Assembly: GCA_965262145.1 (NCBI GenBank)
Contig: OZ253501.1
Location: 4,952,268-5,016,267, forward strand
Length of the DNA: 64,000 nt
Source of the DNA: Candidatus Latescibacterota bacterium
GTDB taxonomy: Bacteria > Latescibacterota > UBA2968
Direction of reading: 5' to 3'
Shown here: one piece after another, positions 1 through 64,000 of the stretch
How positions within the stretch are numbered: the stretch's first letter is position 1
Layout: each line of letters opens with the position of its first letter
Position numbers and translations under genes: made by a program
The notes under the pieces: generated by a model
Told to the model about the DNA's origin: nothing
The model's input: the letters and a program-made list of their open reading frames with translations, nothing else
The model's database searches: none

Positions 1-73
1 TAGATGTATTGTGGACGAGCAAGGACTTGATACAGCTCAGAACTTCCTTGGCAATATGTATTAAAATAGCTGC

Positions 74-1096
74 TCATTTCATTGTCTCCAACAGTCGGGC
101 TATTTCCTGTGGCGACGGCAACTGTCCTTCGAGTTCTTTGGGCAACTGCCTGCTGACATGGTAGGTCGCCACGCCAATGGGCTTTCGGGCATCATGCAGG
201 GCATATTCGACCACGGTGCGGTTCTTTTCCTTACACAGGATGATACCGATGGATGGACCTTCACTCTCTTCGCGCACCTGTCGGTCCAGAGCAGTCAGGT
301 AAAACTGCATTTTTCCGACGAACTCCGGTCGAAACTTTCCCACCTTCAGCTCAATCGCCACCAGGCAACGCAGGCGACGGTGGAACAACAGCAAGTCAAT
401 AAAGAACTCCTCACCACCTACCTCCAGCCGGAACTGGCTTCCCATAAAGGCAAACATCCCGCCCATAGCACGTAGAAAGTCCTCGACACGGGCAATGAGA
501 GCCGTTTCCAGTTCTTTTTCGCTGTGTTCATCGCTCAATCCGAGGAAGTCAAAAGTATATTCGTCTCGCACCGCCAGTTCAGCCTGTACGCGAAGTTTTG
601 GCGTCAGGGCCTGATCGAAGTTGGTCTGGCCCAGCAGGGACTTTTCATAACTCTGGTTCTCAATCTGGTGTATAAGAACATTTCTTGTCCAGCCGAACTT
701 GCGGGTCATGCGAATATAAAATTCCCGTTCCAACGCGTCCTTGCAGCGCCCCATTATGACCAGGTTCTTGGCCCAACTGATTTCTCCAACCAGCGGTTGG
801 AGTTTTACATTTTCGTGGTATTCCAGAAAGAACTGCCGCATATACCACAGGTTCTGGGCAGAGTAACCCCGCATACCGGGAAACTCAGCCTGTAGGTCCG
901 CGGCAAGTTGCTGCACCACTGACTTCCCCCAACCTTCAACCTTTTGTCGCTCTGCGATCATCCGGCCTATGTCCCAGTACAGACCGACCAATTCCTTATT
1001 CACTGCTTTGAGTGCCGCATATCGGGCAGCACGGACGCGCTCCTTCACTTCCGCAAGGAGACCTGCGTAATCGTTTGATGGTATATTTCTACTCAT
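74..1096 (-). CDS. YhcG/DUF1016 family PD-(D/E)XK nuclease domain protein
   Basis: Motifs LYWDIG, WGKSVVQQLAADL, FFIDLLLFHRRLRCLVAIELK, GKMQFYL; AGGAG RBS before the ATG at 1096. Confidence 0.9.
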   Translation of the reverse strand: MSRNIPSNDYAGLLAEVKERVRAARYAALKAVNKELVGLYWDIGRMIAERQKVEGWGKSVVQQLAADLQAEFPGMRGYSAQNLWYMRQFFLEYHENVKLQPLVGEISWAKNLVIMGRCKDALEREFYIRMTRKFGWTRNVLIHQIENQSYEKSLLGQTNFDQALTPKLRVQAELAVRDEYTFDFLGLSDEHSEKELETALIARVEDFLRAMGGMFAFMGSQFRLEVGGEEFFIDLLLFHRRLRCLVAIELKVGKFRPEFVGKMQFYLTALDRQVREESEGPSIGIILCKEKNRTVVEYALHDARKPIGVATYHVSRQLPKELEGQLPSPQEIARLLETMK

Positions 1097-1453
1097 TGGC
1101 ACTCTCCTCTGTGTATCAACTTCTATGAATGGCTTGTAACATCCGGCGATAGTGCCAGAACTTCCGAGGTGTTATCGACATTTAATTTTTCTTGCTGAAA
1201 TACGCCCACAACTGTTAGATTAATGCTGCCCAGATATCCAATGGTCAACCCCGGGCTATGATCGAAACAAAATATAACGTTTTGCGTGAAGAGGGTGGCG
1301 TAAATACAACTTGATGATCATTATTTTTCTCAACGTCTGTTAAAAAAATATAAAACAATTTTGTAAAATAGAAATTGTGAAAGGTACCGAATGACAACTC
1401 GATTTGGCGATGAACGCGATTGGTTTTTGGAGAAAAGGGTGATGGAGTGAAAC

Positions 1454-2401
1454 ATGCCTCTTAATTCAATAGTTCTATATCGAGTCTTTGAGAAGGCGAG
1501 GCGTTCGACCAGCGAGTCTGTTCGAACTCTCTTGGAACGCAAGCATCTCTACCAGAATGTTGAGGCGGATATATCTGTTGACCGTGAAGAGATCATCAAA
1601 TTAGTATGTCCGGGTAGCCTTTATACCAGTAGGGATCACCTCCCTGGCAGGAGACTGGTACGTGATGACATTAAAGATGCCGTAGTGGACCATACCCGCA
1701 ACCTAGAAGCGGTACCATGGCGATTTTGGGTTGCCCAGCCGGACCCAGGCGGCATCAACAATGATTCACTGAAGTACAAGTCTCTCGACATTCAACTTCC
1801 AGATATCAAGGTTGTATGTGACTTCTGCGACGATACAGTTCAACCGCACAATCCTGTCCATGTAAACGGACTGGCAGATGGGTTAGCCGCTGAATTGGGC
1901 TCCCAGAAACAGATCTTCTTCTTTTCTTATCTGTGCCAGTCGTGCAAACGTGAAAGTGTGATTTACGTCGTAAGACGGGAAGGAAAGAGACTGACGATTG
2001 TAGGTAGAAGCCGCTTCGAATCTGTACCCATACCAAAGGCGATGAAGAAACTACCGGAGGCTCGATTCTATCGAGATGCGGTAATCGCTTTCAATACTGG
2101 AAGAACCCTGGCATCACTATTCTACCTGAGGACCCTAATAGAGCAGTACTTCCGACGTGTTCTCGCAGTGAATAAGGACGAGAAAGTTCGCGGAGAGGAT
2201 CTTGCCAAAGACTACCGGAAGCTACTGGATCCAGAATTCCCGATGAGATTTGACACTCTGGGAAATATCTACGAGTCCCTGAGCAATGCTGTGCACGCAG
2301 CATGTGATGACGAGGCACTATACATCAGCGCAAGGGACGACATCGAAAAACATTTTGAAGCCCTTGCTCTTCTCCCCATTTCACAGGCGTCAGGAACGTG
2401 A
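1454..2401 (+). CDS. Hypothetical protein with Zn-ribbon and DUF4145/HEPN-like C-terminus
   Basis: 315-aa ORF with GGAG RBS; CxxC pairs CDFC and CQSC; C-terminal FYRDAVIAF..LRTLIEQ..SNAVHA resembles DUF4145. Confidence 0.55.
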   Translation: MPLNSIVLYRVFEKARRSTSESVRTLLERKHLYQNVEADISVDREEIIKLVCPGSLYTSRDHLPGRRLVRDDIKDAVVDHTRNLEAVPWRFWVAQPDPGGINNDSLKYKSLDIQLPDIKVVCDFCDDTVQPHNPVHVNGLADGLAAELGSQKQIFFFSYLCQSCKRESVIYVVRREGKRLTIVGRSRFESVPIPKAMKKLPEARFYRDAVIAFNTGRTLASLFYLRTLIEQYFRRVLAVNKDEKVRGEDLAKDYRKLLDPEFPMRFDTLGNIYESLSNAVHAACDDEALYISARDDIEKHFEALALLPISQASGT

Positions 2402-2435
2402 GTGGACATCTCAAATCTCACCTTCGGAGAGAATC

Positions 2436-3161
2436 ATGTTTGGAGAAATTCGAAATAAAAGCGGTGAAAAATTGGATTATGCTTTTCACAGTGGAAATCC
2501 CGAGCGCAAACACATCGTAGTCCTGGGCCATGGCGTAACTGGCAACAAAGACAGACCATTTTTGGTCGCGCTATCACATGCATTGGAAGCCGAAGGATTC
2601 AACGTCCTGCGCTTCTCTTTTGCCGGCAATGGGGATTCAGAAGGGCGGTTTGAGGATGCGACCATTACAAAAGAAGTAGATGATTTGGGTGCCGTGCTGG
2701 ATGCCTTAAACGGATATACAATCTGTTATGCCGGACACAGTATGGGAGGTGCCGTAGGCGTATTGCGGGCAAGCACAGATACGCGCATTCAGCATCTCAT
2801 CTCTCTGGCCGGCATGGTAGATACAAAGGGATTTGCACAGCGCGAGTTTGGAGACGTCACCCCCAATAAAGGCAACATGTGGGACGACCCGGATTGCCCG
2901 CTATCCAGTGCGTATATGAATGACTTAACGGCCATCGACACCGTCGTAGATCGAGCATCTCAAATCTCGGTTCCATGGTTGCTCGTACACGGCACAGACG
3001 ACGATGTGGTGCCCATTGAAGACTCCCAGGCAATATTTAAGCGAGCTAACGAACCAAAAGAACTGGTCGTGCTGGACGGGGCAGATCACGTATTCAGCGA
3101 TGACGCAACACCCGCCATGAGTCAGACCGTTATTGATTGGATTGCGAGACAGGAGAGCTAA
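2436..3161 (+). CDS. Alpha/beta hydrolase
   Basis: GHG oxyanion motif, GHSMG nucleophile elbow, HGTDDDVVP, GADH; GGAGA RBS before ATG 2436. Confidence 0.9.
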   Translation: MFGEIRNKSGEKLDYAFHSGNPERKHIVVLGHGVTGNKDRPFLVALSHALEAEGFNVLRFSFAGNGDSEGRFEDATITKEVDDLGAVLDALNGYTICYAGHSMGGAVGVLRASTDTRIQHLISLAGMVDTKGFAQREFGDVTPNKGNMWDDPDCPLSSAYMNDLTAIDTVVDRASQISVPWLLVHGTDDDVVPIEDSQAIFKRANEPKELVVLDGADHVFSDDATPAMSQTVIDWIARQES

Positions 3162-4198
3162 TGCCTTCTAAAACATACCGAGCCGCGGTAATAGGTCTGG
3201 GGATGATCGGCGGTGCTGATCAAGTCTCAGGTGATATATTGGGTCAGCGCGTGGACAGTATGGATGGCACGCATACTTTTGCGTATCAGAACCATCCGCG
3301 TATCGACCTCGTGGCCGGTGCAAGCCGCGACCTGGGGCGACGCGAGCGCTATGAAGCGCGCACGGGTGCTGTAACTTATGAGAGTTGGCGTGAAATGATC
3401 GCCAACGAAACACTCGATATTGTCAGCATAGCGACCTATACCCCTACCCACGCGGAAATTGCCATAGCCTGTGCCGAACATGGCATTCCCGTCATCTATT
3501 GCGAAAAACCCGCGGCAACCACGGTGGTAGATGCCCAGCACATGCTCGAGGCTCAAAAGCACGGATTATTGGTTTTTAACCATCAGCGAAGATTTGATCC
3601 CAATTATCGCCGGCTTCGTGCGCTAATTGCCGATGGAGAACTGGGCACACTTATTTCTGCTACCCTTCAATGGCCGACGGGGCGATTGGGCAATGTGGGG
3701 ACACATGTAATTGACGCGCTCTTAATGCTTACCGGGCATCGCGTCCAATCGGTCTCTGCAACACTTGATCTGGCGGGAAAGCCAGATTGCCGCGGCGAGA
3801 CATTTCGCGATCCGGGCGGTTCGGGTGTGATGCGTATGGACGGCGGGCTGATGGTGACAGTGAGCGCACCCGATTATTCCGCAGCACCACCGCGAATGGA
3901 AATTAATGGAAATAAAGGACGGGCAATTATTGAGGCAAAAGGCGTCACACTTGAATACTGGACTGGTGAGACAGAACAATGGCCACCTCATGAAGATGGC
4001 GTTTCAGGGATGGATCGCGCCGTATCGGAAATCGTTGCCTATCTGGATGATCGCGCCCCATTTCCCTACAATGCCGAAGAAGCCATTCATACACTCGAAG
4101 CCATTGTCGCTTTCCACGCTTCTCATAAACAAAACGCAACCTATGTAGATCTCCCCTTATCGGGCAGCGACCGTGAGATTGTCGTGCTAAGCGGATAG
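3161..4198 (+). CDS. Gfo/Idh/MocA family oxidoreductase
   Basis: [19 protein letters not shown] motifs; TAATG overlap with the upstream gene. Confidence 0.9.
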
Positions 4199-4214
4199 TG
4201 AACGAAAGGAATCT

Positions 4215-5396
4215 ATGCCGACCATTGGAACACCGCTTTCACCAACTGCAACCAAAGTACTCATGTGTGGCTCTGGCGAATTGGGAAAAGAAGTTGTAAT
4301 TGAACTCCAGCGCTATGGCGTTGAGGTAATTGCCGTAGATCGCTATGCCAATGCACCCGCGATGCAGGTAGCGCATCGGTCGCATGTCATTACCATGCTG
4401 GATGGGGACGCCCTGCGCGAAGTCATTAAAAAAGAACAGCCCGACTTAATCGTACCCGAAATTGAGGCAATCGCCACAGATACACTCATCGAATTGGAAA
4501 GTGAAGGATTCACAGTAATCCCAACAGCCAGAGCAGCCCGGCTGACAATGAACCGCGAGGGCATTCGCAGATTGGCTGCCGAGGAACTGGGACTAAAAAC
4601 ATCGCCCTATCGGTTTGCGTCGAATTTAGAAGAATACCGCGCAGCAATTCGGGAAATCGGAGTACCGTGTGTCATAAAACCAACCATGAGTTCATCGGGC
4701 AAAGGACAAAGCACCGTCAAAAATATGGCCGACGCCGAAAAATCGTGGACCTATGCACAGGAAGGTGCGCGTGGCGGTGCAGATGCGGTCATCGTGGAAG
4801 GATTTGTGGATTTTGATTATGAAATCACGCTATTGACCTTGCGCCACGCAGGAGGCACGAGCTTTTGCGCGCCAATAGGACATCGGCAGGTAGATGGCGA
4901 CTATCGCGAATCGTGGCAACCACAGCCAATGAGCGAGGCTGCATTTGCAGAATCACAACGGATGGGCAAGGCCATCACCGACGCGCTGGGCGGCCTCGGC
5001 ATTTTTGGAGTGGAATTATTTGTGAAAGGCGATGACATCTACTTCAGCGAAGTATCACCCCGCCCACACGACACGGGCATGGTGACCATGATATCGCAAG
5101 ACCTGTCCGAATTTGCCCTGCATGCGCGTGCAATTTTGGGATTGCCAGTTCCAAATATCAAAAACCACGGCCCGGCAGCTTCGCATGTGATCCTGGTAGA
5201 AGGGCATTCGCAACAGGTGCAATACGGCAATTTGGGCGCAACACTCACCGAACCCGATACACAGATCCGGTTATTTGGCAAGCCCGAGGTACAGGGAGAA
5301 CGGCGAATGGGAGTCGTACTTGCAAGGGGCGCATCACTGGAAGAAGCGCGCAAAAAAGCAAAAACGGGAGCGAAAGCGGTCCGTATCGCGCTTTGA
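4215..5396 (+). CDS. purT: Formate-dependent phosphoribosylglycinamide formyltransferase
   Basis: [35 protein letters not shown] motifs; 393 aa. Confidence 0.97.
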
Positions 5397-5419
5397 GAGA
5401 CTCTCTTATGGTGTATTGT

Positions 5420-5456
5420 AAAACTGCCGGACAATGAGCTTCGGCAGTTTTTATTT
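5420..5456. terminator. Bidirectional intrinsic terminator
   Basis: AAAACTGCCGG...TCGGCAGTTTTT hairpin between convergent genes. Confidence 0.75.
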
Positions 5457-6660
5457 AAGATAGAATCAGCCCGGCAACAGCGTCTTCATTAAGCGTAATA
5501 CCGAGGCCGGGTTTTTCACTCAGCGCAATATGCCCATTTTCAAACGACAAAGGTTCGGAAAGAAGCCCGTTGCCAAAAGGACCGCGCGCAAAACCGCTGG
5601 GACATTCAGAGATAAAAAAATTGGGAGTCGCCGCGCCAATATGAAGCCCCGCCATAAGATGAATAGGAGTACTCGTACTGACGTGGGACGCCCATGACAC
5701 GCCAAAAACATCGGCTAATTGTGCGATACGCAAAGTTTCAGAAATACCCCCAGCCCGACAAACATCGGGAAGAATAAGATCGCATTCCTTGTTGAGCAAT
5801 CGGTCTCGCACGACATAGCGGTTGCAATCTGTCTCCCCGACAGCGATTCGAATAGAAGTCGATTGGGCCAGCTGCCGATACCCTTGATGATCCTCGGGAA
5901 AAAGAGCATCTTCAAACCATTCTACGTTACCGAGATTTTCGAGCAACCGGACGAAGCGGAGGGCGTCTTTAATATCAAATCCGCCGTGCGCGTCAACGAG
6001 CAGCTTACCGCGGTCTCCCACAGCGCGTGACATCTCGCGGACAATGTGCATTTGCTCGTCTATCGTCCCTCGTCCACAGGACGTTTTCACAACAGAAAAA
6101 CCCTCGTCCAAAACCTTTTCAATCCCCTCGCTACGAGATTCAACGGTCTGACCCGGCGTACCCGATGAATACACGGGAATTTGCAAACGGTACGGACCAC
6201 CAAGCAAACGATAGATGGGTTCGTTATAGTATTTTCCGCGTATATCCCAAAGTGCGATATCGATCCCCGCAATCGCTTCCAGTGTAAAACCCTGCGTATG
6301 TGAGCGCAGGCGCATCGTCGAAAACATGCGTTCCCACAAAACGTCGATTGAGCGCGGGTCCTCACCGATAAGCACAGGACTTAACAAATCTTCTACAATC
6401 GTTTTGACAACGCGAGGCGCAGCCGGGGCATGGGCTTCGCCAATGCCCTCAATGCCATTATCTGTACGCACGCGAATAAGCGCTGTCGATCGCCCCGAGG
6501 GATAGACACAGAGGTGTCGCGTATCGGCTCTGCCGGAAAAGATTTGCGTGGATTGGGGCGCGACTTGCGGAAATTTTAATCCTGCGGTATCTTCATATTG
6601 CGTCGCACTCTGTTGGTGAGCGGTAGAGAGAATATCGCAGGTAATAGCGGTGATTTTCAT
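5455..6660 (-). CDS. Mandelate racemase/muconate lactonizing enzyme family protein
   Basis: AGIDIALWDI, LLVDAH, WFEDAL, AVGE, KPGLGI motifs; AGGAG RBS before ATG 6660. Confidence 0.9.
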   Translation of the reverse strand: MKITAITCDILSTAHQQSATQYEDTAGLKFPQVAPQSTQIFSGRADTRHLCVYPSGRSTALIRVRTDNGIEGIGEAHAPAAPRVVKTIVEDLLSPVLIGEDPRSIDVLWERMFSTMRLRSHTQGFTLEAIAGIDIALWDIRGKYYNEPIYRLLGGPYRLQIPVYSSGTPGQTVESRSEGIEKVLDEGFSVVKTSCGRGTIDEQMHIVREMSRAVGDRGKLLVDAHGGFDIKDALRFVRLLENLGNVEWFEDALFPEDHQGYRQLAQSTSIRIAVGETDCNRYVVRDRLLNKECDLILPDVCRAGGISETLRIAQLADVFGVSWASHVSTSTPIHLMAGLHIGAATPNFFISECPSGFARGPFGNGLLSEPLSFENGHIALSEKPGLGITLNEDAVAGLILS

Positions 6661-6762
6661 TTGCTGCTCCTGGGATGTATTGCAAAAAATACGGACAGAT
6701 AAGAAAATAGAGTGAAAACTCGCTATTTGCAAATTTCTGTCCGCACTGTGTAAGAGGATTTA

Positions 6763-7107
6763 ATGAATGCGATTGAAGCCCATATTGACCGAGCCACTAT
6801 TCAGGCCATAACGCGACTGATTGTCGAACGCTTTGATCCGGAACAGATCATTCTCTTCGGCAGCCATGCACGCGGAGAGGCTAACGAGCACAGCGATTTG
6901 GATCTGCTGGTCGTGATGCATGTAGATGTGGGACGACGCCAGCATGGCAATCCTATTCGTAGGGCAATTGCCGAGCGTTTTGTGTTGCCCGTCGATGTAA
7001 TTATTCGCTCTCCTGAAGTCTTTGCCGAACAGCGCAACAATCCATATTCCATGATTCACAAGGTGCTGGAAGAAGGAGAAGTAGTATATGAACGACGAGT
7101 CGCCTGA
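6763..7107 (+). CDS. Minimal nucleotidyltransferase (MNT antitoxin type)
   Basis: IILFGSHARGEANEHSDLDLLVV motif. Confidence 0.9.
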   Translation: MNAIEAHIDRATIQAITRLIVERFDPEQIILFGSHARGEANEHSDLDLLVVMHVDVGRRQHGNPIRRAIAERFVLPVDVIIRSPEVFAEQRNNPYSMIHKVLEEGEVVYERRVA

Positions 7108-7168
7108 ACGGGATTGGTTTGAGAAGGCAGATCAAGATATTGCTACTTTAGTCATGATGGGTTAGATA
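7088..7168 (+). pseudogene. Truncated HEPN toxin, N-terminal fragment
   Basis: ATG overlaps the MNT end; reads MNDESPERDWFEKADQDIATLVMMG-stop, and WxxKAxxD is a typical first helix of HEPN proteins partnered with MNT. Confidence 0.65.
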
Positions 7169-7942
7169 GTGAGAAAGTGTAAAAAAATATCAAAAGAGGA
7201 ATGCTTAGAACTGCGGAAAAGATTGCAGAAAGCAAGATATCAGGTCTTGGTAGATGGAGAAAATTGGTTAGAGATAGCACAAGCAATTGAGGCAGTGGGA
7301 AATGCAATCGCGATGGAGAAAGAGGTCGGAAAAGGGCTGGGCAAACTGAAAAAGTCACTTCAACAATTTGTAAAAAAATGCCACCCGACAACAGGCCAGG
7401 AAAAAGAGAAAGTAGAAAGAGGGCCATTCGAGAGCACGTTTGAAAACCTCTTGGCAGAAGTAATCGAAGCGCGGAACCAAGAAGCACATACGGGAGCGGC
7501 AGCACGGGCAGCGGCGAGAATAGCAACAGTAGCAGGAATCTATTTGGAGGACGCCTTAATGGCAGCAAGTGGCGCAGAGAAGGATGGGGTAAAAGCTTAC
7601 ATACAAACAGAGGTAGTACGAGCCTACAAATGGCAGAAGCTGGGAGAGTGCAGGCGACTGATGTTGATACACTCTTTCTCATACCTGCCCGTAAAAATAG
7701 GAAATGAATGGAAAATTTTAGCGGACGCAGACTTAGCAAAATACTTGGCGGATAAAGGCCCAGATGGACGGAAGCAGACTGTAGAAGATGCGAAAAAAAA
7801 CGGACTAAAAATAAAAAAAGCTGACGAAGTGAAATCAGCCTACAGCAAGCTGCGAGCCTTAGAAATAATGAAAGGGAAGGCAGCAGTTGTGATGAGAGAA
7901 GGAGACCTCGTGGGTATCATAACTCCATTTGACTTGCTTTAG
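7169..7942 (+). CDS. CBS-domain protein with possible N-terminal HEPN-like domain
   Basis: CBS-like MLIHSFSYLPV and LVGIITPFDLL; RNQEAH fits R-x4-H; strongly purine-rich coding strand. Confidence 0.7.
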   Translation: MRKCKKISKEECLELRKRLQKARYQVLVDGENWLEIAQAIEAVGNAIAMEKEVGKGLGKLKKSLQQFVKKCHPTTGQEKEKVERGPFESTFENLLAEVIEARNQEAHTGAAARAAARIATVAGIYLEDALMAASGAEKDGVKAYIQTEVVRAYKWQKLGECRRLMLIHSFSYLPVKIGNEWKILADADLAKYLADKGPDGRKQTVEDAKKNGLKIKKADEVKSAYSKLRALEIMKGKAAVVMREGDLVGIITPFDLL

Positions 7943-8079
7943 AGGAGGCGCGCAGAAGCAGCAGGGGACGGGAATTCATTTTACAAACAACTTGCTCAAT
8001 ATCGCTTGCAAATTCGGTAAATTGGTTTCTAATCCCTAAATCAAAAAACTTACAAGAAACTTTTAACAGGAGACGGATA

Positions 8080-9441
8080 ATGGCCCAGCAATCACATTTA
8101 TTAAACGACGAGGCGATATTACATTTTATTGCACGGGGATATTGCGTGGTCAAGACCAGTGTCGCGCCACATATCCACGCGCAAATACTGACAGATGCAA
8201 AAAAGGCTACGGCAGAGGGAAACCCGGGCAATGACATATTGCACGCCGCGCCGGGCTTGCGCGAAATTTTTGACGACGAAGCGATGGTCGGCGCGCTATC
8301 GAGTATCCTGGGCGATTCGTATGTCATGCACTGTCACAGGCATTGCCATCGCAATCCCGCGGGCACAGAAGGCCGAACGTTTCATCAGGACGGTTCAACG
8401 CGCCGATTTGCTGGCTGGAGCCGACCGTGGCGGCGGCATCATCGCCCGCGAACTGTAATGGCGATTTGTTATCCGCACCAAACGCCGATTGAAATGGGAC
8501 CCACTGGCGTGATACCCGGAACGCAGTATTACAGTGCGAAACCAAAAAATGAGTTCGATTACGAATTCCCATTTGCGGTCGTAGATCCCGGCGATGTCTT
8601 GCTTGTACATTTTGATTTGTTTCACCGCGTATCCAGCAACATAAGTGACCGCGACCGGTATATGATGAAATTTTTATTTAAGCGCACAGAAGAGCCAACA
8701 GCGCCGAGTTGGCATGCCGCATCGAATTTTGATCCCGATTTCGATACCCTTGCACACCGGATAGAACCCGACCATCCATCCGATGTATTATTGCGCCATC
8801 CCCTCGTATGGGAATTTATGTGGCACTGGATGCGCGGTGAACCTCTGCCCGAATGGGGTGATGACGCGCTCGTCTCCGTAGATGATATGATGCACAACTT
8901 GAACAGCGATGATCCAAGTGTCGTGCTAAATGCGACATACTCCCTGGGGCGATTGGACAAACGCGCAGTACCCGCATTGATGGATATATTGCTGGGACCA
9001 GATGAAACACTCCGAGAGCAAGTTCCCGCAGCACTATCAGCAGCAGGAGGACACGCAGTAGATCCGCTCATCCATGCATTGACACACTCGGACGACTGGG
9101 TGCGCGCAACCGCTGCAGATACCCTGGGCGATATTGGTTTGCCAGCCCTTGACGCACTACCCGCTATTCGCAACGCACTTTCAGACCGCGACGACTGGGT
9201 GCGCCACAACGCCACGCGCGCATTGACCATCTGGAGTAAAGCCGCCGAAATCGCCCGCGATGATTTGCTGACAACACTAAAAGACCAGGAGCCATTTGTC
9301 GGCTTCAACGCGCTGACGGCTTTGGAACACATGGACTGTATTGATGACGCACAAGTACTGCCACTGTTGAAAGCAATGCAAAACCACCAGCACGGGCGAT
9401 TGCGCTACCAGATAAACGAAATGCTACAGCGCGTCGCCTGA
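8080..9441 (+). CDS. Phytanoyl-CoA dioxygenase (PhyH) family protein with HEAT repeats
   Basis: FHQDG, GPTGVIPGT, LFHR motifs; C-terminal VRATAADTLG-type HEAT repeats. Confidence 0.85.
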   Translation: MAQQSHLLNDEAILHFIARGYCVVKTSVAPHIHAQILTDAKKATAEGNPGNDILHAAPGLREIFDDEAMVGALSSILGDSYVMHCHRHCHRNPAGTEGRTFHQDGSTRRFAGWSRPWRRHHRPRTVMAICYPHQTPIEMGPTGVIPGTQYYSAKPKNEFDYEFPFAVVDPGDVLLVHFDLFHRVSSNISDRDRYMMKFLFKRTEEPTAPSWHAASNFDPDFDTLAHRIEPDHPSDVLLRHPLVWEFMWHWMRGEPLPEWGDDALVSVDDMMHNLNSDDPSVVLNATYSLGRLDKRAVPALMDILLGPDETLREQVPAALSAAGGHAVDPLIHALTHSDDWVRATAADTLGDIGLPALDALPAIRNALSDRDDWVRHNATRALTIWSKAAEIARDDLLTTLKDQEPFVGFNALTALEHMDCIDDAQVLPLLKAMQNHQHGRLRYQINEMLQRVA

Positions 9442-9461
9442 CCGAATGTTGAGGAGGTATA

Positions 9462-10289
9462 ATGTCTTCCAAACGCGAGCAGTTGATTCAGGACGGATTC
9501 TGTGTATTTGAAAATGTACTCACCTCCGAAATGGTTGAGCGCACAAACGAGGCATCTAACCGCCTGTTAGACGCGCAAGATGCCGAGTATTTTGAAGCAC
9601 AGAAATCGACGGGAAGTTTGATCAGCATTTACCATGACGACTTTTTTGCCGAACTGATCGCCTGGCCAAAAGCACTAAATGCTTTGCGAGAAATGGGCTT
9701 TGTCCAACCTACTTTCTCATCCGGTTTTATAATTAGCAAACCCCCGCACAGCCCGCCCCTATTCTGGCATCAGGATTGGTGGGGATGGAATGATCCCGTG
9801 AGCTACGTACCCATGCCACAACAGGTATTTTTGATGTATTACCTCGTAAACACCTCGCGTGAAAACGGGTGTTTGAGATTGATCGAAGGCTCGCATCTGA
9901 AACGACACCCCCTACACGACATAACCCCCGAAGCACACACCGAAGATTTGCGGCGCGTATCCGATCCAGACCATCCCGCTTATCAGTCGTATCCCGACGA
10001 GCGAGATGTTCCCGTACGCGCTGGCGATCTGGTCATCGGTGATTCGCGGTTATTGCACAGCGCACGCGCCAATAAAACGGATCAGCGGCGGACAGTGATC
10101 ACACTGTGGTACCACCCGATATATAATGACTTGCCCGCAGGCATGCGCGCCCGCCTGGCAAACCGGCACCCGATTCCAGATCACTGGTCTGAAGAAGCCG
10201 CCCGCAAGCTCGCACCTTTGATGCCCGTTTACGAAGGCGATTGCGAAGAACTCGAATGGAATCGCATTCCCGGACCTGCATTGGTGTGA
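9462..10289 (+). CDS. Phytanoyl-CoA dioxygenase family protein
   Basis: WHQD, ENGCLRLIEGSH, LLHSARAN motifs. Confidence 0.9.
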   Translation: MSSKREQLIQDGFCVFENVLTSEMVERTNEASNRLLDAQDAEYFEAQKSTGSLISIYHDDFFAELIAWPKALNALREMGFVQPTFSSGFIISKPPHSPPLFWHQDWWGWNDPVSYVPMPQQVFLMYYLVNTSRENGCLRLIEGSHLKRHPLHDITPEAHTEDLRRVSDPDHPAYQSYPDERDVPVRAGDLVIGDSRLLHSARANKTDQRRTVITLWYHPIYNDLPAGMRARLANRHPIPDHWSEEAARKLAPLMPVYEGDCEELEWNRIPGPALV

Positions 10290-10319
10290 TGGGTTAAAAC
10301 CACTATAAAAGACAAAAAC

Positions 10320-11372
10320 ATGAAAATCGCCGTTCTCATTTCCGGTGGTGTCGATAGTTCGGTGGCTTTGAATATATTGCAAAATGAAGGCCACAATCTG
10401 ACGGCATTTTATCTCAAAGTATGGCTCGAAGACGAACTCGCTTTTTTGGGGGAATGTCCCTGGGAAGCCGACCTGAAATTTGTCCGATCCGTATGTGGCC
10501 AACTCGATGTACCACTGGAGATAATCTCCCTCCAATCGGAATATCTCGAGCGCGTAGTATCTTATGCACTCGACGAACTGCGCGCTGGACGCACACCCAG
10601 TCCAGATATATTTTGCAATCAGCGGATTAAATTCGGTGCATTCTTTGACCACATTGACAGCAGCTATGAAAAAGTGGCAACCGGGCATTACGCACAAATC
10701 GCACAGTGCAACGGGACTTTTCATCTCAAACGCGCACCCGACCCCGTCAAAGATCAGACGTATTTCTTATCGGGCATGTATCAATCACAGGTCGCGCGGG
10801 CATTATTTCCCATCGGAAACATGATGAAACGCGAAGTGCGGCAATTGGCGCGGGATTTTGACCTGCCAAATCAAGCGCGAAAAGACAGCCAGGGAATATG
10901 CTTTTTAGGCAAAATCAGATACCCGGACTTTATCGCATTTCACCTGGGCGAAAAAAAAGGCGATATTATCGATAGAGAAACCGGACAAATTCTGGGACCT
11001 CATCGGGGCTACTATTATTACACAATCGGACAGCGGTATGGCCTGGGATTGAGCGGTGGACCCTGGTACGTCGTACAAAAAGATGTTGAACGCAACATCA
11101 TCTTCGTATCCCACGCCACGAGACACAAAAACGCATTGCGGAACCAATTTGTCGTGACAAATCCCAATTGGATTGCAGAACCACCTGAAAAAACCGCCCT
11201 GCAATTAAAACTGCGCCACGGCCCAGAATTGATCAACTGTGAAATCGAGGCAATGGATAACGACCGATTATCCGTAACCATAGCAGAAAAAGATTCCGGC
11301 ATTGCGCCCGGACAATTCGCCGTATTTTACGATGGCGATCTCTGCCTCGGCAGTGCGGTAATCGACCACTGA
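10320..11372 (+). CDS. mnmA: tRNA 2-thiouridine(34) synthase
   Basis: SGGVDSS, RTPSPDIFCN, ATGHYA, KDQTYFL, DSQGICF, GQR, PGQ motifs. Confidence 0.96.
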   Translation: MKIAVLISGGVDSSVALNILQNEGHNLTAFYLKVWLEDELAFLGECPWEADLKFVRSVCGQLDVPLEIISLQSEYLERVVSYALDELRAGRTPSPDIFCNQRIKFGAFFDHIDSSYEKVATGHYAQIAQCNGTFHLKRAPDPVKDQTYFLSGMYQSQVARALFPIGNMMKREVRQLARDFDLPNQARKDSQGICFLGKIRYPDFIAFHLGEKKGDIIDRETGQILGPHRGYYYYTIGQRYGLGLSGGPWYVVQKDVERNIIFVSHATRHKNALRNQFVVTNPNWIAEPPEKTALQLKLRHGPELINCEIEAMDNDRLSVTIAEKDSGIAPGQFAVFYDGDLCLGSAVIDH

Positions 11373-11397
11373 AACGAGAGAGCATAGGGAAACCAAC

Positions 11398-12342
11398 ATG
11401 AACAAAGTAGGACTGGTTCAGCATCCCGATTTTCAAAAGCATGACACCGGAGGCGCACATCCCGAGCGCCCTGAGCGATTACAAACACTACATGCCCATC
11501 TGGATGCAACGGGCCTGACAAAAGACCTCATAACACTTGAACCCAGACATGTCGATACGTCCTGGTTGGAAAAAGCGCACACGCCCGAGCATATTGCAAA
11601 TGTGAAAGCGCGATGTACGCAAGGCATCACCTATATGGATGATTTTGACACCAGGATATGTCCGCTATCTTTTGACATTGCCCGACTCGCTACTGGCGCG
11701 ACATTTGAAGCGATTGACGCGGTTATGAACGCGCGCGTACACACGGCTTTTTGTGCCGTGCGTCCCCCCGGGCACCATGCCGAACGCGATCACGCAATGG
11801 GATTTTGTCTATTTAGCAACGCGGTCATTGCATCGCGATATATTCAAGAAACATATTCTCTGGAACGCATAGCAATTGTAGATTGGGATGTACATCACGG
11901 CAATGGCACACAGCACATTTTAGAAACCGATCCCTCAGTATTCTTCTTTAGTATCCACCAATACCCCCATTATCCCGGCACAGGACGATCAGACGAAACC
12001 GGTATTGGCGCGGGAGAAGGATTCACCTTAAATGCACCCGTACCTGCAGGCAGCGATGACGCAGTGTATTTGCGTATATTCGACGACGTATTTTTGCCCG
12101 CTATGCATGTCTTTAAACCACAATTTGTCATTATCTCCGCTGGATTTGACGCGCACCGGTCCGACCCCTTGTCGGCCACTCAAGTGACAGAATCCGGTTT
12201 TGCCGAAATGACAAAGCGCGTAATGGCTATCGCAAAAGATCACGCAGATGGACGGCTAATTTCTGTCCTGGAAGGTGGATATGATCTGGGCGGCCTATCG
12301 CGCAGCGTCGAATCCCATATAAAGGAACTAATGAATGGGTGA
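11398..12342 (+). CDS. Histone deacetylase family protein
   Basis: HPERP, RPPGHHA, GFC, DWDVHHGNGTQ, SAGFDAH, LEGGY motifs. Confidence 0.95.
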   Translation: MNKVGLVQHPDFQKHDTGGAHPERPERLQTLHAHLDATGLTKDLITLEPRHVDTSWLEKAHTPEHIANVKARCTQGITYMDDFDTRICPLSFDIARLATGATFEAIDAVMNARVHTAFCAVRPPGHHAERDHAMGFCLFSNAVIASRYIQETYSLERIAIVDWDVHHGNGTQHILETDPSVFFFSIHQYPHYPGTGRSDETGIGAGEGFTLNAPVPAGSDDAVYLRIFDDVFLPAMHVFKPQFVIISAGFDAHRSDPLSATQVTESGFAEMTKRVMAIAKDHADGRLISVLEGGYDLGGLSRSVESHIKELMNG

Positions 12343-13225
12343 TACGAAAAAAACAATTGTCGCATTTCAAGGTGAACACGGTGCATTCAGTGAAATGGCC
12401 GCGCGTTCGTACTTTGGCAAAGATGTCGAAGTCGTACCGCAACGCGATTTTTCAGCCCTGTTCGCGGCTGTCGCACAAGGAGAGTGTACGCACGGCATAG
12501 TACCAATTGAAAATTCATTAATGGGCAGCATTCACGAAAATTACGATCACCTATCGGCGCACCATTTACAGATCATCGGCGAACTGAAATTGCGCATCGT
12601 ACACAATCTAATTGTAAATCCAGGAGTGAAATTAGAAGATATCCGCCATATCTATTCCCAGGCACCTGCACTGGCTCAGTGTACGCAATTCACTGCATCT
12701 CTATCGCAGGCCGAAACAGTTATGACCTCCGATACCGCAGGAGCAGTGAAAGCATTGAAAACATCGGGCGCACGCGATGCGGCTGCAATAGCGAGTGCCC
12801 AGGCGGCCTGGGATTACGATCTGGAAATTTTGCAAACGGGCATTGAAGACGACCATCAAAATTACACGCGATTTTTGGTCGTCACATCCGAAGCGCTATC
12901 ACTTGAAAATTCAGACATCGAAATGCCCGCAAAAACATCAATCGTATTCGCCATGAAAAATGTGCCCGGTGCATTATTTAAGAGTCTGAGCGTATTTGCA
13001 TTGCGCGACCTCAATCTGCTCAAAATCGAATCTCGCCCCCTTGCGGGCAAACCCTGGGAATACGCCTTCTCGCTCGACTTTGAGGGCCATATCCGCCAAG
13101 AACCCTGCACCCGCGCCATTGAACACCTGCGCGAAATCGCCACCTTTGTAAAAATTCTCGGTTCTTATCGACAAGGTGACATGGTCGAAGGCAAAGTTTG
13201 GAAAGACGTAAAACGTAAGACGTGA
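12335..13225 (+). CDS. pheA: Prephenate dehydratase
   Basis: FQGEHGAFS, PIENS, NYTRF, ACT-domain KIESRP. Confidence 0.95.
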   Translation: MGDTKKTIVAFQGEHGAFSEMAARSYFGKDVEVVPQRDFSALFAAVAQGECTHGIVPIENSLMGSIHENYDHLSAHHLQIIGELKLRIVHNLIVNPGVKLEDIRHIYSQAPALAQCTQFTASLSQAETVMTSDTAGAVKALKTSGARDAAAIASAQAAWDYDLEILQTGIEDDHQNYTRFLVVTSEALSLENSDIEMPAKTSIVFAMKNVPGALFKSLSVFALRDLNLLKIESRPLAGKPWEYAFSLDFEGHIRQEPCTRAIEHLREIATFVKILGSYRQGDMVEGKVWKDVKRKT

Positions 13226-13260
13226 AAGGTCCCCCTCTCACCTTCTTTTAAGGATTTTAC

Positions 13261-15387
13261 ATGGCAAGCCAAAGATACGAAAATCTGTATGCACAAATAG
13301 AAACAGCACTGAGAGAAAAACCAAGACGCACGCAGCTATACAACGCAGTCAAACGAGCGCGAGATGCACGGCGCACAGCGATTGATATTTTGCCACAAGG
13401 AGAGGCATTTCGCAAAGAAGTCCGCGAAATCAAAGTGCGGTGTCTGCACAAGCTGGACGACCTGGTCAATCAATTTGCAGCGAAAGTCGAATCGCGCGGA
13501 GCAAAGGTCTTTCTCGCAAAAGACGGTGCCGCAGCAATCGACTATATCTTGAAACTATCAGCAGAGAAAAACGCCAAAACAGTGGCAAAATCAAAATCGC
13601 TAACAAGCGAAGAAATCGAAGTCAACCACCCAATGGAAGACGCGGGCCTGGAGGTAGTTGAGACCGATCTCGGCGAGCTTATTATTCAAAAAGTCCACGA
13701 AAAACCATTCCATCTCGTATTTCCCGCCGTCCATAAAACCGCCGTTGAAGTAGCCGAAATATTTAAAAAAGCAACGGGTGAGGATGTGCCCAGCGATGTG
13801 GATGCGATTATGAAAGTCGTGCGCAAATACCTGCGACCGATTTTTCTCAATGCCGATATCGGCATGACAGGCGCGAACGTGGGCGTTGCCGAATCGGGCA
13901 CAATTCTGATCGAGACCAACGAAGGCAATGCCCGTCTGGTATCGAGCATTCCCGATGTACACATCTGCATTATGGGACGCGAAAAAGTAGTGGAAACAGT
14001 AGAAGATGCATTGCAAATGATGTTGGCACATCCGGTCAGCGCAGTCGGCCAACATACGACAACCTACGTGACGTGGATGAGTGGCAGATCACCTCTGGGC
14101 GATGGCGATGGGCGAGCACCGCGGGAATCGCATATCATTATCCTGGACAATGGTCGCACCAGGATGCAAAAAGACCCCCTGTTTTCCGACGCACTCAACT
14201 GCATCCGCTGCGGCGCCTGTATGAATATCTGCCCGACCTATGGCGTCGTCGGCGGCCATGCATTTGGATACATATACCCCGGACCGATTGGCATACCGTG
14301 GACGGCTGAAGTTCACGGCTTAGATAAGGCGGGCGACTTCGCGCCGCTGTGTATCTCGTGTGGATTGTGCAAAGAAATATGCCCGGCAGAAATCGATATC
14401 CCGATGATGATTGCCGGGGTAAAAGACCGCGATAGCGAAGTGAACCCACATCCGCGCGTCAACAAAATGCTGATGGCCGCTGAAAAAGCCGCAAAAATGG
14501 GCAGTTTGACGGCACCCATATCCAATTGGATGATAGGCAATGGACTGGTGCGATGGATAATGGAAAAAGCAATGGGCATTGATCGGCGGCGCCAGCTACC
14601 CAAATTCAGCCGAAAAACACTCGTGAAACGCTTCGCAAAACGCGGGCCATCTCCCGTATCAAATCCCGTTCGCAAGGTGGCCTTTTTTACAGACCTATTT
14701 GCCAATTACAACGATCCGGACCTGGGAATGGCGGCAATTGAACGCCTGGAGGCACTCGGTTGCGAGGTCATCATCCCACCGCAGAAAAGCAGCGGATATC
14801 CCTATATCGGCTATGGCGACCTGAAAAATGCGAAAAAAACTGCGCGAGAGAACGTGGATCTCCTCTTACCCTATATACAGCAGGGCTATGAGATTGTTGC
14901 AACAGAACCCACGGCAACATATTGCCTGAAAATTTCATACCCCAAGTTGCTCGATAAAGCAGACGATGTCGTCTCTGTCGCCGATCACACGTATGAGTTT
15001 TTCGAATTTCTATCCCTGCTCGAAAGCGATATTGCAAATGGAGAGCAAGAGACCCTGCGCGGACGAGCATTTGGATTCCACATCCCCTGCCACCAGCGCC
15101 CTCTGGGTGCGGGTGAACACGCAATGGCATTTTTGCGCCAGCGCGGTGCAGACGTCGCCCTCATCGAAACAGGCACCTGCTGTGGTATGGCGGGAACATT
15201 TGGCCTGAAAGTGGGACCCCTCGGTTACGAACTCGCACAGGCCGTTGGAGAGCCACTCTTCGAAAGTTTTCGCGAAGCCGATGTAGAAGCCATCATAACA
15301 GAAAGCAGCGTGTGCGCCATCCACCTGTCAGAAGGAACCGATCTCGAAGTCTGGCATCCGTTAAATCTGCTTCGTCTCCTGGAGTAG
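13261..15387 (+). CDS. LUD-domain (LutB/LldF-like) 4Fe-4S protein fused to GlpC-like CCG domains
   Basis: VETDLGE, NEGNARL, CIRCGACMNICP, CISCGLCKEICP, HIPCH, CCGMAGTFG motifs. Confidence 0.88.
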   Translation: MASQRYENLYAQIETALREKPRRTQLYNAVKRARDARRTAIDILPQGEAFRKEVREIKVRCLHKLDDLVNQFAAKVESRGAKVFLAKDGAAAIDYILKLSAEKNAKTVAKSKSLTSEEIEVNHPMEDAGLEVVETDLGELIIQKVHEKPFHLVFPAVHKTAVEVAEIFKKATGEDVPSDVDAIMKVVRKYLRPIFLNADIGMTGANVGVAESGTILIETNEGNARLVSSIPDVHICIMGREKVVETVEDALQMMLAHPVSAVGQHTTTYVTWMSGRSPLGDGDGRAPRESHIIILDNGRTRMQKDPLFSDALNCIRCGACMNICPTYGVVGGHAFGYIYPGPIGIPWTAEVHGLDKAGDFAPLCISCGLCKEICPAEIDIPMMIAGVKDRDSEVNPHPRVNKMLMAAEKAAKMGSLTAPISNWMIGNGLVRWIMEKAMGIDRRRQLPKFSRKTLVKRFAKRGPSPVSNPVRKVAFFTDLFANYNDPDLGMAAIERLEALGCEVIIPPQKSSGYPYIGYGDLKNAKKTARENVDLLLPYIQQGYEIVATEPTATYCLKISYPKLLDKADDVVSVADHTYEFFEFLSLLESDIANGEQETLRGRAFGFHIPCHQRPLGAGEHAMAFLRQRGADVALIETGTCCGMAGTFGLKVGPLGYELAQAVGEPLFESFREADVEAIITESSVCAIHLSEGTDLEVWHPLNLLRLLE

Positions 15388-15442
15388 AGCACATCCTGTC
15401 CTGAAATTATAAACAATGGGTGTAATCCTTTTTTTTATACAC

Positions 15443-15479
15443 TTGCATTTTAATACAAGTGTATTATATTAGTAATACA
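15443..15479 (+). promoter_or_regulatory. Sigma70-type promoter overlapped by a YtrA/GntR-type operator
   Basis: TTGCAT at 15443, TATATT at 15465; palindrome TGTATTA-N6-TAATACA at 15460-15479. Confidence 0.7.
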
Positions 15480-15505
15480 GTAATTCACTTATAAGAGAAT
15501 ACCTC

Positions 15506-15901
15506 ATGTTGATCTCGATTGACCATCACAATGGCATACCCGTTTTTCGCCAGATTATCGACCAGGTGAAATTCCACGTAGTCAGCGGGCTACTCGCGCC
15601 GGGTGACGAGTTGCCCTCAACCCGTGCATTATCGGGGCAACTGGGACTCAACCCAATGACAGTGAGCAAGGCATATAGCTTATTGGAAGCAGAGGGGTTA
15701 GTCGAGCGGCGACGCGGGCGACCTTTAACCGTAAAACCACTACGCGATCAAATCGTACACGCTGAAAAACTGGCACAACTCAAACCACAACTCACGCAGT
15801 TAGCAACAATGGTACGGCAGTTGGGGGTTGATCGGGCGGAAGTCGTAGATCTTTTCACATCCATCTTAGATGCCCTGGAGGAAGATAATCATGATACCTG
15901 A
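15506..15901 (+). CDS. GntR family regulator, YtrA subfamily
   Basis: PVFRQI..LPSTRALS..LNPMTVSKAY; short (131 aa); followed by an ABC ATPase start. Confidence 0.9.
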   Translation: MLISIDHHNGIPVFRQIIDQVKFHVVSGLLAPGDELPSTRALSGQLGLNPMTVSKAYSLLEAEGLVERRRGRPLTVKPLRDQIVHAEKLAQLKPQLTQLATMVRQLGVDRAEVVDLFTSILDALEEDNHDT

Positions 15902-16355
15902 TCACACACCTGTATTTGAAGCCACATCTTTGACCAAAAAGTTCGGTGACACCATAGCTCTCAATTCCGTAACACTCTCTCTTGGAGCGCATCGCGTAAT
16001 TGGATTGATCGGACGAAATGGCGGAGGCAAAACCACCTTAATCCGGCACATGATGAGAATACTTTGTGTCCTTGGGTGGTGGGTCGTTCTTTTACCGATG
16101 TTGCAGTGGTTGCAAGTCAAATATGACCTGTGTGGATTTCAAAGAACACGGCAACAGATAGGTGGAATAGTTTTTCTGATCCTAGTCCTGATTTTGTCTT
16201 TTGTATTCACTGGTTTTACCAGTCTGATGCGTGTCCGATATCCCGATTTGATGCTGACCTATGAAGCACCGATCCTTCTCGTCTCTTTTATTCTCTTGCA
16301 ATGGTTTCTTTTGGCTCGGCTCAAACGGTATTATGCGACACAGGACCTGGTTTAG
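15891..16355 (+). pseudogene. Internally deleted ABC transporter: ATPase N-terminus fused to a permease C-terminus
   Basis: Walker A GRNGGGKTT, then three hydrophobic helices with no Q-loop, LSGGQ or Walker B. Confidence 0.7.
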
Positions 16356-16615
16356 GTCAAAAGTCTTCTTAATTGTGCCTAAAAACAAATAATAGGACTA
16401 AAAGCATAATTATGCCAAAATTATGCATATAAGCATTTGTTTTTTCATCGGTTTTTTAATTTTTTATACACGTTAATAGCGTTTAATAACTTTTGGAGCA
16501 GGTTATCCATTCTTGTGACTTCACCATATCATTCTTCAAAGGTCGTAAGTTTTTGCTGCAAATGAACAGAACAGCGCTTACGGCCTTTTGTTTTACCTCT
16601 GGACGTATAACGTAT

Positions 16616-19600
16616 ATGTTTGAAAACGGCACAATTCTCGACAACAAATATCAAATCCAGGCGCACCTGGGAACCGGGGGCATGGGCGAAGTCTATCGGG
16701 TTTTGGACTTGGAACAATCCCGGCCTTGCGCGCTCAAAATTTTGAATAAAATGATGGATCAGAAGGTTGTGCATCGCCGTTTTCACAGAGAATTTCAAGT
16801 GTCGAACAGGTTCCAGCACCCGCGCCTGGTACGCACATACACCTGGGGCTTTGCCGAAGGTCGCCCCTATTTTACAATGGACTATTTACCCGGCAAGACA
16901 TTGGAAAAAATTATTGCCGATCAAGCACTATTAGCGCGATTCCGGGCGTCTCACTTTTTTGCTCTGGTACAACAACTTGCCGAGGGAATGGCCTATATCC
17001 ACGCGCAGGGAGCGGTGCATCGCGATCTCAAACCATCCAATATTATGGTTTTGGAAACAGAAGAGGGGATTGAGACCACAATTCTGGATATGGGACTGGC
17101 GAAACTCCGGCATCTGCATAGCGGTTCCATTACGCAGACGGGCGCAGCTATTGGTACGGCAGAATATATGTCGCCAGAGCAAGGTAAGGGATTGTGCGTG
17201 GATCATCGGTCTGATTTGTATGCATTGGGCATAATTTTATATGAGATGCTCACGGGCGCACCGCCCTTTTCTGGACAAAACCCAGTATCCGTTATTCTTA
17301 AGCATATTCGAGAGTCACCGCCACCAATGAGCGAAGTCAATATCGCGGTTCCCGAACAGATAAAACAAATTGTGTTGAAGTTGCTGGCAAAGGGGGCTGT
17401 TGATCGTTTTCAGTCGGCAGAGGAAGTGTTGCGTGCCTTACCATCGGAGTTTGTGCTACCAGGTGACGAGCAGCGCGATGTGCATAGAAAAGTCATGCGC
17501 CCACAATTTGTCGGGCGCGAATCCGAAATGAAGATACTGGGGGCGATGTTACAGGATGTACAGGCTGGCAAACAGCGCGTAGTTCTGATCTCCGGTGAGG
17601 CAGGGGTGGGAAAATCGAGATTGGTTGAAGAACTATTGGGCGATGCTCTGATCCATGACTTTCTGTGTTTGAAAGGCGCATCTCAGGAAGAGGGTGGACA
17701 AATATACGGTGCGTTGATCAGTGCTTTTCAAGGGACGGTGGATTTGATGGCGGGGTTGCCCGATTCAGCAGAAATGGACAAGTTTTCTGTTATGGAGCGT
17801 TGGTTGCAGGTGCTAAAACGTCTGCGACAGAAAAAACCCATTGTGTTGTGTTTGGAAGACATTCAATGGCTGGATGAATTGACATTGGAATTTTTACAGT
17901 ATGTGTTGCGCGATCCAGACCCGTGTCCATTTTTGTTATGCCTGACCTGTCGATGGTCTAACCTGGAACCTATTTCAGAGGAAATTGAAAAATTTATACA
18001 CAGCAATGCATTTTCTGAAGCGACCCTAATCCAGTTGAAAAATCTACCACAAAAAGAAGTGGAGTATTTAGCAGCATCAATGTTGGGTGAAAGATCCATA
18101 CCGCGAGATGCATTACAATCCCTGTTCAGTGAAACAGGTGGGCAACCCCTGTTTGTCGTGGAGGCTATGAGGACGCTGGTGAATGCCGATGTGGTTCGGC
18201 AGAATATATCCGGCCATTGGCAATGGGGAGAATTTCCCGAAACTTTGTTGTCCGATGATTTTTCAGAGGTTTTGTACAGGCGCATAGCTACCCTGCCTGC
18301 TGTACAACAGCGGGTGCTGGAATACGCCTGTGTTTTTCTGGGCGATTTTTCTTTTGAATTATTGGCTGCTATTTGGCGCGGTGATGAGTTGGAACTACTG
18401 GATATACTGGACGAATTGATTGCAGAAGGACTTTTGGCTACTTGTGGAGAGGATGAAGAGCGGTATCGATTTTCACAGGAGTTGTGTCGGCGTGCAGTTT
18501 ACAATCGTATGCAAAATGTACGCCAACGGCTGTTGCACCGAGAAATTGGAAATGCTTTGGAAAAGACGGAACATGCAGAAGAACTGACGGAAGAATTGGC
18601 GGATCATTTCGCGGCAGCAGGAGAACAAGATAAAGCTGTGAAATATATGCGTCGGGCAGGCAAAAAGGCATTGGAGACACAAGCGTACCGCCAGGCATTG
18701 AGACGGTTTGAAACTGTGCAAGACTGGGCAATGTATGACGCTTTTGTATCACCTGCAGATGCAATCAACTTTTTGTGCGATTATGCAGATGCGCTACGCA
18801 ATTGTGGTCAGCACAATAGCGCACTGGAACTTTTAGATGAGGCACAGGCGTTATTGCCCGATGATCGGAACGATTTGAAAGCGCGTATTTTGTGGATTGA
18901 AGGTGGTATTCATAGTTTAGACCGACGTGGAGGCATTGCAGAAGAATGTATGCTGGAGGCATTGCGGCTTTATCGTGAACTGGGTGATTTTGAAGGTGAA
19001 ATTCAGGCGTTGGGAGGTTTGGCTTATTTGTGCGATGTGTCTGGACGGCACAAAGATGCTATTGCATATATGCGTCGAGAAATAGAGAAACGTAGTATGC
19101 TGGGAGACCCGCAAAATGAGGCTTTTATACAAGGACGAGAAGGTCAAGCTGCATTGGTGGGATTTCGATTTGAGACAGCTAAGGGATATTTGGAAACTGC
19201 TGTAAAGACATTTAGGCAACTTGGGCTTGCGCATCATCGCCTTTGGGCACTTAATTTACTTCAAAGAGTTTATTTTTATCTGGGTGAACGTGATCGTGCG
19301 GAAGGAGTTTGCCATGAAGTCATTGGTGAGTGGCAGAAGCGAGGCGTTGTTTACTGGGAGGCAGTGAATTGCCTCTATCTGGGAGAATTGGCTCTGGAAC
19401 GCGGTGATTTTGCCGAGGCATTGGAATATGCCGAGACCTCAGCAGAGCGATTTTTGGAAACACCGCGAAAAGATTATGTCTATCGCGCTTATGCGATTGC
19501 AGCAACGGCTGCTGCGAGAATGAGAGATACAGAAGTAGCACTTGAATGGGCAAAAAAAGCCAGTGAAAGTGTGCAACAAACATCCGAAATGTACACGGGC

Positions 19601-21430
19601 ATATTGCCTCTGGTGTATTGTGGTATTGGTGTTGCTTTTGCTCAAGCAGAGCGGATTTCTGAGGCTGAAGAGGTGTTTGAGCAGGCTATTGAATGCCGAA
19701 GAGAATCCAAAGGCGACCACTGGGCGCGTGCGCTGCTGATGGTAGGAGAATTTTATCTCGAGCGAAATGATATGGCAAAAGCTCAAGAGTATCTTGAAGC
19801 AGCAAAACAGGCGTTTGGAGAAATGGAAATGTCCTATTTTTTGGAGAAAACAGAGGTGTTATTAAATCAATTATCTCGCGACAAAGATGATCGCGGCAAG
19901 GATGCCGCTCCAACCCCCAGTTCTGAGATTTTAGTTGATACGTTGTCTGTTGATCGCTTGCGCTTGCTCTACGATGTGAGCCGGGAATTGACCACAGAAC
20001 GCGATGTCAAAGTGCTATTGGATCGGACTTTGGGTAATTTGTTGGCTGTCTATCCAGCAGAGCGGGTGCTTGTTGCAATTAAAAATGAGACCCAAAAAGG
20101 CTTTGTGATTGATGCGGTGCGCCACCACAATTTAGAATCGGATGATGCAGAAGAATTGAGTCGAGGTATTATTCGTCGGGTTATCGAAACAAATGAACCC
20201 GTTTTGAGCATTGATGCCCAGACAGACGACAGGATCAATCGGTATCAGAGCGTGATAGACTACAATATTCGGTCTGTATTGTGTGTGCCTGTATTCCATC
20301 TGAACGAAGGTGTGATGGGTGCCCTATATGTAGATCATCGCGGCCTGGGCAACGCATTTTCTCAAGAAGATCAGACGTTTTTACAGTCATTTGCAAATCT
20401 GGTGGGGGTTGCACTGGTCAATGCGAGGATGTACGAACAATTGGAAGAGAAAGCACAATATTTGCAGCAAGAGGTCGAAAGACGGTACCAGCTTGGCGAT
20501 CTGTTTGGGCAAAGTGATGCCATGCAGGCCATCTACTATCTTATCGAACGCGCTTCACAAAGTGATATTCCCGTGCTTGTGCAGGGCGAAACAGGTACGG
20601 GCAAAGAATTGGCTGCGCGTGCCATACACTACAATAGTACACGCAAAGACCAGCGATTTTTGTCGCAAAATTGCGCTGCTCTTTCACCAGAGTTGTTGCA
20701 AAGTGAGTTGTTTGGGCACAAAAAAGGGGCGTTTACTGGGGCGACTGAAAATCACATTGGGATTTTTGAGGAGGCCAATGGAGGCACGGTCTTTTTAGAT
20801 GAAATCGGAGATGCCTCGCCACAGTTGCAAAGGAGTTTGTTGCGGGTGTTGCAAGAAGGAGAGATCCGGCGCGTGGGAGAAACAGAGGATCGGGCAGTGG
20901 ATGTACGCATTATTGCAGCAACCAATCGAGACTTAAAACAGGAAGTTGAGAAAGGCTCGTTCCGCGAAGATTTGTATTATCGGTTGGATGTGATTCAGAT
21001 CGATATGCCGCCTTTGCGAGAACGCATGGAAGATGTGCCGTTACTGGCCAAACATCTGCTCATTCGGGCAAGAGAAGATGCAAACAAGTCGGTTGGCGGG
21101 CTGACAGTGGGTGCGATAAAAGCCCTCACAAGTCACGACTGGCCGGGTAATGTGCGCGAGTTGGAAAATAAAATTCGACGTGCGGTTGTATTGGCAGAAG
21201 AAGATAGTGAAATTACGCCCGATTTGTTTTCAGAAACTGTCGGTCACGCGGTGTCAGATGTCTCTGTCGAATACCAGGGGCGTTTACAAGACCATGTTCA
21301 GGAGTATGAGAAACGGTTGATTCGAGACGCACTCGATAAATACGAGGGCAATATTACCCATACAGCCAGAAAGTTGGGGATGACACGCGCTGGCCTACAA
21401 AAAAAGATCAATCGTTTGAGGTTGAGATAG
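16616..21430 (+). CDS. Ser/Thr kinase - AAA ATPase - TPR - GAF - sigma54 enhancer-binding protein with Fis HTH
   Basis: GTGGMGEV, HRDLKPSN, GEAGVGKS, TPR helices, GAF SVLCVP, GETGTGKE, GAFTGA, WPGNVREL, C-terminal HTH; exact start codon uncertain. Confidence 0.92.
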   Translation: MFENGTILDNKYQIQAHLGTGGMGEVYRVLDLEQSRPCALKILNKMMDQKVVHRRFHREFQVSNRFQHPRLVRTYTWGFAEGRPYFTMDYLPGKTLEKIIADQALLARFRASHFFALVQQLAEGMAYIHAQGAVHRDLKPSNIMVLETEEGIETTILDMGLAKLRHLHSGSITQTGAAIGTAEYMSPEQGKGLCVDHRSDLYALGIILYEMLTGAPPFSGQNPVSVILKHIRESPPPMSEVNIAVPEQIKQIVLKLLAKGAVDRFQSAEEVLRALPSEFVLPGDEQRDVHRKVMRPQFVGRESEMKILGAMLQDVQAGKQRVVLISGEAGVGKSRLVEELLGDALIHDFLCLKGASQEEGGQIYGALISAFQGTVDLMAGLPDSAEMDKFSVMERWLQVLKRLRQKKPIVLCLEDIQWLDELTLEFLQYVLRDPDPCPFLLCLTCRWSNLEPISEEIEKFIHSNAFSEATLIQLKNLPQKEVEYLAASMLGERSIPRDALQSLFSETGGQPLFVVEAMRTLVNADVVRQNISGHWQWGEFPETLLSDDFSEVLYRRIATLPAVQQRVLEYACVFLGDFSFELLAAIWRGDELELLDILDELIAEGLLATCGEDEERYRFSQELCRRAVYNRMQNVRQRLLHREIGNALEKTEHAEELTEELADHFAAAGEQDKAVKYMRRAGKKALETQAYRQALRRFETVQDWAMYDAFVSPADAINFLCDYADALRNCGQHNSALELLDEAQALLPDDRNDLKARILWIEGGIHSLDRRGGIAEECMLEALRLYRELGDFEGEIQALGGLAYLCDVSGRHKDAIAYMRREIEKRSMLGDPQNEAFIQGREGQAALVGFRFETAKGYLETAVKTFRQLGLAHHRLWALNLLQRVYFYLGERDRAEGVCHEVIGEWQKRGVVYWEAVNCLYLGELALERGDFAEALEYAETSAERFLETPRKDYVYRAYAIAATAAARMRDTEVALEWAKKASESVQQTSEMYTGILPLVYCGIGVAFAQAERISEAEEVFEQAIECRRESKGDHWARALLMVGEFYLERNDMAKAQEYLEAAKQAFGEMEMSYFLEKTEVLLNQLSRDKDDRGKDAAPTPSSEILVDTLSVDRLRLLYDVSRELTTERDVKVLLDRTLGNLLAVYPAERVLVAIKNETQKGFVIDAVRHHNLESDDAEELSRGIIRRVIETNEPVLSIDAQTDDRINRYQSVIDYNIRSVLCVPVFHLNEGVMGALYVDHRGLGNAFSQEDQTFLQSFANLVGVALVNARMYEQLEEKAQYLQQEVERRYQLGDLFGQSDAMQAIYYLIERASQSDIPVLVQGETGTGKELAARAIHYNSTRKDQRFLSQNCAALSPELLQSELFGHKKGAFTGATENHIGIFEEANGGTVFLDEIGDASPQLQRSLLRVLQEGEIRRVGETEDRAVDVRIIAATNRDLKQEVEKGSFREDLYYRLDVIQIDMPPLRERMEDVPLLAKHLLIRAREDANKSVGGLTVGAIKALTSHDWPGNVRELENKIRRAVVLAEEDSEITPDLFSETVGHAVSDVSVEYQGRLQDHVQEYEKRLIRDALDKYEGNITHTARKLGMTRAGLQKKINRLRLR

Positions 21431-21441
21431 ATATTAAACAG

Positions 21442-21561
21442 GTGCATCCTGCTGTATGCAGTGCATCCCGGCGTATGCACTTTGTTTATCTTTATATGAA
21501 TCAGGTATTTATGCATAATTTTTTTGAATAAACGATTATAAGTGCATCCTGGCGTATGCAC
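21442..21561. promoter_or_regulatory. Three palindromic upstream activator sites (GTGCAT-N8-ATGCAC) with an IHF-like site
   Basis: Copies at 21442-21461, 21461-21480 and 21542-21561; AATCAGGTATTTA (WATCAR-N4-TTR) at 21499-21511. Confidence 0.8.
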
Positions 21562-21668
21562 TTACGCCTGAATCTCGCAGATGTAGCACAAATAATTCTT
21601 AAATTTTATCCCATTGTTTTACAAGCACTTGGTAATACTCAAGTGCTTTTTTTTTTCTGAAACGATTT

Positions 21669-21685
21669 TAGGCACGCATCTTGCG
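21669..21685 (+). promoter_or_regulatory. Sigma-54 (-24/-12) promoter
   Basis: taGGCACgcatcTTGCg with exact GG-N10-GC spacing, downstream of enhancer sites and an EBP gene. Confidence 0.85.
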
Positions 21686-21741
21686 ATATAAAAAGGGCAA
21701 GACAGTGAACACATAACATTTTTGTATTGAAGGAGGATAAC

Positions 21742-21921
21742 ATGAAGACTCGGTGCAAGTTGACTTTGATCAATGGAAGGATAGACATAGAGGGGGATAT
21801 TCAAATATATCGATTCACGAATAGCCTTGAAATAGGGGGATGTCCATCTGGTGCGCCGGTTGTTCCGCCCGTGCCCTTTCCCGCTGATGACGATTGGGAC
21901 GATTTTGATCAAGCTGAGTAA
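21742..21921 (+). CDS. 59-aa candidate RiPP precursor peptide
   Basis: AAGGAGG RBS; first gene after the sigma54 promoter, directly upstream of a radical SAM/SPASM gene; MKTRCKLTLINGRIDIEGDIQIYRFTNSLEIGGCPSGAPVVPPVPFPADDDWDDFDQAE. Confidence 0.7.
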   Translation: MKTRCKLTLINGRIDIEGDIQIYRFTNSLEIGGCPSGAPVVPPVPFPADDDWDDFDQAE

Positions 21922-21949
21922 ATCATCTCTGTTCGGAGGAGTGCGTACT

Positions 21950-23386
21950 ATGCTGTGCATCCAGAAATGCGACATGCATCTTTTTCAAACTGAAGAGCAA
22001 AATCAGCCGATTGTCTATCAGGTTGAGACGGGTCTATTTTTTAAGCTGGATACCTTTTTCCAGTCGATTTTAGCGTGTTGTGAGGGTTTGTCTGCTACCC
22101 AGGTTGTCCAGATGCTGACCGATCAATATGAAGCAGAAGAAATTGTCGAGGCCATTGGGGAATTGGCCCAGGTGGGGTTGATTTCGGATGGTGCTCTACC
22201 TGTGGTATCCAATGTGCCGACGACAGAAGGGGTAGCAGCCTGTGGGGTATCGCAGACAGATCGTTTGCAGGTGTCGTTGCACGTTTCGCATACGTGCAAT
22301 ATCCAATGTGCTTATTGCTTTGCTCACGGCGGGGATTATGGCGGCAAGGCCATGTTGATGCAACCGGACGTTGCCGAGCAAGCGATACGCTGGATCATCA
22401 CCGAGGCCCAGGCATTGGGGCGGTGCCAGATTGATTTTTTTGGCGGTGAGCCGCTCTTGAACTTTCCGTTGCTGTGCAAGCTGGTGCCATTTGCCAAATC
22501 CCTATCAGCGCGATTGGGTGTGCAGGTTGGTTTTGGCATTGTGACCAATGGCACGTTGTTGACCGACGAGATGAAGCAATTTTTGATCGATGAAAAGTTT
22601 CAAATTAAGGTCAGCCTGGATGGTGGGCGCAACACACAGGATCGCATTCGCAAGTTTCACAATGGTTCTGGCACTTATGATGTTGTGGCAAAGAATGTAA
22701 AAAAACTGACGGCTGAGGCACCTGAGCGCGTGTACCTGCAAGCCGTTATGACAGCGTATGACCTGGACGAGGATCAAATTGCCAATGAGTTGCGTTCTCT
22801 GGGTACTGAAAACGCGCTCATTGGCCCGGCTGTTGTTTCCCCCGATGCACCATACTCCATTCGAGAAGAACACATACCCGCATTGAAACAACAAATTCAC
22901 AAGCGAAGCCGGCGTGCGCTCAAAGCCATTTTAAGTGGTGAAGAGGGTGAAGATGAAGAGTTTGACCCAAGGATTCAAAAACTTTTGACACGCAAAAAAT
23001 CTTGTCACGGGTGTCTCGGCGGCAAGCAGTATTTGGCTGTTGCAGCAGATGGGTCAATTTATTTTTGCTCGAGTTTGGCCGATGCGCCCGAGTTTAAGAT
23101 GGGTGATGTGTTTGCGGGTATTGATCGCGAAAAACAGCAGTATTTTGACACTCAGTTCAATGTCAATAATCGGCCTGAGTGCAAAACGTGCTGGGCGCGC
23201 AATTTATGTGGTGGCGGATGTCTTTGGGAGGCGCGGACGACAACGGATGATCCGATGTCTCCCAACCCGGTTTATTGTGAACAGACGCGCTATCGCTATG
23301 AACTGGCAATGGAAATGTGTATGGAAATAGCAGAAGCAGATGCGTCTTTATTGCAGCGACGTTATGACCTGGAAGTGGTATCATAA
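21950..23386 (+). CDS. Radical SAM/SPASM peptide maturase with N-terminal RRE-like domain
   Basis: CNIQCAYC, FFGGEPL, TNGTL, SLDG; SPASM C..G.IYFC and CKTCWARNLCGGGC..C; N-terminal extension resembling a PqqD/RRE; GGAGG RBS. Confidence 0.92.
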   Translation: MLCIQKCDMHLFQTEEQNQPIVYQVETGLFFKLDTFFQSILACCEGLSATQVVQMLTDQYEAEEIVEAIGELAQVGLISDGALPVVSNVPTTEGVAACGVSQTDRLQVSLHVSHTCNIQCAYCFAHGGDYGGKAMLMQPDVAEQAIRWIITEAQALGRCQIDFFGGEPLLNFPLLCKLVPFAKSLSARLGVQVGFGIVTNGTLLTDEMKQFLIDEKFQIKVSLDGGRNTQDRIRKFHNGSGTYDVVAKNVKKLTAEAPERVYLQAVMTAYDLDEDQIANELRSLGTENALIGPAVVSPDAPYSIREEHIPALKQQIHKRSRRALKAILSGEEGEDEEFDPRIQKLLTRKKSCHGCLGGKQYLAVAADGSIYFCSSLADAPEFKMGDVFAGIDREKQQYFDTQFNVNNRPECKTCWARNLCGGGCLWEARTTTDDPMSPNPVYCEQTRYRYELAMEMCMEIAEADASLLQRRYDLEVVS

Positions 23387-23445
23387 GCAGAGAAGTTAGG
23401 AATGCATAAAATTTCAGACTATAATTGCAAGGAAAGGAGAGACAA

Positions 23446-24096
23446 ATGAAGAAACTTTTATTCATCTTCATATTCACTCTATTCTCGACCGAGATAATTG
23501 CTCAAGGCACAGGCTCTCTGCGCTTATGTGCCGGTGACAATATCATAACATTTGGACTTGCCAATGAGTCGGGAACCGTAGTTAAATCGATAAAAATAAT
23601 TTCTGATACTGAGAAATTTCCCAATTGGTTGCGTGTTAAGGAATCTTTAATTCCTGTAGATTTTATGTCAGGGGCACTTGAGCTATCGCTTCAGATCAAC
23701 GTTGATCAGGGCCATGAAGGCGAAGTTGTCTCCTTGCCACTCATCCTGATAGGTGACAATGGTCATCGTTGGTATGTTGAGCCATTTGCAACCATTGAAG
23801 TCCGCAAAATCACTAAAAACGAGCTACTGCCCAACTTTCCTAACCCTTTCAATCCGGAGACGACGATTAATTATCGTCTTGCCGGAAATACTGATCAAGA
23901 GACTAAGCTTGTTATCTACAATGCTATAGGGCAAGAAATCCGTACTCTTGTTCAAAAAGTTCAACCTGCAGGAGAATATGTGGTGCATTGGGATGGAACC
24001 GACATTCTCGGGCAAAAAGTTTCAAGCGGCATATATATGTATCACCTGACCTCGGGTGATTTTTCCCAGACAAGAAGAATGATGCTTCTCAAATGA
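23446..24096 (+). CDS. Secreted protein with FlgD-Ig / T9SS-type C-terminal sorting domain
   Basis: Signal peptide MKKLLFIFIF; ELLPNFPNPFNPETTINY..IYNAIGQEIRTL..WDG..SGIY..MMLLK. Confidence 0.88.
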   Translation: MKKLLFIFIFTLFSTEIIAQGTGSLRLCAGDNIITFGLANESGTVVKSIKIISDTEKFPNWLRVKESLIPVDFMSGALELSLQINVDQGHEGEVVSLPLILIGDNGHRWYVEPFATIEVRKITKNELLPNFPNPFNPETTINYRLAGNTDQETKLVIYNAIGQEIRTLVQKVQPAGEYVVHWDGTDILGQKVSSGIYMYHLTSGDFSQTRRMMLLK

Positions 24097-24144
24097 CTTG
24101 CTTTCCATAGTTCTTTCAAATGTATTTGATTGGAGATTTAGACT

Positions 24145-25944
24145 ATGAAACATTTGATATACCTGATTATGTGTTTTGTGCTTGCCGCACCGGCAAATAG
24201 CATTGAGTACCATAGTGTGCTCGTGGATGGTTCAGCAGGCATATTGATTGACGGAAGTTTGGCTGATTGGCAAGCCTATAAATTGTCCAGGCAGAAGCTC
24301 GAATATTGGCGATTAATGCCCCATAATAGATCGGGAACGCCAACCACTGATCAAGACCTGTCCGCAACTTTTCAGGTATTTGCAGACACCGATCATATTT
24401 ATTTTGCTATTGTGGTAGTAGATGATGAGGTCGTTTTTGAACGATCAGTCTTTGGACAAAGCTGGTGGGATGATGCGGTCTGGATAGAATTTGACGGGGG
24501 CTACCTTGAGATTACCAAACAAGCCTCTGGTGAAGTGGTTGTTGAAAGTCTATTGGAGGTAGCAGGGAAAAAAATTAGCGTACCCTATCTCTCAGAAGCT
24601 ATAGGTGTTGAAGCAGCAATTTCACAGACGGCATCGGGGTACATAGTCGAAGCAAAAGTGCCGCGTCAGATTGTGCAGATAGATGCTTTTAAAAAAGATT
24701 CGCGTCTGTTATTTAATGTGTCTGTTGTGGATCATGATGTTGCTGGCATACAGGAACATAGACTGTCTCTCGACAAAGATATTTCGTCTTCGGTCTTGCT
24801 TTCTCAGATAATCACTGCACCCTCCTGGAATGAAATTATCCCAGGGCGTCATCCCTCTACCAAGCCCGCCATTTCACCAGCAGGCACGACACATCCCACC
24901 AAATCGGGGTTCAATAATCAGGGGCAATTAGTGATAACCCTTTTGGGAAACACGGCCTCTGATAAACTCGACTTAGCCAAGAGACAAGAGATCAACATAG
25001 CAACCATCCTCGCACAATATCACGCAGCAACAAAGGCTGATAAACCCAATCCGAAGACCTTAATCTGGACGGGAGGGCTTGCCGGCATATTGGCTGTGGG
25101 AGAAGGGAATTATCGGATATTCTCGGATAGATTTCGCGATATCCAGAAAGTTGATGATCCTTATGTGCGGGAGTGGGCAGTGACGCATCATAGAGGGTAT
25201 CAACGCGGTTTCGGAAGAACGACGCTTAAGTTGCCAGATGCCGAAGCCATACGTCGCCTTGAAGAAGCCTTGCAAGTAGCAGACGATGCACAAGACCACG
25301 AATTTTATTTTCAGATCATGAGCAACCTGTACAAAGTGCGGGAAAGGGCACAGTTACCCGTAGATCAAATGCTCGAAAAGGGTATTCGCTATGCCGCGAG
25401 GATTGTGGACCAATCTGGAACCGATAAAATGGGACAATTGGCAGCGACAAATCGCCTCAAGTATCGGCTGTTTTTAGCCCAAAGCCAGCCCTTTGTAAAA
25501 ATCGACGGTCTGCTTGCAAAGCAGGAGCTTTTGAGGTATGCAGAAAATTTTAGTCGCGGTTCTGATGAGCATCTCAATCTGCTCAAGCAAATCGGCAATA
25601 TTTATCGCAAAGTGGGGATGGCTCCAGAGGCTTTAGAATTTTACAAAAAAATCGCAGAACTGGCTCAAACACCTGCGTATGCTGTGGTTGCACGCATAGG
25701 TATGGCACATACGTATATGGATATTGCGAAAAACAGGACTTCAATGGCAAAATTGCGAGAGGCTGAGAAGATTCTGACCAATCCCACAAATTACAATGAG
25801 CGTGCTGTTTTAGCACATCTGCACATGACATTTGTTCGCGCGCATGGGGAGTGGTATGACTACAAAAGAGTCCGTGAGCACCTGAAACTCTTAAATGAGT
25901 ATCTTCCCCCTGATCCTTCCATGCAAGTTAGAACTACCCCATAA
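24145..25944 (+). CDS. Secreted protein with CBM9/DOMON-like sugar-binding domain and TPR repeats
   Basis: Signal peptide; IDGSLADW, IYFAIVVVDD, DAVWIEFD, GYIVEAKVP; C-terminal TPR-like helices. Confidence 0.7.
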   Translation: MKHLIYLIMCFVLAAPANSIEYHSVLVDGSAGILIDGSLADWQAYKLSRQKLEYWRLMPHNRSGTPTTDQDLSATFQVFADTDHIYFAIVVVDDEVVFERSVFGQSWWDDAVWIEFDGGYLEITKQASGEVVVESLLEVAGKKISVPYLSEAIGVEAAISQTASGYIVEAKVPRQIVQIDAFKKDSRLLFNVSVVDHDVAGIQEHRLSLDKDISSSVLLSQIITAPSWNEIIPGRHPSTKPAISPAGTTHPTKSGFNNQGQLVITLLGNTASDKLDLAKRQEINIATILAQYHAATKADKPNPKTLIWTGGLAGILAVGEGNYRIFSDRFRDIQKVDDPYVREWAVTHHRGYQRGFGRTTLKLPDAEAIRRLEEALQVADDAQDHEFYFQIMSNLYKVRERAQLPVDQMLEKGIRYAARIVDQSGTDKMGQLAATNRLKYRLFLAQSQPFVKIDGLLAKQELLRYAENFSRGSDEHLNLLKQIGNIYRKVGMAPEALEFYKKIAELAQTPAYAVVARIGMAHTYMDIAKNRTSMAKLREAEKILTNPTNYNERAVLAHLHMTFVRAHGEWYDYKRVREHLKLLNEYLPPDPSMQVRTTP

Positions 25945-26877
25945 ATATGAGGAGCTTCATAATGAGCAAATACATCCACACTTTGTTTGTTGGCATAAGC
26001 CTTTTGTTGTTTGGAACAAGCGTCTCGTTTGGAGATGATGCAAGCTATAAAAAAAAGCTCCCATTTGGTCCTCCCGAAGCGAATTGTTGGCAAATATGGG
26101 ATTACCCCAATAAGATCTGGTATATTGATTGCGGAGATTTGCCCGAAATCGAAATAGTTGCACAATCACCTCCGACCAGTGAAGATATTTATCACAATGT
26201 AGGTGAACCCTGGTGGCATGTTGATCTATTTGGAAAGCCATATCGCTGGGATTTCTCTACATATCTATGGGAAGAAATACCTGCTTCAGCTATGCCATTG
26301 GCAGTGTATCTTGATCTTGTTCATGGTCAATCAACCACGATTGATTGCGCCCCCAGAGGGACTTCAGCCAATACACGAAAGCGGGATCTTATAGTTTCGA
26401 CTAAACCAATCTTTAATGATCTATTGATTACTTCGATTACAAAAACAAGAGAAAGTACGCCCCATTATGGGCATCATCACACACCCGACAACAATGCCGT
26501 CCTGTGTCGTGGTTCCACGAACTTTGATGATGGTTCAACAAATGACAATGGTGTATTCCAATTTTTTTATCGTGGACCAGAAGCCGCGGGCAGAACGGTT
26601 GTAACTGTAAATTGGAGAGACCCGCGAGACGATGAAACGGGATCGGTGTCCATGACCTTTGAGAACAGACACGATGGCCTGGTAGAAATGACGGGTACTC
26701 TAGCTATGACTTTAACCGGGCATGAGAGAGATGACTTTCATCTCGCCCCAGATATTCATTGGGCCACTTCGACTACAAAGAGCCGTATTGGAAGTCTTGC
26801 TGCACTCTTTTATGCAGAATATGATGAAAAATTGAAGGTGAATGATGGCTCTCTGAGATATGGGGGATTATATGATT

Positions 26878-28710
26878 GAGTCCGCTCCGAAAAGGGTGTA
26901 ATAGAGTGTAATAGAGAGTATAGGTTTTTTGTGAGCGTTGGGTCTGTCTGTGTCGCCTTTGGTGGTGACGTATGGTATTGGGGTCGTGTATAGAGTGCCC
27001 GTGCTTTGCAGGCGTGCTGACGAGGTTACAACGTGCATGTTTGGGTCAACAGGGTGCACCTATTGGGGGGTCTTCATTTGGCTGGGCGAGATAATTCTTG
27101 ATCCTTACCAGATTGATCCATAAACTGCGACACCATGCCCAGACTTGATGGGGCAAAAGCCGACGATAACGCGTTTTACCCCCTGTTGTATGATAGCTCA
27201 ACTGGAAGATGCTGGCCTCAACATTATGGCGTCGATTGCGGATGTGCACAGGCATGTCTTCAATCTGTTTTCGCCGGTGATAGGCAAGGATGTCTTGTTG
27301 GGTAATATATCGCGGCTTCCCTGCGATGAAGAGTTTGTATTTGCCCGGTTTATATTCTTGTGCAAGCTGAATTTCTCCACTGTGTCGATCAATGACTTCA
27401 ACCCCTTCTTCTGTGCGTTCATATATCAAACGTCCCGGTCTGCCTTGTAGCCCACTGTAATAGAATTGCTTGTCCTCTTTGTCGGCATACGCACTGTTGC
27501 AAGCCGCATGGTAAGCCCCATCCATCGACACGTCCGAGACCTGTCCGACCACCTCCTGTGTCCGTTCTATGGCCGGTTGGACAAAAGCGTTATCCGCAGC
27601 CGTTGCCGCTTTGACTTCTACATCCGTGATCAAATTGAGGCCCTCCCCATCACAGGTCTCAGTGAGATTGACACTATATCCCTTGACCTTTTGCACCCCT
27701 TTTCTGCGAAAGGTCGCATCTGGATCATGGACAGACTGTAAGGAGGAAGAAGAAATAGATTGTGATGGCTTGGGAAGCACTGATTTTTCACTGGCGGAGA
27801 CACTGACGGTGTATTGGTCAGAAAAAATACGCACGATGAGACCATATTCATCGCTGTCTTTCTCCTGATAGGCCGCCAACAGTCTGCACAGTAACAAACC
27901 GAGGGCTTCGAGCTTCTCCCCTTTTTCTGCACTGCTGAGTGGATACCCAACCTGATGCGGCTTCACCTTGAGCAAGGCGTCCAAAACCTCGCGGTCTGCT
28001 GCGCATAATCGTTCCTTTGCGCCCTTGTCTAACGAGCCCCAGAACCCTTGTAAGCACCCAATGACCAACTGCAAGCGACAACAGGTGGCAATATTGGCGC
28101 CGATTAACTTGCTGTCCATTCGCACCTGCTGACCCGTCACGCCAAAGACTTTAGCCTGTGTCTTGGTTAAGCTGGAAAACGTCTCCCCAATCAGATTGCG
28201 ACCCCTTTGCAGGCCATAGGCATACAGGGACTGCTTGAACAGATAATACGTCGAAGCCACAGGCACCTCATCCGACAGATTCATCAACCCTAAAGCACGC
28301 ATCACCAAGATGTTGAATCCACACTGCTCAAAAAGTTGCGCATCGCTCCACCCAAAGCCCTCTTTCAAGATCATCATCGACACCAAGCGGCGCACAGAAG
28401 CATTGGGACGGCCTTGCTCACGATCAAACAAGACCGAAAAGACATCTTCATCTATCTTGCAGGTAATATGTGCGTAGAACACATTATGCCAAGCACTCGG
28501 ATCATTCAACTGCGCCTGCTTGCGCCCTTTGAAATGGGACTCAAAACTCGAAAACAGATCCGGTTGGCTTGATGGGGCACTTCTTCTAAACATTGCGATA
28601 CTCCCACAGGATTACTTTATAGGTTATACATCCGTTACGAGGCCACAGCCTCACACACGTAATTTAACTCTTTTTACATAAAAATAAAATCGACTTTTCG
28701 GAGCGGACTC
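26878..28710 (-). mobile_element. Intact insertion sequence (IS1182/IS5-like), 1833 bp
   Basis: Perfect 17-bp TIRs GAGTCCGCTCCGAAAAG; 6-bp target duplication ATGATT at 26872-26877 and 28711-28716. Confidence 0.93.
27046..28593 (-). CDS. DDE transposase (DUF772-like N-terminus)
   Basis: GRP..LKE..WSD, RMDSKLI, DPDATFRRK, MDGAY, RHNVEAS motifs. Confidence 0.9.
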   Translation of the reverse strand: MFRRSAPSSQPDLFSSFESHFKGRKQAQLNDPSAWHNVFYAHITCKIDEDVFSVLFDREQGRPNASVRRLVSMMILKEGFGWSDAQLFEQCGFNILVMRALGLMNLSDEVPVASTYYLFKQSLYAYGLQRGRNLIGETFSSLTKTQAKVFGVTGQQVRMDSKLIGANIATCCRLQLVIGCLQGFWGSLDKGAKERLCAADREVLDALLKVKPHQVGYPLSSAEKGEKLEALGLLLCRLLAAYQEKDSDEYGLIVRIFSDQYTVSVSASEKSVLPKPSQSISSSSLQSVHDPDATFRRKGVQKVKGYSVNLTETCDGEGLNLITDVEVKAATAADNAFVQPAIERTQEVVGQVSDVSMDGAYHAACNSAYADKEDKQFYYSGLQGRPGRLIYERTEEGVEVIDRHSGEIQLAQEYKPGKYKLFIAGKPRYITQQDILAYHRRKQIEDMPVHIRNRRHNVEASIFQLSYHTTGGKTRYRRLLPHQVWAWCRSLWINLVRIKNYLAQPNEDPPIGAPC

Positions 28711-28947
28711 ATGATTACAATGAAACCTGGGCACCACCTCATTGGGGGCATCGGGATGGCAAGAATGTGGATGTTTATCCGACAGCACCGGATAGTAGCA
28801 AGTGGGAGTTTCTCAAGGATAAGATAGAGGAACTCGGCAGCACCTTCATAGATAAGAGCAAAGTATCTCCTAAACACCTTCACTTCGAAGAATAAGAAAG
28901 GTCTGTTCTCCAACATTGAAACACACAACTGGAAAGGATAAATTACA

Positions 28948-29862
28948 ATGAAAGCGATTTTATATGTGGCAATGGTGCTGTTTCTTATAACGAGTTCAGC
29001 CATGGCAGAGCGAAAGACGCTCGACAAAATACATCGTCAAATACCCGTTGGCGCGTCAGAAGTGCTTGTGCCCAACCCAAAGAGACAAGAGGGCTATGAC
29101 TTGGTTATCAAACCCCATGAGTTAAAATATGATGATAAGACGAGCCTTTACACCTATACGTATTGGGAAGATGATAGCACCTCTGTGAAACTGCTTTATG
29201 AGCCATCCAACCGGCTTGATGTGACAGTTGCTTGTGCTGTGGTCTATGATAGAGAATCGGACGAATACACCTATACTTATCACATCCTGAATAGCAAGAA
29301 CAGTGTACAGCCTTTACGTATATTTGCTGTAGATATAGACCGTAGCCTGGTAATTCGGACTGAATCTGATCCTTGGTATTATTACTCTACGAATGAGCCA
29401 CCTCCCGGTTCACCCAGATGGGTATTTTGGGGCTCAATGGGTAGGGATGTGTCTCCAGGAGGGTCAATTTCTTTGACGCTTGTGAGCAAACAAGGACCTG
29501 TGATCGCGACCTGCTACTCCAAAGGCCGTGCACGAACTTTTGATCACCCTGTTATTGTCAATGCTTTGGCCTCTCCTCCAGCAAATAAAGAGGGTGTTAC
29601 AGGTCAAACGCTTGGTCCTGGTATTTTGAATGCAGACAATGCACAAGCGCAGGTCGAGGCATTTCTCCAGATTGCTCAGACCTGGGGGTGGGTCAGCACA
29701 GATAAGAAAGGCGCGGCACTTGTTCACCTTTCTAAAGGATTGGATAGAAATACCTTCAACGCCTTAAAAAACGAACTGAATCCCAATCCTGGTGAGGTTG
29801 AAAGTGAGATGGCTGCGTTCTTAGAGCACTTTGCCAATAAGCAGGGATTTGTGGATGATTAG
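28948..29862 (+). CDS. Secreted hypothetical protein
   Basis: Signal peptide ending SSAMA; AAGGA RBS; no family recognised. Confidence 0.7.
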   Translation: MKAILYVAMVLFLITSSAMAERKTLDKIHRQIPVGASEVLVPNPKRQEGYDLVIKPHELKYDDKTSLYTYTYWEDDSTSVKLLYEPSNRLDVTVACAVVYDRESDEYTYTYHILNSKNSVQPLRIFAVDIDRSLVIRTESDPWYYYSTNEPPPGSPRWVFWGSMGRDVSPGGSISLTLVSKQGPVIATCYSKGRARTFDHPVIVNALASPPANKEGVTGQTLGPGILNADNAQAQVEAFLQIAQTWGWVSTDKKGAALVHLSKGLDRNTFNALKNELNPNPGEVESEMAAFLEHFANKQGFVDD

Positions 29863-29959
29863 CATCTTCTGCATTGGGGCAGCATACCGCCTCGCGCAGC
29901 AGAATCAAGCCAGCGTAAAAAGATAATGAAGAACGCCTATTATCGAGATATTTGCTTAA

Positions 29960-30010
29960 AAACGGCATCCAAATGGGGATGATAACGCCCTGTTAGATGC
30001 CGTTTATTTT
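29960..30010 (+). terminator. Probable intrinsic terminator
   Basis: AAACGGCATC...GATGCCGTTT stem followed by a T-rich tract. Confidence 0.55.
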
Positions 30011-30060
30011 ACTTTTTTGGTGTGGGATTCTCGACAGATTGTTGGTGATGGGAGGAATAT

Positions 30061-31038
30061 ATCACTCTAAAATCCGGCCTCGATAAATGGCCACTCATTG
30101 GACAGCACCCCTCACTCTTAGACGTACAAAAGCGCGCGTGCCGCGTGGCGAATAGCGAATTGCCCATCAACATCAGCGGAGAGACTGGCACGGGCAAGGA
30201 ATTGCTCGCCCGTTATATTCACGGAATTAGCCACCGCAACAAGGGACCATTTGTAACCGTTGACTGCGGTCTGCTCTCTTATGAGATAGCGCGCAGCGAG
30301 TTATTTGGACATGTTCGAGGTGCTTTTACTGGCGCCATTGAAACGCGCCGCGGACTGGTTGAATCTGCTCAAGGCGGTACGCTATTCCTCGATGAAGTGG
30401 GCGAATTGCCTGCCAACCTTCAGCTGCAATTGCTTCGCCTGGTACAGGAACAGGAATTTCGCCGCATAGGCGAAGTATCCATGCGCCGATCCAACGTGCG
30501 CCTGATCACTGCGACACACTGCAATTTGAAAAAAATGATGCGAACAGGAACTTTCCGAGAAGATCTCTATTACCGCTTAAATGTCGTACCCCTCCATATG
30601 CCGCCCCTGCGGAAGCGACTGAGCGATTTGCCACTTTTGGTCACGCATTTTTGCAAAAGTATGGAAGGATACACACGCGCGTTTTCCCTCGAAGTAATTC
30701 AAAGGATGTCGCATTATGCCTGGCCAGGCAATGTTCGGGAACTACAACACGAAGTCGCCCGATTGATGGTCATGAGCGAAGGTAAAATTATCCGTGTATC
30801 CGACCTGCACCCTCGCATTCGAGGGTCCAAAGCCGAGGTTGATGTATTTGACCTCCCGTTTAAGGAAGCCAGACAACTGGCGAACAACCGGTTTATGCGG
30901 GAGTATATTCATAGAGCTTTACAGCGAACACAGGGCAATGTATCGCAAGCAGCGCGAGAATGCGGGATTGGCCGGCAATATTTCCAATTGCGTATGTCTG
31001 AACACGGTCTAAGGTCGGCATTTTACAAGGAGAAATAA
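30061..31038 (+). CDS. Sigma54 enhancer-binding protein lacking a sensor domain
   Basis: GETGTGKE, GAFTGA, FLDEVG, WPGNVREL, Fis HTH; homology (LIGQHP) extends upstream of the GTG at 30145 to an ATC at 30061 behind GGAGG. Confidence 0.85.
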   Translation: MTLKSGLDKWPLIGQHPSLLDVQKRACRVANSELPINISGETGTGKELLARYIHGISHRNKGPFVTVDCGLLSYEIARSELFGHVRGAFTGAIETRRGLVESAQGGTLFLDEVGELPANLQLQLLRLVQEQEFRRIGEVSMRRSNVRLITATHCNLKKMMRTGTFREDLYYRLNVVPLHMPPLRKRLSDLPLLVTHFCKSMEGYTRAFSLEVIQRMSHYAWPGNVRELQHEVARLMVMSEGKIIRVSDLHPRIRGSKAEVDVFDLPFKEARQLANNRFMREYIHRALQRTQGNVSQAARECGIGRQYFQLRMSEHGLRSAFYKEK

Positions 31039-31144
31039 TGTTTTAAAGAGCGCGAATCAACGAATAGACGAATAGACGAATAGACGGACCCCGCCACCCA
31101 AAGTCAGTGCGAACTTCATGAACTGTTATCGCAGTTGTACCCCG

Positions 31145-31334
31145 CTTGATCGGCACAGCTTCCCAAATCATAGTGGGGCCAAGCTGTCCATCTTCGAGTA
31201 TATGGAAGAATGGTATAATCCACACCGCAGGCATTCTGCATTCAGGTATCAGTCACCCATAACCTATGAAAGGCTGATGGCACAGGATGCTTAGGCTGAA
31301 TCTTCTACACTATCCACTAAAACGAGGTGCCTTC
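31145..31334 (+). mobile_element. IS3-family remnant (transposase C-terminus plus right end)
   Basis: Reads LDRHSFPNHSGAKLSIFEYMEEWYNPHRRHSAFRYQSPITYER, then an IS3-like end ...TCCACTAAAACGAGGTGCCTTCA. Confidence 0.75.
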
Positions 31335-32692
31335 ACTCCAAAGCAACTTATGCCCGCATTAAGCCATAGCTGTTGATACTTTTGTCTTGTAAAATAAAAA
31401 AAATCTTTGAAGGTCCAAACGTTGGGATAATTCTGATACTCAGTATCTTGTGATGACTTTAAGGATTCAGGAACAACCAGATTAACTCCTACTGACTCTA
31501 AATTCTCAATAACTGACGATGTCACCTTGTCATCTACAGTCGCGAGAAAGATTTGCCTGTATTGTGTTTCATTAATCACCTGTTGCCATCTTTCCCGCAA
31601 TGTGGTTTTCGCTGCCAGTATCAATGATTGGTCAACACTTAATTCTATGTCTGGCAGAACAAAATCTGGTCGACGTTTACTTACGATTGGTTGTTCAGTA
31701 AATGGGATATCACCATCATTCATCATTACCGCAATATGATTCTCAAAGGATTTCCCAACACGTGAGCGCCTCGACTGAGAAGTCCCCAGCATCAATTTGT
31801 AAACATCATCAATTCGAGTTATGATGATTTCAGCCAGTTCTTCTATACTTATATTTGTACGGTTACCTATCAAAAGATCAATTAACTTTGCTGCAACCAG
31901 TCTGCGCTCAAGTTTCTTAAAAATCTCAAACTGGCGGTGTAAGGTTATCTCTCTTAGGGCATCACCGGGATTAGGAATTACAAAAGGATTTAATGACGCG
32001 TTGTCCGTTGATATGAGGTATTCTTCCCGCGCTTCTTTTGCAATTTCGTTTGTTGATGGCAACTTATATATTTCGATGAGCTTTGCAAGTGTCCTGTGCT
32101 GTAATGCTGAATAAATTTCTGATAGAAGTTCGCCTGTTTCACTTGCAATCCTGTCCTGTAGTAGATATGGTTCTATTATGTCACATGAGAAATCTATCGG
32201 CAATTCAAGTCTTCGCTCTATGTAATCATATTCTTCGGAATGAGAGTCAATTGTTATCGCCTTCCAAATATAGTCATTTCTATATCGATGTTTGGAAATA
32301 AGGAGAAAAGATCCGGGGGATAGACCTGCAAATTCCTCTTTAGGTATCCCAGTAAGATGATATTCGTCTTTACTCTCATAATGGGCGTATCTTGCTGGTC
32401 TCAATACACCGCTTTCAGGCCAGTCTATTGAGAACTGGACATAATGACCCCGGACAAAAGATGGGAAAAAATCTGTGCCCCTTATTTTTTTTGGAATCAA
32501 TACTCCATTTTGGTGTGATCCACCATCCGCCCAGCTACGGTCATTTCGAGATAATTTCTTTAAAAAAATTAAAGATGCATTATCAAGTAAAGATGCAACT
32601 ATGTCAGGGCCGGATTGTACAGATTCAATATTCTCAATATTGTTGAATGGAATTTGGTGCTGAACGGGTCTTCTATAATTGAATTCTGGCAT
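31310..32692 (-). CDS. EcoRII-family type II restriction endonuclease with EcoRII-N-like domain
   Basis: KKLSRND..GGSHQNG, SRRSRVGKSFENH, RPDFVLP, AKTTLRERWQQV motifs. Confidence 0.85.
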   Translation of the reverse strand: MPEFNYRRPVQHQIPFNNIENIESVQSGPDIVASLLDNASLIFLKKLSRNDRSWADGGSHQNGVLIPKKIRGTDFFPSFVRGHYVQFSIDWPESGVLRPARYAHYESKDEYHLTGIPKEEFAGLSPGSFLLISKHRYRNDYIWKAITIDSHSEEYDYIERRLELPIDFSCDIIEPYLLQDRIASETGELLSEIYSALQHRTLAKLIEIYKLPSTNEIAKEAREEYLISTDNASLNPFVIPNPGDALREITLHRQFEIFKKLERRLVAAKLIDLLIGNRTNISIEELAEIIITRIDDVYKLMLGTSQSRRSRVGKSFENHIAVMMNDGDIPFTEQPIVSKRRPDFVLPDIELSVDQSLILAAKTTLRERWQQVINETQYRQIFLATVDDKVTSSVIENLESVGVNLVVPESLKSSQDTEYQNYPNVWTFKDFFYFTRQKYQQLWLNAGISCFGVKAPRFSG

Positions 32693-33904
32693 CTAATTCA
32701 CATCCTGCCTTGTTCTGACAAGCTGGATAAAACTGTTCAAATCCATAAGCCAATCTCGTTGTTCTGGCCTATATGTCTGATGGAGTTCCTCAGGCACAAC
32801 AAGTTGGAGGTTCCTTGCTTTCATCTCATTGGTTTGATTCACAGATATACTTGGCTCGAGTGTCAGGAGATGCTTGTGCTCAATGCGCGCTGCTTCTGAC
32901 AATGCCTGCCGCCAGCGATCCTTACAAGTTGATTTTGCAGCAAGCATTGAAAGCCTCGCAGATGGAAAGTTTTCATCGTGGTAAAATTCAATACCGGGAA
33001 AGAGGAAATCAGGTTTCGCTTTATTCTCGGTCTCCTTACCACGTGAGTATATGATATTAGAATCGACAAAAATGGCTTCAAGATGATTTTCAAGCGCAAA
33101 TCCAGTTCGAGATTTTCTTCTATTCTGCACACTCAAAGAGTAACGGAGGAACTCATCTACATCTTCACTAACAATGTCCGTCTTGAGCTTGTCCGATACT
33201 ATATGTCGCTCCAGAGTCTTGAATAACAACTCTTCACGTTCCATCCAAGAAATGAGCGCAGCATCGGGGTCAGCAGAAACAGCAATGTCACCTATCATTT
33301 CTCTCGCAAACGTTGAAAAAACTCTCGTGGATGGAAATTTACCGTTAAATCGTTTGAGCATTTCATCAAGAAGCCACTCATCACTTGCTGGTGCAATTTC
33401 AATCCCGAGGTCCTCAAGAATAAGTCCTGCAGCAAAACCAATCTGCTCGCTACTTTCAATGGAACGAAATCCAAAACCAAGTTTCAAATCATCTGCAATA
33501 CCAAACAGCCAGAACATCTGACTTTCAAATGAAGTTCCTTTCTTCGCAATAATAACCATCAATGAGTCATCAGGTTGTCTGCCGATGATTAACAAATCAT
33601 CAGCCGCAGCTTTTTTGGATACAGATGTCGTGGGAAAATAGAGTCGGTATTCCGACCTTGTAGGATTCCTCTCTCTTGCATCATACCAAGTCAGATAATT
33701 CTGAGCTTTAGAAATATCTTCTTCCTCGTCTCCAAGATATAAAAAGCGAGCCGGGAAAGTTCTACGGTCACTCCCAAGGATCTGCTTAAGACTGGTTACA
33801 CCGTTAAATTCGTGCTGATTGGACTTTTGTGGGTCTGCTTCAACAATACTTAAGCGTTTCCACACAACACCTTTGAAATAGTCAATAAGTTGTCCCTGTG
33901 TCAT
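32693..33904 (-). CDS. EcoRII C-terminal domain family restriction endonuclease
   Basis: NRRKSRTGFALENHL, KPDFLFP, AKSTCKDRWRQ motifs. Confidence 0.88.
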   Translation of the reverse strand: MTQGQLIDYFKGVVWKRLSIVEADPQKSNQHEFNGVTSLKQILGSDRRTFPARFLYLGDEEEDISKAQNYLTWYDARERNPTRSEYRLYFPTTSVSKKAAADDLLIIGRQPDDSLMVIIAKKGTSFESQMFWLFGIADDLKLGFGFRSIESSEQIGFAAGLILEDLGIEIAPASDEWLLDEMLKRFNGKFPSTRVFSTFAREMIGDIAVSADPDAALISWMEREELLFKTLERHIVSDKLKTDIVSEDVDEFLRYSLSVQNRRKSRTGFALENHLEAIFVDSNIIYSRGKETENKAKPDFLFPGIEFYHDENFPSARLSMLAAKSTCKDRWRQALSEAARIEHKHLLTLEPSISVNQTNEMKARNLQLVVPEELHQTYRPEQRDWLMDLNSFIQLVRTRQDVN

Positions 33905-33929
33905 CAGCGGGCCTCGCTCCCTACAGAAA

Positions 33930-35213
33930 TCAACTGCCAGCAACAGCAGTAATATTTTTTGAGATCAAGGGGATTTCCCTCTGTTTGAGTGTAATATCTC
34001 GCTTTATTTTTATAATATGCGGTTTCATCCGCCTTGCAATGGCCGCAACCACAGGGACAACGACTGCATTGCCAAATTGCTTGTATGCCTGAGTGTCAGA
34101 GACCTTGATTTCAAATTTTGTACTACCGGGCCTATCAAATCCCATCAGGCGAGCACATTCACGGGGTGTCAGCCTACGTGGACGCTTCCTATTCTGCCTG
34201 ATAAGTATTTCTGAGCCGTCTTTATAATACCGAGCAGATAATGTTCTGGCTACATCTTCACGTCCAACTAATCCAAACCCGAACCCATTGCCTTTCCTCT
34301 TATGCTTTTTGGCATAATTCTGTAAATATTCCCAGAGATTTTTTGAAAGCGTGTATTTGCTGGCTACCTTTGCTTTAGGACCCTCTGTATATGGCGAATC
34401 CTCTGCCTCTGTGCCATCTTCGGGATGCAAAATTGCAGACATCTTAGGACCATGTTCAGCAGAAATGAAATCTATATCATCAAATCTGAAACCGGTGTCT
34501 TTGATGAATCCTGCTATGAACACCCTTTCCCTGTGTTGGGGGACATAGCCTTTGGCGTCAACCACTCTGTAATCGTGATAATACCCTAATTCATCAAGTG
34601 TTTCGCAGATAATACGAAATGTTCTCCCCTTATCGTGAGATTTCAGATTTTTTACATTCTCAAGCAAAAAAGCTACAGGTTTATGGTATTTGAGGATGCG
34701 TGCCACATCAAAGAATAGTGTTCCCTGTGTTTTACATTCAAAGCCATGTTTCTGTCCGAGAGCATTCTTTTTTGAAACGCCCGCAATTGAGAATGGCTGA
34801 CAGGGAAATCCTGCAAGCAATACATCGTGCTGGGGAATTTCACTTTCTTCTAACTGCGTAATGTCTCCAGCGATTTCGTGATCGCATTCAAAGTTATCCA
34901 GATACGTTTGCCTTGAAAACTTATTCCATTCGCTTGTAAAGACGCAGTGACCACCTGCGCTCTCAAACCCCATCCTCATTCCACCAATTCCCGCAAATAG
35001 GTCAATAAAATTGAATTCAGGCGATTTCGGCTTGCTAACGACAGACAAATCTACCAGATGGCGCAGCATATCAACAATTAGAGGGTTAGGTGATGATTCA
35101 CCATTCTCCCATCTATATACAGTCCGTTCACTGCATTTGCATCGTTCCGCAACATCCTGAACTGTCCAACCAGCTTTTTCTCGAAGTAATTTAAAATCAG
35201 TATTCTGTGCCAT
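33930..35213 (-). CDS. dcm: DNA (cytosine-5) methyltransferase, Dcm/M.EcoRII-like, with N-terminal XRE HTH
   Basis: FIDLFAGIGG, GFPCQPFS, ENV, PQHRER, TLSARYYKDGSE, QFGNAV; N-terminal HTH (TVYRWENG). Confidence 0.93.
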   Translation of the reverse strand: MAQNTDFKLLREKAGWTVQDVAERCKCSERTVYRWENGESSPNPLIVDMLRHLVDLSVVSKPKSPEFNFIDLFAGIGGMRMGFESAGGHCVFTSEWNKFSRQTYLDNFECDHEIAGDITQLEESEIPQHDVLLAGFPCQPFSIAGVSKKNALGQKHGFECKTQGTLFFDVARILKYHKPVAFLLENVKNLKSHDKGRTFRIICETLDELGYYHDYRVVDAKGYVPQHRERVFIAGFIKDTGFRFDDIDFISAEHGPKMSAILHPEDGTEAEDSPYTEGPKAKVASKYTLSKNLWEYLQNYAKKHKRKGNGFGFGLVGREDVARTLSARYYKDGSEILIRQNRKRPRRLTPRECARLMGFDRPGSTKFEIKVSDTQAYKQFGNAVVVPVVAAIARRMKPHIIKIKRDITLKQREIPLISKNITAVAGS

Positions 35214-35236
35214 TTCGCCTTCTCCTCTGGGAATAT

Positions 35237-35255
35237 TTTTGACATTTTGTCAAAA
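35237..35255. promoter_or_regulatory. Palindromic operator upstream of the methyltransferase
   Basis: TTTTGACA-TTT-TGTCAAAA, 24 nt upstream of the MTase start. Confidence 0.65.
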
Positions 35256-35535
35256 TAATAGCACAAATGAGCACCAATATCAACAAAAATTCGCAGACTT
35301 GAATATACACATAGATGAAAAAAGAGAGAATTATATACAAAGGGGCTAAGAAAAGGATTGCCATCAGGTGGGTTGGTTGCCTTTGAGTGCTTCACAAATG
35401 TGATGTGCCAGATGCTAAGCTGTCTTCTGTGTAATGTTCAAGTCACAATGGCACTTCATATTCGGAGGGATGAGGTGGATGTGTTGGTGGCATAGTGGGC
35501 CACCATTCTAACTGCTGATAAGGTACCCACCAAAA

Positions 35536-35657
35536 CGATGCTGTTGCCGAATTGGTTGAGAGGGAGGGGAAATGGCTATTTGTAGCCTGAATTCAGGCTC
35601 TATAAGCCCTATGTTTATTTGCATCGGGACAGAATTCGGAATTCGGCAACAGCATCT
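35536..35657. mobile_element. MITE-like element, about 120 bp
   Basis: 17-bp perfect IR GATGCTGTTGCCGAATT at 35537-35553 and 35640-35656; AAAA flanks; internal palindrome AGCCTGAATTCAGGCT. Confidence 0.7.
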
Positions 35658-35687
35658 AAAACGGGTCAAGTCCAGTTCTCTCTATAA

Positions 35688-36926
35688 TCAATTTATCTTG
35701 CGCAAATAACGAGTAAAGACCCAGCCTTGAATTTTTACACGAGTCTCTTCATTAGAGTATTCTACCAAGCTCCAATTCTTCTTCTTCTTTTTGATCACAA
35801 CAAGGTCTCCGGCCAATAATCTTCCTCTAATATCCGAATGTCTCGTGGGTCTCGCGCGGACGTTGAGTACTCTTGCGATGACAATTCGGTACCCAGAAGG
35901 GAGGTGGAGACCCTGTCGTTCTGCCTTTTTAATAATCGCGGTCACAGGTTTATGTACGATAGTGGTGGGAACAGTAGTTTGATGGGCAATCTGAAGCCCG
36001 AACACGACGTATAAACATGGCAAAAGGTACTTCTTAAAAGTATCCCAGATAATCATAATCAGGCAACCTTTCAACCAATCAGGCATCTTATTCGGCACTT
36101 CTACGACTTTGCGCCGGAATCGTTCGAGGAACTCAACTCCATCGGCGACTTCTTCATTCTCCAATTCTCTGAAGAGGTCTTCGGTCTGCTTCTTTACTTC
36201 ATCCGTCATCTTTTGTTCAGAAACGGCCTCTTCTTTAAGCAATTCTTCAGCGTATTTCTCGACAAAAGGGAACAGGTTCTGCGAGAAATTAGTGAGCTTG
36301 GAGATGCGGTCTTCCACGTCTTGAAAAGTCTTGAACTCTTGCGACCACCGGTCCCCAAAGGTATTGACCCTTGCCATTTGATCTAAAACAGTATTATTGA
36401 CCCTTGCTATCTGGTCTAAAACAGTATCGACCTGTGACCTTGCCATTTGATCTAAAACAGTATTATTGACCCTTGCTATCTGGTCTAAAACAGTATCGAC
36501 CTGTGACCTTGCCATCTGATCTAAAACAGTATTATTGACCCTTGCCATCTGATCTAAAACAGTATTATTGACCCTTGCCATCTGATCTAAAACAGTATTA
36601 TTGACCCTTGCTATCTGGTCTAAAACAGTATCGACCTGTGGTAACTGGTCTTGAAGGGTCTTGGCCTCTCGTAACCATGGCATCTGGTCTTGAAGCATTT
36701 TGGCCTCTCGTAACCATGGCATCTGGTCTTGAAGCATTTTGGCCTCTCGTAACCATGGCATCTGGTCTTGAAGCATTTTGGCCTCTCGTAACCATGGCAT
36801 CTGGTCTTGAAGCATTTTGGCCTCTCGTAACCATGGCATCTGGTCTTGAAGCATTTTGGCCTCTCGTAACCATGGCATCTGGTCTTGAAGCATTTTGGCC
36901 TCTCGTATCTGTTGGTCGAGTCTCAT
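35688..36926 (-). CDS. Tandem-repeat protein with C-terminal bacterial SH3 domain
   Basis: AGGAG RBS; LNVRARP..WSLVEY..GWVFTRYL SH3b motif; N-terminal repeats. Confidence 0.8.
   Translation of the reverse strand: MRLDQQIREAKMLQDQMPWLREAKMLQDQMPWLREAKMLQDQMPWLREAKMLQDQMPWLREAKMLQDQMPWLREAKMLQDQMPWLREAKTLQDQLPQVDTVLDQIARVNNTVLDQMARVNNTVLDQMARVNNTVLDQMARSQVDTVLDQIARVNNTVLDQMARSQVDTVLDQIARVNNTVLDQMARVNTFGDRWSQEFKTFQDVEDRISKLTNFSQNLFPFVEKYAEELLKEEAVSEQKMTDEVKKQTEDLFRELENEEVADGVEFLERFRRKVVEVPNKMPDWLKGCLIMIIWDTFKKYLLPCLYVVFGLQIAHQTTVPTTIVHKPVTAIIKKAERQGLHLPSGYRIVIARVLNVRARPTRHSDIRGRLLAGDLVVIKKKKKNWSLVEYSNEETRVKIQGWVFTRYLRKIN
36363..36635 (-). repeat. 33/36-bp coding tandem repeat (VNNTVLDQMAR / SQVDTVLDQIAR, 8 units)
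   Basis: Near-identical DNA units. Confidence 0.93.
36636..36905 (-). repeat. 39-bp coding tandem repeat (REAKMLQDQMPWL x6 plus one degenerate copy)
   Basis: Identical DNA units with no spacers. Confidence 0.95.
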
Positions 36927-37083
36927 TGGATCTACTCCTCTTTAGTTCATATTCAAGTCCACAATACCCACACCACTGAATATTGTGTGAAAAAAATTTA
37001 AAAAATACAATATATTGGCGTAAAGCAAGATTAAAAAAATTAACTGAGCAAGTCAAGCAAACAAACGTCAATGGAAAAACCCA

Positions 37084-38471
37084 GGTCAAGTCCAAAAAGT
37101 TCTGTAAAAAGGTAGCTCCGTGATAGGGGTCAGTGATTTTGTTTCAAGTACGTCATGTCCAGATAGCGTCTGCCAGCGATCCACTCGTCAGACCACTCCA
37201 TACACAAGGCGCCGATCAGGCGTTCACAGGCTTGCTCGTTGGGGAAGATCTGGACGACATCAGCCCGTCTTTTGATCTCACGATTGAGTCTTTCCAAAAG
37301 GTTGGTGGTACGGATGCGTTTGCGGTGCTTTTGTGGAAAGTCGAAACAGGTCAGGCAATGCGCCACATCGCGGTCTATTTTATCAACGAGTTTGGGTAGG
37401 ACATTTTCATAGGTGTCCATCATGTCACATAGTCGTTGTTGCGCCGTGTTGCGATCGGGAGCGTTGAAAACGTCTTTGAGCGCATCGGCGACCTGGGTTT
37501 GATGCTTGGGGGGTGTGATGCCTCTGATATTTCTATGAAAGTGTGTTTGACAATGCTGCCAAGAGGCCCCCTGAAAGTGTCGTTTGATGGCATACTGAAT
37601 AAAACCATTTCAGCACATGCTTTGTAAGCCTTTGTGATGATCAGAGATGACGAGTTGCACCCCCTTTAACCCTCTTTTTTTAAGGTTTTTAAACAAGGAT
37701 GTCCAAGTGGCTTCTGTCTCGGTGTGTGCCACGTCGAGTGATAGGATTTCTCGGTGTCCACTCTCTGAGATCCCAGTCACGATTAAGACCCCCTCAGAGA
37801 CGACCTGTCCCCCAGATCGGATGTAGAGATAGGTCGCATCAATGATCAGGTAAGGGTATGCCTGTTCAAGCGATCGCGCCTGCCAGGCCTGGATGTCTGC
37901 ATCAAGTTCTTGACACAGGTCAGACACCTGAGACTTTGAAAAGGAGGTGCCACACAAGGCTTCTGTGATCTTTGTCACTTTGCGTGTGGAGACCCCTTGT
38001 AGATATGCCTCTTGAAGGGCAAGAATGAGTGCTTTTTCACTGCGTTGAAAGCGTGCAAATAACCCACTGTGGAAGCGGCCTTCCCGATCTTGAGGCACGC
38101 TCAGTTCGATACGGCCAACGCGCGTTTTGACTATACGGGGTTTATATCCATTACGGTAGCCCGTACGCTGTGTCGTGCGTTGGTAGGGTTCTGCCTGTAA
38201 AAACGTGCTGATCTCCGCTTCGAGAAACTGCTGGAGGAAGCGTGTCACGGCCTGATTGAGAAAATCAGGGTCATTCAAAAGTGCAGAACGATGTACAACT
38301 GGTCGCAGTCCAGACCAGTTCATTGCTCTGGCGCAGAAATTTTAATATCTTTAGGGTAAGTCATCGTAGCCTCCAAGTTAGGGTTTATACTACTTTGTCA
38401 CCCCTATTTTAAGATTTTTCTCGGAGCTACGGTGACTTTTTTACATTTTACAGAAATATATGGACGCTATC
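37084..38471 (-). mobile_element. IS256-family element, 1388 bp
   Basis: Imperfect 26-bp IRs sharing GTCCA and TTCTGTAAAA; 8-bp target duplication AAAACCCA at 37076-37083 and 38472-38479. Confidence 0.9.
37130..38364 (-). pseudogene. IS256 transposase disrupted by two short insertions
   Basis: RNGYKPR, GVSTRKV, IIDATY, WQHCQTHF, TTNLLERLN motifs; TGA stops near 38320 and at 37610-37612. Confidence 0.88.
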
Positions 38472-38530
38472 AAAACCCATTGACGTTTTTCCTTGCAGGA
38501 CTTTTCTTGAGCTTATTACGAGGACCTGTC

Positions 38531-41500
38531 ATGCAATACATCGCCGACATACACCTGCATTCGCGTTTTGCCCGCGCAACCAGCAAGACCTTGAACCCCG
38601 AAAATCTGTATCGGTGGAGCCTCATCAAAGGTCTAACCGTGGTGGGCACCGGAGATTTTACCCATCCCGTATGGTATGAAGAACTGCGCGACCAACTCGA
38701 ACCAGCCGAAGAAGGATTATACCAACTGCGATCAGATCTCAGGTCAGGTATCGACGCCGAGTTGCCGCCAGCCTGCCGCGGAGAGATGCGATTTGTGCTC
38801 TCGGTCGAAATTAGCCTCATTTACAAAAAAAACGACAAAACGAGAAAAATTCATCACGTCGTCACAATGCCAAATTTTGACGCTGTGGCGCGTTTGAATG
38901 CGCGACTCGGCGCAATAGGCAATCTGAAATCGGATGGACGCCCCATCCTCGGCCTGGACAGCCGGGACCTGGTGGAGATTTGTCTGGAAGCGTGTGAAGA
39001 CGTACTCTTTATACCCGCCCACATCTGGACCCCACATTTTGCGGTCCTGGGCGCGAGTTCCGGGTTTGATACCCTGGAAGAGTGTTTTGAAGACATGCTA
39101 CCCCACATTTTTGCTGTAGAAACCGGCCTATCTTCCGATCCCCCCATGAATTGGCGCCTATCCATGCTGGACAATTACGCAATCGTCTCCAATTCCGACG
39201 CCCACTCCCCGCAAAAACTGGCCCGTGAAGCCACCTGCTTTAACACCGAGCTATCGTTTCGCGGGATGTATGAAGCATTGAAAGACCGCGATCCAACGCG
39301 CTTTACGGGCACCCTGGAATTTTATCCCGAAGAAGGCAAATATCACTTCGACGGCCATCGAAAATGCGATATATGCTGGAAACCCGTGCAAACCCTCGAC
39401 GCAGACGGAATCTGCCCGGTATGTGGCCGCAAATTGACCATTGGCGTACTCCACCGCGTTGAAAAACTCGCAGACCGCGCAGAAGACGACCACCCCGACG
39501 TGACGATGCCCTTTGAAAATCTGATCCCATTGTCGGAAATCATCGGCTCAGTCCTCCAGGTGGGACCTGCGAGCAAGCGCGTGCAATCTGTGTACGAGCA
39601 AATGCTCGCAACACACGGAGCAGAACTAAAAATCCTGCGCCAACTACCCATCGAAGAAATAGCTAAAACAGGAGATCCCCTCATAGCCGAAGGCATTCGG
39701 CGCATGCGCGAAGAAAAGGTTCACATCGCGCCGGGATACGACGGCGTGTACGGCAAAATTCAGGTCTTCTCCGAAGAAGACCGCGCACTTATAAGCGGAC
39801 AAGAATCGCTATTTCACATACCAGTCGCAGAGCCTTCGAAAGAGAAAGCAGAGAACGCGAGCCTGGACAAGAGCACAAAAACCGCGATAGTCAAAGATTC
39901 TCACTTCACACTTCCTCCTTCCCCCTTCCCTCTTCACACTTCTCACTTCCCACTTCTCACTTCACATCAGCAAGCAGCCATAACAATCGACAAAGGTCCC
40001 GTCATCGTAACCGCAGGCCCCGGCACTGGAAAAACCCGGGTCCTCACCCATCGCGTAATCGACCTGATCCAAAACCGCGGCGTATCGCCAGCTTCTATAA
40101 TGGCCGTAACATTTACCAACCGCGCCGCGACTGAAATGTGGGAACGCATCGTATCATTATCCTCGGGAGGCGAAGAACTGGTCCCAATGCGCGTGGGCAC
40201 ATTCCACCGGTTGGCACTGGACCTGCTGCGAGAACACGCCCCCGAGCGATTGGGCGCAATAGCCGATCGCGGAGAAGCCCGTGCCGTATTGCAAGAAGTA
40301 ATCGCCGATATCGATACCGAAATACCGGTTGATGACGCACTCTCCCAGATTTCGCTATGCAAGGCCGAAGGGCAAGGGATAACCGACATCGCCAACCCTG
40401 AACTCCAAACCATTTATACAAATTATCAACACCGCCTGACCGCTTATGGCCTGATGGACTTTGACGACATCTTGCTCATACTCCACGATATACTCTGCGG
40501 CGATATTCTGCGGGCAGTGCAAGCGCGTTTTTCCCATGTACTCGTCGATGAATTTCAAGATGTCAACGCCGTACAATACGCACTAATTCAAAAATTAGCC
40601 GGAGATGGTTCGGGTCTCTTTGTCATCGGCGACCCCGATCAAGCAATCTACGGTTTTCGAGGCGCGAGCGCGGGATATTTTGAGCGGTTAAAATCGGATT
40701 TCTCCGGGGCGACCGAAGTGATCTTACAACGCACATTTCGCTCCACGCCTCAGATTATCTCCGCAGCATCCAGCCTGCTTGGCGGGCGATCTTATGTCCC
40801 GGTACGAGAAGATGGCCCGAACCTGAGAGTCTTATCCACACCGGGCGAAACTGGCGAAGGCATCGCCATCGTAGATGAAATTTCCCGGATGGTCGGCGGC
40901 GCAGACTTATTGCAAGCCAACGAAGAAGGCAAACGCAGCCTGGACGATTTCGCCATCTTGTTCCGCACCGGACGCCAGGCCGACGCCCTGGAAACGTGCT
41001 TCTTACAGGCCGGGATCCCCTATCGCGTCGTCGGACAGAAAAATTATCTGGAAGCGGCTTCAGTACGGCACGCGCTATCGTTTTTTAAGTGTGTCAGGCG
41101 GGATAATCTTTCCGCGACCGACCTATCCGCCAGGGATATAATCGACCTCCTCTCCATCCCCGCATTTGATCCGGGCCGAGAAGCCCGCGCATCAATGCGC
41201 CAGCAAATTCAAAACAACGCGCTATCAGACACTGTACAGGAAAAATTGGACGCCGCGATAGAAGTTGTAGATCGCTTCCGCAATAAAATATCCCACCTAT
41301 CACCCTCAGAACTCATAGCGAAGTGGACAGACGAATTTGCGACATCAGACGATATCGATCTCGAGCGATTGGGCCTATTGGCTCAAGGCGTGGATTCCAT
41401 CGCAGAATTATTAGAAATCGTCACCCTGGGACAGGATGGCGACTTTGTACGTCGTGGAAAAATTGCGCGCCCCGAAGCCGTCACACTAATGACCTTGCAT

Positions 41501-41788
41501 GCGTCTAAGGGCCTGGAGTTCCCCGTGGTATTTATCTGTGGGGTTGAGGAAGGATTGATCCCGCACACCGAAGCGGATATCGAAGAAGAGAAACGGCTAT
41601 TTTTTGTCGGCATAACCCGCGGACAAGACGAAATAATCTTGACACGCGCCCGAAGTCGCAGGCGGTTTGGCGAACGCATCGCACCCGAAATATCGCGCTT
41701 TGTAGCCGACATACCCAAAGACATCATCGACTTTGTCGATTTGCGAACCGAAAGACGCAAACCCGCCGAACAATTATCCCTGTTTTAA
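38531..41788 (+). CDS. PHP/endonuclease Q-like domain fused to a UvrD/PcrA helicase
   Basis: DIHLHSRF, GTGDFTHP, NSDAHS, GKYHFDGHR, Zn ribbon; AGPGTGKT, VDEFQD, GDPDQAIY, TLHASKGLEF, EEKRLFFVGITR. Confidence 0.92.
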   Translation: MQYIADIHLHSRFARATSKTLNPENLYRWSLIKGLTVVGTGDFTHPVWYEELRDQLEPAEEGLYQLRSDLRSGIDAELPPACRGEMRFVLSVEISLIYKKNDKTRKIHHVVTMPNFDAVARLNARLGAIGNLKSDGRPILGLDSRDLVEICLEACEDVLFIPAHIWTPHFAVLGASSGFDTLEECFEDMLPHIFAVETGLSSDPPMNWRLSMLDNYAIVSNSDAHSPQKLAREATCFNTELSFRGMYEALKDRDPTRFTGTLEFYPEEGKYHFDGHRKCDICWKPVQTLDADGICPVCGRKLTIGVLHRVEKLADRAEDDHPDVTMPFENLIPLSEIIGSVLQVGPASKRVQSVYEQMLATHGAELKILRQLPIEEIAKTGDPLIAEGIRRMREEKVHIAPGYDGVYGKIQVFSEEDRALISGQESLFHIPVAEPSKEKAENASLDKSTKTAIVKDSHFTLPPSPFPLHTSHFPLLTSHQQAAITIDKGPVIVTAGPGTGKTRVLTHRVIDLIQNRGVSPASIMAVTFTNRAATEMWERIVSLSSGGEELVPMRVGTFHRLALDLLREHAPERLGAIADRGEARAVLQEVIADIDTEIPVDDALSQISLCKAEGQGITDIANPELQTIYTNYQHRLTAYGLMDFDDILLILHDILCGDILRAVQARFSHVLVDEFQDVNAVQYALIQKLAGDGSGLFVIGDPDQAIYGFRGASAGYFERLKSDFSGATEVILQRTFRSTPQIISAASSLLGGRSYVPVREDGPNLRVLSTPGETGEGIAIVDEISRMVGGADLLQANEEGKRSLDDFAILFRTGRQADALETCFLQAGIPYRVVGQKNYLEAASVRHALSFFKCVRRDNLSATDLSARDIIDLLSIPAFDPGREARASMRQQIQNNALSDTVQEKLDAAIEVVDRFRNKISHLSPSELIAKWTDEFATSDDIDLERLGLLAQGVDSIAELLEIVTLGQDGDFVRRGKIARPEAVTLMTLHASKGLEFPVVFICGVEEGLIPHTEADIEEEKRLFFVGITRGQDEIILTRARSRRRFGERIAPEISRFVADIPKDIIDFVDLRTERRKPAEQLSLF
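39901..39963 (+). repeat. Nine heptamer repeats (NNNCTTC) in the interdomain linker
   Basis: tcacttc acacttc ctccttc ccccttc cctcttc acacttc tcacttc ccacttc tcacttc = 63 nt, in frame. Confidence 0.85.
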
Positions 41789-43089
41789 ATACCGAGCATC
41801 TCGTGTACAGCGTTGTGAATGCGGTCTTCTGTATCTGCGACAAATGGACCCGTGCGTTTCCAGTGTTGCTGGTTGAACCAGACCTCGTAGCCCCCTTCTG
41901 GGATCTGGCGTTTGACGGGGATATAACCGACAATATCATTTGTATAAGCCGTCACCAGAAGATTGTCAAAATAAGGCGCCAGTTCTTTCTTCAAACGCAA
42001 CCCGTGCTCTACATTCATTTCACCGGCAAGCCCGACAATAGCCAGCGCATTGCCAAAACGCACCGTCTGGATCTCAAACGGAAAGCTGGTAGCGACGGGA
42101 ATATTGTTTTCAACGCTCTCGAACAAATGTCGCGCCCATGCCCGCACATATTCCGGACCGTCGTCCAGGCTGGACTTGACGAGATCCATATCAATGGATT
42201 CAGTCTCTATATTCAGCACCGTCTGAGCAATAGAAATCGGACCGCTTATGGGCCGCAGGGCATCCGAGGCCAGTACCCGGGTGACAGACTCACCCAATTC
42301 AATGCCAATATCGCGGATCTCATCGACCTCCCGCTGAACAAAAGCAGCCGACATCGGATCAACCGGTCTCGTCTTCTGATCTCCGGCACAGCCCTGTAAA
42401 AAACAAGTCGCGATATCGGGATACACCGCTTCAATATGGTCATAAGCAAAACACACGTAATCTCCCCCAATAAGCGTTCCGCTGCGGCTGGTGGGGTGAC
42501 AGGCGTAAGAAAAAATAACACATCGCAACTCGCCTTCGGGAGATTCGACCGCGATAACCGGAACATCGTGGTCGTGAGGCGCTTCCAAAGTGGGTATCCA
42601 CTCTACGCCGCCTTTTCCATCTAGCTTTCGACGAGACACCGCGATATCACAATTCCCCTTACCAAAACGAAGGCGCACAGAAGACCGGGCTTCCCAGGCT
42701 GTTTTTGCACAGCGCGCGACTTTTTCAAAGAGATCTTCGAGATAATCGTCGTCCAGTTCCCCGTGCCGCTCCCTGTCCATTTCCCGGATACAGGGACCGC
42801 AATGGGTATGCGAGCCATTGAGAATAATATATGCCGGATCAATACCCGTAACCGCGTTAATTCTGCTTCTCACCTCTTCCGTGCGCTCGTAAAAACCCAA
42901 AATCTCGGCACCGACAATAAGCAGCGGTGTCTGACCGTCGTCTATCGCAACCGCTGTAGCCTTCAGAGGGTGATAAACCGCAGTAGAAGGCTCTTGCCGC
43001 GCCGCGTATCCAGCCAGATAAATACCTACGGGCGGGGTAATATCGACAGTGCTAACACCGACTTGATAGATATTATTGGACGTTGACAT
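41785..43089 (-). CDS. Neutral/alkaline ceramidase-like hydrolase
   Basis: DITPP..LAGY, SHTHCGP, YACHPT, QGCAGD, GYIP..EGGYE motifs. Confidence 0.8.
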   Translation of the reverse strand: MSTSNNIYQVGVSTVDITPPVGIYLAGYAARQEPSTAVYHPLKATAVAIDDGQTPLLIVGAEILGFYERTEEVRSRINAVTGIDPAYIILNGSHTHCGPCIREMDRERHGELDDDYLEDLFEKVARCAKTAWEARSSVRLRFGKGNCDIAVSRRKLDGKGGVEWIPTLEAPHDHDVPVIAVESPEGELRCVIFSYACHPTSRSGTLIGGDYVCFAYDHIEAVYPDIATCFLQGCAGDQKTRPVDPMSAAFVQREVDEIRDIGIELGESVTRVLASDALRPISGPISIAQTVLNIETESIDMDLVKSSLDDGPEYVRAWARHLFESVENNIPVATSFPFEIQTVRFGNALAIVGLAGEMNVEHGLRLKKELAPYFDNLLVTAYTNDIVGYIPVKRQIPEGGYEVWFNQQHWKRTGPFVADTEDRIHNAVHEMLGI

Positions 43090-43101
43090 GTCATGTATTC
43101 C

Positions 43102-44256
43102 TTATAAAAATCGCGTAATTTGATAAGCATCAATATCCGTCGCGAGGTCTTTCTCCAGAACGAGATCCGCGATGAGTTTGCCGCTATAAGGACCGAGTTG
43201 CAGGCCAGTGGGACCGTGCCCGGTTGCGAGATAGATATTTTGAATATTGGGGACAGGACCCAGCACCGGCAAATGATCCTCCGTGTACGGACGCAACCCA
43301 ACCCGAATTTCGCGGACCTCTGCCTGCGCCAAACCCGGCGCAACCCGCAGAGCTTCTGCGAGAACCTCGAGCACCCCTGCGGCAGTCGTGCGAGCCTCAA
43401 AACCGGACCCTGTTTCCCGGGTCGCACCCACGACTATGCGGCTATCCGGCCAGGGAACCATATAGTGGCCTCGCATCGCGCTGATAATAGGCCAGGATGA
43501 CGTATCCGTATCTGCCAAACCCAAATGGATAATCTGACCGCGCTGAGGCTCAACCGGGATATGAACGCCAAGCTGATCCCCAAATGTCTGCGACCATGCC
43601 CCGCCCGCGATAACGACCTTACCCGCGGAAATAGTTTCCCCGTCTGTTATAACGCCCGTGACCGAATCGTCATGGATCAACAGCCGATCAACACCAGCGT
43701 ATTTAACCGCGAGACCCTTCGCCTCCGCAGCCCGGTGCAGAGCAGCCGATAAAAGACGGCCATCCACACGGGCGGCATCGCGGTAGTAAAGAGCACCGTG
43801 TACATCCGCCAGCGCGGGAAAGCGCCTGCGCGCCTCGTCCGATGATATCTCGTACAGATCGTCCGCAGCTGGTTCACCGCGTTGATCTCGGCGATTAAAA
43901 ATATGTCGCCGCGCAATCGCAAAGGGTTCTATTTCATCATAAGAAACAGCGACAAGCATCATACCGCATGTTGCAAAACCCGTATCCCCATCCTGTTCCG
44001 CCTGCAAATTCTCCACCAATTGCGGATAATATTCAAAAGCAAACGCGGCAAGACGCAGCCAGGGATCCGGATCGCGGGTATTACTGGCGTTGTGCTTCGC
44101 GTGGGTCGCAGGCGAAAGAATACCCGCACCTGCATCGGTCGCACGCCCCGCATCCCTCCGATCGATAAGCAGGGTCTTCGCGCCGTTACAAATTAGATGA
44201 TAGGCAGTAGATGTCCCAACAATACCGCCGCCGATAACAATAGCGTCATAATTCAT
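43102..44256 (-). CDS. FAD-dependent oxidoreductase (DadA/ThiO family)
   Basis: IGGGIVG, AGGAWS, PQRGQ, GLRPYTEDHLP, GHGPTG motifs. Confidence 0.9.
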   Translation of the reverse strand: MNYDAIVIGGGIVGTSTAYHLICNGAKTLLIDRRDAGRATDAGAGILSPATHAKHNASNTRDPDPWLRLAAFAFEYYPQLVENLQAEQDGDTGFATCGMMLVAVSYDEIEPFAIARRHIFNRRDQRGEPAADDLYEISSDEARRRFPALADVHGALYYRDAARVDGRLLSAALHRAAEAKGLAVKYAGVDRLLIHDDSVTGVITDGETISAGKVVIAGGAWSQTFGDQLGVHIPVEPQRGQIIHLGLADTDTSSWPIISAMRGHYMVPWPDSRIVVGATRETGSGFEARTTAAGVLEVLAEALRVAPGLAQAEVREIRVGLRPYTEDHLPVLGPVPNIQNIYLATGHGPTGLQLGPYSGKLIADLVLEKDLATDIDAYQITRFL

Positions 44257-44310
44257 TTTGCACTCAAAAATCGAAGGCATCTCACGCAAAGACGCAATGG
44301 TAAATTCGCG

Positions 44311-45453
44311 CTATAAGCTGGCATAGAGCAAACCCAGCACGGCGATGATGCCTGTGGAAATAAGGCCCAGTGTAAAGGGTTGAATCCCTCCGGCCTTGAG
44401 GGCGCGAAATTCGGTGATGAGACCGACGCCAGCCATCGCGCCGGTGATAAGCCATTTGCCGGCGGCACCCAACAGGACAGCGAGGTTCAGGGTGTGGTCG
44501 CCGCCGCCAAAGATGAAGCGATCAGTCAGGTGCAGGGTGATTTCAGGCAAAAATCCGGTGGTTCTCAGGAAAGCCAGGCCGAGAAAGAAGATGACAAACG
44601 TGGGGATCAGTTTGCCGTAGTTGACGGTCTGCCCCACAAAGGCTTCCTGTTTGCGACGCTGGTGGGCATAGACAGCACTGAAGATGAAGATGGTGGGCCC
44701 AAGCAGGGAAATACGGGTAAGTTTGACAACAGTGGCGATCTCGCCTGCGATCTGGCCATTGGTAGAATGGGCAAAGCCAGCGGCGATGACCTGCGGGGTG
44801 GCGTGGATCGCCAGGCCGCACCATTCGCCGTAGATCTCGGGAGAGAGCAGGAGGAACGCGCCCAGGATGGGGAAGAGCAGCATCGCCAGTACGCCGAGCA
44901 AGTTGATGGTGGCAATGGCAATGGCGATGTCTTCTTCTTCGGATTGGATGACGGGTGCAGCGGCAACAATGGCGGAACTCCCGCAGACGGCAGTACCGAT
45001 GCCGATGAGCAGGGAAAGCTTGTTCTTGACTTTTACAAATCTGGAGAGATACTGGGTCGTCAGAATGATGAAAGCGATGATGAAAGCGGCGCCGAGCAGA
45101 ACGCGCAAGCCCACCTCAAGCAGGTTGTAAAAGTCCAGACCCGCGCCAAGAAGGATGATGCCCAACGGCAGGATTTTTTTTATGACAACGTCCGCACCGG
45201 GTTTGAGCTGTGCGGATGACGGCACGAGGTTGCGCAAAATGAGGCCCAGAAGCAGGGCGAGCAGGACAGCACTGAAGGGGTGCTGGTCGTTGGATAAGGT
45301 GAACGGTGGTATAGGCAAGTTGTGAAGGTAAAATGCAATCCATGTGAGCACCGCGCAAACGATGATACCCGGCCAGTGACTGGCCTGATCCCACATGGCG
45401 AGCTTTTTTCGGAACTGCCTTTCAAATGCCTGCTCTCGACGGTTCAGGTCCAA
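44311..45453 (-). CDS. YeiH/UPF0324 family membrane transporter (putative sulfate exporter)
   Basis: GTAVCGSSAIVA, IHATPQVIAA, VKLTR motifs; multiple TM helices. Confidence 0.88.
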   Translation of the reverse strand: MDLNRREQAFERQFRKKLAMWDQASHWPGIIVCAVLTWIAFYLHNLPIPPFTLSNDQHPFSAVLLALLLGLILRNLVPSSAQLKPGADVVIKKILPLGIILLGAGLDFYNLLEVGLRVLLGAAFIIAFIILTTQYLSRFVKVKNKLSLLIGIGTAVCGSSAIVAAAPVIQSEEEDIAIAIATINLLGVLAMLLFPILGAFLLLSPEIYGEWCGLAIHATPQVIAAGFAHSTNGQIAGEIATVVKLTRISLLGPTIFIFSAVYAHQRRKQEAFVGQTVNYGKLIPTFVIFFLGLAFLRTTGFLPEITLHLTDRFIFGGGDHTLNLAVLLGAAGKWLITGAMAGVGLITEFRALKAGGIQPFTLGLISTGIIAVLGLLYASL

Positions 45454-45484
45454 ATGTCTTGTTCTCCTGCGGTTTCTTCCCGGG

Positions 45485-46438
45485 CTATAACAGCACGCCG
45501 GTGTTGTATTCCTTCTCCTGTTTGAAATACTCTTCTACGCTAAAATAGCGTGTCCCGGTGTCGCAGAGAATGGTCACGACATTCTGACCGGGGGAGAGGC
45601 GTTCGGCAACTTGACGGGCGGCAACCACGGCGGCACCGGAGGAAATGCCAACCAGAAGAGATTCTTCTCTGGCCAGGGCTTCGGTCATGTTAAAGGCGGT
45701 GAGATCTTCTACGGCGATGACATCGTCAATGATGTCCAAATTGAGAATGGAGGGTATAAATCCGGCACCGATGCCCTCGATGGCATGAATGCCGGCAGAT
45801 TTTCCGCTGAGTACGGCAGAGGCAGCAGGTTCGACAGCGATAATCTGAAGCTTCGGGATTGCATTTTTCAGAACTTCACCCGCGCCGGTAATGGTGCCGC
45901 CAGTGCCTACGCCAGCGACAAAAGCGGCGATGCTGCCGTCTGTGGCCTGGAGGATTTCAGGACCGGTGGTTTGACGGTGCACTTCGGGATTGGCCGGGTT
46001 TTCAAACTGGCGGAGTTCAATGCAGTTGGGGTTTTGTTCGACGATTTCCCGAGCTTTTTTTACAGCACCTGCCATGTCCTGGTCGCCGGGAGTAAGGATG
46101 ACTTCTGCGCCGTAGCGGGTGACGAGGGCGCGACGCTCAAAACTCATGGTTTCGGGCATCGTGAGGATGAGGCGGTAGTTGAATCGGGCGCAAATCATAG
46201 CCAGGCCAATACCGGTATTACCGCTGGTGGCTTCGACGATGGCCATGCCGCGTTTTAACCTGTGGGATTTTTCAGCATCCTGGATCATGCTCAAGGCGAT
46301 GCGGTCCTTCACGCTACCGCCGGGGTTGAGGTATTCGAGTTTGCCCAGAATAGTGGCGCCGCCGGGTGGTGAGAGATTGTCCAAACGCATCATCGGAGTT
46401 CTGCCAATGAGTTCGGCGATCTGGTTGTGGATTGCCAT
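45485..46438 (-). CDS. cysK: Cysteine synthase A
   Basis: IGRTP, NPGGSVKDRIA, EATSGNTGIG, GVGTGGT, IEGIGAGF, GISSGA motifs; AGGAG RBS. Confidence 0.95.
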   Translation of the reverse strand: MAIHNQIAELIGRTPMMRLDNLSPPGGATILGKLEYLNPGGSVKDRIALSMIQDAEKSHRLKRGMAIVEATSGNTGIGLAMICARFNYRLILTMPETMSFERRALVTRYGAEVILTPGDQDMAGAVKKAREIVEQNPNCIELRQFENPANPEVHRQTTGPEILQATDGSIAAFVAGVGTGGTITGAGEVLKNAIPKLQIIAVEPAASAVLSGKSAGIHAIEGIGAGFIPSILNLDIIDDVIAVEDLTAFNMTEALAREESLLVGISSGAAVVAARQVAERLSPGQNVVTILCDTGTRYFSVEEYFKQEKEYNTGVLL

Positions 46439-46614
46439 GGAGTTGCTCCTATAAGACATAAAAACACCACAGAACCACACGAAAAGACGATGGACAGAAA
46501 ATACCATCTTTCTTTAAGTAAGCAACAGGATAGCGAGAAAGCTGGGGGGTGTCAACCCATCTGAAAAGCACCTCAGAACCACTTAGAAGGGGACTTTGGG
46601 CTGTGAACGGGTCG

Positions 46615-47457
46615 TCATCCCGATAGACCCCATATCTCAGCCGCAGTACCACCCAGAATGCGTTCTACATCCCCATCCGTGAGAAAAGAAAGCCCCTCGC
46701 GAATAAGGCAAAGTTCATCAGCAAGCGTGGGCCAATTGTGTAAGACCCGGTGAGGCCCGGGGTACCCAGTCCCCCAGACCATACGCTGTGCAGTAAAAAC
46801 CTCCAGCGCAGCCACAATATAGGGATGCACATCTTCGTACGGATGAATTTTTTGCGAACGACCAGCGACATCCGAGAGTTTAAAAAACACATTGTCAAAA
46901 CGCGCCAGATTTAGGATAGGCTGATAATCGGCAAGTGGACGATCTATTTGCGGGTATCCCATGTGGTCTAAGATGAGAACAGTATTCGGATACCGCTGAG
47001 CAATCGCAGCGACCTGATCGGCATCTTCAGGCCGCAGATGAAATTGGATAATAGCGTCGAGAGCCGCGATCTCTTCCCACATCGGACCATTTTGTTCCGT
47101 AAGCAGGATCTTTTCATCGGGATAGTACATCGGATGCAAACGGAACCCAACCAGACCGCGCTCCCGAACCCAGTAACGTACCTGCTCGGCATTGTCGGGA
47201 TCCTGGGGATCGATAAGACCGTGCCCGATAAACCGATCCGGGTATCGAACCACAGAATCCGCGATATAACCGTTGTCCCAGGTGGACCAACTCGTTTGCA
47301 CGAGCACTGTCCAATCCACCCCTTCGGCATCCATATCGGCCAAAAGTTCCTCAACAGTACCCGGTTCATCCGGATAGTTATTCCACGTTGGCGCAGTGGG
47401 ACCAATGGGATATTTATCCGAAATTTCCCAGATGTGAACGTGCGTATCGACAATCAT
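46615..47457 (-). CDS. Amidohydrolase family protein
   Basis: DTHVH, LDHMG, KLS, VWGTGYP motifs. Confidence 0.85.
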   Translation of the reverse strand: MIVDTHVHIWEISDKYPIGPTAPTWNNYPDEPGTVEELLADMDAEGVDWTVLVQTSWSTWDNGYIADSVVRYPDRFIGHGLIDPQDPDNAEQVRYWVRERGLVGFRLHPMYYPDEKILLTEQNGPMWEEIAALDAIIQFHLRPEDADQVAAIAQRYPNTVLILDHMGYPQIDRPLADYQPILNLARFDNVFFKLSDVAGRSQKIHPYEDVHPYIVAALEVFTAQRMVWGTGYPGPHRVLHNWPTLADELCLIREGLSFLTDGDVERILGGTAAEIWGLSG

Positions 47458-47497
47458 GAAGAAGTCCTTTATTTTTTATCATCACAGGAGGAAGACC

Positions 47498-47707
47498 ATG
47501 CAACATCAAAATTGGAAATGCCCGAAATGCAACCACACAGATTTTGAAACCGATGAATTTCGAGCAACAGGCGGGGGGCTATCGAGATTCTTTGATGTTC
47601 AAAACAAAAAATTCACAACGGTAATATGCTCGCGATGCAACTACACAGAAATCTACCGCGCCGACTCCTCAACTATAGGCAACATATTCGACTTTTTCAC
47701 GAGCTAA
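47498..47707 (+). CDS. Small zinc-ribbon protein (DUF2082-like)
   Basis: CPKC...FDVQNKKF..CSRCNYTEIY; AGGAGG RBS. Confidence 0.85.
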   Translation: MQHQNWKCPKCNHTDFETDEFRATGGGLSRFFDVQNKKFTTVICSRCNYTEIYRADSSTIGNIFDFFTS

Positions 47708-47733
47708 AATAACAGAACCCACTCAAGAAGCAA

Positions 47734-47764
47734 AAGCCCGATGGATAAGTGTACCATCGGGCTT
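47734..47764. terminator. Hairpin terminator between convergent genes
   Basis: AAGCCCGATGG-N9-CCATCGGGCTT. Confidence 0.7.
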
Positions 47765-47807
47765 ATTCATATAGTTTGAGGGATGTGCATAATTCCATAT
47801 AATCGCG

Positions 47808-48140
47808 TCACGCATCCAACGCTTGCTGAAATGCTTTAAGGCTGGACACTTGTATCGCCGCACGATGCAACTGCTTCAGGCGTTGCAAATCGTCAATGGC
47901 GGCAATGCGCGTGGATAGAGGGTGTGTTTCGCTCAGGTCAAATCGAATCTCCAACACTTCGAGGATCGCTCCGATCGCGCTTCTTCTTTCACCTTGCTCA
48001 ATACCTTGCTCAATACCTTGCTCAATACCTTGCTCAATGCCTTGCCCAATACCTTGCTTCATGCCTTCCTCTCTACCTTGCTCAATACCCAGTTGCTTAA
48101 TGTATTGTGCAAACGACGATTCGCGCATAATGGCATCCAT
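47808..48140 (-). CDS. Putative internally initiated Rpn-S antitoxin (110 aa)
   Basis: In-frame ATG preceded by AGGAGG-N5 just upstream of the repeat-bearing C-terminal domain. Confidence 0.6.
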   Translation of the reverse strand: MDAIMRESSFAQYIKQLGIEQGREEGMKQGIGQGIEQGIEQGIEQGIEQGERRSAIGAILEVLEIRFDLSETHPLSTRIAAIDDLQRLKQLHRAAIQVSSLKAFQQALDA

Positions 48141-48773
48141 GAGACCCTCCTGTGATAGAATACGATTGATTAGTGTTGGATCATACTCTAACCCACTCAA
48201 TATCATCAACCTACCCAAAAAGTCAACCTTTATTGATTCATCCACCGCCAGAGCATTCGTCGCGTGAACACATTGACGCAACCACGCCTCCGAATCTATC
48301 CCAACAGGACGTTTCATCAAGGGTGCGAACGGAAACAAGCCCGAAGGTCCTCCATCAATAATATCCTGTCCTTCTATCTCACTGAGCCGAATCACTGTGT
48401 ATTCTATCAAAACCCGATGGCCGGGCAAATCCTGGATATAGTGCCCCGGATCGCGCCGACCCGCACTGCGCCGTAAATAGATCACACTGGAATAAATCGG
48501 CAGGTCGTGATGCTCAATCGCACGTATAATATAGCCAGCCATGCGGAGCGGCATAGATGGATCGTCAGTCGTTTGAAACTCGTGATGTATCAATGCCTCC
48601 TTGCCCGCGATATGGACACGGATGAGGCTATCGGTATGTCGTGTTTCAACCGTGGATTGCTCTGTATCGAGTATATCGAGGACCTGGACATCGTCTCGTC
48701 CAAGTGTGAATTGGATGAAGTCTTTTGGATAGGTCTGGATGAGATGTTTGGAAATGGTGTCGTATTCGGCCAT
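47808..48773 (-). CDS. Rpn family PD-(D/E)XK nuclease (recombination-promoting nuclease)
   Basis: YDTISK, TDSL..HHEFQT..MPLRMAGY; C-terminal EQGI repeats (12-bp units at about 47991-48088). Confidence 0.88.
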   Translation of the reverse strand: MAEYDTISKHLIQTYPKDFIQFTLGRDDVQVLDILDTEQSTVETRHTDSLIRVHIAGKEALIHHEFQTTDDPSMPLRMAGYIIRAIEHHDLPIYSSVIYLRRSAGRRDPGHYIQDLPGHRVLIEYTVIRLSEIEGQDIIDGGPSGLFPFAPLMKRPVGIDSEAWLRQCVHATNALAVDESIKVDFLGRLMILSGLEYDPTLINRILSQEGLMDAIMRESSFAQYIKQLGIEQGREEGMKQGIGQGIEQGIEQGIEQGIEQGERRSAIGAILEVLEIRFDLSETHPLSTRIAAIDDLQRLKQLHRAAIQVSSLKAFQQALDA

Positions 48774-49147
48774 GCAGGATGCCCTGGGTCTGATGGGTGA
48801 ATTTTATTTTAAAACACACGCAACAGTTAGACCCTGAGCAAATATCAAGCCAACGTCACAGAATTGAGCGATAAATGGTATGGACAGAAGCTCACGTACC
48901 CTCATCAGGCTTTTAATATGCTGTATTGCGTCCTTAACTTGAATGTAAGGATCGCCTTTAGAGGCACACACAAACGGAACGCGCCGGGATACAAAAGTGT
49001 ACGTTTTGATCCATGAATAATGGGGTATCGTGAAAGATTTTTACATTTGAAAAAAATAGCGATCTGCTGCGAATCAGTCTCCCGCGCTGTGCTTAATGGC
49101 TTTTTTTATGGGATTGGCTGATGGCATATTTGAAGGCTTATTTTGAT

Positions 49148-49321
49148 TTAGGCACCCTCTTCATATAGTGTTAGTATCACATCTCTCACTGCCAGTAAAA
49201 ACGCTCCTATATCCCCGCTTTTCTCATAATCCTCAAGCGCAACAGAAAGATATATCTTCGCGTCCTCTGGATCGCGTAGCTGTTCAATATGGTAGTCTTT
49301 GAAATTTCTGTAGTTACTCAT
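49148..49321 (-). pseudogene. Truncated addiction-module antidote (HI1420-like)
   Basis: MSNYRNFKDYHIEQLRDPEDAKIYLSVALEDYEKSGDIGAFLLAVRDV, then diverges and stops before the HTH. Confidence 0.65.
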
Positions 49322-49487
49322 TTTTTGACTCTGTTGAATTATGCTCTCTAAAACAAAAGCCCGCTGGATACATCCCTCCGAGCTTTATTTTGCCATCAAA
49401 AATCTCACCCATAAGTCCACCCGCAGTAAAATCCTTGCTGCTCTGCAATTGACATAAGAGGCTCCAGGGTTCTGCGATAGGCAAATC

Positions 49488-49694
49488 TCAATTTTTCAAA
49501 ATCCAGAGTGTCCTCGGGCTTATCAATATGCAGGTCTGTAATATAAGGCTCCTATTTGTTATTGCTAAAACTATCCCGGCGATAGATAGCACGGCGCAGT
49601 GGGTTTCAGCTAAGCGGTCAATATATATTTCCGATGGAAAACGATCACTTTTAGAACTATTTGCCAGGGGATCAACGGGAATAAGATTCCACAA
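49488..49694 (-). pseudogene. HNH endonuclease C-terminal fragment
   Basis: WNLIPVDPLANSSKSDRFPS resembles the WNLxP..NSSKSxxLP segment of HNH proteins; no N-terminus. Confidence 0.45.
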
Positions 49695-49890
49695 CTGATT
49701 ATGCGCTACAAATGATTACTTGACATGTCTCTGTTCAGTAACATTATTTGACAGAATTTCATTCAATCTGGATTTTCAATCTCAATAATTTAAGTCTAAT
49801 GACTCAAATTTTCAAAGCGAAAATCTTCCCACTTGGTAGGGAAATGTCGAAATTTTTAAATCGATAAGTTTCTGGTAGAGGAGCAAAGAA

Positions 49891-52800
49891 ATGAACTTGC
49901 AAGAGGACAGTGGCCATCATTCGCTTTTTCAGCACGAAGCTGATGCGATTACCCTTTTAGAAAGACGCATTTCGGCGCATAAGCTAGGCTTCATATTAAA
50001 TAACCTCGAAGTTCATGATCCACAGTCAAACCGCTACTTTGAGACGGATGTGGTCATTATATGTGAGTTTGGCATTTACGTAGTCGAGTTGAAACACTGG
50101 AGCGGACGCATAGAAATTCGACCAGATACTTGGCTCCAAAACAATTCCTTCTTCAAACGTGATCCGCATATATCAAACGGCTTCAAGGCGAAGTTGCTTC
50201 GCGGAATATGGGAACGAAAATTCCCTTCTATTGCACCACCTTATTTCGAATCAGTGATCATACTTACGAATCCAGATGCGGAAGTCGATGGAGCCTCAAT
50301 ACCAAAAACTACCATCCATAATCCTACTTTTGATACGATTGGGAGTTTCATTCGGTATCTCAAATATCAGCAGAATGAGAAGCGCTCCGTTCTGACCGAG
50401 TCACAGTGTAGCGCATTCAAAAAGTATCTTTATACACTTCAAACAGTAGGGCATCCGCGTGATTTTATATTTCCAGGGTACGAGATTGTTGAGCGATTAT
50501 ATCAGCATACAGATCGTGCTGAGGTTGTTGCACGAAGAACAGATGTACGGTACCACCGGTTGAGCCGTTTGCGCGTATTTTTTCCTCCTACGGATACAAA
50601 CGCGGAATTACGTCAACGTTTCCATGAACGTGCAACCGCAACACTTAACGCAGTCTCGAAAACCGATGACCATCCAAATATCCTCAAGGTCTGGCCCGTG
50701 CCCAGCGAGAACAACTACATCGTTGAAGGCAGTGACTGGTCTGAAACAGGTACGCTACGAGACCTTTTAAAGCAGGAGGGGAAACTCTCTTGGGATCGAG
50801 TCGAAGAAATTCTCATTGGTATTTTGCAGGGACTTAAGGCAGTCCATAGCGAGTATATTGTGCATCGCTCCTTATCTCCAGACAATATCTTGATGATGGA
50901 CTACACACCTAAGCTTATGAATTTCGACCTATCGTTCCAACTTGAGGAGGAACGTATAACGGTCATTCCTGATGTCTCACAGTTGCAACGCAACCCCTAT
51001 ACTGCACCTGAAATCTATAAAGGCGAAGTTGTTCCAGAGGCAACTGCCGATCTATTTAGTGTGGGAGTAATACTTTATGAGATGCTGACTGGTGAGCGAC
51101 CATTCAGTTGCTCCACAGATTTAGAACGATTGGGCGGGCAATTAAAAGACACACATAAACAGAAAATGAACCAAAATGCGGTCCCCGAATTCCTGAAGAA
51201 GATCATTTTAACCTTGGTATGTCTTGATCCCGATGCGCGTCTTGGAAGTGTGGATGGAGTTATCGAGAGGTTGTCGTCCACATCGGAACAGGTCGATGTT
51301 GCTGAAGAGGCGAATACAGTACTTGAGGCAGGAGCTCAATCTGGGTTTTATCAAATTGATGAATTGTTCCGTCACGGGGCAGAATCACAAATTTATCGCG
51401 GTCGAGGTGCTGGAGGTCGCTGTGTGGCTATTAAACTTTTCAACTGCGATGTTCCCTTGTCGCGCGTGATAGATGAACAACATTATGCTACTGCTGTACA
51501 CCATCCATCAATTGTACGCGTTGATAGCTACAACCATTGGGATGATAGGCGTTTCTACATTTCTTTTTACTGGATGTCACAACGCAATATGAGGGATGAG
51601 ATAAATGAGGGCAAGTGCCCTGACCTGGATCGTTTTCAACTAATTGCTCTGCAATTGATAGATGCGGTGGAGACACTTCACGGGTATCAGGAAGAGAACC
51701 AACCCAATCCGATTCTGCATAATGATATCAAACCTGAAAACATCTTGATAGATCAAGGTGATCAACCCGTTTTAATTGATTTCGGAGCTGCATCACATCC
51801 ACAAGTAGGTATCTATGAGGGCACTGAAGGTTATGTGGCACCCGATCTCTGCTTAGGGCAGGACCGAAAATACTGTGAGGATGGAGACTTGTATGCTCTA
51901 GGAGTCACTCTTAGAGAGTGGCTGTGCGGACGACAATTGATAGAGGACAATGTTCCTATAGCTATCCTCGAGTGGTTGAAGAGGGCTACAGCACAGGAGT
52001 CGAGGAAACGCTTCTTATCTGTGGCTGAAATGCGTGACGCATTGACAAAGGCATTAAAATGTAAAATGACTGATATTTCACAGGAATTAGTTGAAGAGAG
52101 CGCAGAGGAAAGAGAAAAGCACACACAAACTCCCACGCCAACGATAATAGAGCAGGTCAGCGGTACTATAGATCCTAATCCATTTGTGACCTACCTAAAC
52201 TCTCTCCATTCCCGAAGTGTAGGAAATGAGAATGCTTTGGCAGAATCACAGTCCAGAAATACCCATTTTGGCCTTATTCATGTGGATCATCCTGTTGCAA
52301 AAACTATACAAGAACAGCTTACCGGTGATCAAAGACAGCACGTTATTCTAACAGGCCACGCTGGCGATGGGAAATCCACGATTGCGATTGATTTATACAA
52401 ACAATTTAAAGGGTTACCACCTGAGAATCCATTACCTGCTGATATAGATAGGCGAGAGAATGTTGTAGTCGATAATAATCAAGTAACAATTATAAAGGAC
52501 TTCAGTGAGTGGTCCCACGAAGAACGGCTTTCGTTGCTAAGTGAAATGTTAGATAACTGTACGCGTCGTGTTTTTCTTATATCAAACACTGGGACCTTAC
52601 TGGACACATTTCGTGATTATGCGCGCATGAATAGTGGTCAATGGACACAGATAGAGAGCAAACTCCTCAAAGCAATGGATTCAGCAGTACCAAAAAAAAT
52701 GCGGTTCAATAAGACGCCTTTCTCCATAATTAATTTATCTATGATAGATAACATTGGAATCGCAGAACAGATCTTTAGGCGAATGATTAATTCCAAGCGA

Positions 52801-53943
52801 TGGGAGATTTGCCAAAAACATGAGTGTCGTCATAAATGTCCTATTTTTCGTAATGTTCAGTTAATCCAACAGAATGAGAGCATCGTTCGGCAACGCCTGT
52901 TCCTTATTTACAGGCGTATGTACGAGTATGGCACCCGCTTTACTTTACGTCAACTGTCAGCTCATCTTGCTTATATGATCACATCAGGTCTCAGCTATCA
53001 AGAGATCATCAAATTTTCTCAAAAAGCCTCTCCTCCACCGATGTCTGAGTTTATGTTTTTCAATCGCTTCTTTGGAGATAATGGCAAGGAAGTAGATACC
53101 CCTGCTTTGCAACTACACGTAGTCAGTACCGTTCGGGAACAGGGCTTTGGTGGCCATCTCTGTCCCTCTTGGGAGAGACAGCTATGGTTACGAAGTAAAG
53201 GGACATCGTTCCGTTTGAAAGCAGTTGGAGATACGAGTGATTTTGACTTGTTAAGAGAGTATGGAACCGGTCTCAAATCTGAAGATAACTTCTATCCCCA
53301 GCAAGCCCGAGAACAGGTACGTAGGATGCTTTTCTTTTTACACAAGTTTGACGCTGATAGTGGCGATACATTTATCAAGATATTCCTGAATTCGGCAATG
53401 ATCTTAGATTTCGTAAAGTGGCAAGAAGAAACCTCTTCGGGATTGAACTATCTTCACCGTCGAATTTTCCATGTCCTTCAGGAGCATTTTACGGGGGTAA
53501 GATTACCAGAAGGGGCCTCTCTTGATCAATTCTTATTCATCACATTGGGACGACGAGTTCGTGAAGTTCGGCAGAGTGCTCAAGTTGTACTAGCTCAATT
53601 TCCAAAAGATAACTTCAAACTTGAACTTGAATCAATAGATAATGGCGTAGGAAGTGTGAGACGGGAATTGGTGCTTAAAGGGCGTACAGAGCAACTTCAA
53701 GGACAACTGCGCCTCAGTTTACCATTTTTAGACTATGTAATGATGCGAAATAAAGGTGCGATAGGTAAAGACTTGCAGGCGTCATACATTGATAGATTAG
53801 AGAAGTTCAAGGGACAGCTATTAAATCAAGCGGACTCAGCGCCAATTGATGATATCATGCTTGTAAGTCTGCGAACCAATCACAAGTTCCGAAGACAGAT
53901 ATTCTCTATACGTGAAAATCAGCTAGAGGTTACCGATGGTTGA
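49891..53943 (+). CDS. NERD nuclease - pseudokinase - Ser/Thr kinase - P-loop protein (MAD6/DndF-like defence protein)
   Basis: ETDVVII..VVELKHWSG; kinase 1 HRSLSPDN/NFD; kinase 2 VAIK, HNDIKPEN, DFG; GHAGDGKST; TLRQLSAHLAY. Confidence 0.85.
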   Translation: MNLQEDSGHHSLFQHEADAITLLERRISAHKLGFILNNLEVHDPQSNRYFETDVVIICEFGIYVVELKHWSGRIEIRPDTWLQNNSFFKRDPHISNGFKAKLLRGIWERKFPSIAPPYFESVIILTNPDAEVDGASIPKTTIHNPTFDTIGSFIRYLKYQQNEKRSVLTESQCSAFKKYLYTLQTVGHPRDFIFPGYEIVERLYQHTDRAEVVARRTDVRYHRLSRLRVFFPPTDTNAELRQRFHERATATLNAVSKTDDHPNILKVWPVPSENNYIVEGSDWSETGTLRDLLKQEGKLSWDRVEEILIGILQGLKAVHSEYIVHRSLSPDNILMMDYTPKLMNFDLSFQLEEERITVIPDVSQLQRNPYTAPEIYKGEVVPEATADLFSVGVILYEMLTGERPFSCSTDLERLGGQLKDTHKQKMNQNAVPEFLKKIILTLVCLDPDARLGSVDGVIERLSSTSEQVDVAEEANTVLEAGAQSGFYQIDELFRHGAESQIYRGRGAGGRCVAIKLFNCDVPLSRVIDEQHYATAVHHPSIVRVDSYNHWDDRRFYISFYWMSQRNMRDEINEGKCPDLDRFQLIALQLIDAVETLHGYQEENQPNPILHNDIKPENILIDQGDQPVLIDFGAASHPQVGIYEGTEGYVAPDLCLGQDRKYCEDGDLYALGVTLREWLCGRQLIEDNVPIAILEWLKRATAQESRKRFLSVAEMRDALTKALKCKMTDISQELVEESAEEREKHTQTPTPTIIEQVSGTIDPNPFVTYLNSLHSRSVGNENALAESQSRNTHFGLIHVDHPVAKTIQEQLTGDQRQHVILTGHAGDGKSTIAIDLYKQFKGLPPENPLPADIDRRENVVVDNNQVTIIKDFSEWSHEERLSLLSEMLDNCTRRVFLISNTGTLLDTFRDYARMNSGQWTQIESKLLKAMDSAVPKKMRFNKTPFSIINLSMIDNIGIAEQIFRRMINSKRWEICQKHECRHKCPIFRNVQLIQQNESIVRQRLFLIYRRMYEYGTRFTLRQLSAHLAYMITSGLSYQEIIKFSQKASPPPMSEFMFFNRFFGDNGKEVDTPALQLHVVSTVREQGFGGHLCPSWERQLWLRSKGTSFRLKAVGDTSDFDLLREYGTGLKSEDNFYPQQAREQVRRMLFFLHKFDADSGDTFIKIFLNSAMILDFVKWQEETSSGLNYLHRRIFHVLQEHFTGVRLPEGASLDQFLFITLGRRVREVRQSAQVVLAQFPKDNFKLELESIDNGVGSVRRELVLKGRTEQLQGQLRLSLPFLDYVMMRNKGAIGKDLQASYIDRLEKFKGQLLNQADSAPIDDIMLVSLRTNHKFRRQIFSIRENQLEVTDG

Positions 53944-55570
53944 TCCTTTCCCTCCTATAAACCTTGATGACAGGAATCCTGCTGTACAACTCTTCGGCCG
54001 TCGGTTCTTCATTGACCAGACTGTGCCAGAATTGCTCCTTGAGCTTTTATTAGTAGCAACTTCACTTAAACGAGTAGGGAGTCAAAGATTACCCCCAGAA
54101 CAGATGTTCCCAGACATCGAATTACTCCAAGCTTGGCCTAATAGGACACATCTGGAATATGCTGCAAAAGCTCGACTTAATCTTAAGCTGTTTGCTTTCT
54201 TAGGAGCCTCCAAGCTTGAAACACGTCACGAGAGTCATCGTCAGCATTATCGACGGTTACTTAGATTGCTTGAAAAAAATCTGACGACAGAAATAGCCGA
54301 GGGCTCAGATGTTCTCCGGACGCTTGAAAACCTCTTTCTTGGCTTTTTAAGCGTGGGAGAAGAGAGGACATGGTGTACTCAGAGTTTCTTGCCTGTTGCA
54401 AGAAATCTGGTGGCTGGAGAAAGTATCTGGCGAGAAACACAGGCTAGACGTGAGGATCCCGATTCATGGGATAGGGCATTGAATTTCTTTTCTCATAACC
54501 AACATGTGTTTTTTGCCAGAGGTGGTGAAGTTCTGTATCTCCAATTATGTAATGCGTTGCGGCAAAAAGAGAAAACCATCCAAACGTGGGCCTCAAGTGC
54601 AGGACTCGATTTGTCTCCATTAACAAATCCCGTGCATCTTCGTGCAGAATTAGAGAGAGGTTTTAATTGCATTTTTGATAAGCATGCGGAAACTGTGGGG
54701 AAACTTGCTGCTTTCATCGATAGTGGCATTGATACAGATATCAGCCAACAAACAGATACAGATATGGAAATTAACGATGAACCCCATTTTACAAAATGTG
54801 GTTGGTGTCCAACAGAGAGTTGGCCGGAAGGATTACTGTTTGCTGTAGAACTGCTTCGTATTTGCGGAGCAAAGATTGATCCCATTGAGCGTCTTGAACT
54901 TCTGGAAATCGCCTGTGCTATGCAAGTACTACGTAGCCTATGTGTACAGAGTGCGCGACATGTAAATAGACAAGGCACGGAAGAGATTTGGCCGGGATTT
55001 TTCTGGGTTCTCTCAGATCCAGATGGGCAGAACGACATAGTGAAACAAATTTCTCGGCGCAGTGTGAATGCTGTTCAACGTATGGTCTATAATGCTATCC
55101 GTCATCCGGACATCCTACAGATCTTAGAACAGGAAAAACAAAAGGATGCAACAAGCGGGCGGAATAGGAGCGATCCCTATCGAGAGGCCGATAGCCGATA
55201 TGGGCATAAATTATTCCTCACAATGGCTAAACGCATTGGATTCATCGTTCCAAAACGAGGAGTTGGTGCTCGTTTTGTATTGAACGATAGGATACTGAGA
55301 TTTCTGGTGATGTCACTGATTCCACCAGGAGAACGGTTCACCTATGAAACTTTTAAGAAGCTTCTATTTGCACACTACGGAATAGCGATTGATGATGAAA
55401 GAATTGGTCAAGCGTGTGAATGGTGTGGTACAAGTAAATTAACAACATTGGGTGGGACCTCTGATGTGTGGCTGATAGAGATGTTGAAGGCGGCTGGTGT
55501 ACTAGTGCAATTATCGGACTCCAGCTCTCTTGTAGCAAATCCCTTTGATGGTGGAGAAATTGCATTATGA
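53936..55570 (+). CDS. Defence protein, DndG/SspG/MAD7-like
   Basis: Translationally coupled between F-like and H-like genes; C-terminal LFAHYGIAID..LKAAGVLVQLSD; family assigned mainly from position and size. Confidence 0.6.
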   Translation: MVDPFPPINLDDRNPAVQLFGRRFFIDQTVPELLLELLLVATSLKRVGSQRLPPEQMFPDIELLQAWPNRTHLEYAAKARLNLKLFAFLGASKLETRHESHRQHYRRLLRLLEKNLTTEIAEGSDVLRTLENLFLGFLSVGEERTWCTQSFLPVARNLVAGESIWRETQARREDPDSWDRALNFFSHNQHVFFARGGEVLYLQLCNALRQKEKTIQTWASSAGLDLSPLTNPVHLRAELERGFNCIFDKHAETVGKLAAFIDSGIDTDISQQTDTDMEINDEPHFTKCGWCPTESWPEGLLFAVELLRICGAKIDPIERLELLEIACAMQVLRSLCVQSARHVNRQGTEEIWPGFFWVLSDPDGQNDIVKQISRRSVNAVQRMVYNAIRHPDILQILEQEKQKDATSGRNRSDPYREADSRYGHKLFLTMAKRIGFIVPKRGVGARFVLNDRILRFLVMSLIPPGERFTYETFKKLLFAHYGIAIDDERIGQACEWCGTSKLTTLGGTSDVWLIEMLKAAGVLVQLSDSSSLVANPFDGGEIAL

Positions 55571-58500
55571 AACTCTTTGCAAAGACCGCTTTTGAACATG
55601 TTCAAAAACAAATTGAGACGCACATCCATCAGAGTAGATTTGGGCAAAAACTATTATGTATGGTACCCAGTGTGCCTCCTAAAGCCGCTGTTGATTTTGC
55701 AGACTTACTGATTGACTACTGTGCAGGGCAAAGACAGATTAGTCTGCCGCTAATCAAAATTGCAGACGAACTTTGTCGAGAATGGGAGAAGGACCCAGAT
55801 CCCACTATTAGAGATTGTGTTAAGGAGATCACAGAAAAAGAATGGCGTGATGAACAAGGCAATCTAACCAGTTATAGAAATATTTCTGTATCCGAAGATA
55901 AATTTCTTCCTGTGCTTTTGATAGGAGTTGACAAAGTTACCGACTCCTCCAGTCTTGCCGATTTTCATCATTGCGATTTCCGGATCATATGGGAGGAGGA
56001 GTTGCACCAAAGCTTTGCTCCTTGGGTGCAGACTATATTAAACGAAGCGAAAATTGGGTTTGAGGATGATACTGTAGCGCATTTTGACAGCGTTCTTCGC
56101 GCAATATTAGCACGTGGCCTGAGTGATGTTTTACAGATCAGCACATTTTTGGAGAAGCTTGACCTGACCACAGCACAGGATGGAAGAGATGCCGAATATT
56201 TGCTCCTGAGAAAGTTGAGTAGCTTCAGTCTACCTTTGTTTACAGGATACAGATTTTCGGGTCAACGGGCTTTTGGCCCTTATATTGATGACGCTCTCTC
56301 ATTCTTCTCCTATGATGCCTTTCTTGAGAAGCGTGTACGAGATAGGGATCTGAACACAATTGATAAATTTGTTGAGCACAATGAACTTGGAGAGTTATTC
56401 GACCAAAGCTATCGTGAGCCGTTCGATAGCGACAAAGCCTTTATCAACGCTCTTAAACATTATATAGAGACAAGCGATTCCGAAGATCGCGATAGACTTA
56501 AGCAGTGTGACTTCGTTACAATTAGGGACCAGATTCTTGGTTTTAAGGGACCTAGAGAACCAAGAAAAAAAAAGGAAACAGTTAAGAAACTTTCTGGGGG
56601 CCCGATTGAAGTTATCCTAACCAGTTTGTGGAATACGTTCGCTGAATTTAAAAAAACAGCAGTAGAACACGGGGTTTTCGCCCATGAAACCTTAAAGGAA
56701 ATTCGTATTGAATCAAGATTATTCAAACACAATTTCGATGGCAAATCAGCAGATGAGCGCAGGCTTAAAGCACGAGAGTATCTCAGGCACCTACTTGGTG
56801 GCGTTGATTATCTGCTTGAAAATTGGATTGACTTAACAAATGTCTTGATTAAATCAAAACTCGTTCAAGAAGATGTTAACTGTCAGTCCGCCAGAACAGC
56901 AGAGCCGTTTATCCAATTTTCTATAGCTTTAGTCTCGGAAGACTGGGACGAACCCGTAGAAAAACATTTCGCTTGGCGCTTACCAGATATTGAACCCTAT
57001 CGTGTAGCATATGAGCTTATAAGATGGGCAGCGTCGGAAATCAAAAACACGGATGGCTATTGCCTCCCAGTATTCAATCTGCCGTATCACGAAGAACTCA
57101 TGCTGGCAAAAGATGACGAAGAAACACGGCGCATCCTACTACAATGCATCCAAGATGAAAAAAAACAAGTTTGTAATATGTTGGCTATTTCTGATTTGGA
57201 TAGAAGTGATCCTCTTCTGCAATCGATGCAAAAATTAGCCTTTGACTACGACAAATTTATACAAAATGCACAAACTGAGGGATTGCATGCTGCCCTATTT
57301 AGCCATTGCGAATCTTTGAGACAGACTTATGAAGAGGTCTGTAATGCCTATCTGTATGAGCCCCAATGTAGAAATAGCCCATTAGCTACTCTTCTATATC
57401 GAGCATTTCTCATCATTCAACAGCGTCCAAGTGCAGAAGGTGAGAGATGGATTTGGGAGGCGTTAGAACCTTCTGGAGTGATTACGATTTTGCATCCATC
57501 TATGTTGGAGATGCTACAGGCTCATATTGCTTATTTATTGACTTGCTTTTCCACATCAGTAACCCGTGAACTGAAAGCACCTAGGACGCAAGCGTTTAGA
57601 GAAGTGATTTGGCAAAACTATGTCGATTTGGCTGCTATCCAAATGCCTTTACTTGGGCTCATAAAAGATCGAAACCGGGTTCTAGATACGGATGTGCGAG
57701 GAAAAAATCTGATTCATCGAATAGGTAGTAGCAGTGATGGAGAAGCTTCTCTGACAACACGACTACTCTTGCGATATGACGCCTTTGAGGATGAGTATAT
57801 GAGCGATGCGACACTATTCACCGAAAGCCGCGAATCTATCCTAATCCTTCGCATTCTCCAAGATTATCGTAAGCTCCATCCTCATGCTGATGATGGTCTA
57901 AGCATTGCCATTTACCAGGATCAAGACATCCAACCAGTGATTGCGGCCGTAGATTTCTTCCTCAAGGATATATGTAAACAGCGCGATGAGCAATCCGGTA
58001 AGTATGCAATGTCTGTTACCGTATTTACAGAATCAAGTGATGATTCCAATGTGACCCGTTGGGTCGATCAATGGCGGGAGCGCTGGGAGGCAGCGGAGAC
58101 TCAAAGCTCTTTAGCTCACTATAGACAGAGTCTTTTATCGGTAGCGCATCGGCTTGTGTCATCCGAGAATTACTATCAACAATTTCGAAGGCTGATTTCT
58201 GAAGGATTAGAGATCGATATAGCAATATTGAGCGGATTTATTAGGGCTGGCGCAGAAGGAAACGACTTTCAGTCGGTATCAAGTTTTGATGTGACCTCGC
58301 GCACACTCAAGTTCCCCATTTTGGAGAAGACTTTTTGTGCCTTTCGGGATCCGGGTAGGCAACTTCAGCGGGTGCGTGTACTGAGTAATCGACAGTTCAG
58401 TATTGCGACACGTCATGCTGAAGTAATGGCTCGGCTAAAGAGCCCAGAAATACAGCAGAATACCCATCATATTGTGCGTGGATTTGGAGATTATGCGCCG

Positions 58501-60801
58501 TGGCAAGGTGTTGTTGATGACCTACATCAGTGTGCCGAGTGGGTGGTTTGCATTGATCCGAGCATTGACGAACGACTGATTGTACAGGAAAAACGTAAGA
58601 TTATAGGTTTTGGGTCTGGAGTTGGGGCGCATGGAGGAGCAAATTATACAATCTCCACAGAACAGTTTCGTGATTCAGATGTGCTGCACCGCCTCACTGC
58701 CGCAATCGGTGATGTATATTCTGAGTGGTCTTCCGAAATTTATGAACTAGTGGCAAAAGGAGTTCTTAAAGAAGTTCTGGAAGAGCCAAGGAGATTATCA
58801 GGACTTTCATTGGTTAGAGCCACAGGTATAGGCCAGTATATTCGTGACTTTATGGCTTATTCACTTACACGCAAGCTCCTCGCCGTAAATGGAGAGAGAC
58901 TATTCTGTGATCAACTCGTTTCTTTGGACGCTTATCAGCATTGGTTTGACTCTTCTGAAAGCAGTACGCGCCCTGATCTGCTGTGGGTAATTGCCCGTCT
59001 TTGCGGAGATGGTCGCCTGCACTTGGATCTACGGATGATTGAATGCAAGCTGGCAAATCGATCAGAAGTACACCTGGATAAAGCACGCCAACAACTTGAG
59101 AATGGGCTACGGCATCTTGTCTCTGCATTCAAACCTCGACGCGACGATGAGAGTGATGAAGATGATAGACCCGACCAGCGATATTGGTGGTTGCAACTCC
59201 ATCGATTGATTGCCAGCAGGGTAGAAATTACTCAACGCGATGAAGAACCTGTGTTAGCCGCACTAGAACGTTTAGCAGAAGGTGACTATGACATTGAATG
59301 GCGTGCAGCTGCGGTCTCATTTTGGACAGATCAGAAGTCTAAAGGTCTATCGCTTGACAATGTATGGTCCTGTAATATTGACGGACAAGAGTTTCAAATT
59401 GGAGTGATTTCATCAGGAAGTGATTTTGTGCAAAGGTTGTGTACATCTCAAATAACCGAGTCTCTACCGTGGAAAGACAGCACCATACGATATGATGCCA
59501 CGGTTCATAGGGTTGGATATGAAGCTCAAATCGAGGAGTTTAGAGCGGAGTCAGAAGCCATTGAGCTAATTAGCCCAGAGTCCGGGATTGGCTCTTCTAT
59601 TGACAGAGTAGATGATAAGAATAGGAAATCCAAAGCGATTGTAGAAACAGACGCAAGTTTGCCTGAACGAATTCCAATAGGGACCACGTCAAATGGGTCT
59701 CGCCCTGTCTATTGGGAATTTTGGCACAAGGATCTCAATAACCGACATATACTGCTCTTTGGGGCATCTGGCATGGGTAAGACCTACACGATTCAGTGTC
59801 TTCTCAGCGAACTTGGTCAAAACGGTCAAAATTCCCTCATTGTAGATTATACGAATGGTTTCTTCGATAACCAGCTTGAGGAAGATTTCAAGGCTCTACT
59901 AAAACCAAGGCAACACATTGTGCGCAAGCGTCCTCTTGCAATCAATCCTTTTCGGCAACAGACAGAAACTATTGGGGACGAATTTATTGCAGAGGGTGAG
60001 GCTAACACAGCGCAACGTATTAGTGGTATTTTTGCGGAAGTGTACAACCTCGGTGATCAACAGAAGTCAGTGCTTTATCAAGCTATAAAAAACGGAATTA
60101 GCTATTCCAGTGATACAGTCATGACCTTGGATGATCTAATTCCCTACTTAGAGGAAATCAGTGAAGAAAGAGGTACCACTGGTACGGCAGCAAGGAGCCT
60201 TATCAGCAAGATACGCCCTTTCATAGACCAAAACCCGTTTGGTAAAGAAGACGCTGAGAGTTGGGAACGGCTTTTTACCGATTCGCAACATCGTTGTCAT
60301 GTGCTCCAATTAGCTGGCTTTCTAAGAGATTCATCAAGATTAATTACCGAGTTTTCTCTTATTGATTTATACTGGTACTATCGTGGCCGCGGGACGGAGA
60401 ATTCTCCTCGTATTTTGGTGCTGGATGAGATCCAAAATTTGGATCATAGAGAGGAAACACCATTGGCTCAACTTCTGCGTGAAGGACGAAAATTCGGCTT
60501 CTCTCTCATACTGGCTACGCAGACAATGAGTAATCTGGCGAAAGACCAACGTGATCGGTTGTTCAATGCAGCACATAAGTTGTTCTTTCGGCCTACAGAT
60601 ACCGAGTTAAGAACCTATGCAGATATAGCTGCCACGACAACAGGTGAGAAGGTTGATACATGGAAGACACGTCTTGCTTCACTTAAAAAGGGCGAATGCT
60701 ATTCATTGGGCCCCAGCCTAAATGAAGCCACAGGAAGGTTAGAACCCAAGGCATTCCGGGTTCAAGTTACTCCCCTTGGAGAGCGGGGTTTAGATGGATA
60801 A
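55567..60801 (+). CDS. Large HerA/FtsK-type ATPase with internal PD-(D/E)XK nuclease motif (DndH/SspH/MAD8-like)
   Basis: RPDLL..MIECK; NRHILLFGASGMGKT, LVLDEIQN, LREGRKFGFSLILATQ. Confidence 0.82.
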   Translation: MKLFAKTAFEHVQKQIETHIHQSRFGQKLLCMVPSVPPKAAVDFADLLIDYCAGQRQISLPLIKIADELCREWEKDPDPTIRDCVKEITEKEWRDEQGNLTSYRNISVSEDKFLPVLLIGVDKVTDSSSLADFHHCDFRIIWEEELHQSFAPWVQTILNEAKIGFEDDTVAHFDSVLRAILARGLSDVLQISTFLEKLDLTTAQDGRDAEYLLLRKLSSFSLPLFTGYRFSGQRAFGPYIDDALSFFSYDAFLEKRVRDRDLNTIDKFVEHNELGELFDQSYREPFDSDKAFINALKHYIETSDSEDRDRLKQCDFVTIRDQILGFKGPREPRKKKETVKKLSGGPIEVILTSLWNTFAEFKKTAVEHGVFAHETLKEIRIESRLFKHNFDGKSADERRLKAREYLRHLLGGVDYLLENWIDLTNVLIKSKLVQEDVNCQSARTAEPFIQFSIALVSEDWDEPVEKHFAWRLPDIEPYRVAYELIRWAASEIKNTDGYCLPVFNLPYHEELMLAKDDEETRRILLQCIQDEKKQVCNMLAISDLDRSDPLLQSMQKLAFDYDKFIQNAQTEGLHAALFSHCESLRQTYEEVCNAYLYEPQCRNSPLATLLYRAFLIIQQRPSAEGERWIWEALEPSGVITILHPSMLEMLQAHIAYLLTCFSTSVTRELKAPRTQAFREVIWQNYVDLAAIQMPLLGLIKDRNRVLDTDVRGKNLIHRIGSSSDGEASLTTRLLLRYDAFEDEYMSDATLFTESRESILILRILQDYRKLHPHADDGLSIAIYQDQDIQPVIAAVDFFLKDICKQRDEQSGKYAMSVTVFTESSDDSNVTRWVDQWRERWEAAETQSSLAHYRQSLLSVAHRLVSSENYYQQFRRLISEGLEIDIAILSGFIRAGAEGNDFQSVSSFDVTSRTLKFPILEKTFCAFRDPGRQLQRVRVLSNRQFSIATRHAEVMARLKSPEIQQNTHHIVRGFGDYAPWQGVVDDLHQCAEWVVCIDPSIDERLIVQEKRKIIGFGSGVGAHGGANYTISTEQFRDSDVLHRLTAAIGDVYSEWSSEIYELVAKGVLKEVLEEPRRLSGLSLVRATGIGQYIRDFMAYSLTRKLLAVNGERLFCDQLVSLDAYQHWFDSSESSTRPDLLWVIARLCGDGRLHLDLRMIECKLANRSEVHLDKARQQLENGLRHLVSAFKPRRDDESDEDDRPDQRYWWLQLHRLIASRVEITQRDEEPVLAALERLAEGDYDIEWRAAAVSFWTDQKSKGLSLDNVWSCNIDGQEFQIGVISSGSDFVQRLCTSQITESLPWKDSTIRYDATVHRVGYEAQIEEFRAESEAIELISPESGIGSSIDRVDDKNRKSKAIVETDASLPERIPIGTTSNGSRPVYWEFWHKDLNNRHILLFGASGMGKTYTIQCLLSELGQNGQNSLIVDYTNGFFDNQLEEDFKALLKPRQHIVRKRPLAINPFRQQTETIGDEFIAEGEANTAQRISGIFAEVYNLGDQQKSVLYQAIKNGISYSSDTVMTLDDLIPYLEEISEERGTTGTAARSLISKIRPFIDQNPFGKEDAESWERLFTDSQHRCHVLQLAGFLRDSSRLITEFSLIDLYWYYRGRGTENSPRILVLDEIQNLDHREETPLAQLLREGRKFGFSLILATQTMSNLAKDQRDRLFNAAHKLFFRPTDTELRTYADIAATTTGEKVDTWKTRLASLKKGECYSLGPSLNEATGRLEPKAFRVQVTPLGERGLDG

Positions 60802-61645
60802 AGCCAATCCGATAGGTAAGCGGTTACCGCGTAGCTTTCACTATACCTTTAAGCCAGAGCGCCAATATATACACGCGCTATTGCGTTTTGCAGCGGCAAA
60901 CAAATCAGGAACTTACCAAGAAATTAGGGATGAGACAGGAATTCCGACCGGTAATAGCAGTGGAAAAGTTTCAGCCATTCTTGACTATGCACGTGGAATG
61001 GGTATTGTGCAGCTATCTGGAAACCAACGCTCTGCTACCAAACAACCAAAATTAACGCCGTTTGGACGTATTGTTCTTTTAGAAGATCCACACCTAAAGG
61101 AGCCGGTAACTCAGTGGATTGCTCATTTTAATCTCTGTAGTCCATGTACAGGCGCAGATATATGGTATTACACATTTTTTGAAGGAACTCAATCTCTTGG
61201 AATACATTTTTCTCGGAGAAAGCTGGAGGAATACTTAGCACTTGTTTATAGAACACAGCGTACTGGTCTTATTGGCCCTTTAATAGGCATGTATGAGGAT
61301 GCGGCAGCTTTTAGTGCTTGCGGTGCATTATCAGAGTCTTCGGGGGGCATATATAGAAAACCTGCACCTATTGTAGAAGAATTAGGATTAGCCTATGGTG
61401 CCTGGATGCTCCAGCTCATGTCCGACCACTTCCCCGACACTCGACAGGTGACTGTAACAGAATTCGATACCGAGGCCGGCTGGCGAACCATCCCAGGATG
61501 GGATATGACAAGTGTCCAACAGGCACTAAATTTGATCGAGAGAAAAGGAATCATTGAAATTGATAGACATATGAATCCATGGATACTACGACCCGCAGCA
61601 GACGTGAATGAAACCTGGGCTCGGATTTACGATGATTTGATATGA
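60794..61645 (+). CDS. DUF4007 family winged-helix protein (SspB-like)
   Basis: FHYTF, LTPFGRIVLLEDPHL..TQWIAHFNL motifs; 283 aa. Confidence 0.75.
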   Translation: MDKANPIGKRLPRSFHYTFKPERQYIHALLRFAAANKSGTYQEIRDETGIPTGNSSGKVSAILDYARGMGIVQLSGNQRSATKQPKLTPFGRIVLLEDPHLKEPVTQWIAHFNLCSPCTGADIWYYTFFEGTQSLGIHFSRRKLEEYLALVYRTQRTGLIGPLIGMYEDAAAFSACGALSESSGGIYRKPAPIVEELGLAYGAWMLQLMSDHFPDTRQVTVTEFDTEAGWRTIPGWDMTSVQQALNLIERKGIIEIDRHMNPWILRPAADVNETWARIYDDLI

Positions 61646-61655
61646 GAGGTAGAAA

Positions 61656-64000
61656 ATGTTACTCCGCTTGCAGGATATAGTCAATTTCCAAAGTGATCGC
61701 CTTTTTCAGGGCGCTGTTAGTATAGATTGGTTCTTGACAGATATACAGAAACGCAAAAAAGCTGCTCAATCATTTGTTTTTCATGGCCCTCAATACCATG
61801 GTGTCACCCAAGCCGATGTTGGCACTACTCATGGACATCATTTGCAGGACACAGCCACATTTGCTCGTGCAGTTATACGCAGTTGCTTTGAACTTGAAGA
61901 TCAGCCCTTTACACTGGCTATTGCGGGCTATGGTACCGGTAAGTCCCACTTGGCATTAACGCTGGCTACCCTTCTCAATGATCCGGAAGGAGATGTTGCC
62001 GATTCTATATTGGCAAATCTTGAGACATCAGACGCTTCTATCGGAAGTGAGGTCCGAAGCTTATTGAAGGAACAGAGTAAACCTCCTCTCATTATAACAC
62101 TCAACGGCATGCAGAACTTCGATTTAACCTCTGAAATTGCAAGACAAGTCGTTGACCAAGTAAAATTGCGGGAGTTAGATACTCAACCATTGGATGAATT
62201 GAGGCCTCGTTTCAGACAGGCTACTAATATTATACGTTTCTCGAACGAGAGTGTGCGTAAGGAGTTGTTAGACCTATGTGATGTATCCGATATCGATCTA
62301 GTAATAGATGCCCTCGAAAAACAAGATGAGCATATTTATCGTAAAATCCATGAGTATTTTGACTCTCATGGTATGTCTATTCGTGCTCTCGGCGGTGAGT
62401 CTGTGCGAGATGTGATTGACATTGTGGCCCGCGAATACTGCGGTGAGAATAAGCCATTTTCTCGACTCCTGATTTTATTTGATGAGTTTGGAAGATACAC
62501 TGAATTTGCCACAACACGGAGCCAAATTGCTGGAAGTGGAGTACTCCAAGACCTATTTGAAGCTGTCCAATCACATCCTGATGAAACGTCTTTCGTCGGC
62601 TTCATCCAATTTGAGCTAAATGCATATGTTCAGCGTATTGCTCCTGAGTATAAGAATGATATTCTTCGTTATGTGACACGTTATCAGGCCGCAAATAGAG
62701 TCTATCTTTCCATTAATTTAGAAACACTCATTGCCAGTCTGATCGAGAAGCAGAAACCTGATATAATTGATTCTTGGTTTGACACAGATTCCGCCCTGCA
62801 AGAATCTGAGGAGCTTAGAGGAAACCTCAACGCTTGGTTTCCACAGTCGTATAACCATAGGTTGTGGATTGATCGTCAATCGTTCCATACGATAATTAGA
62901 AAGGGGTGTTGGCCATTATCTCCATACGCAACTTGGTTTTTGTTCTATTTGGCTGCCGCTGGTAAGCACCTTCAAGAAAGATCAGCACTTGCCCTTCTTG
63001 GAGATGTTTTTCAGCGATATGGCAATAGTAATGTGACTGAAGATGGAAAGTGGTCACTCACGCCGGTTGATTTCTGGTCAGATGCGCTAGAACAAGAGCT
63101 TATCAACTCAGAAGAAACAGGACAACAGGGATCAATAACACACGTCTATGCCTCTGTTAATGCACGCCATGGGGCTCAACTTTCAGATGAAACTGTGCGT
63201 GTTCTGCGCGCTGTTGTTCTGGCATCTAAGATGGGTCTAACGGTTGAAAATCGAGAAGAGGCGATTAAGGCGATTGCAGAATTTACTGGATTAACTCTTA
63301 AAGATACTTTTGAGACAGTAGATCAACTCCAAGAAGAACACAATGTCTTAGAGTGGGATGAAAGTTTCAAAAGCTTCGATATTTTAGGTGATGCAGTTCC
63401 TCGTACTCATTTTCTCACCTTTCTCAGGCAACAAGTGGCGAGTATATATGATGAAGAGGGAAAAGCAAAATTATTCGCTAGTAAAGCTTCGTCGTGGTGT
63501 GATCTTCTGAATGATATAGACTGCGATTTTTCCGAAGGCAATAAGATAAGTACAAGAGAGTGGACCTACCAAAGTGAAACATCCAGTCTTGAGCTTCTTA
63601 TCGCAAATTTAAAATTAGCCGCTGACCGTTGGAAGGCAGCTACGGGCGTCAATGAGCCGCGTGGCACAGTTATCTATTGTTATGTTGATCAGAACTTGGA
63701 CCCTGATGCTATTGCCTCAGATGTAAGGAAGGTTCTTCGAAGTCTGGCACGAGATTATAGCGCTCCAGCACTTCCGATTTTCGTCATTCTCCTATGCGAT
63801 GAGGAAGGTACACTCGGACAAGCTTTAGCGGAACTATCAGTATTAGAAGAAGCAATTACTGAAAGCGATAGGGCGCGGTTCGGAAATTTGATCGGAGCAC
63901 ACAAGGAGAAGCTACTTCAGACAGTTCAGAGTCAAATTGACGATATGCTCAGGCAAAGACGGTATATAACTGGTCTGAAGGAAGAATTAAGACCAAGTCG
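61656..64000 (+). CDS. Large P-loop ATPase, SspC/BrxC-like (partial, runs off the window; absent from the ORF track)
   Basis: GAGG RBS; starts MLLRLQDIVNFQSDRLFQGAV; Walker A AGYGTGKSH; Walker B LILFDEFGRY; frame spot-checked, no stop found. Confidence 0.85.
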   Translation, partial: MLLRLQDIVNFQSDRLFQGAVSIDWFLTDIQKRKKAAQSFVFHGPQYHGVTQADVGTTHGHHLQDTATFARAVIRSCFELEDQPFTLAIAGYGTGKSHLALTLATLLNDPEGDVADSILANLETSDASIGSEVRSLLKEQSKPPLIITLNGMQNFDLTSEIARQVVDQVKLRELDTQPLDELRPRFRQATNIIRFSNESVRKELLDLCDVSDIDLVIDALEKQDEHIYRKIHEYFDSHGMSIRALGGESVRDVIDIVAREYCGENKPFSRLLILFDEFGRYTEFATTRSQIAGSGVLQDLFEAVQSHPDETSFVGFIQFELNAYVQRIAPEYKNDILRYVTRYQAANRVYLSINLETLIASLIEKQKPDIIDSWFDTDSALQESEELRGNLNAWFPQSYNHRLWIDRQSFHTIIRKGCWPLSPYATWFLFYLAAAGKHLQERSALALLGDVFQRYGNSNVTEDGKWSLTPVDFWSDALEQELINSEETGQQGSITHVYASVNARHGAQLSDETVRVLRAVVLASKMGLTVENREEAIKAIAEFTGLTLKDTFETVDQLQEEHNVLEWDESFKSFDILGDAVPRTHFLTFLRQQVASIYDEEGKAKLFASKASSWCDLLNDIDCDFSEGNKISTREWTYQSETSSLELLIANLKLAADRWKAATGVNEPRGTVIYCYVDQNLDPDAIASDVRKVLRSLARDYSAPALPIFVILLCDEEGTLGQALAELSVLEEAITESDRARFGNLIGAHKEKLLQTVQSQIDDMLRQRRYITGLKEELRPS

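What the first reader, a model, noticed from the sequence alone, without database searches (positions are those of the whole stretch)
16616..31038. Candidate new system: sigma54-driven peptide + radical SAM + secreted-protein locus bracketed by two enhancer-binding proteins
Seen, all co-oriented: kinase-ATPase-TPR-GAF EBP, enhancers and -24/-12 promoter, 59-aa peptide, RRE-rSAM/SPASM, T9SS/FlgD-tail protein, CBM9-TPR protein, MepA-like peptidase, secreted unknown, terminator, sensorless EBP. No peptidase-ABC exporter of the usual RiPP clusters is present. Inference: a regulated surface or antagonism module in which the rSAM crosslinks the peptide or the secreted proteins, as QhpD does for QhpC. 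I do not recognise this arrangement as a described cluster.
Basis: partly seen in the sequence, partly recalled or inferred. Interest (0 to 1): 0.85.

Follow-up and report, generated by a model that had tools for sequence, protein, structure and literature searches.

The report
Sigma-54-controlled radical SAM peptide operon
An uncultured Latescibacterota bacterium carries an unnamed peptide-plus-radical-SAM-enzyme pair switched on by its own giant sensor-regulator, here joined in one operon to a separable set of secreted-protein genes, one of them broken by a jumping gene.

Summary
The genes exist largely as described, in a Candidatus Latescibacterota genome.

The conserved unit is a giant kinase-STAND-TPR-GAF sigma-54 activator (EBP1), three palindromic enhancers, a -24/-12 promoter, a ~60-aa peptide and an RRE-radical SAM-SPASM enzyme.
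- EBP1 lies upstream of the enzyme in 34 of 36 related loci.
- Promoter and peptide are present in 26 of 26 loci of the genus, which has 2-3 paralogous copies per genome.
- The enzyme falls below every NCBIfam cut-off. Its nearest relatives (QhpD, SCIFF maturase, PapB; solved structure CteB) form thioethers.
- The peptide family (88 database clusters) is unnamed and has one invariant Cys.
- A complex model places the peptide leader on the enzyme's RRE (0.87 vs 0.00 in controls).

The secreted-protein genes form a separable cassette. It occurs without peptide or enzyme in four sister species, and junction remnants show it once shared this operon.

My reading: a new thioether-type RiPP family under a dedicated sigma-54 circuit, co-transcribed here with a partly broken secreted-protein cassette. 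It is a new variant of a known kind. The chemistry and biological role are inferred, not shown.

The parts
16616..21430 (+). EBP1: a giant sigma-54 activator. Domains, with residues counted from the TTG at 16493: Ser/Thr kinase (53-313), AAA_16/STAND NTPase (338-477), TPR (about 960-1120), GAF (1170-1308), sigma-54 AAA+ with GAFTGA (1338-1503), Fis-type HTH (1604-1641).
   Evidence: Pfam hits. Orthologues align from about residue 37-42, so the start is probably the ATG at 16616. The kinase motifs HRDLKPSN and a Gly-rich loop, and GAFTGA, can be read in the translation.
21442..21561 (.). Three enhancer (UAS) palindromes GTGCATCC-N4-GxATGCAC, at 21442-21461, 21461-21480 and 21542-21561.
   Evidence: The perfect form occurs only twice in the 6.18-Mb genome, both times here. 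The three positions are conserved in 26 loci, and their half-site sequence co-varies with the EBP1 HTH.
21623..21658 (+). Conserved 10-bp-stem hairpin plus T-run between the enhancers and the promoter. It is probably the terminator of the EBP1 transcript.
   Evidence: Listed by the terminator scan. Conserved in all 26 aligned loci of the genus and in the cassette-only loci.
21671..21685 (+). Sigma-54 (-24/-12) promoter GGCACGcatcTTGCg.
   Evidence: A match at the same position is present in 26 of 26 loci of the genus.
21742..21921 (+). 59-aa precursor-like peptide: a leader with the motif K-L-T-L-I-N-G, an invariant Cys34, a Pro-rich V-P-P-x-P-F-P stretch and an acidic DDDWDDFDQ tail.
   Evidence: In alignment A2 (32 sequences) M1, N11, G18 and C34 are invariant. 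The family has 88 clusters, none named and none with a Pfam domain.
21950..23386 (+). RRE-radical SAM-SPASM peptide maturase (478 aa).
   Evidence: Pfam Radical_SAM and Fer4_12 pass; SPASM scores 19.5 bits, below its 21.5 cut-off. The best NCBIfam hits are all below cut-off. C116/C120/C123 and seven SPASM Cys are invariant. CteB (5wgg) matches at E 2e-89 over residues 9-454. PqqD/RRE is annotated in homologues.
23402..23421 (+). Remnant of the start of a ~300-aa gene (MHKISD...) that follows the rSAM gene in the paralogous loci. I read it as a methyltransferase from a recalled EFGSG motif; it has no Pfam or NCBIfam hit.
   Evidence: Window sequence compared with L013 and L109. The same remnant is present in G006.
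23446..24096 (+). Small secreted protein with a T9SS type A C-terminal sorting domain (FlgD_ig-like).
   Evidence: Pfam FlgD_ig scores 47 bits. NCBIfam TIGR04183 scores 36.4 bits against a cut-off of 23. The likely start is the ATG at 23446, which begins MKKLLF.
24145..25944 (+). Secreted CBM9-like plus TPR protein (599 aa).
   Evidence: Pfam CBM9_1 scores 34.7 bits against a cut-off of 23.4; the TPR hits are weak. There are 69-73% identical full-length copies in G017, G019 and G011.
25962..26876 (+). 5' part (about 300 codons) of an Ig-like plus LAS/M74 (MepA-like) metallopeptidase gene, cut by the IS.
   Evidence: Full-length homologues have 359-361 aa. Their residues 1-300 map here. 18 of 46 homologues hit Peptidase_M74. 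The model matches the LAS/Hedgehog fold.
26876..28711 (-). IS element (1836 bp). It has terminal inverted repeats TGAGTCCGCTCCGAAAAG and flanking TGAT on both sides. The transposase ORF is at 27046-28593 on the minus strand.
   Evidence: Pfam DUF772 scores 39 bits. NCBIfam IS1182 scores 82 bits against a cut-off of 270. There are 13 copies in the genome, 5 of them with a transposase at least 99.8% identical to this one. The ends were read.
28712..28895 (+). 3' part of the peptidase gene, holding the conserved PHxxHRDGxxVD and HLH motifs.
   Evidence: The motif columns are invariant or nearly so in alignment A4.
28948..29862 (+). 304-aa protein of unknown family. It is the last gene of the cassette and occurs in 2-3 tandem copies in sister species.
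   Evidence: No Pfam or NCBIfam hit. It has 37 database clusters, all at least 60% identical. The model is of low confidence (pLDDT 55.6): an N-terminal helix, a beta part and a helical end. Tandem copies are seen.
29960..30018 (+). Hairpin (10-bp stem, 26-nt loop) plus T-rich run upstream of EBP2, conserved in orthologous loci.
   Evidence: Not listed by the scan.
30094..31038 (+). EBP2: a sensorless (PspF-like) sigma-54 activator with an AAA+ domain and an HTH. The first canonical in-frame start is the GTG at 30145, already inside the AAA+ domain.
   Evidence: Pfam profile positions 19-168 are matched. Orthologues start MGEIYQSKKSGL.KWPLIGQ. In this genome, G006 and G018 that ATG is out of frame.

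Best explanation
The locus is a composite of three things that sit in one sigma-54 regulated transcription unit.

(1) A RiPP-like module seen here only in Latescibacterota.
- EBP1 binds the three palindromic enhancers through its Fis-type HTH. When its kinase/STAND/TPR/GAF sensor part is triggered by an unknown signal, it activates the -24/-12 promoter.
- The promoter drives a ~60-aa precursor and an RRE-radical SAM-SPASM enzyme.
- The enzyme holds the peptide by its K-L-x-L-I-N-G leader on the RRE.
- The enzyme most likely makes one intramolecular thioether from the single invariant Cys to a residue in the Pro/aromatic-rich core, as its nearest relatives do.

(2) A separable four-gene secreted cassette: a T9SS-tailed protein, a CBM9-TPR protein, an Ig+LAS/M74 murein-endopeptidase-like enzyme and the 304-aa protein.
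- In this genus it was joined behind the rSAM gene where a ~300-aa gene (probably a methyltransferase) used to be.
- Here its peptidase gene is broken by an active IS.

(3) EBP2, a sensorless activator behind a hairpin, probably a second tier of the cascade.

Shown: the gene content, the conservation, the enhancer-HTH co-variation and the junction remnants. Inferred: thioether chemistry, operon read-through, the cascade and any biological role.
For: CORE UNIT
- An EBP1-type gene lies upstream of the rSAM gene in 34 of 36 related loci. One locus has a broken rSAM gene and no EBP1, and one is cut by a contig end.
- The promoter and the peptide are present in 26 of 26 loci of the genus. Related peptides are present in families f2 and f3.
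- Within the genus, the EBP1 sensor and the rSAM family co-occur in 16 genomes, and neither was found in the other 5, which are 97-99% complete.

ENHANCERS
- The perfect palindrome is unique to this spot in the genome.
- Half-sites and HTH helix co-vary. Type A loci have GTGCAT...ATGCAC with TRAGLQKK. Type B loci have GTGTAT...TACAC with TRVGLHKK or xRxSLYRK.

ENZYME
- The CxxxCxxC motif and seven SPASM cysteines are invariant.
- The best NCBIfam hits are QhpD at 261 bits, SCIFF maturase at 261, nif11 rSAM at 252 and PapB at 226.
- CteB (5wgg) matches at E 2e-89 over the full length.
- A review states that QhpD, PapB and the SCIFF enzymes make S-C thioethers (passages read in PMC10114670).

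SUBSTRATE
- The complex model scores ipSAE 0.87, against 0.00 for the best of 3 controls. That mark was reached by 58 of 80 solved complexes and 2 of 110 mismatched pairs.
- The runs agree in at least 44% of contacts. The partner pLDDT is at least 48.
- Peptide residues 5-15 and 18-27 touch enzyme residues 21, 28-37, 68-75, 345-348 and 454-478.

CASSETTE
- The same four genes, in the same order, occur in G017, G019 and G011, and partly in G001.
- In G017, G019 and G011 the cassette has homologous enhancers, hairpin and TGGCACACATCTTGC promoter. Peptide codons 1-10 are fused to the T9SS-tail gene's ribosome-binding site in G017, and shorter pieces of them in G019 and G011.
- G006 keeps only the 304-aa gene with the same junctions. 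G012 keeps only its 3' end.

IS
- There are 13 copies in the genome. The peptidase gene is split.

CASCADE
- In two f2 loci an EBP1-like gene and a sigma-54 promoter are followed directly by an EBP2-like sensorless activator.
Against: - No chemistry was measured. A thioether is inferred from relatives that share only 28-35% identity.
- The enzyme is below the curated cut-off of every named family.
- The acceptor residue cannot be named. The acidic tail of the genus is missing in families f2 and f3.
- A similar leader-RRE complex (CteB) is solved, so the complex model may pass from likeness. It also ran with ligands and my own alignments, unlike its calibration.
- No protease or exporter is linked. 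A Peptidase_S8-DUF1611 gene lies downstream in 3 of 36 loci (L017, L114, L024), and an ABC exporter in L024 and its orthologue L123. So whether a mature peptide is released is open.
- Transcription was not shown. Contigs from four RNA libraries hold only fragments of relatives, 90-99% alike, and may be DNA carry-over.
- In family f2, EBP1-like regulators occur in 13 of 13 genomes of one genus, but the rSAM family in only 4 of 15. The regulator is therefore not exclusive to this peptide system.
- EBP2 lacks a canonical start here, and the IS may block read-through.
Confidence: 0.62

Rival explanations
1. One integrated module. The modified peptide and the secreted cassette work together, for example as a signal or adaptor for a surface or antagonism function. 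A murein endopeptidase would be the effector and the 304-aa protein its periplasmic immunity partner.
For: - The joint arrangement is ancestral in the type A locus. Remnants of it survive in G006, G012 and the G017 group.
- In the window only 59 nt separate the rSAM stop from the ATG of the T9SS-tail gene, and the scan lists no terminator there.
- The 304-aa gene is kept alone in G006 and is amplified 2-3 fold beside the peptidase gene elsewhere. That pattern resembles orphan or duplicated immunity genes (from recall).
Against: - Both halves persist alone. There are 35 loci with enzyme and peptide but no cassette genes other than the 304-aa gene in L016.
- In four species the cassette is present and no member of the rSAM family or EBP1 was found.
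- Type B loci and the f2/f3 loci never carry the cassette.
- The peptidase gene is broken here.
- The immunity idea was not tested.
Confidence: 0.12
2. The radical SAM enzyme cross-links the secreted proteins themselves, as QhpD does for the QhpC subunit.
For: QhpD is among the top NCBIfam hits, at 261 bits. The genes are adjacent in this window.
Against: - The score is far below the QhpD cut-off of 453.
- By my own reading of the translations, the secreted proteins begin with hydrophobic, signal-peptide-like N-termini, while the enzyme does not.
- I saw no copy of the K-L-x-L-I-N-G leader motif in those translations.
- The enzyme occurs without these proteins in 35 loci.
- The complex model places the 59-aa peptide's leader on the RRE.
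Confidence: 0.03
3. The enzyme modifies the peptide but does not make a thioether. It could make a C-C cyclophane or a C-O link in the aromatic/Pro-rich core, or an epimerisation. The invariant Cys would then serve another purpose.
For: - rSAM-SPASM enzymes also make C-C and ether links (review PMC10114670).
- Cyclophane-forming families (YhhB, FxsB) appear among the weaker NCBIfam hits.
- Aromatic residues lie close to the Cys in most family members.
Against: - The five best NCBIfam hits are QhpD, the SCIFF maturase, the nif11 rSAM, not_ScfB and PapB. The review describes thioether formation by QhpD, the SCIFF enzymes and PapB; it does not cover the other two.
- Cys is the only invariant core residue across three divergent subfamilies.
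- The window's own core (CPSGAPVV) has no aromatic residue next to the Cys.
Confidence: 0.13
4. The peptide is not an exported natural product but an intracellular factor. It could be a cofactor precursor, or a ligand or anti-activator sensed by EBP1's TPR/STAND part, closing a feedback loop.
For: - No exporter or leader peptidase is conserved.
- I saw no signal-peptide-like N-terminus in the peptide sequence.
- The peptide is always next to its own regulator.
- The TPR region is the most divergent part between the two EBP1 paralogues of this genome, at 77-83% nucleotide identity against 85-93% in the kinase part.
Against: - Binding of the peptide to EBP1 was not tested.
- EBP1-like regulators also exist without the peptide in family f2.
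- Peptidase_S8-DUF1611 genes occur elsewhere in the genome, and the nearest ABC-exporter matches are only 29-32% identical. Processing and export by unlinked genes is therefore possible but untested.
Confidence: 0.1

Closest known systems
SCIFF/ranthipeptide maturases (CteB, Tte1186; NCBIfam TIGR03974) with SCIFF precursors
   Same: - The architecture is the same: N-terminal RRE, radical SAM core and a SPASM domain with seven Cys. CteB (5wgg) aligns over the full length at E 2e-89.
- The precursor gene lies directly upstream.
- The leader is predicted to bind the RRE.
- No conserved exporter or protease is linked.
   Different: - The score is 261 bits against a cut-off of 425, with 28-35% identity.
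- The precursor has one invariant Cys, not six, and a Pro-rich core with an acidic tail. No NCBIfam model hits it.
- It was found only in Latescibacterota, or in records labelled Gemmatimonadota.
- It is under a dedicated sigma-54 activator.
QhpD/QhpC (quinohemoprotein amine dehydrogenase maturation; TIGR03906)
   Same: QhpD is the top NCBIfam hit, aligned over the full length. It is a thioether-forming rSAM-SPASM enzyme.
   Different: - The score is 261 bits against a cut-off of 453.
- None of the proteins scanned in the window or in the related loci drew a quinohemoprotein amine dehydrogenase family. Not every neighbouring ORF was scanned.
- The substrate is a 59-aa peptide with a leader, not an enzyme subunit.
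PapB/freyrasin-type ranthipeptide maturases (NF047865)
   Same: A related rSAM-SPASM core. The genus's peptides carry many Asp residues, the residue I recall PapB linking to Cys (chemistry from PMC10114670, and recall).
   Different: - The score is 226 bits against a cut-off of 340.
- There is no repeated Cys-X3-Asp motif.
- The Asp-rich tail is absent in families f2 and f3.
NtrC/NifA-type bacterial enhancer-binding proteins, and PspF as the sensorless form
   Same: EBP1 and EBP2 both have the sigma-54 AAA+ domain with GAFTGA and an HTH_8 domain. Enhancers and a -24/-12 promoter lie upstream. EBP2 has no sensor domain, like PspF (recalled).
   Different: - EBP1 carries an N-terminal Ser/Thr kinase, a STAND NTPase and TPR ahead of the GAF domain.
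- All NCBIfam equivalogs are below cut-off.
TOMM system kinase/cyclase fusion protein (NCBIfam TIGR03903)
   Same: The same kinase + AAA_16 + TPR sensor front end, on a regulator named after a RiPP system. It scores 276 bits over the kinase part.
   Different: - The score is below the cut-off of 705.
- The output domain here is a sigma-54 activator with an HTH, not a cyclase.
- Whether that family sits beside RiPP genes is recalled, not tested here.
MepA / LAS metallopeptidases (Pfam Peptidase_M74)
   Same: - The cassette's third gene has the conserved H-x-x-H-R-x-G-x-x-V-D and H-x-H motifs.
- 18 of 46 homologues hit M74.
- The modelled C-terminal domain matches Hedgehog N-domains at TM 0.53-0.61 over about 130 columns. 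That these share the LAS fold is recalled.
   Different: - The protein itself is below Pfam detection.
- It has an extra N-terminal beta-rich part.
- In this genome the gene is split by an IS.

Membership tests
Radical SAM-SPASM RiPP maturase (general class) | CxxxCxxC radical SAM cluster motif | tested here: met
   C116, C120 and C123 are invariant in 27 sequences. Pfam Radical_SAM scores 54 bits against a cut-off of 29.5.
Radical SAM-SPASM RiPP maturase (general class) | SPASM domain with the seven-Cys pattern for auxiliary clusters | tested here: met
   C355, C373, C411, C414, C420, C424 and C443 are invariant. The Pfam SPASM hit is just below cut-off, at 19.5 against 21.5 bits. The protein aligns through the SPASM domain of CteB.
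Radical SAM-SPASM RiPP maturase (general class) | N-terminal RRE (PqqD-like) that binds the precursor's leader | tested here: inconclusive
   PF05402 is precomputed for 12 of the 120 listed homologues. The profile aligns from residue 9 to CteB. The complex model puts the leader on residues 21-37 and 68-75, at 0.87 against 0.00 in controls. No binding was measured.
Radical SAM-SPASM RiPP maturase (general class) | Adjacent short precursor gene conserved with the enzyme | tested here: met
   26 of 26 loci of the genus, and also the f2/f3 loci.
SCIFF maturase / SCIFF peptide (TIGR03974 / SCIFF precursor) | Score above the curated equivalog cut-off | tested here: not met
   260.8 bits against 425.
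SCIFF maturase / SCIFF peptide (TIGR03974 / SCIFF precursor) | Precursor with six Cys in about 45 residues | tested here: not met
   There is one invariant Cys. The window peptide has 2 Cys in 59 residues. No NCBIfam hit.
QhpD (TIGR03906) | Score above cut-off, and QhpA/B/C dehydrogenase genes nearby | tested here: not met
   261.4 bits against 453. None of the proteins scanned in the window or the related loci drew a family of that kind. The genome was not searched for qhp genes.
PapB-type ranthipeptide maturase (NF047865) | Score above cut-off | tested here: not met
   226.4 bits against 340.
Thioether (sacti/ranthi) peptide | An S-C cross-link in the product | not testable with these tools
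   This needs mass spectrometry or NMR of the modified peptide.
Sigma-54 enhancer-binding protein system | AAA+ sigma-54 interaction domain with GAFTGA, a DNA-binding HTH, upstream enhancers and a -24/-12 promoter | tested here: met
   Sigma54_activat E 4e-73 for EBP1 and 5.5e-60 for EBP2, plus HTH_8. GAFTGA is read in both translations.
T9SS type A sorting domain protein | C-terminal sorting domain above the curated cut-off | tested here: met
   TIGR04183 scores 36.4 bits against a cut-off of 23. Pfam Por_Secre_tail scores 24.6, below its cut-off of 27. The best PorU-like match in the genome is 279 bits, below its cut-off of 420.
Peptidase_M74 / LAS metallopeptidase | Family profile hit, metal-binding H/D/H motifs and the LAS fold | tested here: inconclusive
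   Neither the window protein nor the full-length homologue has a direct Pfam hit. 18 of 46 homologues hit M74. The motifs are invariant or nearly so. The fold matches Hedgehog N-domains. The gene is split here.
IS1182-family insertion sequence | Transposase family hit, terminal inverted repeats, target duplication and multiple copies | tested here: inconclusive
   NF033551 scores 82 bits against a cut-off of 270. Pfam DUF772 passes. 18-bp inverted repeats and flanking TGAT are present. There are 13 copies.

The most novel reading that the evidence does not exclude
The peptide families are cognate signals of their neighbouring giant regulators. Each EBP1 paralogue would sense a modified single-Cys peptide, or its absence, through its divergent TPR/STAND part, and bind only its own enhancer type. 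Together with the sensorless EBP2, these self-contained sigma-54 circuits would switch on secreted cell-wall-active cassettes. That would be a peptide-based communication or antagonism control system, of a kind not described, in an uncultured phylum.
Probability: 0.12. Interest if true: 0.75.

Novelty: new variant of a known kind. Interest (0 to 1): 0.55.

Why it matters
- It defines a new precursor family and a new radical SAM-SPASM subfamily in a phylum with no cultured members. The precursor family has 88 clusters, one invariant Cys and a Pro-rich core. Both are ready for heterologous expression.
- It gives a clear case of a RiPP-like operon wired to a dedicated sigma-54 activator. The enhancer sequence and the DNA-binding helix have co-diverged between paralogous copies in one genome.
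- The comparative record (fusion, loss and IS disruption of the secreted cassette) shows how accessory operons attach to and detach from such circuits.
- It warns against reading gene adjacency in one genome as one system.
- The product's structure and role are unknown, so the practical value is as a lead rather than a result.

Tried and rejected
- p304 fold: the model had mean pLDDT 55.6 and pTM 0.36. That is too poor for a fold search, so none was run.
- p304 in the ESM Atlas gave only unnamed clusters.
- The peptidase homologue against PDB by sequence gave only chance hits, E at least 0.3.
- The ~300-aa gene of the type B loci has no Pfam or NCBIfam hit. Its reading as a methyltransferase rests on an EFGSG motif that I recall as typical of SAM-dependent methyltransferases.
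Only 3 of 80 loci were family members. It was useful for the organism name only.
- RNA evidence: contigs of four metatranscriptome runs from three studies hold fragments 90-99% like EBP1, the rSAM gene, the IS and EBP2. Contigs cannot show starts, strand or level, and DNA may be present. Parts without cover say nothing.
- One contig joins 20938 to 22125 with AAAG between. I did not follow it up.
- Literature: the searches found no description of this cluster; one search was run to find background on SCIFF and ranthipeptides. I read passages of PMC10114670, PMC11832590 and PMC7910581, and otherwise only listings and abstracts. Supplements were not requested. BGC tables in the supplements of PMC11832590 may list such clusters under 'ranthipeptide'.
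- I considered that the secreted genes were a recent insertion (my reading). I rejected this after finding the junction remnants.
- The rSAM nucleotide tree groups the A and B copies by genome in several genomes. The effect is small: within-genome A-B identity averages 91.1%, against 89.1% between genomes. I report it only in passing.

Full report
WHAT IS IN THE SEQUENCE

The window lies in a single-contig 6.18-Mb genome. A 93%-identical locus of the same genus is titled Candidatus Latescibacterota. Some database relatives are labelled Gemmatimonadota.

On the plus strand, between 16.5 and 31 kb, lie:
- a 1604-1645-aa protein with Pkinase, AAA_16, TPR, GAF, Sigma54_activat and HTH_8 domains (EBP1);
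- a 520-bp intergenic region;
- a 59-aa ORF;
- a 478-aa radical SAM/SPASM protein;
- a 217-223-aa protein with a T9SS type A sorting domain;
- a 599-aa CBM9+TPR protein;
- a 310-aa ORF;
- a 304-aa ORF;
- a 297-aa sigma-54 activator without a sensor domain (EBP2).

The intergenic region holds three 20-bp palindromes and a GGCACG-N4-TTGC promoter. The perfect palindrome GTGCAT-N8-ATGCAC occurs only twice in the whole genome, both times here.

A 515-aa transposase (Pfam DUF772; IS1182-like) lies on the minus strand at 27046-28593. The element spans 26876-28711 and has 18-bp inverted repeats and flanking TGAT. The genome holds 13 copies. In 5 of them the transposase is at least 99.8% identical to this one, and in 8 it is about 96% identical.

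The IS splits the '310-aa' gene. Full-length homologues have 359-361 aa. Their residues 1-300 map to 25962-26876 and their residues 298-359 to 28710-28892. The detached 3' piece carries the conserved PHxxHRDGxxVD and HLH motifs.

- neither the window protein nor the full-length homologue has a direct Pfam hit;
- 18 of 46 aligned homologues hit Peptidase_M74;
- a model of the full-length homologue (pLDDT 78.8) matches Hedgehog N-terminal domains at TM 0.53-0.61. I recall these as sharing the LAS zinc-peptidase fold.

THE CONSERVED CORE

The rSAM protein has relatives at 41-93% identity and 347-1018 bits (two half-length fragments score lower). Scores then drop to 251 bits or less, where the SCIFF maturases begin. 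In 168 Latescibacterota genomes, strong matches occur in three families of one class, in about 26 genomes.

The genus has 2-3 copies per genome. The window's own genome has a second copy at 93% identity.

I fetched 36 related loci (one) and compared them by tblastn:
- an EBP1-type gene lies upstream of the rSAM gene in 34 of them;
- one locus (G021) has a broken rSAM gene and no EBP1;
- one locus is cut by a contig end.

All 26 loci of the genus, counting the window, have the sigma-54 promoter and a peptide gene 21-29 nt upstream of the rSAM gene. In one locus the gap is 304 nt.

Within the genus the EBP1 sensor and the rSAM family co-occur in 16 genomes. Neither was found in the other 5, which are 97-99% complete.

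THE PEPTIDE

In the 32-sequence alignment M1, N11, G18 and C34 are invariant. L7, G12, I20, P42, P45 and P47 are nearly so. Three subfamilies share the leader ((K/R)-L-x-L-(I/V)-N-G) and the Cys:
- the genus: C-x6-V-P-(P/L)-x-P-F-P followed by an Asp-rich W-D-D-F tail;
- family f2: C-x-W-P-x-F-P-x-L-P-P-P;
- family f3: T-L-S-C-x-P-x-(F/W/Y)-P.

A profile search found 88 clusters. None has a name beyond 'hypothetical protein', and none has a Pfam domain. 87 of the 88 keep the Cys.

THE ENZYME

The CxxxCxxC motif and seven SPASM cysteines are invariant. The best NCBIfam hits are all below their curated cut-offs:

| Family | Bits | Cut-off |
|---|---|---|
| QhpD | 261 | 453 |
| SCIFF maturase | 261 | 425 |
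| nif11 rSAM | 252 | 519 |
| PapB | 226 | 340 |

The closest solved structure is CteB (5wgg), at E 2e-89 over the full length. A review that I read in passages describes CteB, Tte1186, QhpD and PapB as thioether-forming enzymes (PMC10114670).

A complex model of enzyme, three 4Fe-4S clusters, SAM and the peptide gave these results:
- ipSAE 0.87, against 0.00 for the best of 3 controls. That mark was reached by 58 of 80 solved complexes and 2 of 110 mismatched pairs.
- The runs agree in at least 44% of contacts, and the partner pLDDT is at least 48.
- Peptide residues 5-15 and 18-27 lie on enzyme residues 21, 28-37 and 68-75 (the RRE), 345-348 and 454-478.

A like complex is solved, and the job differed from its calibration. 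The pass therefore shows likeness, not binding.

THE REGULATORY CIRCUIT

The intergenic regions of the 26 loci align throughout. They share three enhancer positions, an AT-rich stretch, a hairpin with a T-run, and the promoter.

The loci fall into two types:
- 12 type A loci have EBP2 downstream and share a small upstream ABC-fragment ORF;
- 13 type B loci have a ~300-aa gene instead, which I read as a methyltransferase;
- one locus has neither.

Enhancer half-sites and the EBP1 HTH helix co-vary:
- type A: GTGCATCC...ATGCAC with TRAGLQKK;
- type B: GTGTAT...TACAC with TRVGLHKK or xRxSLYRK.

Each paralogue therefore appears to recognise only its own enhancers.

EBP1's sensor parts separate cleanly by type in a tree. 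The rSAM genes do not.

In family f2, EBP1-like genes occur in 13 of 13 genomes of one genus, while the rSAM family occurs in only 4 of 15. In those genomes EBP1-like genes with a sigma-54 promoter precede large secreted proteins. In two loci they directly precede an EBP2-like sensorless activator. This suggests EBP1 -> EBP2 is a cascade into which the peptide/rSAM pair is inserted.

In this genome, G006 and G018, the ATG that starts EBP2 in other species is out of frame. EBP2's expression here is therefore uncertain.

THE SECRETED-PROTEIN GENES

None of the 36 other loci has the T9SS-tail, CBM9-TPR or peptidase genes. One (G006) has the 304-aa gene.

The four genes occur together, in the same order and with the 304-aa gene in 2-3 tandem copies, in G017, G019 and G011, and partly in G001. 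No member of the rSAM family or EBP1 was found in these genus members.

In G017, G019 and G011 the cassette is preceded by homologous enhancers, the same hairpin and a TGGCACACATCTTGC promoter. It is flanked by a two-component kinase, a REC-type sigma-54 activator and FtsX/MacB permeases.

The junctions tell the history:
- In G017 the first 10 codons of the peptide gene are fused to the ribosome-binding site of the T9SS-tail gene. G019 and G011 keep shorter pieces.
- In the window, the first 6-7 codons of the ~300-aa gene of the type B loci follow the rSAM stop and run into the same ribosome-binding site.
- G006 has the same two junctions but jumps to the 304-aa gene.
- G012 keeps only the 3' end of the 304-aa gene, fused to EBP2.

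So an arrangement like the window's is ancestral for the type A locus. It has been trimmed several times, and in one group the peptide/rSAM pair was deleted instead. The two halves share a promoter by descent, but each survives without the other.

HOW IT MOST LIKELY WORKS

- EBP1 senses an unknown cue, binds its enhancers and activates sigma-54 transcription of the peptide and the enzyme.
- The enzyme docks the leader on its RRE and forms a thioether from Cys34.
- In this genome the transcript would continue into the cassette. The rSAM stop and the next ATG are 59 nt apart, and no terminator was listed there.
- Transcription would run until the IS. The hairpin at 29960-30018 and EBP2 follow.
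- No protease or exporter is linked here. A Peptidase_S8-DUF1611 gene lies downstream in 3 of 36 loci, and an ABC exporter in one f2 locus and its orthologue. S8-DUF1611 paralogues exist elsewhere in this genome.
- The product's fate and function are unknown.

COMPARISON AND NOVELTY

The system works like a SCIFF/ranthipeptide pair, but it fails the curated membership tests for the SCIFF, QhpD and PapB families. Its precursor is a different family.

Sigma-54 control of natural-product genes is in print for polyketide and non-ribosomal peptide genes (abstract of PMC7910581). I found no description of a RiPP operon with a dedicated kinase-STAND-TPR-GAF activator.

I rate it a new variant of a known kind, of moderate to good interest.

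Noticed in passing
window 31310-33943 (minus strand), and 33930-35213: Two adjacent paralogous proteins (460 and 416 aa) both carry the EcoRII C-terminal restriction endonuclease domain, and one also has a weak EcoRII-N hit. A 427-aa ORF follows, which I did not look at.
   Followed up: partly
window 26876-28711 and 12 other places in the genome: The IS falls into two sequence groups. Five copies (this one included) have a transposase at least 99.8% identical to this one, and eight have one about 96% identical. This suggests recent activity.
   Followed up: partly
window 21950-23386 against G000:C1:917793-919220, and the same pairs in other genomes: The rSAM genes of the type A and type B loci do not separate by type in a nucleotide tree, and they pair by genome in several genomes. 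Within-genome A-B identity averages 91.1%, against 89.1% between genomes. The EBP1 sensor regions separate cleanly by type. Gene conversion between the paralogous enzyme genes is possible.
   Followed up: partly
window 30040-30145: The ATG that starts EBP2 in most species is out of frame with the AAA+ domain here, in G006 and in G018. The stretch after it is 2 nt shorter and includes an A-run. This could be a real change or a shared homopolymer artefact of long-read assemblies.
   Followed up: partly
window 15506-16355: A GntR-type regulator (131 aa) overlaps a 161-aa ORF. Only the first ~60 residues of that ORF look like an ABC ATPase (Pfam positions 1-33 of 137), so it may be a gene fragment. 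It marks the orthologous type A locus in other species.
   Followed up: no
L137-L142 (family f2 genomes without the rSAM family): EBP1-like regulators with a GGTACG-N5-TTGC promoter precede 817-865-aa secreted proteins or a sensorless EBP2-like activator. This giant regulator type therefore controls several kinds of operon in this order.
   Followed up: partly
L023, L026, L027, L029, L125, L126, L127: In families f2 and f3 a second RRE-rSAM/SPASM gene (24-33% identical to the first) lies downstream of the first, directly in most of these loci. This suggests two-enzyme maturation there.
   Followed up: no
L125 (G077) and L027 (G021): In L125 the peptide gene appears frameshifted: the leader is in one frame and the core in another. 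In L027 the rSAM gene is broken at about residue 138 and no EBP1 lies upstream. Both are possible decaying copies.
   Followed up: no
L133-L135 (G017, G019, G011): Beside the cassette-only loci lie a PAS-type histidine kinase, a REC-sigma-54 activator whose HTH resembles EBP1's (MTRSGLQKK), two small membrane proteins and one or two MacB/FtsX permeases.
   Followed up: partly
G000:C1:4187008-4191954: The best PorU (T9SS sortase) match in the genome lies in a 1905-aa ORF, at 279 bits against a cut-off of 420. Several other ORFs carry sorting-domain-like ends. Whether a complete T9SS is present was not checked.
   Followed up: no
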